Source: Candidatus Peribacteria bacterium
GTDB lineage: Bacteria; Patescibacteriota; Gracilibacteria; BD1-5; UBA6164
Direction: 5' to 3'
NCBI GenBank assembly: GCA_023898505.1
Contig: CP060226.1
Location: forward strand, 159,420 to 191,419
DNA length: 32,000 nt
The notes below the pieces were generated by a model, which saw only the letters and a list, made by a program, of their open reading frames with translations, had not been told where the DNA came from and ran no database searches. Numbering within the stretch: position 1 is the stretch's first letter; every line of letters begins with the position of its first letter. Below are positions 1-32,000 of this stretch, one piece after another. The translations under genes were made by a program, and so were the position numbers.

Positions 1-132
1 AGATATTGTGAAGTATGTGATGTACTTCCAGTTGAGATGTCATCCTGAACTTGATTCAGGATCTCTTCTACAAAGATAGGAAGTCTCTTATATAAGCGTT
101 CTGAACAGCGCGTAGGAAGAGAAATATTTAAG

Positions 133-160
133 TTGAAAATTAAATAAAGTGTGGTATAAT
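133..160 (+). promoter_or_regulatory. sigma70-like promoter (TTGAAA, 16-nt spacer, TGgTATAAT)
   Basis: TTGAAA at 133..138 and extended -10 TGGTATAAT at 152..160 with a 16-nt spacer, about 35 nt upstream of the first possible start of the 194..1720 ORF. Sequence pattern only. Confidence 0.4.
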
Positions 161-193
161 AACTTAAAAGTATTATACCTAAATTATTAAATC

Positions 194-1720
194 GTGTGTA
201 TTCTTCATTTTCAGGATGTTTCTTCTGGCTTAGATAAAGTTCATTTTCTAGATGAGGCTCATGGAAGAAAGTGTAATACAGTTTGCGAACTAACTCAAGG
301 TGATGTAAACGATCTATTAGAGACTCCCTCTCAATTACATACTACCTGAAAAGCAAAATATAGTATTCTAGATCTTATGGGGCTCAAATTTTCTCATATT
401 GAGGCATTAGTAACTTTCATCCAACAAAATTTCAAAATAGATGCAAATAGTCCTGAAGGGATGTTACAATTAAATCGTGTATATGATGAGGTGTGTAAGA
501 TATATCAAACAAGATATCTACGTGTACTACCAGATTCTTTAAAACCAAATAACTGAAAGCCGTATTTTAGAGATATTAAGGCAATATTTTCATATCTTAG
601 TGGAACTGGTCTTTGAAATATAGGTATCATGAAGTGTGAACTTGCAAAATTATTTTTTGCTGTAGGGACGAGTTTACATGATCTAAAGATTACATGATTA
701 CATGAAAATCATTCAGATATTATTACCCAAATAAGAAAAGGAGTACAAATTGATACAATAGATTGACAACCGGATGTATTAGAAGGAGTATACACTTTTC
801 AGAGATGATGAGAAAGACAAACATGACATACTGCTTTATTTACCCTTTTTTGACGCCCTAAAAGTCATGCATCAGTTGTAGGAAAAGAAGTAGGAAATGC
901 TTCGTATTGTAGTTTAGATGACTTCAAAGACTTGCATGGAATTACCTTTGAAATACAAGAGGGTGATAAACAGGGGCTTATATATTTACTACAAAATTAT
1001 TATCAGAGATGACTATTTATAGAGTGAGAGGTTGAAATTGAAAATAAAGAATTATTAAGTGAAGATGATGTAACCGCAACCCAGAATCTTGATGGAGAAT
1101 TTAAACATATACTGTTGGCGGCTATTGCAAAATCTAAAAGAAAGACTGAAGAGAAACGAGAAAGAAAATGATCATCTCATAGATATGAAGATATTAAACT
1201 AAAGGGAAAAATAAAAGTAAAAAATCCTCTAGGAGAACATAAGGCAGATATTATAACTGGTTTAGAAATAAAATTTACACTAGAAGGAAATCAAAATGAA
1301 TATGGACTTGCTTTTCATCCCATAGTCGATTATAAAAAAAGGTTTAGAGAGTTAACTCGTCTTTCTTGAAGGATTCGTAGAAAAGACATATTAAATTTTG
1401 TAAATGAGTTTTTTGAGACTCTTGATGAAAACCTTAACTATAAGCGTAAAGATAGAAGTGAATATCTAGAGGAATTATTCTTAGATCTTAAAGAAAAAGG
1501 ATGTTTACCTCGAGAAATGGTTCTAGACCCACTTGATTCACAATTCGAGAAAAAATTGGCGATATGATTATTTAAGCATTTTGAAAGTGAGCTTATTCCT
1601 GTAAAAAGGAGTAAAAAGACGAAAAATGTTTTTTATGTACATCCTGATTATGAGGTACTTGCTGAGGCTGGTATTATGAGTCCGTTGTATCATGTACAAT
1701 TACCACCGTGAAATTACTAA
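194..1720 (+). CDS. hypothetical protein, UGA-rich; possible RelA/SpoT-like nucleotidyltransferase core
   Basis: The frame is open from TAA 188..190 to TAA 1718..1720 only if about 15 in-frame TGA are sense codons. The standard-code track shows no ORF here. Start is uncertain (GTG 194; first in-frame ATG at 377). The central region (RPKSHASVVGKEV..DLHGITFEIQ, GSSHRYEDIKL, GLEIKFTLEG..HPIVDYKK) loosely follows the RelA/SpoT motif order. Confidence 0.55.
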
Positions 1721-1793
1721 TAAAATAGAAGATACAAAATAATCATAATCACTGGAATAAAAATCAAAGCATACACCAGTCTCTCGTCCATAC

Positions 1794-3245
1794 TTATCTT
1801 TTAGATATAAACTTACCTCTGAGCACATAACGATCTAGTTCAGTGATTTGTACATGGACGGCATCCCCTTCTTGTAGATCTTCTGGTGCTTCAAAGAATA
1901 CTTCTTTAAAATTACGAGTTCTTCCATAAAAGCTTTCATCTTTTTTCCCAGAAATAAGAACCTCCTCTTCCCTTCCGATCATCATCTGATTACGTTTCGT
2001 AATATTTTCAAGTAGGGTGTCGTTGAGAATATGCCAGCGCTCAGCCTTGACGCTATCAGGGATATCATCAGGGTACATCTTTTCAGCCAGTGTTCCTTTG
2101 CGGACACTATAGCGGGCATTGAAAGCAAAATCAAACTCACACTCACGAAATGCGCGTAGGGTATCTTGAAACATCGCTTCTGTTTCTCCAGAAAAGCCAA
2201 CGATGATATCAGTAGAAATCGAAAACAATGGATCTTTTGAACGAAGATAGTCTACCTGTCTTTTAAAGTCTTCATAGGTATGTTTACGATTCATACGCTT
2301 GAGCATCTCGTTTGACCCCGATTGTAGGGCAAAGTGGAGATAGGGGCAAGTATGTTGGAGATCAAAATGGGCATCCAAGATATCTTGGGTCATATCGTGA
2401 GGATTACTGGAGGTGAAACGAATTCTCTCTATACCATTTATCCCATCTATATCGTTCAAGAGTTTTCGAAATGGCGATTCCCCTATTCATTCGTTCCAAC
2501 TACTTTTTTCAGTATTCCAAAGTTTCTTTTCCACAAACTGTTTTCCGTACGAGTTTACGTTTTGCCCGACAAGGGTGATTTCTTTTATCCCTGATCTTGC
2601 TACCTCCTCAACTTCCCTGATAATCTCATCGTGTGGACGAGAGATTTCTTTTCCACGAGTATAAGGAACGATACAAAAGCTACAGTAGTTATCACACCCT
2701 GTTTGGATGATAATGGGGGCTGAAGCCTTTGATTCTCAGTGTTGCTTGACTTTGAGATAGTCATCAAAGCTATGTTCTTTTCCGATAGAAGTTCCTGTGA
2801 TATGGCTTAAAATAAGAGGAATGTATTTCACCTCTTCTATGCGAAGTACGAAATCAATCAGGGGTGATCTGGGAAAGAGTTTATCATCCGCATTAAAAAT
2901 TCCGTCTTTTGTTTCTAAAAGTTCTATCTTCTTTGCGCGTTTTCTTTCTGTATCTGTAGAAAGATATGATTGATTCATCCCCGTTTTACGAACCATACAT
3001 CCCGTAATCCCGATGACGGGCTTTGGTCTGTTGTTGTACTTTGCTTGGTCTGATACTTCCCTCATAAATCCAAATACTCGGTCTTCCCCCTTTTGACGAA
3101 CAGAACAGGTATTAAATACCACAAGGTCTGCAGTTGAGATATCTTTGGCCTTCATAAGTCCTGATTGCAATAAAATCATATGAATCTTTTCACTATCCGC
3201 CTGATTCATCGCGCACCCAAATGTCTGAATAAAATATGATTTCAT
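1794..3245 (-). CDS. miaB: tRNA methylthiotransferase MiaB (radical SAM)
   Basis: Track fragments 1794..2459 and 2736..3245 share one frame (1452 nt) and are joined through two in-frame TGA. Contains the N-terminal [11 protein letters not shown] motif, the radical-SAM motif GCDNYCSFC in the untracked gap, and a C-terminal TRAM-like domain. Stop is TAA. Confidence 0.85.
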
Positions 3246-3381
3246 AAACTATTGATAAGTAATGAGCCTATTGTATGAAAAAAGACACAAAATCAAGCAT
3301 GAGTGAGAGATTTTCAAATTCATTTGCTTTTAATAAATATATTACTAGGATGTGTCCGTTTTATTTTTTTACTTTTGGCTT

Positions 3382-3843
3382 ATGGAAATACAAAAGTATA
3401 TGAAGGATCCAGTAACGATAAACTCTAACAAGAGCTATAAAGATGCGGTACAATTGATGACCGACTCAAGAAGTAATGCACTTATGGTAGTTGATGATGC
3501 CGGGAAACTTCTCGGAGGGATTGATATCGTGACCCTTATTAAGGTGGCAATTCCGGAGTATCTAAAGGGTGATAAAGAGGCTACTCATATTGCATCTCAT
3601 TTTGTCCCAGACAATTTGTTTGATACCTATATTCACGATGTACAAGATACACCGATAAAAGATTTTTATTTTGAGTATTCAAAGGTAGTAACTCCAAAAT
3701 CATCAGTTACAGAAGCAGCTATTAAGGCAACAGAAGGAAGACAATCAAAGATTCCTGTTGTGGATGAGGACGGAAAACCTCTTGGAATTCTCACGAGAGG
3801 ATGCATCAGAAAAATTATCGCTTCTGAACTCGGAATTCAATAA
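3382..3843 (+). CDS. CBS-domain pair protein
   Basis: MEIQKYMKDPVTINSN..ALMVVDDAGKLLGGIDIVTLIK and a second ..KIPVVDEDGKPLGILTRGCIRK repeat are typical of tandem CBS domains. ATG 3382 is preferred over the GTG at 3352 used by the track. No in-frame TGA. Confidence 0.75.
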   Translation: MEIQKYMKDPVTINSNKSYKDAVQLMTDSRSNALMVVDDAGKLLGGIDIVTLIKVAIPEYLKGDKEATHIASHFVPDNLFDTYIHDVQDTPIKDFYFEYSKVVTPKSSVTEAAIKATEGRQSKIPVVDEDGKPLGILTRGCIRKIIASELGIQ

Positions 3844-3872
3844 TTATTTAGTTTTTAAATCATATTTTTCAA

Positions 3873-5240
3873 ATGGATACACATACAGGAACTGAAGTGG
3901 TTATGTCTGTTGTAGAAAATACTGCTATGGACTCTGGAATAGGTTTTTGGGTAAGTATAGTGATATTTGCAATTACCTTCGCTATCATTTTAACAGAAAG
4001 AATTCATAGGTCTGTTATTGGTCTTATCTGAGCCCTTATTATGGTAATTGCGGGGATGTTTTTTGGTTTTTATTCTCCTGAACTTGCAAAAGAAGCACTC
4101 GATTTTAATACTCTGGGATTACTCTTTGGTATGATGATTATTGTGGGTATACTTGAACATACTGGAGCCTTTCAATACCTCGGAATTAAAGTAGCAAAAA
4201 AAACAGGTGGTGACTTATGGAAGCTAACCGTAGCACTCGGGACACTCACAACAGTACTCTCTCTGATATTAGATAATGTTACTACGATTATTCTTATCGT
4301 TCCAATTACACTCATCATCGCGAAGATGCTGAAGCTTAATCCTACTCCGATTCTGATGGCGGAAGCACTGCTTTCAGATACAGGGTGAGTAGCGACACTT
4401 GTCGGGGATCCACCAAATATCATGATTGGTTCTGCTGCTGGTTTCAGTTTTAATGATTTCTTGATTCATTCATTACCGATTGTGTTTGTTGCTTGGATTG
4501 CGACACTGATTACACTAAAAATTGTCTTTAGAAAAGAGTTTCAAGAAGGAACACATCCTGATCATATTGAACAACTGAATCAAATGAATGAAAAGGATGC
4601 CATTACTGATCCAAAAACACTAAAAAAGATACTTATGGTTCTTGGACTGGTTGTGTTGTTATTCTTTGTGCATCATATGATCCATATGGAACCATCTATG
4701 GTAGCTATCATCTGAGCGGCGATTGCTCTTATCCTCGTATCTGCGACAAAAGATCCTCAAAAAATCCTTGAAAAAACCGATCTATCTGTACTTCTTTTCT
4801 TTGGTTCTCTCTTTATTATTGTTGGAGGACTTGAACATGCTGGAGTACTTGAAGAACTTGCACAGCTTATCACTTCTGGAGCCGAAGGAAACATCTTGGT
4901 GACAGCACTAGTTATTCTTTGGGTATCGGCAGTACTTTCTGCACTCGTAGATAATATCCCAATGACAGTGGCTATGCTTCCAATTCTTGCATACCTCCAA
5001 TATGAAGTACAGCTTGAGGGGTATCAGCTCTTATGGTGGGCGCTTGTATTTGGTGTGGGTTTTGGAGGAAATGCTTCTCCAATTGGTTCAACTGCCAATG
5101 TAATTGTAGTGTCAAAATCAGAACAAACCGATACTCCTATTACCTTTATGGGATGGATGAAAAGCTGACTTTCTACGTCAGTAGTATCGCTTCTCGTAGC
5201 ATCGATATGATTGTATATATTGTCACTTTTCTTGGCATAG
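3873..5240 (+). CDS. ArsB/NhaD-superfamily (SLC13/YbiR-like) permease
   Basis: ATG 3873 plus track pieces 4041.., 4422.. and 4896.. share one frame and are joined by in-frame TGA. The motif DTG[TGA]VATLVGDPPNIMIGS matches the family with Gly at the TGA. TGA at 5166 and 5208 read through to TAG 5238..5240, adding a final hydrophobic helix. Confidence 0.8.
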
Positions 5241-5244
5241 TAGG

Positions 5245-5271
5245 AAACAGGAAGTAGTATACTTCCTGTTT
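5245..5271 (+). terminator. rho-independent terminator
   Basis: 11-bp stem AAACAGGAAGT / ACTTCCTGTTT with loop AGTAT, followed by a T run, immediately after the permease stop. Confidence 0.7.
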
Positions 5272-5298
5272 TTCACTTTTATTTTATTACCTTTCTTT

Positions 5299-7434
5299 AT
5301 GGAAGATTTACAGTTCTTGTTTGCTACACTTTCTCTCATTTTCCTCTTATTTATTTCGAGCTTTGTATATATTTTCTCCAAGAAGATAAAGGTTCCGTAT
5401 ACGGTATTACTCGTTGTAGTAGGGCTGCTTCTCATTCCTCTCTCTACGAATCCATTTTTCTCGTTTATCGATGATTTTCGACTCACTCCCGAAGTACTCT
5501 TTTTTGTTTTTCTTCCGGTACTCTTATTTGAATCTTCGTACAACATCAATTATAAGCAGATTATCAAGGAGTGGAAACCGGTAGCTGGTCTTGCTATACT
5601 TGGACTTATTGTTTCTACGATTATTATTTCAGTACTGCTCTATGGTATTTTCTACTTTGCAGATGTCGAAATACCTTTCTTAGTATTATTATTATTTGGT
5701 GCATTAATCTCTGCAACGGATCCAGTGGCAGTACTCGCAATATTCAAAAAAATGTGAGCTCCTTGTCGTTTAGCTCTGATCTTTGAAGGAGAAAGTTTAT
5801 TCAACGATGGTACGGCAGTGGCTCTATTTATGGTAATACTTGGAATCATCCTAGAAGGACATATTTTATGACTAGAAACGGTTTCTCTCGGAGTTCTTTC
5901 TTTTGTTTCGATGGTATTTTGAGGTCTTATATTTTGAGGAATCATGGGAATACTCTTTTCAAAGATTCTTGGGTCTATTCGTTATAACGAAGAAGCGGAA
6001 GTAACGATCACCATGATTTCTGCTCATGCGACATTTTTACTTGCAGAATTGATTACTTACTTCTCTCACTTTACTCCCCTTTCTGGAGTAATTGCAACCG
6101 TGACCTGTAGTATCATCATCGGAAACTATGGGAAGTATAAAATCACTCCTCGTGTAGAACAGCATATGCAAAGATTCTGGGAGTTTTTTGCATTTATTGC
6201 CAATACTGTCGTATTTATATTGATGGGGATCACTCTTTCCTATCTAGAAGTGGATATGATGTACTTTGTACCATTTATCGTAATTTCTATTATTGTGGTA
6301 GCGATTGCAAGAGCTGGAAGTGTCTATGGAGTTGTAGGAATATTAAATAAATTTGCAAAAGGTGATGAGCGCATCCCTATGACTTGGCAACACCTACTTT
6401 CTTGGGGAAGCCTTCGTTGAGCTTTAGCTATTATTATGGTACTCTTGATTCCTGGAAAGGGGGAGCCTGGATATATACACTTATTACACTTTCAGGAACA
6501 GGTAGGGTGGAGCTTTCCTTTTGATGTACAGGAGTTTTTACTTGTTCTTACCATTGGAAGTGTTATGTTTACGTTGTTTATTAAAGCAACAACGATTTCC
6601 TATATTATGCATCGTCTCAAAGTAGATAAGCTTGGAGATCTGGAAGAACTTGAGTACGAGGAGGGAAAGATTCTGTCTAACTTCAAGATCTTGAATAAAC
6701 TTGAGAATTCTTATAAAAAGGCATATCTATCACAAATTGAATATAGTGAACTGTTTCAGAAATATGAAAATAGACTCAAAAACGCTCTTTTTAACATAAA
6801 AGCAATCCTTAAAAATAACGAAGAAAATGAACTTCAATTAATAGCAAAAGCCTTATCTCTCCATGCACTCTGAATAGAAAAACAGTACTTAAAAGACCTC
6901 TTTATGTACAATGAAATTGATGAGAAGAACTTTAAGTATATCTTGAGAAAGATTGAACAACAAATATATAGAATCGAGGAATGAAGAGGGCAAATTCGTT
7001 CTATTAGCTGAGAAACTGAGGATTATGATATTTTTACGAAGTTATTTTTCAGATTTTTTAGAAACTTCGATAATCCTATCAATGAATATATCAGAAATAG
7101 AGCCAAGGCGATTATTACCAGTAAAGTAATTACTGAGCTTCGTATGCTCTCAGAAATTGATTTTGGTTTTGATAAAACTTTTTTTGATGATATCATAGAG
7201 CTCTATGCTCAGTTCAATAAAAGTGCAGAAAAAAAGAAAAATATGATTTCTCTTGAGATTCGTGCAACAATTATGGGGTTGGAGTCTCGTCTTGTAGATA
7301 AGTCATTACTACGCCTTGAAGAAGAAGTTCTAAAGGATCTCTTCCAAAAAGAAATTATCACTCCAAAGCTCTATATCAAGTTTATGGATGAAATCGAAGA
7401 AGAGATGTTTATGGATGTAAAAAGATTATCATAA
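5299..7434 (+). CDS. CPA1-family Na+/H+ antiporter (NhaP-type) with long cytoplasmic C-terminal domain
   Basis: Track pieces 5299.., 5944.., 6436.. and 7144.. share one frame (2136 nt) and are joined by about 8 in-frame TGA with no TAA/TAG. The signature KM[TGA]APCRLALIFEGESLFNDGTAVALF matches LGAPxRL..EGESLxNDG. Confidence 0.85.
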
Positions 7435-7435
7435 T

Positions 7436-7472
7436 AAAAAAGAGTCCCGCATCACCTGTGGGACTCTTTTTT
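7436..7472. terminator. bidirectional rho-independent terminator between convergent genes
   Basis: Stem AGAGTCCC / GGGACTCT flanked by an A run on the left and a T run on the right. The stop of the minus-strand gene (7471..7473) lies in its T run. Confidence 0.7.
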
Positions 7473-7905
7473 ATTGACTTGTTCCAGTTGCACTCGCTTC
7501 TTCTTGTACTTTTTGTACAGCATCAACGACTTGTCAGATAGCGTCTATCGTCTCTCCCGTCTGTTCTATGAGGGCTTTTCCTTCGATATATACATCTCCA
7601 GCTCCAGAAAGTGTTTGTCGTACCTCATCTATCTTTCATTTGGTAATATCAATCCCCTCTTTTGCTTTTTCACTATACTCTACCGCTCCACTATATATAG
7701 TAGTATACGCGTGTTCAAGTTCTTCTTTTGTTGGGATATTGGTTACCGTGTCATCAAATGTAGACTTGAAACTAATAATTCCTTGGCTTAGGTGTGGGAG
7801 TCAGAAAAAATCCTCTACAAGTTGTACCCTCGTAGGAAAGTTATATGCTAAAAGTGTGTATCCGACGATAATGATGATCAGAAGAAAATAGATTTTCTTT
7901 AACAT
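7471..7905 (-). CDS. hypothetical membrane-anchored protein (144 aa)
   Basis: Runs from ATG at 7905 to TAA at 7471, 435 nt, with three in-frame TGA. N-terminal hydrophobic anchor MLKKIYFLLIIIIVGYTLLAY. The plus-strand track ORFs here are antisense and low-complexity. Confidence 0.55.
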
Positions 7906-7955
7906 TGGAAGTAGTGTGTTATGTATGTATCGAAAATAAAAAATTTACAGTAATG

Positions 7956-7973
7956 ATCCCGAGTACTCGGGAT
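7956..7973 (-). terminator. perfect 18-bp palindrome, possible terminator
   Basis: ATCCCGAGTACTCGGGAT lies downstream of the 8008 stop on the minus strand. A T run follows, but about 12 nt away. Confidence 0.4.
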
Positions 7974-8007
7974 GACAAGGAAGATTTCTTTATTTTCTAC
8001 AAAGTAG

Positions 8008-8427
8008 TTATTTATCTCCGAGTAGGTCTTCAACACTACAATGAGTAGGTTTGAGATCTTTACTCAAATCAATGATTTCTTCATCTTTGATAAGACTTTC
8101 CTCAGTGTTTTTTGAAGAAACTGGAGTATGTGAAAGTCTTTTATTTTTGAGAATCACTTCAAGTCATTGACGAAGACCACTGAGGCGTTCTTTTAGTTTT
8201 TCGATACTTTCAGCGTTAATATTCATCATATTGAGATCTATTTGTGCAACCTCAGCTTTTACCATAGAGTGTTTCTCACATTTTGGACACTCGATATCGA
8301 TATTGATATTTGATCCAGCTGCCCCGATAATATCGATAGAAGTATCTTCTACTCCAGATCCACACATGGGACACTTATAACTGCTTACAAGAGATTCAAT
8401 CACTCATTTTAGTCCTTGGTAGTTCAT
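8008..8427 (-). CDS. zinc-ribbon protein (CPxC..CPxC), 139 aa
   Basis: ATG 8427, with TGA at 8404 and 8164 read through to TAA 8008..8010. Carries four Cys in two CPxC pairs (CPMCGSG .. CPKCEKH). Confidence 0.55.
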
Positions 8428-8476
8428 ATTTCGTGTTTAATGAATACAAGTAATCTACGATTATTATATCGTAATA

Positions 8477-9946
8477 TTATATTTGTTTCAAAATATTTTC
8501 GATTCTTTCTATTGACTTTTCTTTCCCGAGGATATAAACAAGTTCAAGAGCCCCAGGAGAAAACTCTTCTCCACTCAGTGCTACACGTACAGGCCAAAGC
8601 ACCTGTCCATTTTTATATCCAGCATTGCTGATACCAGAGATAAAGGCATCTTTTATACTCTCTAAACTTCCTACATCCGTTGTTTCTAAGATACTACGAG
8701 CAAGTTTCAAAGCCTCTTGCACCATGGTCATATCCGTAATCTTCATCTTTTCATGTAAAAAGAGGCTTGTATCTACAGCTCCTACTTCTCCATAGAAAAA
8801 CTTTGTCAGTTCTGGTAAATCGCTAAATTTCTTAATGCGTGTCGTCAATTCTCTGAGAATCTTCATATTATAGGATTCATCATAGGATTGTATCTTCACA
8901 AGAAACTCTGTATTGTAGCGCTCTAAATAGGTTATCCACTTATGATAGAGCATATCAATATCCATAGATTTCAAATAGTGGGCATTGAAAAAATCAAGAC
9001 GATCGACATCAAAAATAGCCCCAGCCTTATGTACGTGCTCCAGATTAAATCTTGCAATCAGTTCCGTGATCGTAAAAAACTCTTCTGTGGTTTTTGGATT
9101 CCACCCCAAAAGGGCAATATAGTTAATGAGTGCCTCAGTTAAATACCCTTTTTCTAAGTATTGTTCTACCGCGACATCTCCTGTTCTTTTTGAAAGTTTT
9201 TTCTTGTCTATCCCAAGAAGGAGGGGGATATGACTAAACGTTGGAGGAGTCCAACCAAAGGCTTCATAGAGGAGGATGTGTTTTGGGGTACTTGGAGTCC
9301 ACTCATCTCCACGAATAACGTGGGTGACATTCATCAAGTGATCATCTACCACATTGGCAAGATGATAGGTAGGAAAACCGTCAGATTTTAAGAGGACTTG
9401 ATCATCGATATCTTTGGTATGCACCGTTACTTTTCCTTTAATCGTATCATGAAATACTACTTCCCTATCTTTTGGTACCTTGAGACGAACCGTATATGGT
9501 ACTCCTGCATCGAGTTGTTCTTGTATTTCTTCAGCTGTCATATAACGACAGTGCCCATCATATTTAGTAGGAAGAGAAAGCTCTTGTTGTTCTTTTCTTA
9601 GCGTATCAAGACGTTCACTACTACAAAAACAATAATAGGCCATATCACTATCGATGAGCTGTTGCACATACTGTGTATAGATATCGAGTCTCTCTGACTG
9701 ATAGTATGGTCCGAGATCTCCCGGGTTATTTGGTCCTTCGTCAGGAATCAGCCCGACAGAGGCGAGTACTTTGAGCATATTTTCTATACTTCCCTCGACA
9801 TAACGAGTACGATCTGTATCCTCTACTCTGAGCATAAACTTACCGTTATGTTGTTTGGCATAAAGATAGTTATATAAAACAGTTCTCAGACTTCCGATAT
9901 GAAGATACCCAGTAGGACTTGGAGCAAAGCGAGTAACAACGGTCAT
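8477..9946 (-). CDS. gltX: glutamyl-tRNA synthetase
   Basis: Intact 489-aa ORF. N-terminus RFAPSPTGYLHIGSLRT (HIGH motif) and a KLSKR (KMSKS-type) motif. No in-frame TGA. Confidence 0.95.
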   Translation of the reverse strand: MTVVTRFAPSPTGYLHIGSLRTVLYNYLYAKQHNGKFMLRVEDTDRTRYVEGSIENMLKVLASVGLIPDEGPNNPGDLGPYYQSERLDIYTQYVQQLIDSDMAYYCFCSSERLDTLRKEQQELSLPTKYDGHCRYMTAEEIQEQLDAGVPYTVRLKVPKDREVVFHDTIKGKVTVHTKDIDDQVLLKSDGFPTYHLANVVDDHLMNVTHVIRGDEWTPSTPKHILLYEAFGWTPPTFSHIPLLLGIDKKKLSKRTGDVAVEQYLEKGYLTEALINYIALLGWNPKTTEEFFTITELIARFNLEHVHKAGAIFDVDRLDFFNAHYLKSMDIDMLYHKWITYLERYNTEFLVKIQSYDESYNMKILRELTTRIKKFSDLPELTKFFYGEVGAVDTSLFLHEKMKITDMTMVQEALKLARSILETTDVGSLESIKDAFISGISNAGYKNGQVLWPVRVALSGEEFSPGALELVYILGKEKSIERIENILKQI

Positions 9947-10142
9947 AAAAATTGTATTTACATTAATAATCCCTCCCTTCCACTTTGTTTCAGGAGCTCC
10001 CTTTGAAAAAGGGAGAAAAAAGATGTATATTCCTTAGTGTAACAAATTTTATGTGTTTGTAAACCTCAATTATGTGCAAATATTTCTGAATGGAGCAGAT
10101 TTTTGCTATACTAAAGATATATTTTATTTCTAAATTATCTCT

Positions 10143-10766
10143 ATGACTGTAGTAGCCCAGAAAAAGAAATCGCTTGATCTTGTGAGTACCCTAATCCCAA
10201 CGGTTATCGATAAAACTCCACAAGGAGAAAGAGCTTATGATATTTACTCTCGTTTACTGGAAGATAGGGTTATATTTTTAGGAGAAGCGATTGATAGTGC
10301 GGTAGCAAATACGGTTATTGCACAGTTGCTGTTTCTTGAAAAACAAGACTCAAAAGCAGGTATTACGATGTATGTAAACTCTCCAGGGGGACACGTGACA
10401 GCAGGTCTTGCCATCTATGATACGATGCAGTATGTGAGCTGTCCAGTAACAACGGTTTCTATCGGATTATCCGCCTCTATGGGTTCTATTATCCTAGCAG
10501 GAGGAGAAAAAGGAAAACGCTACGCACTTCCTCATAGTGAAATCATGATTCATCAACCACTTGGTGGAGCCGAAGGACAAGCAACCGATATCAAAATTGC
10601 CGCAGAGCATATCATCCGTACAGGAGCTAGGCTCTATAAAATACTTGCAAAGCATACCGGTAAATCTGTAGAACAGGTAGAAAAAGACTGTGATAGAGAT
10701 AACTTTATGACCGCCGAGGAGGCCCTTGCATACGGTTTGATTGATAAAATTATTAAAAATAAATAA
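10143..10766 (+). CDS. clpP: ATP-dependent Clp protease proteolytic subunit
   Basis: Intact 207-aa ORF with a catalytic triad context ([21 protein letters not shown]). No in-frame TGA. Confidence 0.95.
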
Positions 10767-10792
10767 AAGAGCGGAATATCCGCTCTTTTATT
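10762..10792. repeat. 31-nt direct repeat copy 1; also a bidirectional terminator hairpin
   Basis: AATAAAAGAGCGGAATATCCGCTCTTTTATT is identical to 16179..16209. Stem AAAAGAGCGG / CCGCTCTTTT. It overlaps the clpP stop (10764..10766) and the DUF262-HNH stop (10788..10790). Confidence 0.85.
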
Positions 10793-11951
10793 TGTTTCCC
10801 TTTGCTCTATTATGAGTCTTACAAAGCATCTCACAGTTTGAGATGTCTGTTCCCCCTCCTTTACTCCAAGCAGTAACATGATCTGCATCCATTTCAGCAA
10901 GTTTCCAGATTTTGTTTTTATTGGCATCATGTCAGACAGCGCAGTACGAACAGTTGGAAACTCATTTTGTTTCTGCTTCTTGAGCTTGTTTTTTGTATAC
11001 TGACATTTTCGTCGCATCATCAAAGATACGTACTTCTAACAATTTTGTATCCTGCATTCCACCAAGAACGTATTCAAACACTCATTTTCTATTTTTTACA
11101 TATGAGTCGGCATAAAGCTTTTGTACTTCTATAGAAACTTGTAGAGGATCAAAGGCTTTTTTATGATACTGTTCATAGAGTTTTCCCCATTCAAGACCAC
11201 ACATTTCTTTTTCGACATCTCGAAATACACTCGAAACCCAATCAATCACACTCGTAAAATAGGTCTTTAATTCGGCAATCGTATGTTCATATCTATGACG
11301 ACTCATATAGTCATCGATTTTTCCTTTACTTACCCAATCCAAGGCTCTCTCTAAAAACTCTTGTCTATTCGCACTTCCCTTGATATAAGCGGACCATTTT
11401 TGAATATTCGCATTTTGAGTATTACTAAACTCTTCTTTTGCCAGAGTTACAAACGGTCAGGAATAAATTGCATTGAGAAGTTCTTGATTATTCAGCGGAA
11501 CTCCTGAAATATTGATCGTTTTAAACCATTCTTTGATCTCGCTTTCTTCACCTTCACACTCATAGATAAGTAGCGGAGTTTCTAAGATAATCCTTTGCTT
11601 ATCGGCTGGGAGACTCCCAAAGTGTTGTTCCATCCCGTGTTCATCTTTTACCGCAAATTTATCCGTCACATAGCGACCAATACTCGTAATACGCTGCTGT
11701 CCATCGAGTACCTCATATTTTTCTTCTGCCACTTTTACAAAATAAATTAGTCCGAGAGGATAGCCCTTGAGAATTGATTCTATCACGGCAACATCTTTTT
11801 TCCCATCGGCATAGATATAGTTTCTTTGGTACTCTGGTTGAATCGTCAGTTTTCCAGAAAGTCCAAAGAGTCCTTTCCCTTCGAGTTCGTTGTAGACAAA
11901 TCCTTCACAAATATCTTTGACAGTGATGGTAGTCTTGAGAGTTGTTTTCAT
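10788..11951 (-). CDS. DUF262 (ParB-like nuclease/NTPase) protein with C-terminal HNH endonuclease domain
   Basis: Track pieces 11457..11951 and 11082..11342 plus an untracked C-terminus form one frame (1164 nt) with in-frame TGA at 11457, 11082, 10962 and 10932. Contains the DUF262 motif [12 protein letters not shown]. The HNH tail reads CSYCAV[TGA][38 protein letters not shown]. Confidence 0.85.
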
Positions 11952-11968
11952 AAGAACTATTTTAAAAA

Positions 11969-12847
11969 TTATTTTTTTGCTATTTTATTTGTTTTCCCCA
12001 ATTTTATATACGTTTCATTATTAAGTTTTTTCACTGACTTTATAAAATCTTCATTATTGAGACGAATAAGCATTTCTTGTCCTGTTTCCCTCAGAAATTT
12101 AAATCTTTCTTCCTTATCAAGTCACTTTTTTATCATATCATCATTCAGTGTTTCCAATCGAGATATAACAACAAGCTCATTAATACTTGCATAATCTCTT
12201 TGATTTTTCCCTCAAAGTGCTAACTTTGGATTTACATCAGCCCATTCTTTTTGAGTATATCACCATACTGCTACATTTAATAAGTCGGCTTCTTCAGCAT
12301 AATGTATCCATTTTTTATTTTTTGGATACTGTGATTTTGGAATAATATATTCTTTTACAGCATCTGTTTGGAGTCTATAATTAACTTTAGCCAAAACACG
12401 ATTTACACTCCATTCAAGGTTATAGGTATTGTTTTCAATATCTTTTAATCTCTGGTATTCTTTTATAAGGAGGAGTTTAAATGTAGGACTGATCCACGTT
12501 CAAAATTCAAAAGCAATATCCTTATGTGCATAGGTTCATCCATATCTTCCTGTTTTTGCGAATATTCCTATAGCATTGGTACGTTCTACCCACTCTTTCA
12601 CACTGACTTTATGTGTATTGGAACCTGCATGACTTCTAATTATGGCATATTCGCCATAATTAAAATCTGGATTATGCATTTGTTCCCATGCTGCCAAGAA
12701 CTCAAGTGTATTCGCATTTCTCAGCCAATCAGTAATAAAAAACTCTCCTTCTTTTGCTTCCAGCATATCTGTGATACAGATAAAATCCTCTGAATCCTGA
12801 TTCAAAGTATTGATAACGATATCATTGATTTTTATCTCTGGAGTCAT
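11969..12847 (-). CDS. KilA-N domain-containing protein
   Basis: Extends the track ORF 12536..12847 through five in-frame TGA to TAA at 11969 (879 nt). [27 protein letters not shown][TGA][12 protein letters not shown] matches the KilA-N/ORF6N-type signature. Confidence 0.8.
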
Positions 12848-12863
12848 AATTTATATATTTAAA

Positions 12864-13148
12864 TTACAAAAAATCAAAATCCCGATTCTTTCCGTCCTTC
12901 CCAACTATTAAGTATTGCTTAATAGTTGTCTCTCCAATTTCCCCATCACGCATAAGCGTCTTGATATGTTGGTTTATAGCTGGTACAGAAACTCCATACA
13001 ACTCTGCCATAAGTTTTTGCGTCATCCATAAATTTTCGTCCTCATAACGAAGTTCTACGATCGTCTTTTGATCTCCGATAGCAGAGGCATAGCTGAGGTA
13101 TTCGGCTGCGGAGGAGCGAATAGTTATGTTTTTCTTCTTTTGAGGCAT
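12864..13148 (-). CDS. RhuM-family N-terminal (wHTH) fragment, probably a truncated remnant
   Basis: ATG 13148. IVELRYEDENLWMTQKLMAELYGVSVPAINQHIKTL resembles the N-terminus of RhuM-like proteins. The ORF stops after 94 aa, where full-length members continue. Confidence 0.5.
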   Translation of the reverse strand: MPQKKKNITIRSSAAEYLSYASAIGDQKTIVELRYEDENLWMTQKLMAELYGVSVPAINQHIKTLMRDGEIGETTIKQYLIVGKDGKNRDFDFL

Positions 13149-13217
13149 AGTGTTTAAAGTAAATATTTTAGCTTGTTGAGAGGGAGGTTTTTCTGGATTT
13201 GTATATGACAAAATAGA

Positions 13218-14979
13218 TTATTTATTAAATCAAAAAAGTTCATTAATTTTCCCAAATAGAGGTATGAAATTTTTAAAGTCTTCTTTCGGCAAGTTGACAA
13301 GCTTTTTCCAGAAGTTTTTCTTTCCTTTAATTTTTACTATTTTTGTTCATCAGCTAGGTTCAGAAAAACCATCAAAGTAATCTATTTTTTGCAATACATC
13401 ATCTTCAAATAAATGCTCTAAAAATAAATAATTATGAGTATAACTTTCATCCGCATATGTATTTCGTGAAGATGGAACAGGAATTAATATGGAATGAAAA
13501 TTTTTATGATCTCACCTTGTTCTTGTTAAACATGTTTCCTTATTTCCATTTATTTCTAACCAACGAGTAGATTTCAATCCGTTAAAATTGTGAAAGCCAT
13601 CATCGAAATCGAAGATTCCTATTACTTTTTCTTGTTGTAGTTCATCAATTACTGGTGTATCTAAATATTTTTGCAAATTCTCTCTCCCATTTTTATCAAA
13701 AATAAAAAATGGAGAATTTTCCTCAAAAAGTTTTTCAAAATCATTTTCTACAAATGAAATATCCTTTAGTTTTAACCAAGCAATCTTATATATCTGCTTT
13801 TTATTGTCCTCTACAAAAACATTACATCTTTGTTTTTCGATGTTTTTTCCTAAATGTTCGCTTAGTTTTTGATATGTTTCAATAATCCCGATTTCTTTTT
13901 CTATCTCATCTGTATCATTTTCAAATCAAGAACCTGATATTGTTCTTTGCTTCCAATCAATTTTCCCAATTTGAGAAGAATTACTTTCGTTTTTTACTCT
14001 ATAAGAAGACACATTATCGCCCTTTAATGCTATAAATGGGAAAGAGTGTGAAGTTATAAAAATTTGCTTTTCCTCTCCATATTTTAAGAAATCTTGAGCC
14101 AAGGAGAAACAACGAAGCGGTTCATAAGAATTTTCAGGTTCTTCAAACCCCCATATGACCCTTTTCTTTGAATCTTTAGATATCTCGTTCAATATATCAG
14201 GAATAAATCTAGCTTGAATCCCATCACCTCTATCAAACAAAGATATACCATTTTCTGTTTCAATACCTACTGTTCTAACAAAATCTATTAAGGTATTTGG
14301 AATGTTAAATTGAGCATCTACTCCAGTACTACTTTTAAAATCATCAAAAAGTCTTTCTGTTTCTTCTCTAAGTAAGTTATTTAATTTTAGAGAATGGTCT
14401 TCAAATTTATTTTTTGATTTTTTATTTTGCTTTTCAAATAAAAATTGTTGGAGCTTTTCAAAAAGGAAATTAAAAAATTTTCTATCTTTTACAGCCGGGA
14501 CATATTCAAACTGGATATTATTCAGAAATTGAGATAACTGTCACTCTTGAGCTCTGGCTTTTTTGGGATCAATATTTTTTTTAATGTTATGTTTTCTTGT
14601 TTGATTAAGTCAATTTTTATCCCATATTTTCTCAACATAAAACTTTTCAGGTAAAACACCTCATGTCTCCTTAATGAAATGGATTTTTACTTTTACCCAT
14701 TACATCAACAGCACCTTTGTCTCTATTTGCTTCAGCTTTTTTATCACTTCTATCCCTTTGTATTTTTGATAAATCCCTCTTTAAATCAAATGGAACTCCG
14801 GGGGCAACTTCATTATTAAAAAATAAATTTAATGCTCGAAGAATATTTGATTTCCCAGAATCGTTTTTCCCAGAAAAAATATTTACATCTTGTAAGTCAA
14901 TAATCTCTACTTTCTTTTGTCCTCTTGATCAATCAAAAGACCTAAAATGTTTGATTTCAATTTTCTCTATTATTTTCAT
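13218..14979 (-). pseudogene. frameshifted ABC-type ATPase (AAA_15/21, OLD/AriA-like) fused to a TOPRIM/DUF4435-like C-terminal domain
   Basis: ATG 14979 opens a frame with Walker A FSGKNDSGKSNILRALN that ends at TAA 14671..14673. The remainder lies in the adjacent frame from about 14697 to TAA 13218: FEYVPAVKD, LFDRGDGIQ, Walker B IWGFEEPENSYEP, H-loop FITSHS, then VFVED..IGIFDFDDG. The total of 1762 nt is not a multiple of 3. About 9 in-frame TGA. Confidence 0.7.
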
Positions 14980-14983
14980 GTTT

Positions 14984-16069
14984 TTAGCTCTTATGTTTAA
15001 TTAAAATTCTTTTATATACAAATTCACCTAACAATAACGGAGCTCAACCTTTATCTCGAAAACCAGTAATATGATATTGATTATTTTCAGTAGCAATATT
15101 TGCATCAGCTCTACCTACAATCTCAAACTGTTCAGGACTATACTTATCCAAAAAACTAATCGGCACCCCCATCACACCATCATAATCACTCGGAATATTT
15201 TTTGCAAGAGATACTTCAATAGCATCATAGTTATCGTATTTTTGAAATGGCTGATTGGTAGAAAATTTTATAATGTCTGCCTCTTTCATAAGTGGCATTG
15301 GTTGATGGCGACGACCATGATCAATATTGGAAAACCAACAAACTCATGGAACACGACTAACCCTTTCTCCATTCTGTTCTTTCTCAAATTTATATGAATC
15401 GGCATACACAAAATCTTCGGGAACCTTGAAATACATTCCTCGATTAAAATTTGTTGCTCCCAACCATACTTCATTCTCCTTTATCAAAGGAAACACCTCC
15501 TTGTAAGTAATCGCGTTCATATTCCCAATAATCGCAAACTTCTTCTTTGCCTCCACAATCCACGCTAAAAACTCCCTAAAAAGCGAAAAAGGAGGATTGG
15601 TGATGATGATATCGGCTTCATCACGGAGCTTCTTTATTTCCTCACTACGAAAATCCCCGTCTCACTTGAGATAGTGCCACTCGAGATCTTCTACGTCGAC
15701 CTTGCCATCTCCCGTTGTATCGCGCGTAAGAGTAAAAATCTTTCCGTTTTTCCTGGTCTTTTTCTCATCAAATTGAGGAGCATTTGTTTCAAAAAGACTC
15801 GGTTGATAATTACTCTTATAGAGTTTACTCTCTGTTGCGTAACTTGTAGAAATGAGTTTCTTAAGACCAAATCGTTCAAAATTTTGTGCGAAAAACTTCG
15901 TGAAATTACTCCATTCTGGATCATCACAAGGAAGCAAAATAGTTTTATTCTTAAATACATCAGGATTATAATCAATATAGGCTTGAATTTCCTTATTGAT
16001 ATCATGATACTGGGTATAAAACTCATCGTTTTTTGCTTTTTTTGCTTGAGTAAGATTTTGGTTTGCCAT
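14984..16069 (-). CDS. EcoRI-family N6-adenine DNA methyltransferase
   Basis: Track pieces 15662..16069, 15344..15556 and 15044..15298 share one frame and are joined by TGA at 15659 and 15341. TGA at 15044 reads through to TAA 14984. Contains KNDEFYTQY, LLPCDDPEWSNFTKFF and catalytic IITNPPFSLF (NPPF motif IV). The stop lies 4 nt before the ATPase ATG. Confidence 0.85.
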
Positions 16070-16178
16070 AGATCTTATTGTAATAGTTTATACCTCGATT
16101 GTATATAAAATGTATATTATACTTTTCTTCTAAAAAATCAATAGTTTTCTTTACTATATTCACTCTTGAGACTTTCGC

Positions 16179-16209
16179 AATAAAAGAGCGGAATATCCGC
16201 TCTTTTATT
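16179..16209. repeat. 31-nt direct repeat copy 2; terminator hairpin downstream of the ParA-like gene
   Basis: Identical to 10762..10792. Lies between the methyltransferase upstream region and the ParA-like stop (16234). Confidence 0.85.
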
Positions 16210-16233
16210 GCCTCTTTCCTCGATAATTTTTTA

Positions 16234-17319
16234 CTAAGAATTTAGGTTGAGTAAATTTTTAGCGATATTTCTATAGGATCTATCTATACTACGTAATGCT
16301 TTTGTATATTGTCATGAATCTGTAGTAACATCTACTTGAGTATCGTGTTTTTTACATATATCTTGATCGAGATATATTACGGGAATTCCTTCTTTTTCAG
16401 CAATAGTTCTTAATTTTTGAGTGAAATCACAACACTTTTCAATGACAAATGGTATACTTTCCTTTCAGAAAATAGCACGAAATTCATTTTCAGTAATAGA
16501 TTTATTTGTCTCTAGTGTGTAAGTCTGGAAGTTTTTTACACTCCTATTTACATCTGCAATCCAATCTTCGGTTGCCTTAGAAAATCCTTCAGTATTCTTT
16601 AATACCCCATTATTAAAGCGTTTTGCTAATTGTATTACGAGACCTAAAAACTTTACTTTAAATGATAGCCCTTGAGGGAATCCTTGGGTTTGTCTATATG
16701 GAGATAATAGCTCCATCCAGTTTTGAAATATAGTAGATAAGTTATCGATAGCCTGAAGGGAAAAGAAACTCGGAGAGACGGGGGCGATAAAATAATCACT
16801 CGACATTACTAATAAAGCGTTAATGATACTGCTTGCGCTGGGGGAGGTATCGATAAGAATAAAATCATATTTCTCTGATTTAGATTTGAGTGCTTGCTCA
16901 AACTTATACGGAAGTTTATCAGTAAATGTATTTCGATTTTTGATAATCCCGTAAAGATTCGCTTCTACATTTGTAAGATTGATATCTCCAGAAATCAAGT
17001 CCACTTGACCATTTTTTGATATCTTACTTTGTTTGGAAAATAAGGATTTATCCACTTTCTCATCTTCTAGAAATTCTTTTAGATACTCTGAAAAAGATAT
17101 GTATTGTTGCGTATTTTTAGACCACAACGAGTTTTGTTCTGTTGAATATTCTACACTGGTAGATAATCCATACATTGCGGATGTTAAATTCATTTGTGGG
17201 TCAGCGTCTATCAGTAATACTTTTTTTCATGTGTCAGCAAGGGCGAAAGCAATATTATGAACGAGTGTTGTTTTTCCAACTCATCATTTATGATTAAAAA
17301 AAGAAATGATATTTCGCAT
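16234..17319 (-). CDS. ParA/MinD-family P-loop ATPase with C-terminal extension (361 aa)
   Basis: ATG 17319. The deviant Walker A is encoded as N-H-K-[TGA]-[TGA]-V-G-K-T-T (17281..17286). LLIDADPQ and FILIDTSPSASS motifs are present. Further TGA at 17227, 16465 and 16312. TAG stop at 16234. Confidence 0.85.
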
Positions 17320-17396
17320 ATCTATTCGCTATTTAAAAAATAATTATATCTACAGGTATCTTACGAGAAGCAATAAAAATATCAATAAAAAACTTC

Positions 17397-18296
<900 letters not shown>

Positions 18297-18302
18297 ATAT
18301 CT

Positions 18303-18399
18303 GTCATTCCTGCGAAGGCAGGAATCAATTAAAATATTAAATACTTATTGTATAGATTCCTGCCTTTCCCGCTAAAACGGGACACGGCGCAGGAATGAC
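18303..18399. repeat. nested palindromic (REP-like) element
   Basis: The outer 12-nt inverted repeat is GTCATTCCTGCG (18303..18314) / CGCAGGAATGAC (18388..18399). The inner hairpins are ATTCCTGC-GAAG-GCAGGAAT (18306..18325) and ATTCCTGC..CCCG-CTAAAA-CGGG..GCAGGAAT (18356..18396). Confidence 0.6.
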
Positions 18400-18410
18400 T
18401 TTAAGGTGTG

Positions 18411-19088
18411 CTATTTTCAGAAATTACGTTTACAGTTCTCAAAGTATGCTATTACCTTATCCAGCTCTTCTTCATCAAACTCTGGCCATTTTTTTTCGGT
18501 AAAATAATACTCACTATAATCACTATCATAGAGGAGAAAACCACTATGACGGACATCTCCGCCTGTACGGACAATGACATCTGGCCTTGGGAGAATCGAT
18601 ACATCCAGGTATTCTCGAAAGTTTTCTGTTGTCAGATCATCGATGTTCTTCCCTGTTGCGATGTATCGTTTGATTCCGCGGATGATTTCATCTTGTCCAC
18701 CATAAATAAGCGCAATCGTCAGTGTGAGACTATTGCAGTGAGAAGTAGAGGCCATAAGCTCTTCTAATACTTTTTGTGAAGACTCTGGGAGTCGTATGGT
18801 ATCTCCAATCACTTGTACCTGTATATCTTCACTCAGAAACTTCTTTTTGAGATTAATCGCAGAATTAAGCAGTTTGATAATGCCTCCTACTTCATCGGGA
18901 GAACGTTTTTCTAGATTTTCTGTGGACAAGGCCCAAACAGTAAGGTACTTAATTCCTTTATTTTTACAAAGTTCTGTCATCTTCTGGAGATTATCATATC
19001 CAGCTTTATGACCTGCAATTTTTGGAAGCATTCGTTCTTTTGCCCAGCGACGATTTCCATCCATGATGATGGCAAGGTGGTGTAGCAT
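18411..19088 (-). CDS. uppS: undecaprenyl diphosphate synthase
   Basis: HLAIIMDGNRRWAK and ..RTGG..R.SGFLLYDSDYSEYYF are the cis-prenyltransferase signature. The apparent stop at 18417 is TGA; the true stop is TAG at 18411..18413. Confidence 0.92.
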
Positions 19089-19318
19089 GAAGAGTAGTTA
19101 AAAGGGTAAAGTAAAAAGTATAAAGGGGTAATTATTCTGAAGGCATCTCCCTAAATAGAACTTTCCTTTTCATTCTGAACTTGCTTGTCTCGAGAACTCG
19201 GTGAATGCAGAACCATCACTGTAGATTTCTATTTTTGATACTTGAGAAATGATTATTATCTTCGAGTTTGTTCCACAGGAATAGCATTTACCCTTTACTC
19301 TTTATGCTTTCTTCTTTC

Positions 19319-20323
19319 TTACACTACAATCTTATCTTCAGGACTCGACTCTTTTTTTACAAGTACTGAAAGCTTTTTATTTTTGTTGAGCTCGTAGAGA
19401 AGTGGAGAAGCGATGTAGATAGAACTATAAGTACCAACAATCGTACCAAAGATAAGAACCAGCACAAAACCAGAGATAGATTCTGGACCAAAGACAAAAA
19501 TACTCACAAGTACTAACAAAAGTGTCAAAGACGTATAAATACTTCTACGAACGGTATCAGATACCGACATATCTACAATCTCATCAAGTTTTACTTTTTT
19601 TCGTATCTGTTCTTTTAAATTACTACGAATCCTATCAAAGACAACGATAGTATCATTGATTGAGTAGCCGAGTATCGTCAAAAGTGCGGTAACAAAAAAT
19701 GTATCAATTTTAAACTCTGGATAGAAAAATGAAGTCATAATGTAAAGACCACTAGCAATAAGTACATCATGAAACAGTGTGATAATCGTAATCGAAGAAA
19801 ACGAAAACCAGCTGATTCCAGATACAATTCCTGAAAAGGCCCGAGTTACATATAAGGCAATCGCAATAATCGCAATACCCAGAGTAAGAAGCGCAGTATT
19901 TTTGATATAATCTCCAAAACTTTTCCCGATATTGATATAACTTTGTTCTTCTACCTCTGGATCATACTGACGTAATACTTCAAGCAAGTCTTCACGAAAT
20001 GTATTTTTCAAAATATCTAGCTCTTGTTCTTCTACATCCGTCACAAAGCCAGCAACAACGGAAAGTGTATCTTCTCCTGATACTTTATAGGCACTGGTTC
20101 CATTGATAACTTCTCTTCAGTCATACACTACCTCCTTTGAGATGGTATCTATCGCTGTTCTCACGGTATCGATATCATTATACTGAAAATTATACTCAGT
20201 TTGAGTTCCTCCCGTCATATCAATCCCAAAGTTGAGTTTTGTTCCGAGTAAAAATACGAGAGAAAGAATAATGAGTACAATAGAAACACTGTAATAATAG
20301 GTTTTATGTTTGATAACTTGCAT
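19319..20323 (-). CDS. secF: protein translocase subunit SecF
   Basis: Track pieces 20117..20323 and 19319..20044 share one frame (1005 nt) and are joined by one TGA. Contains LNFGIDMTGGT and the GYSINDTIVVFDRIR signature. Confidence 0.85.
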
Positions 20324-20440
20324 GAAAATATCCTATGAAATAACGAACCTATTGTAAGTAATTCTCTTAAAAAACAAGTTAATCTTGAAAAAAGACAATT
20401 TCAAGGTATAAGCCTACAAGTATATTTTTTCTTTCTTTCT

Positions 20441-21184
20441 ATGAAACGTTTTGCAGATCTTATGATGAAGTTTTTAATTGTCCTGAGTATTGCTCTGGGA
20501 CTTATCGCTTTTATTAAGCCAGAACTTATCAAGGCAGCGATTGAGTGGATGAGAGAGGTGATCCAATTACTGGGATACTGGAATTATGTGATAGTAATAC
20601 TGAGTAGTACAATTGAGAGTTTTCCCGTACTTGGAGTGGTGGTACCTGGACAAAATATCCTTATCATCGTTGGTTGATTCTTTGCAGAACTGAGCAAAGA
20701 AAATCTCATCTATGTGACAATTATTGCGAGTATCTGAGCGATTTTATGAAACTATATCGGCTACTATCTCGGAAAAATACATGGAGAAGAATTTTTTAAG
20801 CGCTATGGCCTCTGGTTTGGTATCGGAGAAACGGAAGTACGATACATCAAAAAAGGAATTAAAAAATGGGGAATCTGGGGAATCATACTCGGAAAATTTC
20901 ACCCAGCAATCAGAGCATTTATGCCGTTTATCGCAGGAAGTATGGGGATGAAAAGTAAGCACTTTATGTACTCGAGTATCATCGCTTCTATTCTCCGGGC
21001 TTTTGCCATGATTATCCTCTGAATCCTATTTGCAAAAACCTATGAAATTATTATCGATTATCTGGAGTATATCTTCTTTGGGATTATGATTCTCTGAGGA
21101 CTTTATATCTGGAGATTTAAGAAACAAGCATTTCTCACATACATGGAAGAAAAAAATAGAGAGATAGAAGCCAAGATGAGATAA
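20441..21184 (+). CDS. DedA-family membrane protein
   Basis: ATG 20441, in-frame TGA read through to TAA 21182..21184. ESFPVLGVVVPGQNILIIVG[TGA]FF and GKFHPAIRAFMPFIAGSMGM are typical of DedA/SNARE-associated proteins. Confidence 0.8.
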
Positions 21185-21205
21185 TATCAGTAAAAATTAC
21201 ACACT

Positions 21206-22201
21206 ATGTTCCAACCACTTCCTCCTCTCTTTCTCGAACGTCTGAAAAAGATCTATTCAGATGATGAACTTCAAATTATCGAATCTGGATATGCGACTCC
21301 AAAGAGAAATCCAGTTTTTCGTATCCACACAACGCAGCAAGAAAATATAGAATATACTCTTGCAGAGTTAAAAGAGAAAGAATTAAACATCAAACCGCTT
21401 TCATTTCTTAATCAGGCATATATCCTCGAAAATGGAACCGAAAAAGATCTTTGGGACCTTCAGTGCTATACGAACGGATGGATTTATCTCCAAGGAATTA
21501 CGAGCCAGATACCTGTAAATCTCCTGAAGAATTATTTAGAGACAGAAAATCTTTCAAAAGATAATTTGAAGATTATTGATTTAGCCGCAGCTCCAGGGGG
21601 AAAAACCTCACAGCTGGCGACACTCGGAACAGAAAATCACATCATTGCGTCCGAGCTTTCGACGATTCGCGCAGAAAAACTGAGATACAATCTCAAGAAA
21701 CTCTGAGTTGAAGATATCGAAATAGTTACCGGAGATGCTCGTCAGAGTCTTACTCATCTCCCAGATGACTCTATCGATATCCTTCTTTTTGATGCCCCCT
21801 GTAGCGGTGAAGGGATTATCAACTATACTCGAGAGAAAAGTTATGATGGTTGGGATATCCGCCACATCAAGAAAAACTATCTCCTTCAGCGTGATATCCT
21901 CAGAAATAACTTGAGGCTCTTAAAACCAGGAGGTATCCTCCTCTACTCTACCTGTACACTCGCTCCCGAAGAAAACGAAGGCATTCTCCACTTTTTACTC
22001 TGCAACTATCCAGAGTTACAGATGATAGATATTTCCTCATATTCACGTCTCCTAGAAGGAGAGGGGTTAGGAGTGAGGTCAAAACCATGAGTCACACAGT
22101 TTTGAGATACTGTTTATAAAAAAGAAGTATCCAAAGGTATGAGGATACTTCCAAGTAGTCAAAATGAAGGATTTTTTATTGGGATGTTTAGGAGGGATTA
22201 G
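21206..22201 (+). CDS. NOL1/NOP2/Sun-family rRNA (cytosine-C5) methyltransferase
   Basis: DLAAAPGGKTSQL (SAM motif I), FDAPCSGEG and YSTCTLAPEENE. Three in-frame TGA. TAG stop at 22199..22201. Confidence 0.8.
22048..22080. repeat. GC-rich palindromic element copy A, inside the rRNA methyltransferase CDS
   Basis: TCTCCT-AGA-AGGAGA hairpin followed by GGGGTTAGGAGTGAGGTC. 24 of 26 nt match 23653..23678 in the same plus-strand orientation. Confidence 0.6.
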
Positions 22202-23178
22202 TTATTTACTATCATTGCTAACCTCCTGTCTTGTGCAGTATTTGAAGAACAATGTTTTCATAAATATAATCTTGCCTCCGCTCTTGTAAATTTTAAAACT
22301 TGTCTTAAGTTTTTATAAGATGGGTGACTTTCTCAAATCATTTCAAACCCATTATCCTTATAATACGTTCCTATTTTCTTTAATATACTTTGAGCATGGG
22401 TATACAATCTAAAAGATGGCCACTTATTATTTGGATTTGTCGTATCTACTGGAGAATGGTTCGTATATCTCTTAAATACTCATTCTAACTTAAATACATC
22501 TCTGATTAGGGTTCTCAAATCTAAATTTCATTTTCAAGGGTTCCCATTTGGTTTATAATATTTTTCTTTTTTTAATTTTGGATATTGAATAAAAAAGTTA
22601 GCAAATAAGCTATCAAAGTATTCAACAGGGAGTTCAAAATCTCGACCAGCCATTGGTCACATATAAAAACTTGCGCTTGGTTTTGTTCATAGTACCTTTC
22701 ATGTTTCATTCAAAATAGGTAAATCTTCGAAGGTAATTCAAAGATTTCATAATTCTCTCATGATATTTGTAATGATCCCATTTGCTACTCATTTATATCA
22801 AGCATGAAATAATCCTATGGTATTACCATCTTGAGTTGAGAATGCAATATTAGCACAATCTGCTACTCATAATATAAGTGATACCTTTGTTTTTACTTCA
22901 GATATGGGAGTTCCGTTTAAGCCAGTAATAATTATACCATCAGTTCAAGGATTCAATAATGTGATATCATCCATATTCTGTATCTCCGATGCGTTTATGA
23001 CTTGAATATTTGGAGTAAATTGTGAACCATCAATTGCAATAATCTTTCTTTTACTATCTCTAAGTTGTAAGGCTTGTAAAATACGATAAGTTGTTTCTCA
23101 GATAGAAAAAGAACAGGGAAATACATCTCATACTACCTTTACTACTGCAGATCATAGAGAACGCTTTATCTCGTTCAT
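22198..23178 (-). CDS. YfiH/PgeF (DUF152, Cu-oxidase_4) family protein with C-terminal extension
   Basis: No ORF appears in the standard-code track. Coordinate-by-coordinate translation gives 981 nt from ATG 23178 to TAA 22198 with 17 in-frame TGA. Contains GVADCANIAF (ADC), GLFHA[TGA]YK[TGA]VANGI (HAGWRG-like) and GPMAGRDFELPVEY. Confidence 0.6.
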
Positions 23179-23237
23179 ATATACAATATAATTAAGAATT
23201 ACTACTGTATATAATTAAATATATTATTTTGTCAACT

Positions 23238-24344
23238 CTAATTACTAAACTTAAAGAGCATCACATCTCCATCTTGCACGATATATTCCTTTCCTTCGAG
23301 GCGTACTTTCCCGACTTCACGAGCTTTTGACCAACCTCCAGCAGTAACGAGGTCTTCCCACTGTACCACATCTGCCTTGATAAATCCCTTCTCAAAATCA
23401 GTATGTATCACTCCAGCAGCAACAGGAGCCGTACTTCCCTGTTTTATAGTCCAGGCTCTCACTTCTTTTTCTCCTGCGGTAAAATAATACTGTAATCCAA
23501 GCGCATCATAACTGGCTTTTATAAGGTTATCAAGCCCTGTAGTAATAAGTCCCATATCTTCTAAAAACTCTTTTCTTTCTTCTGGAGTCATCTCGATCAT
23601 ATCGGCCTCAAGTTTTGCGCAAATAGGTACAACGCGTATTCCCCTCGCCTCCGAAGGAGCGGGGTTAGGGGTGAGGTCTAATAATTTTATGAGTTCATCT
23701 TCGTGCATATCCATCATATCTTCACTGACATTACAGGCGTAGACAAAACGTTTATTTGTGAGAAGATGAAGATCCTGCATATGTTCTTGTTCATCTTCAG
23801 TAAGTCCAAGCGTAGAAACAAGTTTTCACTCATTGAGTCCTTGAAATACCTTTTCATAGGTTTTTTGTGCTTCAGCACACTGTTTATCTGATTTTGCTTT
23901 TTTTGCATTACTGATCATACGTTTTTCGAGAGTATCGACGTCTGCCAAGATGAGTTCTGAGTTAATCACTTCGATATCGGTTTTTGGATTTACTTCGCCA
24001 TGCACATGGGTGATATCTCCATCTTCAAAGAGACGAACAACTTGGAGGATAGCATCAGCTTCACGGATATTTGCTAAAAACTTATTTCCAAGTCCTTCCC
24101 CCTGGCTCGCACCTTTTACTATCCCCGCAATATCGATAAATTCACAGCTCGCAGGAATCACTTTTTGCCCATTTACGGCAGCACGGATCTTCTCAAGTCG
24201 AGCATCGTTGACGTTTACAATTCCGACATTGGGTTCTATGGTACAAAAGGGGAAGTTTTGTGCATCAGCACTATAGTTACGAGTCAGAGCATTAAAGAGT
24301 GTTGATTTCCCAACATTTGGCAGTCCAACGATTCCGATTTTCAT
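23238..24344 (-). CDS. ychF: ribosome-binding ATPase YchF (Obg-like)
   Basis: [21 protein letters not shown] start at ATG 24344; the track start at 24410 is upstream and unlikely. One in-frame TGA at 23826. C-terminal TGS-like [25 protein letters not shown] stop. Confidence 0.92.
23641..23678. repeat. GC-rich palindromic element copy B, inside the ychF CDS
   Basis: CCCCTCGCCTCC-GAA-GGAGCGGGG hairpin followed by TTAGGGGTGAGGTC. Translated on the minus strand it gives [13 protein letters not shown] within a variable loop of YchF. Confidence 0.6.
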
Positions 24345-24396
24345 AGTATCTATTTTCAAAAAGTAAAATCCGAGCGAGATTATAAGCAAAAGCAGT

Positions 24397-24424
24397 AAAA
24401 AAGAAAGCAAATGCTTTCTTTTTT
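24397..24424. terminator. bidirectional rho-independent terminator
   Basis: 13-bp palindrome AAAAAAGAAAGCA-AA-TGCTTTCTTTTTT between the stop of gene 24435..25331 and the ychF start region. Confidence 0.7.
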
Positions 24425-24434
24425 AATGACAGAG

Positions 24435-25331
24435 TTATATTACTTTTCTTGGATTAATAGTTTCTCTATAATTCATTGATACTCCGTGAACTCAAATCTT
24501 AATATTTCGATTTTCTGTGTCAGCATCTGGGTTCATGGAATGAACTTCCCCGGTACTTCATATTCAGAGATTATATACTAGTCCATGGGAATATCTCTCA
24601 TGTATGTTGGTAGGAGAGAATCGTGTATGTGATACTTGTCTTCCCTCCTTTGATAATCCATTGGGGATAATAAGTAAGCTTTCTTCTCATTTATTTGGAT
24701 AAATGTGGCTTATATCTCTTGCATGGGTGAGTATAAATCTTTTTGTAAATCTTTCTCTTACTTCGATTAATGCAGTTCTTTCCTTCTCAGGAAGTCATCT
24801 ATGGACAAAACATATATTGAGCATATTTGTCCAAAATCATAGTGATTGTTCTGAGGGAGCCTCTCATCATAATTCAAGAACTGTAAATATCATCTGTTTT
24901 ACTTCTCTAAATGCATCTGGGTATCTTTCTTCAAAATGGCTTTCAGTAATGTATTCTTTACATGCCTGATCTGAAATGGGAGTGTCAACACAGATGGTTG
25001 GAATATTACTATAATTATCAATAGGTGAATATAATCATGTGAGTACTTGATATGCTGATTCAGGTCTATCTGGAGAGTCTATGTGTATGCCAAGATTTTT
25101 TAGTCGAGTAGTAGAGTTGAAAACATAACTACAAACTGCTTCTATAATTCTTCTTGTTTTTTCGTTAATGTATTTAGATATAAATTTTACTCCATGTAAA
25201 TTTCATTCTTTAATTGCTTGTTCTAAGTCTAATAAATTTCCCCATTCAATAAAGCTAATGATATCATCAACTTCAAATTGAGGTATCCTCGTCTCAGAAT
25301 GTTGAGAAAAAAGACTTTCTACAACCGACAT
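24435..25331 (-). CDS. hypothetical protein (298 aa), UGA-rich
   Basis: 897 nt from ATG 25331 to TAA 24435 with about 10 in-frame TGA. It is invisible in the standard-code track, where the only ORF (24703..24969, plus strand) is antisense. No recognisable motif. Confidence 0.55.
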
Positions 25332-25403
25332 TATCTTTAACAGATTAGTTATATTCTCATGTATTATATCATAGAAGAATATAAGTCAAGACCTATAAAT
25401 CGT

Positions 25404-28124
25404 TTAAGTTGATAACCATTCTAACTTCTCTTCCAACTTCTTCAGCTTCTCCCCTGCTTGAGATTTCTTTTCCATCTCAGCACGCACGAGGTTTTGTGGT
25501 GCACGCTTTACAAAACTTTCATTGAGGAGCTTTTTATCCAGGATAGCGATATACTCCTTGGTATCGGTGATTTGTTCCTTGAGTCTTTCTTTTTCTTTTT
25601 CTACGTCCAGAGCATTTGCTGTATCGATATACACTTCTACTCCTGCTTTTACAACTCCATACGCAAAATCTCCCTGTAATGGTTTATTATCAATGAGCTC
25701 ATAACTATCAGCTTTTACGATTCCAGCGATCAGTGCTAGCACCTCCTCTAGCATCTCTTTATTCTTTGGAGATGCGTAAATCTGAAGTCCCACTGTTTTG
25801 CTTGGAGGAATATTGTTTTCTGCCCTCAGATTACGGATCGTACGAATCGTATCAATAATCACTTGCTTCCCCTTTTCTACTTCTTCATCTCGAGGGAAAA
25901 GCACTCTCGCATACTCTTGTTCGATCAAATCTCCAGTAAATCCAAGGCGAGTATAAATCTCAGCGGTTACAAATGGGATATACGGATGCCAGAGTTTTAA
26001 GAGCTTATTCATTGTGTAGAGCATTACCTGTTCTCCATACTTTGAAGCCTCTTTTGTGAGTTTAAACTCTTCGATGTAGTAATCACAAAATTCATTTTTC
26101 GTAAATGCTTGAAGCTCAATTCCTGCCTCGGAAAAGTTATACTCTTCCATGGCATCTGTTACCATATCTGAAAGATAACGGATACGAGAAAGAATCCACT
26201 TTTCATGATACATGAGTTTATCATAATTCTTCAATAAGTCCTTTTCAATCGTGCTAATATCATCGCTCCTTCCATTAGTAGTAAGGGAAGGTTGGGATGG
26301 GTTATTACTCGTTAAATTCGTAAAAACAAAACGTGAGGCATTCCACAGCTTATTGATAAACAATTTGTTATTTACCACATTTTCCTCATCAAATTTCAGA
26401 TCATTTCCGGGAGTGTTTCCTACAGAAAGTGTAAGTCTCAAAGCATCGGTTCCGTGAGCTTCGATCATATCGATCGGATCCACTCCGTTTCAAGTAGATT
26501 TACTCATCTTTCTTCCGAGTTTATCACGTACCAGTCCATGGAGATACACCTGTTGAAATGGAGTTTGTCCCGTAAATTCATACCCAAAAAGTAGCATACG
26601 AATCACCCAGAAGAAAATGATATCGTGTCCGGTTTCAAGTACTTGTGCTGGATAAAACTGTTCAAACATCTCAGATTGTTTTTCTGCCCCGATATCATAA
26701 TCAAGGATAACAAATGGCCAAAGTGCTGATGAAAACCAGGTGTCAAGCGCATCTGGATCTCTCGTAAGGGTAACAGTATCGGTTTTAAGTTTCTTTTTTG
26801 CTTGTTCTTGAGCCTCTTCTTCGGTTGTCGCACAGTAGATATTATTATCTTCATCATACCATACGGGAATCTGATGTCCCCAGATAAGCTGACGAGAAAT
26901 ACACCAATCTCTCAAGTTAAAAATCCAGTCTTCAAACGTCTTACTATAGCGCTTTGGAATAATCTCAAACTCTTTTGCTTTATATCCCTTGATGACTTTT
27001 TTTACAATAGGTTCTATCTTTACAAACCACTGCGTAGAAATAATTGTCTCGATTTTTGCATGACTTCTTTCTCCATATCCGACACGAGATGTGTGCGGTT
27101 CTATCTTGATAAGATTTCCCTTTGCTTTGAGAAGCTCTACGATATTTTCTCTTGCAGTCATAAAATCCTGTCCGGCAAATATCCCTGCTACACTCGTCAT
27201 CCTTCCATCCTTTCCGAGGACCACTTTATCCATTGGAAGATCGTGACGTTTTGCTACTTCGAAATCATTTGGATCATGGGCTGGAGTGATTTTTACTGCT
27301 CCGGTACCAAACTCCATATCTACCATCTCGTCGGCAATAATCGGGATTTCTTTGTTTACAATTGGGAGGATAAGTTTCTTTCCTGCTTTGAGAAGTTTTT
27401 TATAGCGCTTATCTTTTGGGTGAACGGCAACCGCCACATCCCCAAGCATCGTCTCTGGTCTCGTTGTCGCTACCACGATTTCATTGTCTGAACCCGATAC
27501 AAAATACGTAATATGGTACAAGTGTCCTGGTTCATCACGATACACTACTTCTTGATCGGATACTACGGTATTTAATACGGGATCATAGTTTACCATGTAC
27601 TCTCCACGGTAAATGAGTCCTTTGTTGTATAAGTCTACAAAGGCTTTTGATACTTGGTCATTCAATGCCCCTTCAAAAGTAAAGCGTTCTCTTGACCAGT
27701 CACAACTTGTTCCCATTCTACGAAATTGCTGCTGGATAATTCCTCCATACAAATTATTCCAATCCCAACACTCTTTGAGGAAATCTTCACGGCTCATCGT
27801 ATGTTTTGATTTTCACTCTTTTGCGAGTTTTTCTTCTACTTTTACTTGGGTAGAAATACCAGCATGATCGGTACCAGGAATCATAATAGTCCTATCCCCC
27901 TTCATACGGTGATAGCGAGTCATGATGTCTTCAAGGGTCAGCATTACACTGTGCCCGATATGAAGTTTTGAAGTTACATTTGGAGGAGGCATTGGGATGT
28001 AGTAGGTATTTCCCGTAGTACTCTCTTTTGGTTTAAATTTTCAGTTTTTTTCCCAAGTAGTATAGAGTTTCATTTCAAAGTCCGAGGGATTGTATTTTTT
28101 TGGAAATTCGTTAGTCATAGTCAT
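25404..28124 (-). CDS. valS: valyl-tRNA synthetase
   Basis: 2721 nt from ATG 28124. Contains PPPNVTSKLHIGH (HIGH), DWCISRQLIWGHQIP and KMSKST[TGA]NG (26490..26492). Three in-frame TGA join the track pieces. C-terminal coiled coil. Confidence 0.95.
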
Positions 28125-28202
28125 TTAGATGAAAAATATAAATTTAAAAGATATTTCTAAATGACTCGCACGGTGTGATACGACATATCAATGGGTTAGG
28201 CG

Positions 28203-28229
28203 ATAAAAATCAGCAGTAGTATACTGCTG
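28203..28229 (-). terminator. rho-independent terminator downstream of the surface-protein gene
   Basis: 8-bp stem CAGCAGTA / TACTGCTG (28211..28229), followed on the minus strand by ATTTTTAT. Confidence 0.6.
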
Positions 28230-28303
28230 AGATGAATTTTTCAAAATTTGTTTTTCTGGAATCTCTCATCTATATTGACAGATAAGAATCATTGTATCAA
28301 TAC

Positions 28304-29221
28304 CTAATTTCTTACACAAGAACTAAAAATAATATGAGTTCAAAGGTTGAAATCTAAAAGATTTGAAAATGTATATCAACTTGGGCAAGTAACATGTACC
28401 GCCATACCATTACAGCTTGCCTTCTCAATCCATCAAACCCCTTCTTGATACATACTCCCTCCGCAAAGCGTGCCTGTTGTAATTCACTCTCACCAACTCG
28501 CTAATCAGTTTGCATCTGAAGTTAGTACTTTCTTTACCCCTTGAGTTCCATCAGAAATCTTTATACTTCCATTAATATCTAACTTTGCTGCAGGAGAAGT
28601 AGTCCCAATTCCGACATTTCCATTCTCTCAGACATGAAATAATACATCAGTATTATTGAGGTTTGTTTTATTGTGTGAGATTTGAAATACCTCTCATATT
28701 CCTCCATCTTCACTATCTATGTTTATTGAAAGACTATGAGGAATATTGATAATACCGTTGGTTGTACCAGAAGTGCCCAGCTGAAGAGAGTAATCAACGT
28801 GAAGTCGAGCATTTGGACTAGAAGTTCCAATCCCAACATTTCCATCTCCATCAATAAGTAGATTGCCATTGAGTTGTAAATCTTTATAGGTACCAGCATC
28901 TCTATCATATGCTAAGATTTGTCCATTATCCCAAGTGGTATGATATCCTACCTCAACTGATTTTCATGTAGCTGGCCATGTTAAATTTGTAGATCGTATC
29001 ATACCATCTACATGAAGTTTGGTCTGTGGGGAAGTCGTCCCAATCCCAACATTACTCCCACTACTATAGACATTTCCTACTTTATCTACGAGTTCGTTCC
29101 ACTTGGTGTAATCAAGCGTATCTCCATCGCTCGCCGTGAGCCCAGACCAAGCAAAGAGGACTCAGTAGCCAAGTGTTACAAAAAGAAGCCCTGTAACAAT
29201 TCAAAGAAGATAGTGTTTCAT
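28304..29221 (-). CDS. membrane-anchored surface protein with three tail-fibre-like GNVGIGT(T/S)SP..(K/R)LxV repeats
   Basis: 918 nt from ATG 29221 to TAG 28304. The frame was verified at four points, with about 13 in-frame TGA. N-terminal hydrophobic segment. Repeats are SNVGIGTTSPQTKLHVDG, GNVGIGTSSPNARLHVD and GNVGIGTTSPAAKLDING. C-terminal VLTSDANGLASW and a Cys-containing tail. Confidence 0.7.
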
Positions 29222-29236
29222 AGGAAAGAACTAAAA

Positions 29237-29270
29237 AAATAGATACCTGTAAGTATACAGGTATCTATTT
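29237..29270. terminator. 14-bp-stem palindromic terminator
   Basis: AAATAGATACCTGT / ACAGGTATCTATTT flanked by A and T runs, between the 29289..29606 gene and the surface-protein start. Confidence 0.65.
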
Positions 29271-29288
29271 TAAATCAATATTTTTATA

Positions 29289-29606
29289 TTATACTACTGG
29301 AGCATGATACATATCTGCGTCAGAAGCCATCTCAAGAAGGTTGATTTTGATTTTTACCATTTCTCTTGAATTCAGTTCTGCAATTTTTAGATATCCAGTT
29401 AAAAAAGTTGCTGTAATTACGAGAAGGATAAGAAGCGTTCTATGACTAATCCTCAAACTGAGATCAGCATTTTTAATATCCTTTAGGAGTTTTGTAGTAA
29501 ATCTATTTAAGACTCCTCCTTGTGGATGTTTCTTTTTTGCATGATGTTTCTGTGCTTTATGATCATGACTTTCATTTTTTGTATGTTTTGTTTTTGTATG
29601 AGACAT
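29289..29606 (-). CDS. small membrane protein with His/Lys-rich N-terminus (105 aa)
   Basis: Intact ORF with ATG start and TAA stop. N-terminus HTKTKHTKNESHDHKAQKHHAKKKH, followed by one hydrophobic helix LLILLVITATFLTGYL. Confidence 0.5.
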   Translation of the reverse strand: MSHTKTKHTKNESHDHKAQKHHAKKKHPQGGVLNRFTTKLLKDIKNADLSLRISHRTLLILLVITATFLTGYLKIAELNSREMVKIKINLLEMASDADMYHAPVV

Positions 29607-29684
29607 AATAAAAAGGTAAAGATATATGTTACCCTTCTATTATCCCATACTTTTATACGAGAGTCAAAAAATGGATGAGTTTTT

Positions 29685-31016
29685 TTAAAAATCTGCCTGG
29701 ATTTTATGTTCTATCTCTATAAATTTCTGATTGTTTTTATTAAACATAAGCTCTATTGAACCGATAGGACCATTTCTATTTTTTCTAACAAATATATCTG
29801 TCACTCCTTTTTTTTCGGTAAATTCATCATAATACTCTTCTCTATACATCATCATCACGATATCTGCATCTTGTTCGATAGACCCTGATTCTCTCAGATC
29901 TGACATCACTGGACGCTTATCTGGACGAGATTCTACCGCTCTCGAAAGCTGGGAAAGGGCAATAATTGGCACATTGAGCTCACGAGCGAGTGATTTAATC
30001 CCACGAGAAATCTCAGATACTTCTTGAACACGATTGAGAGAGTTTCCATTGGTCATCAGTTGAAGATAGTCAATCACTATCAAATCAAGTCCACTTTCCA
30101 TCTTGAGACGACGACATTTTGATTTTAAATCGATCAAGTTTCCCCCAGCGCTATCATCGATATAGATATTGGCAGCACTGAGCTTTTCCATCGCTTCACC
30201 GATCTTGGCAAATTCACTATCCTCAAGTTCTCATTTTGAGAGCTTCCAAGAATCAATCCCCATAGCTGAAGCTATCATTCTATCTGTCAGTTGTTCTTTA
30301 CTCATCTCTAGACTAAAAATCGCAACATTTTTCCCTTTAAATCCTATGTTTTGTGCGATATTGAGAGAAAAAGCGGTCTTTCACATACTTGGTCTCGCAG
30401 CAAGTACCACCATATCTCCTCCTTTGAGCCCACTGAGTTTATGGTCAAGATCTCTAAATCCTACCTGTAGTCTATGGTCAGTAATAAGGGCGGGGTTTTC
30501 ATGTATCTCTGCAAACTCTTCATAGCGCTTTAAAAGTATCTCATTGATATGTACCAACTTATTTTTGATAAATGTTTGTGTTACATTAAAGAGTGATTTC
30601 TCTGATTTTTCCAAAAGTTCATTGATCATCGTATCTTCATCATATCCACAGGCAATAATCTCATTTCCACTACGGATAAGACGACGAAGTACCGCTTTAT
30701 TCTTTACAATTTGCGCATATTCAAAGATATTGGTAGTCGTAGGTACAATTTCTGTTAATTCCGTAAGATAGGTAATGCCCCCTATCTTTTCTAGAAGCTT
30801 TTTATCGTCGAGACGTTCTTTCAGGGTGATGAGATCGATTGGCTTATTCATCTTGTACAAGCCCATCATCACCTCGTAAATCATACGATGTGATTCATCA
30901 TAAAAATCCTCATGGGTCAGTACATCGGCAATCGTGATAAATCCATCTCTATCAATCAACAGACTTCAAAGAACCGACTGTTCGGCTTCGATACTATGAG
31001 GAGGAACCTTGAGCAT
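29685..31016 (-). CDS. dnaB: replicative DNA helicase DnaB
   Basis: 1332 nt from ATG 31016. N-terminus PPHSIEAEQSVL[TGA]SLLID, Walker A AARPSM[TGA]KTAF (30381..30383), Walker B LIVIDYLQLM. Three in-frame TGA. TAA stop. Confidence 0.93.
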
Positions 31017-31059
31017 ACAAGAAGGGGTTAGGAGTTAGAATTTAGAACTTAAAGTATTT

Positions 31060-31089
31060 AAAAACAAAAGAAAACAAAGTTTAACTTTG
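31060..31089 (-). terminator. possible rho-independent terminator after the TPR gene
   Basis: On the minus strand, stem CAAAGT-TAA-ACTTTG is followed by TTTTCTTTTGTTTTT. Confidence 0.45.
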
Positions 31090-31129
31090 CCTTCTTTGTA
31101 AAATTATTGTGAAGTAAAAATGTTAAAAA

Positions 31130-31936
31130 CTACAAAATTTGTAATCTTTTTTGTATTTCTTTAGTTTTATCAATGACTTCCGTGTTATATGGCTGGAGAT
31201 TTAGTACCATATTATATACCTCAAGTGCTTCATTATTTTTTCAGAAAAACTCTAGACAGGTTCCTTTGATGAGCATCTTTTCTACATCTCTTGGCTTTTC
31301 CTTGAGATATACTTTTGCATACTTCAGAGCTCACTTATAATCTTCTATTTCAAAGTTGAGATTCGTTAGGATGTCCACAATTTCAAAATCAGCTCTATGT
31401 TTTTTATATGCTTTTTTATAGATACTAATCGCTTCAAAATATTTTTTCTGCATGGCTAAAGAAAAACCAAGACGTTTTAAAATCTCAAAATCATCCTCGA
31501 GTACATCGATGAGGTCGCGATATATATACTCTGACTTTATATAGTTTTTTTCTTTTTCATAGATATTTGCTAGTTCTATATTGAGTTCTTTATGAAACTT
31601 ATCGATAGCTAACCCTTCTACGATGAGGGCTTTTGCTGTGTCGATATACCCCTTGCTCGCGTTCATCTTTACTCGCTTGTGTATCTCGATAAGTCGCTTC
31701 AGTTTTTTATCTGTAAGTTTTGTAGCCACTCCTCTATCTTTTTTATAGTTTTCTTCTTTTCCAGAAAGACGAATCTTTTTTTGATGTTCTTTTTCTTCGA
31801 CCACAATTGGGGTTACCATCTTTTTTACATGAAAATAGGCATGATATATTTTTTCTCCAAGATAGTAGAAAATATAGCCAAGAGAAGTAAAAAACAGAAT
31901 AATTTCTAATCGAAAAAACAGGAGTCCTTCCATCAT
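31130..31936 (-). CDS. membrane-anchored TPR-repeat protein
   Basis: Extends track ORF 31331..31936 through two TGA to TAG 31130 (807 nt). N-terminal hydrophobic helix, then repeated A..Y..A helical-pair (TPR-like) periodicity. Confidence 0.65.
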
Positions 31937-32000
31937 ACAAATTTAAAAATACAGGTGTTTCAAGTATATTTCTTTTCTTGAAAAGTAAATAGATTTTACA

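Follow-up and report, generated by a model that had tools for sequence, protein, structure and literature searches.

The 32,000-nt window (the whole stretch of DNA analysed here) is best explained, with a probability of roughly 0.96 for this explanation as a whole, as a chromosome segment of an uncultured Candidatus Gracilibacteria bacterium (BD1-5, Patescibacteria/CPR) from activated sludge or wastewater, in which UGA encodes Gly, UAA and UAG are the only stop codons, and UGG encodes Trp. UGA is a sense codon in the window and means Gly. Four independent lines of evidence speak for this assignment (translation table 25), which had been proposed in the initial annotation: residue identity in aligned columns, Pfam scores, proteome composition, and the exchange of TGA with GGN codons among relatives.

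When only TAA and TAG are treated as stops, the window resolves into 27-28 long, non-overlapping genes with a coding density of 92.4% and a median length of 327 aa, compared to 44 fragments with 62.4% coverage and a median of 116 aa under the standard code (code 11). In-frame TAA, TAG and TGA triplets number 0, 0 and 120, respectively, while the out-of-frame counts are alike for all three. Twenty of the 27 genes terminate with TAA and seven with TAG, and neither triplet occurs in frame inside any of them. The 120 in-frame TGA codons are spread over 22 of the 27 genes; the initial count of 23 in about 28 genes holds only if one additional publicly called gene is included (23/28). Public annotations bear out the warning that standard-code calls would fail here, as contig L013, which contains the same DNA, carries fragmented calls (including two genes in place of the MiaB-like protein), while contig L014 carries full-length calls, including the same 447-aa hypothetical gene. 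The features of the window are as follows.

377..1720, plus strand: hypothetical protein, 447 aa, 14 in-frame TGA
1794..3245, minus strand: MiaB-like radical-SAM methylthiotransferase, 2 TGA
3873..5240, plus strand: CitMHS/ArsB-type permease, 5 TGA
5299..7434, plus strand: CPA1 Na+/H+ exchanger, 8 TGA, including 5755-5757
7471-7905, minus strand: additional publicly called gene, 3 TGA
8008..8427, minus strand: Zn-ribbon protein, 2 TGA
8477..9946, minus strand: GltX (Pfam tRNA-synt_1c), no TGA, used for taxonomy
10143..10766, plus strand: ClpP (Pfam CLP_protease), no TGA
10763..16208, strand not given: strain-variable defence island (Pfam), containing the next five genes
within 10763..16208: GmrSD_N+HNH protein, 4 TGA
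within 10763..16208: KilA-N protein, 5 TGA
within 10763..16208: HTH protein, no TGA, CGG codon at 12882..12884 (minus strand)
within 10763..16208: AAA_15 ATPase, frameshifted, 9 TGA
within 10763..16208: EcoRI-type methylase, 3 TGA
16234..17319, minus strand: ParA-like ATPase, 5 TGA, with both deviant Walker A glycines at 17281-17286
17397..18296, minus strand: IspA-type polyprenyl synthase, 6 TGA, including 18150-18152 (G-G-K-R motif)
18411..19088, minus strand: UppS, 1 TGA, two codons upstream of the true stop
19319..20323, minus strand: SecF, 1 TGA, CGG codon at 19841-19843
20306..21184, plus strand: DedA/VTT protein, 6 TGA, CGG codon at 20996-20998
21206..22201, plus strand: RsmB/F-type rRNA methyltransferase, 3 TGA
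22198..23178, minus strand: PgeF/YfiH-like protein, 17 TGA (61% of its Gly codons)
23238..24344, minus strand: YchF GTPase, 1 TGA
24435..25331, minus strand: hypothetical protein, 10 TGA
25404..28124, minus strand: ValRS, 3 TGA, including KMSKS-T-TGA-N at 26490-26492
28304..29221, minus strand: repeat protein (GNVGIGTTSP... repeats), 11 TGA
29685..31016, minus strand: DnaB helicase, 3 TGA, including Walker A at 30381-30383
31130..31936, minus strand: TPR protein (TPR Pfam matches), 2 TGA

The two hypothetical proteins and the repeat protein, for which the Pfam search returned no match, form unbroken reading frames only with TGA as sense. Reading TGA as Gly raises the Gly share of the proteome from 5.39% to 6.64%, which is a normal level. 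UGA makes up 19% of all Gly codons in the window; the most conserved genes, which are richer in GC, avoid it (0-7% of Gly codons), and AT-rich genes specific to the lineage use it frequently (40-61%).

The identity of the encoded amino acid was examined by comparing the codons of the window with the aligned residues in E. coli K-12 orthologues. Gly occupied 15 of the 30 TGA columns, Ala five and Trp one, and the residue was never Cys or Sec; in the same comparison, GGN codons were aligned to Gly in 61% of cases and TGG to Trp in 49%. Non-Gly residues at approximately half of the TGA columns are expected from the orthologue identities of 21-52%, and the GGN controls behave in the same way. By log2 likelihood, Gly is ahead of the runner-up, Ser, by 26.4 bits, and if Gly occurred at the rate observed for Trp codons, 15 or more Gly columns out of 30 would be expected with a probability of 5e-18. 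Tabulation of the UGA columns, the check that the initial annotation had proposed, gave Gly most often and not Trp. Fifty-nine of the 61 sense codons were most often aligned to their standard amino acid, the exceptions being GTC (7 I, 6 L, 6 V) and CGG, and Arg and Gln were tied for CGA.

The catalytic motifs give the same picture. All five motif positions highlighted at the outset (in the ParA-like ATPase, DnaB, ValRS, the CPA1 exchanger and the polyprenyl synthase) hold in-frame TGA on the strand expected, and solved structures or E. coli proteins have Gly at each TGA of the cited motifs. In the ParA-like ATPase, NHK-TGA-TGA-VGKTT lies opposite NKGGVGKTT (PDB 3pg5, Soj), with GG in 3/3 structures, and the DnaB columns (Walker A G-K-T, EAEQxVLG and a third site) are Gly at 3/3 positions in E. 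coli DnaB as well as in three solved structures of the helicase. The ValRS columns hold Gly at 2/3 positions in the T. thermophilus enzyme (1gax) and 3/3 in E. coli ValS, while the cited motif of the IspA-type synthase is Gly in solved FPPS structures, with Gly at 3/6 of its TGA columns in E. coli IspA and TGA/GGN at four columns in relatives. The sequence HA-TGA-YK-TGA of the PgeF-like protein falls opposite HAGWRG of E. coli YfiH, with both TGAs on its two glycines, and Gly is present at 3/5 aligned columns of the CPA1 exchanger in E. coli CvrA, including 5755-5757. Relatives carry TGA or GGN at 3/5 TGA columns of the permease and at 3/3 of the RsmB/F-type methyltransferase. The alignment of YchF to its E. 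coli counterpart (52% identity) continues past the TGA, a position that is Ala in E. coli and TGA (two) or GGN (one) in relatives, and in the MiaB-like protein the Pfam domains UPF0004, Radical_SAM and TRAM cover both TGAs.

Pfam bit scores with Gly at TGA equalled or exceeded those with Trp in 11/11 families tested, for a total of approximately 130 bits, and the order was Gly > Ser > Trp in the six families that were also scored with Ser. Scores with Gly and Trp, respectively, were 435.1 and 423.8 for tRNA-synt_1 (ValRS), 348.4 and 338.0 for DnaB_C, 172.3 and 160.5 for polyprenyl_synt, 128.2 and 124.1 for Methyltr_RsmB-F, 47.1 and 24.5 for Cu-oxidase_4 (PgeF-like protein), 293.9 and 284.8 for CitMHS (permease), 64.3 and 47.4 for VTT_dom (DedA), and 429.2 and 420.0 for EcoRI_methylase; with Gly, Ser and Trp, they were 126.6, 114.6 and 110.3 for AAA_31 (ParA-like ATPase) and 181.5, 172.8 and 166.6 for Na_H_Exchanger. 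Among related loci, 50 of 80 use in-frame TGA; these 50 contain 2,753 in-frame TGA columns, opposite which the window has GGN in 1,982 cases, TGA in 183 and TGG in one. Compared with standard-code references, the TGA codons of the relatives are aligned to Gly in 66% of 6,388 cells.

Several TGAs lie near C-termini (in UppS two codons before the stop, and in the permease, methylase and TPR protein), and low-level alternative decoding of UGA, seen as single peptides, has been reported from BD1-5 proteomics (PMC4032931); both observations would fit a dual, context-dependent UGA that is Gly inside genes and a stop at some gene ends. This is nevertheless very unlikely, as TAA or TAG follows soon after the last conserved residue in every gene. 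The later stops that the initial annotation had placed beyond the apparent ones agree with the open reading frame tables (5168 to 5240 in the permease, 15044 to 14984 in the methylase, 8164 to 8008 in the Zn-ribbon protein, 31331 to 31130 in the TPR protein and 18417 to 18411 in UppS), and these corrections are backed by Pfam domains or alignments of relatives that continue through the TGA. The UppS column is TGA (11) or GGN (5) in 16/16 relatives, the local alignment to E. coli UppS stopping one residue short of it, at KRNF/ERRF. The ArsB profile match of the permease extends to residue 449, beyond its last two TGAs, and the methylase covers the full length of the EcoRI_methylase profile only with readthrough of all three TGAs. 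Homologues of the Zn-ribbon protein occur in 46 related loci, in 23 of which the alignment passes the TGA at 8164, while two relatives align across both TGAs of the TPR protein and both carry TGA at one of these columns.

A reading of UGA as Trp (table 4) is extremely improbable and was rejected, being refuted by the column statistics. UGA=Trp occurs in Mycoplasmatales (Mycoplasma/Spiroplasma) and several insect endosymbionts, and the window shares with these an AT-rich, reduced genome in which UGA is plainly sense (GC 36%), with loss of release factor 2 (RF2) as the presumed enabling step; however, Trp is inserted there via tRNA-Trp(UCA), whereas UGA in the window stands for Gly and the predicted decoder is a derivative of tRNA-Gly. 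The one TGA column with Trp in E. coli belongs to the CPA1 antiporter and lies in a membrane segment that is weakly conserved. Against this single case, Trp is 62.7 bits below Gly in column likelihood, its use costs the Pfam total given above, the Trp share would rise from 0.99% to 2.25%, and pairing of TGA with TGG in relatives amounts to 0 and 1 cases. In addition, TGG still encodes Trp, as initially noted: it is aligned to Trp in 49% of cases in E. coli and 76-80% in relatives, and it already serves the conserved Trp positions.

Some phages recode stop codons, and the window contains a 5.4-kb variable island with KilA-N, GmrSD/HNH and methylase genes, and a ParA-like gene, so an origin in a phage or other mobile element rather than a cellular chromosome was considered. 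The island is a single 5,446-bp unitig that has the depth of its flanks in runs X1 and X3 and is almost missing in X2. A mobile origin of the contig is likewise extremely improbable, however, since most of the genes are housekeeping genes (ValRS, GltX, DnaB, ClpP, SecF, UppS, IspA, YchF, MiaB, RsmB-like), dnaA and RNase P RNA are located in the flank, the gene neighbourhood is common to dozens of Gracilibacteria MAGs and to complete chromosomes, and the Pfam search found no phage structural genes. The best GltX matches are Ca. Gracilibacteria MAGs (60-69% identity in the GTDB-representative collection) together with the complete HOT-871 genome, and the collection searched contained no representative of the same species (best GltX identity 69%). 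The organism groups with Gracilibacteria, so that the initial placement among Gracilibacteria/Absconditabacteria-like bacteria was right and can be narrowed to the former. The DNA of the window recurs in activated-sludge and wastewater runs and assemblies, and the exact ClpP protein is present in activated-sludge Logan contigs.

The standard code, with the TGAs as real stops, pseudogene lesions, sequencing errors or selenocysteine sites, has a practically negligible probability and was rejected on the open reading frame statistics and conservation, since it would truncate the essential ValRS, DnaB, SecF and UppS, Pfam domains continue through the TGAs, the identical sequence is found in independent assemblies from several samples, and the AAA_15 ATPase, which is truly broken in this strain, owes its lesion to a 14-bp deletion unrelated to TGA. 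Selenocysteine recoding also makes in-frame UGA sense, but selenocysteine sites are few, require a SECIS element and are aligned to Cys or Sec, unlike the 120 sites in 22 genes that are aligned to Gly here.

Decoding of UGA as Gly would depend on a dedicated tRNA-Gly(UCA) bearing the acceptor-stem identity set of GlyRS, a step deduced from the literature on this lineage and from the related metagenome contigs described below. Loss of RF2 (prfB) would permit UGA to serve as sense, with RF1 terminating at UAA and UAG. In a BD1-5 bacterium, proteomics recovered 97 UGA-Gly peptides and 3 UGA-Trp peptides (PMC4032931); none of the BD1-5 genomes examined contained prfB (PMC6851277), and such genomes are expected to encode tRNA-Gly(UCA) (PMC8629427). 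No tRNA genes were found in the window or 14 kb of its flanks, and no tRNA with anticodon UCA in approximately 1 Mb of syntenic loci of relatives (60 related loci). An identical tRNA(UCA), with G1:C72, C2:G71, G3:C70 and U73, is present on two TGA-recoded metagenome contigs and adjoins tRNA-Gly(GCC) in both; one of these (L141) encodes Gracilibacteria-like proteins, one of which shares 58% identity with a related GltX-neighbourhood locus, while the best match of the other is far weaker (28%). Variants of this tRNA occur in the same sludge runs with an X1/X3 depth ratio of 2.8, compared to 2.7 for the window, a ratio that is based on two runs and does not assign them to the genome of the window.

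A second codon also appears to depart from the standard code. CGG is nearly extinct, with three occurrences in 9,572 codons, one of which, in the HTH protein, is uninformative because that protein has no alignable homologue. At the SecF CGG column, relatives have TGG (three), TTT (six) or TAC/TAT/CAT, and E. coli has TTC; at the DedA column, CGG is shared by nine relatives, and TGG is found in HOT-871, in E. coli DedA and in a homologue from Saccharibacteria. Replacing Arg with Trp yields small Pfam gains at these two codons (+2.7 and +1.0 bits, sum +3.7), lifting VTT_dom in DedA from 64.3 to 67.0. Two relatives that share the DedA CGG (L035 and L045) are independently Trp-type at other CGG columns, and three more (L023, L055 and L067) use CGG where UppS and GltX have an invariant Trp, although close relatives are divided between Trp-type and Arg-type CGG. 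On these alignments, the organism probably translates CGG as Trp and not as Arg. CGA has kept the behaviour of an Arg codon: opposite window CGA, relatives have R in 65 and K in 59 of 158 cells, with W outside the five commonest classes, and E. coli has R, Q, A or K and no W.

Table 25, the Candidate Division SR1 and Gracilibacteria code reportedly described by Campbell 2013, Rinke 2013 and Hanke 2014, agrees with the window in UGA=Gly, UAA and UAG stops, UGG=Trp, low GC and placement in Gracilibacteria. However, it keeps CGG as Arg, while CGG is Trp-like in the window and a subset of relatives. The code of Absconditabacteria (SR1) combines UGA=Gly with CGA and CGG=Trp, and some Gracilibacteria have been predicted to read CGG as Trp (Shulgina & Eddy 2021). 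The window resembles the Absconditabacteria code in UGA=Gly and in its very rare CGG (3 per 10,000 codons) at Trp or aromatic columns, but its CGA (32 per 10,000) is Arg-like, aligned to R/K and never W, and the genomes closest to it belong to Gracilibacteria rather than Absconditabacteria. The window probably shows the CGG=Trp state predicted for some Gracilibacteria; the rare CGG at conserved Trp or aromatic columns makes its code probably table 25 plus CGG=Trp, and the label 'code 25' is probably incomplete for it, as CGG is apparently Trp rather than Arg. UGA=Gly has been known in Gracilibacteria since 2013, and the window adds a further member to this group.

The GC content of the window is 35.7%. 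Under code 11, a greedy gene model broke the window into many short ORFs (44 ORFs with a median length of 116 aa and a coding density of 62.4%), compared to 30 ORFs with a median length of 327 aa and a coding density of 92.4% when TGA was treated as a sense codon. With stops limited to TAA and TAG, long non-overlapping ORFs cover the window from end to end. The 27 accepted genes comprise 9,572 codons, of which 120 are TGA; at least one in-frame TGA is present in 22 genes, and an in-frame TAA or TAG in none. All three triplets are common in both of the other frames. These genes end exclusively in TAA (20 genes) or TAG (7 genes). A plus-strand ORF at 7568-7891 was dropped as low-complexity, and a public gene call places a minus-strand gene with three TGAs at 7471-7905 instead. 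With this gene included, 23 of 28 genes contain TGA, exactly matching the 23 of about 28 in the initial annotation, and codon arithmetic found a TGA at every coordinate cited there, on the strand given. UGA is a sense codon in this organism.

The amino acid encoded by UGA in this organism is glycine. In order to avoid circularity, the columns containing TGA were compared with proteins of certain sequence only. Twelve regions of E. coli K-12 with orthologues of 13 window genes were aligned, and the residue opposite each codon was tabulated. Glycine stood opposite 15 of the 30 TGA columns, while alanine (5), serine (2), glutamate (2) and tryptophan (1) were less common. Among the control codons, GGN aligned to glycine in 61% of cases and non-glycine codons in at most 13%; TGG aligned to tryptophan in 49% of cases and to glycine in 2%, in agreement with the earlier proposal that TGG retains its meaning. 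Using the substitution frequencies of the same alignments, glycine was the likeliest meaning of TGA, by 26.4 bits over serine and 62.7 bits over tryptophan. The tryptophan reading of table 4 is disfavoured: at the rate observed for the tryptophan codon, the probability of at least 15 glycines in 30 columns is 5e-18, and table 4 would place tryptophan in glycine motifs such as Walker A and KMSKS. It would also raise the tryptophan share of residues from 0.99% to 2.25%, while a glycine reading takes a low glycine share of 5.39% to 6.64%.

Known structures bear out the claim that UGA occupies glycine positions of conserved motifs. Glycine is found in the T. thermophilus ValRS structure at KMSKS-K-G-N and at a second TGA column, in three DnaB structures at all three TGA columns (including the Walker A G-K-T), in ParA/Soj-type structures as the G-G at the TGA pair of the deviant Walker A, and in FPP synthase structures at G-G-K-R and in the GM-x-G-G-Q region. 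The PgeF-like protein had no PDB match by sequence when X was placed at its 17 TGA positions; in a direct alignment, its HA-TGA-YK-TGA lies opposite HAGWRG of E. coli YfiH. The TGA of UppS is two codons before the stop, and the alignment with E. coli UppS ends one residue short of it; this column is TGA or GGN in 16 of 16 relatives.

Profile scores gave the same order of residues. When every TGA was translated as glycine, tryptophan or serine and the products were scored against Pfam, glycine equaled or exceeded tryptophan in 11 of 11 families (best-family gap of 0 to 22.6 bits, approximately 130 bits in total), and the order in the six families tested with serine was glycine, then serine, then tryptophan. 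Glycine also outscored a neutral X, and several profiles were covered end to end only when the TGAs were read through (EcoRI_methylase positions 1-345 of 345, ArsB up to position 421 of 423).

Relatives were sought by scanning the TGA-free GltX gene against one genome per GTDB species, which yielded 80 loci and no genome of the same species. The complete Gracilibacteria HOT-871 genome was among the best matches, together with Ca. Gracilibacteria MAGs at 60-69% identity, some of which carry the label Peribacteria or Patescibacteria. The organism is a relative of the Gracilibacteria; the initial annotation had placed it among Gracilibacteria/Absconditabacteria-like CPR bacteria. At 50 of the 80 loci, in-frame TGA is present in homologues of window genes. 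Among 2,753 TGA columns in the relatives, 1,982 fall opposite GGN in the window, 183 opposite TGA, and one opposite TGG, and no window TGA is paired with TGG in a relative. Compared to standard-code references, TGA in the relatives aligns to glycine in 66% of 6,388 cells, within the 58-75% seen for their GGN codons.

The TGA share of glycine codons is uneven between the window genes, ranging from 0% to 61% (chi-square p = 2e-10). It is lowest (0-7%) in GltX, ClpP, YchF, ValRS, SecF and UppS, highest (40-61%) in genes g01 and g23 and the PgeF-like gene, and accompanies low gene GC content. TGA makes up roughly half of the glycine codons in the relatives. This uneven usage could arise if UGA is costly or prone to error and is therefore selected against in conserved genes. 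Gene g25 (28304-29221, minus strand; 305 aa, 11 TGAs), has an N-terminal hydrophobic segment, three copies of a GNVGIGT(T/S)SP...(K/R)L(H/D)(V/I)(D/N) motif, and no Pfam match.

The DNA of the window recurs in activated-sludge and wastewater sequencing runs. In the Logan assembly of SRR12358676, standard-code calls reduce its genes to fragments (CitMHS and Na_H_Exchanger in two pieces each, and a split MiaB), while the same genes are called full-length in the assembly of SRR14234112. The warning that standard-code annotation would go wrong here was therefore justified, and pipelines using table 11 will yield fragmented proteins from this contig. In the flanks, reached through TGA-free genes, dnaA and adk occur along with an SLT-domain gene and an RNase P RNA of class A. 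Two of these are on contig L015, to the left of the window and 2-6 kb from its end:

dnaA: 275-1687
RNase P RNA, class A: 4345-4722 (160.6 bits)

Together with ValRS, GltX, DnaB, ClpP, SecF, UppS, IspA, YchF and MiaB in the window, the genes of the flanks identify a cellular chromosome rather than a phage. At approximately 7400-8500 the GC skew changes sign, and around 8 kb the gene orientation turns from mostly plus to mostly minus (convergent). This switch is either terminus-like, which would be odd with dnaA approximately 13 kb away, or a mere consequence of transcription direction.

A defence island of 5.4 kb that varies between strains (10763-16208) separates clpP from the parA-like gene and encodes a GmrSD_N and HNH nuclease, a KilA-N protein, an HTH protein, an AAA_15/OLD-like ATPase and an EcoRI-type adenine methylase. 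The island is a single assembly unit that has the depth of its flanks in two of four activated-sludge and wastewater runs (X1 and X3) and is essentially missing from X2, where different sequence adjoins its borders. Its ATPase gene (13218-14979, minus strand) is split across two frames with a break at 14699. In a contig from the fourth run, X4, an additional 14 bases (TAAGTCTCTTTGTC) follow 14699 and re-establish a single ORF of 591 aa, which makes the window allele a pseudogene created by a deletion.

Based on the literature on BD1-5/Gracilibacteria, UGA in this genome would be expected to be decoded by a tRNA-Gly(UCA), accompanied by loss of RF2. In a BD1-5 enrichment, proteomics detected 97 UGA=Gly-specific peptides versus 3 for tryptophan (PMC4032931), and all BD1-5 genomes examined contain prfA and lack prfB (PMC6851277), while the few NCBI 'Gracilibacteria' that use UGA as a stop have RF2 and lack tRNA-Gly(UCA) (PMC8629427). 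With ARAGORN, neither the window nor the 14 kb of flanking sequence accessible from TGA-free genes gave a tRNA, and 60 related loci gave none with a UCA anticodon. A metagenome scan for tRNAs with both a UCA anticodon loop and an acceptor end of the Gly type identified five tRNA(UCA) genes, four of which are on the following contigs:

L141, 624-796: tRNA(UCA) in tandem with tRNA-Gly(GCC), full Gly acceptor identity
L105, 2639-2799: tRNA(UCA) in tandem with tRNA-Gly(GCC), full Gly acceptor identity
L133, 296-368: tRNA(UCA) with G73 discriminator, G1-C2-G3 acceptor start and Trp-like anticodon arm, on a small AT-rich contig
L169, 1609-1683: tRNA(UCA) with G73 discriminator, G1-C2-G3 acceptor start and Trp-like anticodon arm, on a small AT-rich contig

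The L133 and L169 genes, whose G73 is a Trp-like discriminator and which may have either Gly or Trp identity, were set aside; the contig of the fifth (L145) has no recoding signature. L141 and L105, from different metagenomes, share an identical 79-nt tRNA(UCA) with G1:C72, C2:G71, G3:C70 and U73, the identity set used by Shulgina & Eddy to call tRNA-Gly(UCA), and in both the tRNA-Gly(GCC) is 5-17 nt away. Both contigs are TGA-recoded, with TGA mainly opposite glycine. A protein of L141 is 58% identical to one from a related locus (L036), the best match of L105 to the related loci is just 28%, and no flanking protein genes are common to the two contigs. Variants of this tRNA are present in three of the four sludge runs (none in X4). 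One variant has a depth of 19-20 in X3, on unitigs of 2.7 and 5.0 kb (window 17), and of 56 in X1 (window 46), an X1/X3 ratio of 2.8 compared to 2.7 for the window; this match is only suggestive, and is compatible with the variant belonging to the window genome.

UGA=Gly has been a known code since 2013; therefore, the window adds a wastewater lineage of Gracilibacteria with no same-species reference genome that uses the known table 25, and no new principle. While this main finding is modest, the behavior of CGG is worth following. CGG occurs three times in the window: in SecF (19841-19843), DedA (20996-20998) and the HTH protein gene g12 (12882-12884). The two alignable codons lie opposite F (SecF) and W (DedA) in E. 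coli. Codon 231 of DedA is CGG in the window and nine relatives, with scrambled synonymous sites around it, and is TGG in HOT-871, E. coli DedA and a Saccharibacteria homologue. At codon 161 of SecF, relatives have TGG, TTT, TAC, TAT or CAT, and E. coli has TTC. The Pfam gain from replacing R with W at CGG is small (+2.7 and +1.0 bits).

CGG codons of the relatives were tabulated with reference-anchored and coding-score filters that remove conserved antisense frames, the source of artefactual 'L' calls for CGG. Two loci (L055 and L067) have CGG at a GltX column that is W in six of eight standard-code references and TGG in 47 relatives, and one (L023) has it at the invariant tryptophan of UppS DGNRR-W-A. 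Two others (L035 and L045), which share the DedA CGG with the window, are also Trp-type, with CGG at further TGG columns. Six loci (L020, L022, L026, L028, L029 and L032) have CGG at conserved arginine positions, and no genome mixed the two types once antisense frames were filtered out. CGA behaves as arginine in the window, so the Absconditabacteria state, in which CGA also encodes tryptophan, was rejected; AGG showed no deviation from its standard meaning.

Shulgina & Eddy reported CGA and CGG as tryptophan in Absconditabacteria and noted that the predicted meaning of CGG is Trp in some Gracilibacteria and Arg in others. From these alignments, we place the window organism in the CGG=Trp group with moderate confidence; unlike Absconditabacteria, it would probably read CGG as tryptophan while CGA is still arginine. 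The odds that the lineage truly splits the CGA/CGG pair in this way appear slightly better than even, and table 25 is probably an incomplete description of its code. Such a split is considered hard in CPR bacteria because tRNA(UCG) and tRNA(CCG) decode CGA and CGG and the inosine tRNA is lacking (Shulgina & Eddy). If true, it would imply that tRNA(UCG) has been lost, that its wobble is restricted, or that ambiguous decoding is tolerated. Likewise, if true, the patchwork of Trp-type and Arg-type genomes at 60-69% GltX identity would mean repeated gain or reversion over short evolutionary distances. With CGG as tryptophan in a subset and arginine in close relatives, this clade would be a natural system for studying the gain and reversion of a sense-codon reassignment.

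Follow-up and report, generated by a model that had tools for sequence, protein, structure and literature searches.

Gene content of the locus

The window analysed in the current study is a stretch of 32,000 nucleotides from the genome of a Candidatus Peribacteria bacterium (contig CP060226.1, positions 159,420 to 191,419). It contains two copies of a 31-nt direct repeat, here called X (AATAAAAGAGCGGAATATCCGCTCTTTTATT), at positions 10762-10792 and 16179-16209, which are identical at 31/31 positions and have a spacing of 5417 nt. The 5,386 bp between them, when read in code 25, form a single minus-strand operon of five co-oriented genes. Both the repeat and the arrangement of the genes had been described in an initial annotation of this DNA and were confirmed; 0/100 shuffled sequences matched the repeat.

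On the left, the island is flanked by clpP (10143..10766, plus strand; 207 aa, no TGA codon; Pfam CLP_protease, 8.5e-82; NCBI USN58734.1), which converges on the left copy of X. On the right lies a long gene for a ParA/MinD-type ATPase (16234..17319, minus strand; 361 aa, 5 TGA). In two relatives the ParA-like gene was found 3-5 kb from dnaN or dnaA, and it is therefore probably chromosomal rather than island cargo. Between the right X and the ATG of the first island gene is an AT-rich leader of 109 nt (16070..16178, minus strand), which is a putative promoter region of the operon, judged by its position; sigma-70-like matches near it (16180-16153 and 16105-16077) were weak and at chance level.

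Pfam domain searches of every ORF in the 32-kb window revealed neither an integrase or transposase nor any phage structural gene, and the reported absence of an integrase and a transposase is borne out by the lack of any recombinase domain in these ORFs. The window also contains no tRNA or tmRNA genes and gave no Rfam match anywhere. The island thus lacks the features of an integrase-borne genomic island or prophage, there being neither a tyrosine or serine recombinase nor a tRNA or tmRNA gene in the window. The view that the island carries defence genes, on the other hand, is supported by Pfam, by PADLOC, and by the structural match of a homolog of its ATPase to OLD-family nucleases.

The flanking repeat

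X is the sole exact repeat of at least 20 nt, on either strand, in the 32-kb window. It has the anatomy of a classic intrinsic terminator, with a G+C-cored perfect 14-bp stem, a 3-nt loop and A/T tracts; the stem reaches 15 bp in the left copy when the flanking A-T pair is counted, and 16 bp in the right copy with the flanking GC/GC pairs. For each copy, a strong hairpin was predicted on either strand (-21 to -29 kcal/mol, z -7 to -9), and the two are the top two terminator-like sites scored across 7-20 kb. The predicted fold thus supports the earlier proposal that X acts as a bidirectional terminator. The window contains three further perfect palindromic hairpins that are flanked by A/T and have a stem of at least 12 bp (5245-5271, 24396-24425 and 29236-29271), and since their sequences all differ, X is not a generic terminator in this window. 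The 25-nt core of X was found as single terminators in seven unrelated genomes, and the complete 31-mer had no match among viral contigs.

The left X overlaps the clpP stop codon (TAA, 10764-10766), as had been stated, and also contains, on the other strand, the stop codon of the last island gene (10788-10790), which had been missed, so that both convergent genes end within one hairpin. The right X lies just downstream of the ParA-like gene, as reported, 24 nt beyond its stop codon (16234-16236), and 109 nt upstream of the ATG of the first island gene (16069).

The methyltransferase and nuclease genes

The first gene of the operon (14984..16069, minus strand; 361 aa, 3 in-frame TGA), referred to as M, is intact and carries an NPPF motif. 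Its identification as an EcoRI-family N6-adenine DNA methyltransferase was upheld by a full-length Pfam match to EcoRI_methylase (1.8e-128, positions 1-345 of 345) and by a full-length PADLOC match to MTase_II (2e-98). The last gene (10788..11951, minus strand; 387 aa, 4 in-frame TGA), referred to as R, is also intact and combines an NTP-binding DUF262 domain with DGQQR motif (Pfam GmrSD_N, 3e-21) and an HNH domain (3e-7), in agreement with the DUF262-HNH nuclease named initially. PADLOC matched R to REase_II over its full length (6.9e-88), and weakly to NsnA and PD-T4-2_A. All 8000 of the 8000 candidate homologs of R that were scored had E <= 1e-10, and the best among them were 78-82% identical.

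M was found upstream of R in the same orientation in 35 of the 39 other loci screened, which included phages, plasmids and several phyla; the two genes were adjacent in 28 of the 39 and overlapped by 4 nt in one locus (L095). The pair is also adjacent on Moraxella and Enterococcus plasmids, one of the Moraxella plasmids being only 9.2 kb in size. These data show that M and R constitute a conserved and widespread two-gene module of the restriction-modification type. An intact NPPF methyltransferase and an intact DGQQR/HNH nuclease are encoded in one operon under code 25, as is typical of Type II restriction-modification. M may mark the host DNA and R may cut unmarked DNA, a specificity suggested by the conserved operon linkage. 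The restriction-modification enzymes had no sequence relatives in the PDB, and GAATTC showed no sign of avoidance in the window, with 7 sites observed where a Markov model predicts 6.3.

The characterised DUF262 nucleases GmrSD, BrxU and SspE are mostly modification-dependent, and this counts against M as the antidote of R.

The nested genes

The three genes in the middle of the operon appear to be a nested insertion of ~3 kb in an M-R spacer of ~10-20 nt, as judged from the loci compared. The first of these (13218..14979, minus strand; 9 TGA over two frames; Pfam AAA_15/AAA_21) encodes an ABC-ATPase followed by a TOPRIM nuclease domain, and its ATG is separated from the M stop codon by 4 nt (14980-14983), exactly the tight spacing noted before. 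Intact homologs (580-596 aa) are 53-71% identical. When compared with these, the gene has a 14-nt deletion at ~14700 (DV-RQKDL-WVK in the homologs, GATGTA-A-TGGGTA in the window), and is therefore a true pseudogene; the deletion is also present in an independent assembly (Logan contig L093). The initial annotation was thus right as to the identity of the fusion and its broken frame, and what it called a frameshift is more precisely a 14-nt deletion. The TOPRIM residues E395, D462, D464 and E526 were invariant in an alignment of 27 sequences, and a structure model of one homolog (P0248) matched GajA, Thermus OLD and the retron-Eco8 effector (E 6e-16 to 4e-14). Judged by domain order, conserved residues and this model, the gene is of the OLD family. 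A functional OLD-family member was ruled out, the reading frame not being intact.

The second nested gene is a small winged-HTH ORF (12864..13211, minus strand) without an in-frame TGA, which is 115 aa long from a TTG or 94 aa from an ATG at 13148. It had been called a RhuM-like fragment, an identity that was not confirmed: Pfam gave a winged HTH only, and the ORF matched just the N-terminal part of the PADLOC candidate family PDC-S05. The third (11969..12847, minus strand; 292 aa, 5 in-frame TGA) encodes, as proposed, a KilA-N domain protein (Pfam KilA-N, 2e-20; PADLOC PDC-S22, 1e-108, full length), whose homologs from phages and satellite phages are 43-53% identical.

Other cargo was found in the M-R spacer elsewhere, namely an IS200-type transposase (L094) and a Bro-N protein (seven viral loci). 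A 68% identical homolog of the ATPase gene was also detected inside a type I operon, hsdM-Mrr-[ATPase]-hsdS-Fic-hsdR (L136).

Genetic code

In-frame UGA codons occur at conserved Gly columns of standard-code homologs in all four larger island genes, supporting the claim that the cargo is recoded. In R, the UGA codons at aa 165, 290 and 340 correspond to Gly in 118-119 of 119 homologs, and in the ATPase gene those at aa 17, 123 and 146 correspond to Gly in 49-51 of 55. The UGA codons of M lie at majority-Gly columns (aa 136 is Gly in 25/27), and three of the five in the KilA-N gene align with Gly. The broader statement that every intact gene carries UGA holds for the four larger genes, but not for the winged-HTH ORF. 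UGA density was 12.0 per 1000 codons in the island and 12.7 in the flanks. Neither a tRNA-Gly(UCA) nor the loss of RF2 was visible within the 32-kb window.

The nearest known relatives of every large cassette gene are found in standard-code organisms. This, together with the host-like UGA density and the still-perfect flanking repeats, suggests that the cassette had probably been recoded before it reached the present site. Code 25 has been proposed to act as a one-way valve, in which genes can enter but become unreadable if they leave (PMC8080830). The cassette would illustrate this valve as a clean case of genes acquired horizontally by a UGA=Gly lineage. The public genome record, in which each of these genes is split into fragments, was annotated under an incorrect genetic code.

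Origin of the island

The comparison of 10.8-16.2 kb with the flanks, which the initial annotation had called for, revealed an offset in composition. In tetranucleotide usage, no other part of the window deviates as strongly as the block (distance 0.21-0.22 compared with 0.13-0.17), and its GC content is lower (0.328 compared with 0.362), with 0.302 in the nested part. Gene order around the nearest ClpP relatives (80-84%) is not shared with the window, and no second sequence falls in the 90% ClpP cluster. A 41-mer of the clpP end plus X had 0 matches in metagenome contigs.

The data are best explained by a horizontally acquired, single-operon defence cassette that was inserted between the convergent clpP and ParA-like genes with duplication of their terminator, a reading to which a probability of about 0.6 is given. 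Its core would be the restriction-modification-type module, in which M would protect the host DNA and R would cut DNA lacking the mark, with the 3-kb block (OLD-family gene, winged-HTH ORF and KilA-N gene) wedged into the M-R spacer. The insertion would have duplicated the 31-bp bidirectional terminator without the need for an integrase or transposase, and each neighbour would therefore have kept a terminator. The operon would be transcribed from within the 109-nt leader of M as far as the left hairpin, shared with clpP, while the right hairpin would terminate the ParA-like gene. Recombination between the 31-bp copies could remove the cassette and leave a single terminator.

On the R side, the junction coincides exactly with the stop codon of R, and each copy has 1-2 additional stem pairs that lie outside X and would be missing from the predicted empty site. 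A simple target duplication predicts neither.

Insertion of restriction-modification genes with long target duplication was described by Furuta, Abe and Kobayashi in 2010 (PMC2853133), the class having first been reported in Helicobacter pylori by Nobusato et al. in 2000 (ref. 37 in PMC2853133). These authors set a threshold of 30 bp for the repeat in order to exclude site-specific recombination. In the island, homologs of both R and M lie inside the insert, the insert (5,386 bp) is below 20 kb and without mobility genes, and the direct repeat is identical at 31/31 positions. Its length exceeds the threshold by 1 bp, which counts against the long-target-duplication reading. The published class would explain the missing integrase without a new mechanism, a link that the initial annotation did not draw. 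Since the layout fits a known integrase-free mode of insertion, the island may be regarded as a tidy example and not as a new kind of element.

Alternative explanations

X could instead be an attachment site (attL/attR) for a recombinase acting in trans, the island being a cis-mobilisable cassette moved by a host Xer-type enzyme (IMEX-like) or by a hairpin-specific one. IMEX and CIME elements have perfect direct repeats of ~30 bp that are imperfectly palindromic, which X resembles, and the island likewise contains no integrase. A length of 31 bp is, moreover, within the range of att core identity, the very reason for the 30-bp threshold (PMC2853133). The anatomy of X is nevertheless that of a terminator, and not of two 11-bp arms around an asymmetric centre of 6-8 bp; its 25-nt core occurs as single terminators in the unrelated genomes mentioned above, and no Xer or other recombinase gene is present in the 32 kb. 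The turn in cumulative GC skew near 8-10.5 kb merely tracks gene strand, and relatives of the ParA-like gene lie near dnaA or dnaN, not near the terminus. This explanation is considered unlikely. A Xer/dif-dependent IMEX in particular is disfavoured by the 14-bp stem, 3-nt loop and U-tracts, by the strand-driven skew and by the lack of an Xer gene in the window.

Similarly unlikely is that no insertion took place here, and that the block has long been present while a second X arose later by local duplication, gene conversion or arrival of the ParA-like gene with a copy of X. A UGA-Gly density equal to that of the flanks would imply long residence in a UGA=Gly lineage, and signs of decay or truncation are seen in two of the three nested genes. 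Homologs of the ParA-like gene with 55-64% identity occur in Proteobacteria, its context varies among relatives, and the extra pairs flanking each hairpin look as though they were tuned in place. An identity of 31/31, including the loop and the A/T tails, would however be hard to keep while ~20% of the Gly codons were recoded; the block is also the compositional outlier of the window, and its core module is mobile across phyla, phages and plasmids.

Slightly less likely is a 5,417-bp circle with one X, existing now or recently, which would enter and leave the chromosome at its X through Campbell-type homologous recombination; in the extreme version, the integrated form would be an assembly mis-join of circle and empty site. 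Three Logan contigs, taken from independent k=31 assemblies, are identical to window positions 143-10791, 10763-16208 and 16180-18392. They end in 30-nt overlaps with X and fit an integrated island, or a circle plus an empty site, equally well. The same restriction-modification module also occurs on small plasmids, such as the Moraxella plasmid of 9.2 kb. The cassette has no replication gene, however, and in the source record the block is integrated in a contig of 1.36 Mb; a mis-join would be unlikely, because ordinary reads of at least 100 nt should span a 31-nt repeat. Neither does a circle explain how it first gained the host terminator.

An improbable further proposal is that recombination takes place at the terminator hairpin itself, in a cassette system that works without an integrase and is private to UGA-recoded bacteria. 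If this were true, recoded defence cassettes would move between bidirectional terminators, duplicating the terminator each time, by means of a host hairpin-processing or Xer-like enzyme or the restriction-modification nuclease itself, and perfect repeats around recoded cargo would signify a recent hop in a mobilome confined to code 25.

Least probable of all is that X is a dispersed REP- or MITE-like terminator with many copies, two of which flank the block by chance. The Logan contigs do break at X, in keeping with this view, but the breaks show only that at least two copies exist. Against it, the window holds just two, its other perfect palindromic hairpins differ in sequence, and neither the 31-mer in viral contigs nor the clpP-end 41-mer in metagenome contigs was matched.

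Comparison with known systems

IMEX/dif modules and CIME are, like the island, integrase-free between direct repeats of a ~30-bp palindromic site. The island differs from IMEX/dif modules in having a terminator in place of dif anatomy, in the lack of an Xer gene in the window, and in showing no sign of a replication terminus.

A tight nesting of accessory defence genes (ABC-type ATPase-nuclease, HTH/KilA-N/Fic-type) is shared with type I hsd operons, such as the one that contains the ATPase homolog. The classic case of a defence gene embedded in a type I hsd operon is prrC within the EcoprrI locus. In the island, however, the cargo lies in the M-R spacer of a two-gene, Type II-like operon, showing that even the short spacer of such a pair can accommodate nested defence genes, much as in type I hsd operons.

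The ABC ATPase head and the TOPRIM residues E, DxD and E are common to the island ATPase and the OLD-family nucleases (P2 Old, Thermus OLD 6p74, Gabija GajA and the retron Eco8 effector). The structural matches were full-length, yet TM-scores were just 0.30-0.39. Unlike the Gabija and retron systems, the ATPase gene has no adjacent helicase (GajB/UvrD) or retron, and it is a pseudogene.

R resembles the GmrSD/BrxU/SspE family in having an N-terminal DUF262 domain with DGQQR and a C-terminal His-Me nuclease domain, but in R, with its 387 aa, the latter is Pfam HNH (PF01844) and not DUF1524. R is, moreover, nearly always paired with an upstream m6A methyltransferase and is filed by PADLOC as REase_II; the pairing suggests classical rather than modification-dependent restriction.

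The closest likeness in overall layout is to the restriction-modification complexes with long target duplication, which are also short inserts with R and M between near-perfect direct repeats of >30 bp and lack a transposase or integrase; the published cases were defined by an empty site, and the island is a probable member by its layout. In one Haemophilus case, additional genes, for a regulator and for an ATP-binding protein, interrupt the restriction-modification genes (PMC2853133), as the nested block does here. The island differs from the published class in that the target duplicated is an entire bidirectional terminator hairpin with two stop codons, that its repeat, with 31 bp, stands at the lower end of the length range, and that its host reads UGA as Gly. 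The island would extend this integrase-free mode of restriction-modification spread to the Candidate Phyla Radiation.

Boundaries of the island

[quoted passage not shown] The cassette would have inserted at X, the 31-nt sequence AATAAAAGAGCGGAATATCCGCTCTTTTATT, which would represent the duplicated target. The initial annotation had reported X as a perfect direct repeat, and exact copies were indeed found at 10762-10792 (left) and 16179-16209 (right); the window holds no third copy, and shuffled windows gave zero matches.

X is a near-perfect palindrome (14-bp stem, 3-nt loop). As RNA it folds on both strands at -21 to -29 kcal/mol (z -7 to -9), and its two copies were the top two terminator-like sites of the interval 7-20 kb. 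The left copy contains the clpP stop codon (10764-10766) and, on the opposite strand, that of the DUF262-HNH nuclease gene (10788-10790), while the right copy follows the ParA-like stop by 24 nt and precedes the methyltransferase start by 109 nt. Complementary bases are present immediately outside the 31-mer, A-T at the left copy (10761-10793) and GC/GC at the right (16177-16211), giving stems of 15 and 16 bp, respectively. These extra outer pairs, one or two for each copy, would be absent from the predicted empty site (clpP and the ParA-like gene separated by one X) and from a circle junction.

A simple duplication does not predict two of these features, namely the outer pairs on both copies and the coincidence of the island/X junction with the nuclease stop codon. 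The latter could reflect joining at an AATAA microhomology.

Genes of the island

When ORFs were called with TGA as a sense codon, five genes were found between the X copies, all co-oriented on the minus strand, in agreement with the initial annotation. They encode an EcoRI-family adenine methyltransferase (M, 14984-16069; Pfam 1.8e-128, full length), an ABC-type ATPase in two frames (13218-14979), a small winged-HTH ORF (12864-13211), a KilA-N protein (11969-12847) and a DUF262-HNH nuclease (R, 10788-11951). The tight spacing previously described is also present, the ATPase ATG following the M stop after 4 nt and the R ATG following the KilA-N stop after 17 nt. In PADLOC, full-length matches to defence models were obtained for the nuclease (REase_II, 6.9e-88), the methyltransferase (MTase_II, 2e-98) and the KilA-N protein (candidate PDC-S22, 1e-108), and the small ORF aligned with N-terminal parts of PDC-S05 models. 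The description of this ORF as a RhuM-like fragment was unconfirmed, since Pfam shows an HTH only, even at E up to 10. Streptococcus satellite phages and Staphylococcus phage EW encode homologs of the KilA-N protein with 43-53% identity. PDB sequence searches with R, M and the ATPase gave no match. The R and KilA-N genes share a 19-nt likeness at their 3' ends; it is A-rich, lies in different reading frames and was judged to be due to chance.

No integrase, transposase or Xer domain was detected in any ORF of the whole window, which upholds the earlier claim for the first two, and the window has no tRNA genes or Rfam matches. A rival origin, in which a recombinase acts in trans with X as its att site, is considered unlikely; both copies of X have the anatomy of terminators. 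A turn of the cumulative GC skew near 8-10.5 kb prompted a dif/IMEX reading, but the skew follows gene strand, and with the terminator anatomy of X and the lack of an Xer gene in the window this reading was rejected as the leading explanation.

The M-R pair in other loci

The 8000 nuclease candidates that were scored all proved to be homologs (E <= 1e-10), and the best of them were 78-82% identical, nearly all exactly 387 aa long, and came from Bacteroidota, Parcubacteria and metagenomes. Gene context was screened in 39 other loci with a nuclease homolog (L094, L095 and 37 IMG/VR loci). A methyltransferase gene lies upstream of the nuclease gene and co-oriented with it in 35 of the 39, and in 28 of those 35 the two are adjacent, with gaps of -4 to about 570 nt. 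The gap is about 1.1-1.3 kb in seven loci, the viral contigs L114, L115, L118, L119, L120, L122 and L123, and in each of these it encodes a 283-aa Bro-N protein. The EcoRI-family methyltransferase gene of L095, a 4.1-Mb genome, overlaps the nuclease start by 4 nt, and the M-R gap of L094 (6841-8001) contains an IS200-type Y1 transposase, with 81 nt of the R 5' end duplicated. Adjacent M-R pairs are carried by a 9.2-kb Moraxella plasmid and by Enterococcus faecium megaplasmids; further plasmid matches include 21 Lactococcus records (gene order was examined for Moraxella and Enterococcus only), and the nucleotide identity of the plasmid matches to the window is 66-69%.

M and R therefore constitute a widely mobile two-gene unit, with a short spacer in which other genes have landed repeatedly. 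In the window this spacer measures 3,032 nt and contains three genes, none of which was found in the other M-R loci screened. Judged solely by its linkage to the nuclease gene, the methyltransferase would be the antidote to the nuclease; the DUF262 nucleases so far characterised are mostly modification-dependent.

The nested ATPase gene

The fused ATPase can be aligned over its whole length with intact homologs (580-596 aa, 53-71% identity). Where these homologs have DV-RQKDL-WVK, the window reads GATGTA-A-TGGGTA, i.e. 14 nt were deleted at about 14700 with no homopolymer slip, and the gene is dead because of this deletion. It had been called frameshifted, which is correct as regards the two frames, the lesion itself being the deletion. 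A programmed frameshift or sequencing error was ruled out by the nature of the lesion and by its reproduction in an independent assembly.

In the C-terminal domain the residues E, DxD and E are invariant across a 27-sequence alignment, and a Pfam search with this domain alone gave no match. An AlphaFold model (pLDDT 82) of P0248, an intact homolog with 68% identity, matched the retron-Eco8 effector, Gabija GajA and the Thermus OLD nuclease over 510-700 alignment columns with E values of 6e-16 to 4e-14, yet with TM-scores of just 0.30-0.39. The invariant residues and the matches to OLD-type nucleases support the initial ABC-ATPase/TOPRIM assignment. The P0248 gene is embedded in a type I operon of a Margulisiibacteriota MAG (L136, 4599-13902), with the gene order hsdM-Mrr-[ATPase]-hsdS-Fic-hsdR.

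Genetic code and composition

The in-frame TGA codons at aa 165, 290 and 340 of the nuclease correspond to Gly in 118-119 of 119 homologs, the last being the CAV[TGA]HDAN example of the initial annotation. The same was seen at aa 136 of the methyltransferase (25 of 27 homologs) and at aa 17, 123 and 146 of the ATPase (49-51 of 55). UGA at conserved Gly positions, as claimed for the island genes, thus holds for these three, and for the KilA-N protein at three of five positions and not at the remaining two. Of the Gly codons, 20% are TGA in the island (12.0 per 1000 codons) versus 19% in the flanks (12.7 per 1000). TGA-rich Gly usage was observed in three genes of the window, at 22198-23178 (minus, 17/28), 24435-25331 (minus, 10/18) and 194-1720 (plus, 15/39); the conserved housekeeping genes gltX and clpP have no TGA-encoded Gly.

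Trp at Gly-conserved columns was taken to mark proteins of UGA-recoded hosts that had been called in code 4 by mistake. It was absent from the 119 other nuclease homologs listed, and among the 55 aligned ATPase homologs it was found only in the distant P0272 (9/17 columns) and P0293 (13/17), both at 46-50% identity, which must therefore belong to other UGA-recoded hosts and were mis-translated in code 4. The nearest ATPase homologs (64-71% identity) are standard-code, and by this distribution of Trp the cargo has its nearest known relatives among standard-code genes. No other recoded copy of the cassette was found. The 31/31 identity of the X copies, together with the host-level UGA density, suggests that recoding of the cassette preceded its arrival at this site.

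Among 5.4-kb windows, none deviates as far in tetranucleotide usage as the block (distance 0.21-0.22 vs 0.13-0.17), whose GC content is 0.328 vs 0.362. The compositional difference from the flanks that had been looked for is therefore present for the block as a whole; R (0.377) and M (0.357) are host-like, the offset being driven by the nested part (0.302). An old resident block whose terminator was duplicated secondarily appears improbable beside the outlying composition of the block and the identity of the X copies. GAATTC is not depleted in the window, and 32 kb is too small for a recognition site to be guessed from palindrome avoidance. GATC, the most depleted 4-nt palindrome, is at 0.53 of its Markov expectation over the whole window (93 observed vs 176 expected), which hints that another part of the genome encodes a restriction system specific for GATC.

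Source record, independent assemblies and related loci

The source record is a 1,355,370-bp MAG contig labelled Candidatus Peribacteria bacterium, a label that sits oddly with the UGA=Gly code. It was evidently annotated with table 11 although UGA encodes Gly (NCBI: ClpP, USN58734.1; GltX, USN58733.1; ParA-like table-11 fragment, USN58737.1). There the ParA-like gene (16234-17319) is reduced to a 242-aa fragment, and the island genes must likewise be interrupted.

Three Logan contigs (k=31, independent read-set assemblies), covering 143-10791, 10763-16208 and 16180-18392, match the window without mismatch and so confirm its sequence, including the ATPase deletion. Their ends at X are exactly those expected of a repeated 31-mer node, and the k=31 graph fits an integrated island or a circle plus an empty site equally well. 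Campbell-type recombination with a circle, or mis-joining in the assembly, would agree with this graph; we regard this origin as quite improbable. On the right flank the Logan contigs fall into pieces, breaking at 18392, 25224 and 26889, and are uninformative about the X site. The first break falls in the polyprenyl synthase/uppS spacer (18355-18395), in a hairpin-like CCTGCC...GGCGCAGG, and represents a further branch of the graph, so that this point is either variable between strains or part of another repeated element.

Searches for the empty site gave no match for the clpP end plus X in metagenome contigs or for X in viral contigs. None of 80 loci found through ClpP, even the nearest at 80-84% identity, was syntenic with the window, whose ClpP is the sole member of its 90% cluster. 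The nearest ParA-like relatives occur in other contexts, 78% identical near dnaN (L003, 10001-15308) and 70% identical near dnaA (L005, 10001-16769), at 3-5 kb; the long ParA may be the origin-proximal chromosomal partition ATPase of these bacteria. Homologs with 55-64% identity are present in Proteobacteria.

In the genome collection, from which the source genome is absent, the 25-nt X core (AAAAGAGCGGAATATCCGCTCTTTT) yielded only seven single, unrelated terminators, one per genome (L006-L012: Hahellaceae, Bacillus, Clostridia, Oscillospiraceae, Alphaproteobacteria, Bacteroidota and Micavibrio). This recurrence is far above chance and shows convergent terminator sequences.

Origin of the island

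It is very improbable that X is a dispersed repeat and flanks the block by coincidence, X being the only exact repeat of at least 20 nt on either strand of the 32 kb in a k-mer census. The window has three more perfect palindromic hairpins that are A/T-flanked and have stems of at least 12 bp (5245-5271, 24396-24425 and 29236-29271), and all differ in sequence; therefore one generic terminator is not reused by the genome, at least locally.

Insertion of an R-M cassette with target duplication remains the preferred explanation. The layout described in the initial annotation is confirmed, and its reading as an inserted island is supported in part; the mechanism is one we infer, its defining empty site being unseen. 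Earlier work has documented horizontal gene transfer in UGA=Gly lineages, along with R-M systems and recoded prophages (PMC8080830, PMC10746230). Two aspects are modestly new: a Type II-like M-R spacer carries nested defence genes, and the duplicated target would be an entire bidirectional terminator.

Furuta, Abe and Kobayashi (2010, PMC2853133) described the 'insertion of R-M with a long target duplication' by R and M lying inside the insert, a length of <20 kb, the lack of mobility genes and a direct repeat of >30 bp. Every one of these features that is testable here is common to the island and to their insertions. The island also resembles one of their Haemophilus cases, in which additional genes, for a regulator and an ATP-binding protein, interrupt the R-M genes.

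What the first reader, a model, noticed from the sequence alone, without database searches (positions are those of the whole stretch)
13218..14979. Single-polypeptide ABC-ATPase + TOPRIM/DUF4435-like architecture resembling a fused PARIS (AriA-AriB) or OLD-type nuclease
The N-terminal two thirds have SMC/ABC-type motifs: Walker A GKNDSGKSN, signature-like DRGDGIQ, Walker B FEEPENSYEP and H-loop ITSHS, typical of AAA_15/AAA_21 ATPases. The C-terminal roughly 230 aa contain an acidic VFVED element and IGIFDFDDG. These are compatible with the TOPRIM Glu and DxD motifs of OLD nucleases and the DUF4435 partner of PARIS. Its position directly downstream of a DNA methyltransferase and next to a DUF262-HNH nuclease fits the known habit of PARIS/OLD-like systems to sit beside restriction systems as an anti-anti-restriction layer. 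Such a system has not, to my knowledge, been characterised in a code-25 CPR bacterium. The TOPRIM assignment rests on short motifs and is tentative.
Basis: inference. Interest (0 to 1): 0.65.

Follow-up and report, generated by a model that had tools for sequence, protein, structure and literature searches.

The report
Broken ABC-ATPase/Toprim defence gene
This is a Gracilibacteria copy of a widespread but uncharacterised one-protein 'ATPase sensor plus Toprim nuclease' anti-phage gene that usually sits inside restriction-modification operons. In this strain a 14-base deletion has broken it, while an intact copy survives in related populations.

Summary

It belongs to a large family: more than 1,800 homologues of 580-690 aa, in 63 species across many phyla. 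All of them have this fused architecture. The closest relatives sit between hsdM and hsdS of type I restriction-modification operons.

The C-terminal domain is Toprim-like only by indirect evidence:
- No Pfam or PADLOC model hits it directly.
- Foldseek on the domain alone finds nothing significant. The best TM-scores, 0.40-0.45, are to OLD C-terminal regions.
- It is clearly homologous (hhalign 99.7%) to a sister-clade domain that weakly matches AriAB, AriB/DUF4435, OLD-like Toprim and retron I-C Toprim models.
- A full-length model of a 71%-identical homologue matches the retron-Eco8 OLD-like effector, GajA and Thermus OLD best.

So it is an OLD-like/PARIS-like single-chain nuclease, but not a demonstrable PARIS member.

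New here: the frameshift is a real 14-bp deletion at 14699/14700. Three independent metagenome assemblies carry the deletion and two others carry the intact allele. The window copy is therefore most likely a pseudogene. I rate it a new variant of a known kind, of moderate interest.

The parts
13218..14979 (-). Whole ABC-ATPase/Toprim-like gene, a pseudogene in this strain. Restoring the 14 missing bases gives one 591-aa ORF under code 25.
14671..14979 (-). Frame A: the first 93 residues of the protein, including Walker A, then 10 out-of-frame codons and a TAA stop.
13218..14699 (-). Frame B (+1 relative to A): residues 94-586, covering the rest of the ATPase, the linker and the Toprim-like domain.
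14699..14701 (-). Site of the 14-bp deletion. The intact allele has GACAAAGAGACTTA (minus strand) here, encoding RQRDL. A 1-nt ambiguity (A) affects the exact placement.
   Evidence: runs X4 and X5 carry the 14 bases; X1 and X3 do not; X7 does not; restored ORF
14845..14871 (-). Walker A / P-loop GKNDSGKSN (residues 37-45).
14214..14234 (-). ABC signature-like motif DRGDGIQ (residues 249-255). R250, D252 and Q255 are invariant.
14133..14162 (-). Walker B RVIWGFEEPE (residues 273-282). W276, E279, E280, P281 and E282 are invariant.
14043..14057 (-). H-loop ITSHS (residues 308-312). H311 is invariant.
13221..13826 (-). C-terminal Toprim-like domain (residues 385-586). It carries E390/D391 after strand 1, D457-x-D459 after strand 3, PVP 500-502 and E521.
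14984..16069 (-). EcoRI-type adenine methyltransferase, 361 aa, intact. Its stop lies 4 nt before the start of the target gene.
   Evidence: (PF13651, E 1.8e-128)
12864..13148 (-). 94-aa HTH fragment: only the N-terminal part of a RhuM-like protein (PADLOC PDC-S05). The full-length form in locus L032 is 335 aa.
11969..12847 (-). KilA-N domain protein, 292 aa (PADLOC PDC-S22, full length).
10788..11951 (-). DUF262 (GmrSD_N) + HNH nuclease, 387 aa. It matches a PADLOC type II REase model over its full length and is the likely restriction partner of the methyltransferase.
   Evidence: (E 6.9e-88; same pairing in L015)
10761..10793 (.). Left copy of a 30-nt hairpin repeat that brackets the cassette.
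16177..16211 (.). Right copy of the same hairpin repeat.

Best explanation
The locus is a decayed copy of a single-chain ABC-ATPase/Toprim nuclease. The family has the OLD-like design: the same domain logic as P2 Old, GajA, the retron-Eco8 effector and PARIS.

Shown here:
- The intact protein is 591 aa.
- It has an AAA_15-type ABC ATPase head (about residues 1-320) with a poorly predicted helical insertion at about 170-240.
- A linker follows, then a 200-aa alpha/beta domain whose invariant acidic residues (E390/D391, D457/D459, E521) sit where a Toprim fold places its metal ligands.

Inferred by analogy with characterised relatives:
- The ATPase part holds the nuclease inactive and senses a phage cue. 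A plausible cue is interference with the neighbouring restriction system.
- The Toprim site then cuts nucleic acid (tRNA as AriB does, or DNA as OLD/GajA do) and aborts the infection.
- The gene travels as a self-sufficient cassette that prefers to sit inside restriction-modification operons.

In this Gracilibacteria strain, a 14-bp deletion after codon 93 separates the Walker A segment from the rest of the protein. The gene is therefore most likely non-functional. The flanking methyltransferase and DUF262-HNH nuclease remain intact.
For: ATPase identity:
- Pfam AAA_15, AAA_21 and AAA_23 match over residues 4-316.
- All ATPase motifs are invariant in 108 homologues.

Family coherence:
- More than 1,800 homologues, aligned end to end.
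- The C-terminal domain is found in 833 clusters at 50% identity. Among the 150 best that are listed, the full-length proteins (about 570-700 aa) carry it at the C-terminus; many shorter entries are probably fragments.

Toprim-like domain:
- The AF2 model of the domain has pLDDT 95. The invariant E follows strand 1 and the DxD follows strand 3.
- hhalign gives 99.7% probability, E 1.3e-25, to the sister-clade domain.
- That sister domain hits PADLOC AriAB (5.7e-8; 5.6e-12 for full-length P0024), AriB (1.2e-6), RT-Toprim_I-C (1e-6), Pfam DUF4435 (1.2e-5) and OLD-like_TOPRIM (0.003).
- P0027, whose C-terminus is of the window type, hits RT-Toprim_I-C at 2.5e-4.

Whole-protein fold:
- The best PDB matches are the retron Eco8 effector, GajA and Thermus OLD (E 1e-14 to 1.7e-11), aligned over about 520-550 columns.

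Defence context:
- P0004, P0018 and P0011 lie between hsdM and hsdS with overlapping stop and start codons.
- P0024 lies next to an Mrr-type nuclease gene.
- About 14 of 63 species loci have HsdM within 8 kb.
- L015 has the same EcoRI-type MTase plus DUF262-HNH nearby.
- The distribution is patchy across many phyla and one archaeon.

Pseudogene:
- The deletion allele is in independently assembled contigs of X1 (depth 46), X3 (depth 17, another study) and X7.
- The intact allele is in X4 and X5, from two further studies.
- Restoring the 14 bases recreates the family consensus VRQRDLWVK.
Against: - No profile model hits the window's C-terminal domain directly.
- The domain alone has no significant structural neighbour: best Foldseek E 0.08, and TM 0.40-0.45 to OLD C-terminal regions, below the 0.5 usually taken to indicate the same topology.
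- AriB did not appear among the top 50 structural hits.
- All sister-clade Pfam hits are below the gathering thresholds.
- No member of the family has been tested, so defence activity, trigger and substrate are inference.
- Many family members are solitary, with no restriction gene detected within 8 kb.
- Contigs cannot show minor alleles, so an intact minority in the window's own population is not excluded.
Confidence: 0.62

Rival explanations
1. It is a true merged PARIS system (AriAB). The ATPase part senses anti-restriction proteins such as Ocr, and the DUF4435 Toprim cleaves tRNA-Lys.
For: - Merged ariAB clades exist (PMC11464382).
- The sister clade's linker plus the first half of its Toprim hits the PADLOC AriAB model (5.6e-12) and DUF4435 (1.2e-5).
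- The placement inside restriction operons fits an anti-anti-restriction role.
Against: - The window-type domain has no DUF4435, AriB or AriAB hit.
- The AriAB match in the sister clade covers only about 90 residues.
- The PADLOC AriA models have the lengths of Pfam AAA_15 and AAA_21, so they probably say nothing specific about PARIS.
- Whole-protein fold hits favour the Eco8 effector, GajA and OLD. No PARIS chain is in the top 50.
Confidence: 0.2
2. The gene is still functional in this strain. It is either made as one protein by programmed +1 frameshifting, or as two polypeptides that reassemble.
For: - Both frames remain open to their ends, and the deletion allele is the dominant or only allele assembled in three samples.
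- The rest of the gene differs from the intact X4 allele by only one base over 1.1 kb, so there is no further decay.
Against: - The lesion is a 14-bp deletion relative to a co-existing intact allele. It also removes five conserved residues (RQRDL).
- The break falls inside the ATPase core, between Walker A and the rest.
- None of the homologues aligned here shows a split at this point. In the 50%-cluster search, the short hits that are listed are C-terminal pieces, consistent with fragments.
- A neighbouring RhuM-like gene is also truncated, which suggests the island is decaying.
Confidence: 0.07
3. The frameshift is a sequencing or assembly error and the gene is intact.
For: AT-rich, low-complexity sequence surrounds the site.
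Against: - The same 14-bp gap appears in contigs assembled separately from three runs of two studies, at depths 46, 17 and 3. Two other runs show the 14 bases.
- A 14-bp indel is not a typical homopolymer error.
Confidence: 0.03
4. The family is not a defence effector. It is an accessory or housekeeping ABC ATPase, for example a RecF/SMC-like DNA-repair factor or a helper of type I restriction complexes.
For: - Weak N-terminal similarity to SMC, RecF and Rad50 heads.
- Many copies are solitary.
Against: - These similarities cover only the universal ABC head.
- The distribution is patchy across phyla, and the gene is polymorphic for loss.
- It is embedded between hsdM and hsdS and sits next to Mrr, RhuM, integrase and methyltransferase genes. 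All of this is typical of mobile defence genes.
Confidence: 0.08

Closest known systems
Class 1 OLD-family nucleases (P2 Old, Thermus scotoductus OLD, PDB 6P74) and the related GajA and retron-Eco8 effector
   Same: - One polypeptide with an N-terminal AAA_15-type ABC ATPase, a helical insertion and a C-terminal Toprim-type acidic site (E ... DxD ... E).
- These are the best whole-protein fold matches.
- The best TM-scores for the isolated C-terminal domain are to OLD C-terminal regions 6NK8 and 6NJW.
   Different: - Pfam OLD-like_TOPRIM does not hit the window protein.
- TM-scores are only 0.40-0.45.
- A family profile finds no OLD, GajA or AriA chain in the PDB by sequence.
- There is no helicase or retron partner.
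- The typical home is inside type I restriction operons.
PARIS (AriA + AriB/DUF4435), including the merged AriAB forms
   Same: - ABC ATPase plus Toprim, sometimes fused (PMC11464382).
- A functional link to restriction systems.
- The sister clade of this family hits the AriAB, AriB and DUF4435 models weakly.
   Different: - There is no direct DUF4435 or AriB match for the window-type domain, which carries a 12-residue insertion (KIAWLKLxxxxx) after the first helix.
- PARIS works by releasing AriB from an AriA hexamer, which a fused chain cannot do in the same way.
- Trigger and substrate are unknown here.
HEC-04 (ABC ATPase fused to Toprim, embedded in Hma systems; bioRxiv 10.1101/2024.01.29.577857)
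   Same: - A single-gene ATPase-Toprim fusion found embedded inside another defence system.
- For HEC-04, defence was shown to need both the Walker A motif and the Toprim residues.
   Different: - No HEC-04 model is among the 25 best PADLOC hits, and the C-terminal domain hits nothing.
- The embedding host system differs: type I or type II restriction-modification here, Hma for HEC-04.
PrrC / RloC anticodon nucleases
   Same: An ABC-ATPase-like N-domain plus a C-terminal nuclease, encoded inside a type I restriction operon (hsdM-hsdS-prrC-hsdR). PrrC acts as a guardian that fires when restriction is inhibited.
   Different: The effector domain here is alpha/beta with E/DxD (Toprim-like), not the PrrC anticodon-nuclease domain. 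No PrrC model is among the listed hits.

Membership tests
OLD-family nucleases (single-chain ABC ATPase + Toprim) | N-terminal AAA_15/AAA_21 ABC ATPase with Walker A, signature, Walker B and H-loop | tested here: met
   Pfam AAA_15 at 3.1e-14 (53.8 bits, above GA 32.1) and AAA_21 at 1.6e-10. The motifs are invariant in 108 homologues.
OLD-family nucleases (single-chain ABC ATPase + Toprim) | C-terminal domain recognised as OLD-type Toprim (PF20469) | tested here: not met
   No hit for the window domain at E up to 10. Sister-clade domains reach only 17-18.5 bits, below GA 23.2.
OLD-family nucleases (single-chain ABC ATPase + Toprim) | Toprim catalytic layout: Glu at the end of strand 1, DxD at the end of strand 3, and further acidic residues | tested here: met
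   E390/D391 follow predicted strand 1, D457-x-D459 follow strand 3, and E521 is nearly invariant. This rests on predicted secondary structure. No 3D check of side-chain convergence was possible.
OLD-family nucleases (single-chain ABC ATPase + Toprim) | Structural similarity to solved OLD-family proteins | tested here: inconclusive
   The full-length model of P0001 matches the Eco8 effector at 1e-14, GajA at 2.5e-14 and Ts OLD at 1.7e-11. The isolated C-terminal domain reaches only TM 0.40-0.45 and E 0.2-0.27 to 6NJW and 6NK8.
OLD-family nucleases (single-chain ABC ATPase + Toprim) | Metal-dependent nuclease activity stimulated or controlled by ATP | not testable with these tools
   Needs biochemistry.
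PARIS (AriA/AriB or merged AriAB) | DUF4435 (PF14491) Toprim effector | tested here: inconclusive
   The direct test is negative. Indirectly, the sister-clade domain hits DUF4435 at 1.2e-5 (25.6 bits, below GA 27), AriB at 1.2e-6 and AriAB at 5.7e-8. It is homologous to the window-type domain (hhalign 99.7%).
PARIS (AriA/AriB or merged AriAB) | ATPase belongs to the AriA clade | not tested
   The PADLOC 'AriA' models that hit (PDLC02979, 373 positions; PDLC02980, 304 positions) have the lengths of Pfam AAA_15 (374) and AAA_21 (304). They score similarly to the GajA, Old and HEC-01A models. No phylogeny was built.
PARIS (AriA/AriB or merged AriAB) | Activation by anti-restriction proteins and cleavage of tRNA-Lys | not testable with these tools
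   Known for E. coli B185 PARIS (PMC11464382, PMC12409363).
HEC-04 | Match to PADLOC HEC-04 models | tested here: inconclusive
   HEC-04 is not among the 25 best of 56 PADLOC families for the full protein, and there is no hit for the C-terminal domain. Hits ranked below 25 were not shown.
PrrC/RloC | C-terminal anticodon-nuclease domain | tested here: not met
   The C-terminal domain is a strand-helix alternating fold with E/DxD. No PrrC or RloC model is listed.
Genetic code 25 (Gracilibacteria/Absconditabacteria) | In-frame UGA aligns with Gly in homologues | tested here: met
   7 of 9 in-frame TGA codons of the gene align with conserved Gly. Examples are FDGG, KNGL, QEGQL and PSGGT. Housekeeping genes also carry in-frame TGA. 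ValRS is 75% identical to Gracilibacteria proteins.

The most novel reading that the evidence does not exclude
The family is an undescribed restriction-embedded 'guardian', distinct from PARIS, OLD, Gabija and HEC-04. It would be a single chain whose ABC head monitors the neighbouring restriction-modification complex, or a phage inhibitor of it, and whose divergent Toprim then cuts tRNA or DNA. The intact/deleted polymorphism seen in wastewater Gracilibacteria would reflect ongoing selection against a costly suicide gene in a reduced-genome, code-25 episymbiont.
Probability: 0.25. Interest if true: 0.55.

Novelty: new variant of a known kind. Interest (0 to 1): 0.4.

Why it matters
ABC-ATPase/Toprim nucleases (OLD, Gabija, PARIS, retron effectors) are a major theme in anti-phage immunity.

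This family shares the design but escapes the current Pfam and PADLOC models on its nuclease half. Defence-annotation tools would therefore label it only 'AAA family ATPase'. It is widespread (833 clusters at 50% identity, many phyla), and its closest members are wired into type I restriction operons at the position PrrC occupies. That makes it a good candidate for a further 'restriction guardian'.

For this particular window the practical message is more modest. The gene is broken, so it should be annotated as a pseudogene. The natural intact/deleted allele pair offers a ready-made control for functional tests.

Tried and rejected
- **Sequence searches against PDB chains.** I queried with the protein, the family profile, the C-terminal profile and the sister-clade domain. 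Only generic SMC/Rad50 head hits or noise came back.
- **Foldseek of the C-terminal domain against BFVD.** Nothing significant. The highest-probability hit was a DnaG-type Toprim (prob 0.41, E 0.27).
- **Structure prediction of the window's own repaired protein.** I used the 71%-identical P0001 and its C-terminal segment instead.
- **NCBIfam.** It gave only sub-threshold SMC, RecF and MAD3 head hits.
- **Exhaustive search with the C-terminal profile, to find other architectures such as stand-alone AriB-like or RT-fused proteins.** Nearly all strong hits have the same fused architecture or are probable fragments. Only two longer proteins (991 and 1043 aa) turned up, and I did not follow them.
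- **Promoter and terminator scan.** Promoter-like sites are no more frequent than in shuffled sequence. Only the two hairpins are notable.
- **Programmed frameshifting and assembly error.** I considered both as explanations for the two frames and rejected them on the allele evidence.
Full report
**What is in the sequence**

The finding's coordinates are exact. The gene lies on the minus strand from an ATG at 14979 to a TAA at 13218-13220. With table 11 the region is a litter of short ORFs. With TGA read as a sense codon it resolves into two long overlapping frames:
- Frame A, 14671-14979, 103 aa.
- Frame B, 13218-14699, 493 aa, shifted by +1.

Of the nine in-frame TGA codons, seven align with Gly that is conserved in homologues, for example FDGG, ETGGVLP, KNGL, QEGQL and PSGGT. 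Two database homologues (P0028, P0049) even show Trp at the Walker A Gly. This is the signature of code-25 genes mis-translated with code 4.

Housekeeping genes of the window also carry in-frame TGA. The window's ValRS is 75% identical to proteins named Candidatus Gracilibacteria. The code-25 CPR host is therefore confirmed.

**The protein and its family**

The joined protein has more than 1,800 homologues with E <= 1e-3. The best has E 9e-277 and 71% identity. Almost all of the 120 listed cover 98-100% of the query and are 580-690 aa long. The fused architecture is therefore the rule in this family.

Pfam places AAA_15, AAA_21 and AAA_23 on residues 4-316. Across 108 homologues the following are invariant:
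- the Walker A Gly and Lys-Ser (G42, K43, S44);
- R250, D252 and Q255 of the signature-like DRGDGIQ;
- W276, E279, E280, P281 and E282 of Walker B;
- H311 of the H-loop.

In the C-terminal 200 residues the invariant or nearly invariant positions are E390 and D391 (VFVED), D457 and D459 (FDFD), P500 and P502, and E521.

**Is the C-terminal domain a Toprim?**

Direct tests fail:
- Pfam and PADLOC give no hit for the window's domain, even at E = 10.
- Sequence and profile searches of PDB chains find nothing beyond SMC/Rad50 heads.
Yet it has no significant Foldseek neighbour in the PDB or BFVD. The highest TM-scores in the PDB list are to the C-terminal regions of Burkholderia and Xanthomonas OLD (0.44 and 0.40). 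The highest-probability viral hit is a DnaG-type Toprim.

Indirect evidence is stronger:
- (i) In the model the invariant Glu follows strand 1 and the DxD follows strand 3, which is the Toprim layout.
- (ii) A sister clade (P0020-P0026) is 53-57% identical to the window protein overall. It carries a variant C-terminus (YVEGKWDKIY ... IFDRDK). That variant hits PADLOC AriAB (5.7e-8; 5.6e-12 for full-length P0024), AriB (1.2e-6), retron RT-Toprim_I-C (1e-6), Pfam DUF4435 (1.2e-5, just under threshold) and OLD-like_TOPRIM (0.003).
- (iii) hhalign shows the window-type and variant-type domains are homologous over 186 columns (99.7%, E 1.3e-25). The window type has a 12-residue insertion after the first helix.
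- (iv) P0027, whose C-terminus is of the window type, hits RT-Toprim_I-C at 2.5e-4.
- (v) The full-length model (pLDDT 83) finds the retron-Eco8 OLD-like effector, GajA and Thermus OLD as its best PDB matches (E 1e-14 to 1.7e-11), aligned over about 520-550 columns. That span includes the C-terminal part.

I conclude the domain is a divergent Toprim of the OLD/DUF4435 radiation, with moderate confidence.

**PARIS or OLD?**

Fused AriA-AriB proteins are already described. The literature reports two 'merged' clades and places PARIS as class 4 of the OLD-like systems (PMC11464382).

The PADLOC 'AriA' models that top the hit list have the lengths of Pfam AAA_15 and AAA_21. They score no better than the GajA, Old, HEC-01A and AbiLi models, so they do not argue for PARIS specifically. 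The only PARIS-specific signal is the partial AriAB/DUF4435 hit in the sister clade. Whole-protein fold matches favour the Eco8 effector, GajA and OLD.

Membership in PARIS is thus unproven. The safest label is 'single-chain OLD-like ABC-ATPase/Toprim nuclease, unclassified clade'. An experimentally validated analogue of the design is HEC-04, an ATPase-Toprim fusion embedded in Hma systems. Its defence needs both active sites (bioRxiv 10.1101/2024.01.29.577857).

**Genomic context**

In the window the gene starts 4 nt after the stop of an intact EcoRI-type adenine methyltransferase (PF13651, E 1.8e-128). Downstream on the same strand lie:
- a 94-aa HTH fragment (PADLOC PDC-S05);
- a KilA-N protein (PDC-S22);
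- an intact DUF262+HNH nuclease that matches a PADLOC type II REase model end to end (E 6.9e-88).

So the DUF262-HNH gene is not adjacent but two genes away. The target sits inside what looks like a methyltransferase/nuclease operon. GC drops to 0.29-0.32 here, against 0.35-0.41 around it.

Relatives show the same habit:
- P0004, P0018 and P0011 lie between hsdM and hsdS of type I operons, with overlapping stop and start codons.
- P0024 lies next to an Mrr-type nuclease gene.
- P0013 lies beside an N6/N4 methyltransferase and an integrase.
- About 14 of 63 species-representative loci have an HsdM homologue within 8 kb.
- L015 has the same EcoRI-type methyltransferase, a Bro-N-like gene and DUF262-HNH 1.7 kb away.

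Other copies, for example in Bacteroidota, are solitary. The family is scattered over Margulisiibacteriota, Peregrinibacteria, Gracilibacteria, Saccharibacteria, Bacteroidota, Proteobacteria, Acidobacteriota, Verrucomicrobiota, an Archaeoglobus and others. That pattern is typical of mobile defence genes.

The C-terminal domain occurs in 833 clusters at 50% identity. Among the 150 best hits listed, full-length proteins have this same fused architecture and the shorter entries look like fragments.

**The frameshift**

Alignment with homologues places the break at ...GAVDV|WVKVKIHF, where relatives read ...VRQ(K/R)DLWVKI.... Laying independently assembled contigs of public metagenomes on the region explains it:
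- Runs X4 and X5 (two studies) carry 14 extra bases after 14699: + strand TAAGTCTCTTTGTC, minus strand GACAAAGAGACTTA.
- Runs X1 (depth 46) and X3 (depth 17, another study) match the window.
- X7 also matches the window.

Inserting the 14 bases gives a single 591-aa ORF reading ...AVDVRQRDLWVKV..., which is the family consensus.

The window therefore carries a genuine 14-bp deletion allele, not an assembly error. The site offers nothing that suggests programmed frameshifting. The deletion cuts the ATPase core between Walker A and the rest and removes five conserved residues, so the copy is most likely a pseudogene.

Over 1.1 kb the X4 allele otherwise differs by a single base, so the lesion is recent.

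The adjacent RhuM-like gene is also reduced to its N-terminal HTH: 94 aa here against 335 aa in L032, where a full-length copy directly follows the family gene. The island as a whole is decaying, while its methyltransferase and nuclease stay intact.

**Mechanism (inferred)**

By analogy with OLD, GajA, PARIS and HEC-04, the ABC head probably dimerises, uses its helical insertion (about residues 170-240, low pLDDT) as a sensing or oligomerisation surface, and gates a two-metal Toprim nuclease.

The preferred location inside restriction operons is the position PrrC occupies in EcoprrI. This suggests a guardian role that fires when restriction is inhibited. Whether the substrate is tRNA (as for AriB) or DNA (as for OLD and GajA) cannot be told from sequence.

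**Verdict**

The architecture and the defence context are right. The Toprim assignment is indirect, PARIS membership is unproven, and the gene is broken in this strain.
- Novelty: a new variant of a known kind. The design is known, but the family is uncharacterised and invisible to current models on its nuclease half.
- Interest is moderate.

Noticed in passing
window 10761-10793 and 16177-16211: Two same-orientation copies of an identical 30-nt sequence (AATAAAAGAGCGGAATATCCGCTCTTTTAT) that forms a strong hairpin. None is expected by chance. They bracket exactly the cassette from the DUF262-HNH gene to the methyltransferase, and the ParA-like gene lies just outside. They could be bidirectional terminators or the boundaries of an inserted cassette.
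   Followed up: partly
window 12864-13148 (-): The 94-aa HTH ORF directly downstream of the target is only the N-terminal part of a RhuM-like protein (PADLOC PDC-S05, E 4e-20). A full-length 335-aa copy directly follows the family gene in L032 (10171-11178), and a truncated copy follows it in L021. This is a second decayed gene in the island and possibly a recurrent partner of the family.
   Followed up: partly
homologues P0020-P0026 (e.g. L005 6001-7743): A sister clade keeps the same ATPase (53-57% identity to the window protein overall). Its Toprim domain has the more canonical VEGxxD...DRD form and lacks the 12-residue insertion. The extreme C-terminal helix (DFxNFxPLFxKI) is conserved in both.
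   Followed up: yes
homologues P0028 and P0049: These database proteins show Trp where the family has conserved Gly, including the Walker A Gly (DSWKSN). They are code-25 genes that a source pipeline translated with code 4.
   Followed up: no
L011 (P0013 locus) vs window 8477-19097: In L011 the family gene, a methyltransferase and an integrase lie between uppS and gltX. In the window the island also lies between gltX (8477-10033) and uppS (18411-19097). This may be a shared integration hotspot.
   Followed up: no
window 16234-17319 (-): A ParA/AAA_31-type ATPase (361 aa) sits alone just outside the hairpin-bounded cassette. No ParB-like partner was noticed. It might be a remnant of a mobile element.
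   Followed up: no
L015 287-3183 and L059 1-1722: The DUF262-HNH nuclease recurs near family members in other phyla. In L015 it comes with an EcoRI-type methyltransferase and a Bro-N-like protein between them, mirroring the window's MTase / KilA-N / nuclease order. This suggests a restriction-modification module with an embedded DNA-binding protein.
   Followed up: partly
window 13135 region (run X5): One low-depth contig of run X5 lacks 4 bases at about 13135, just after the start of the RhuM-like fragment. This is further small-indel polymorphism in the island.
   Followed up: no
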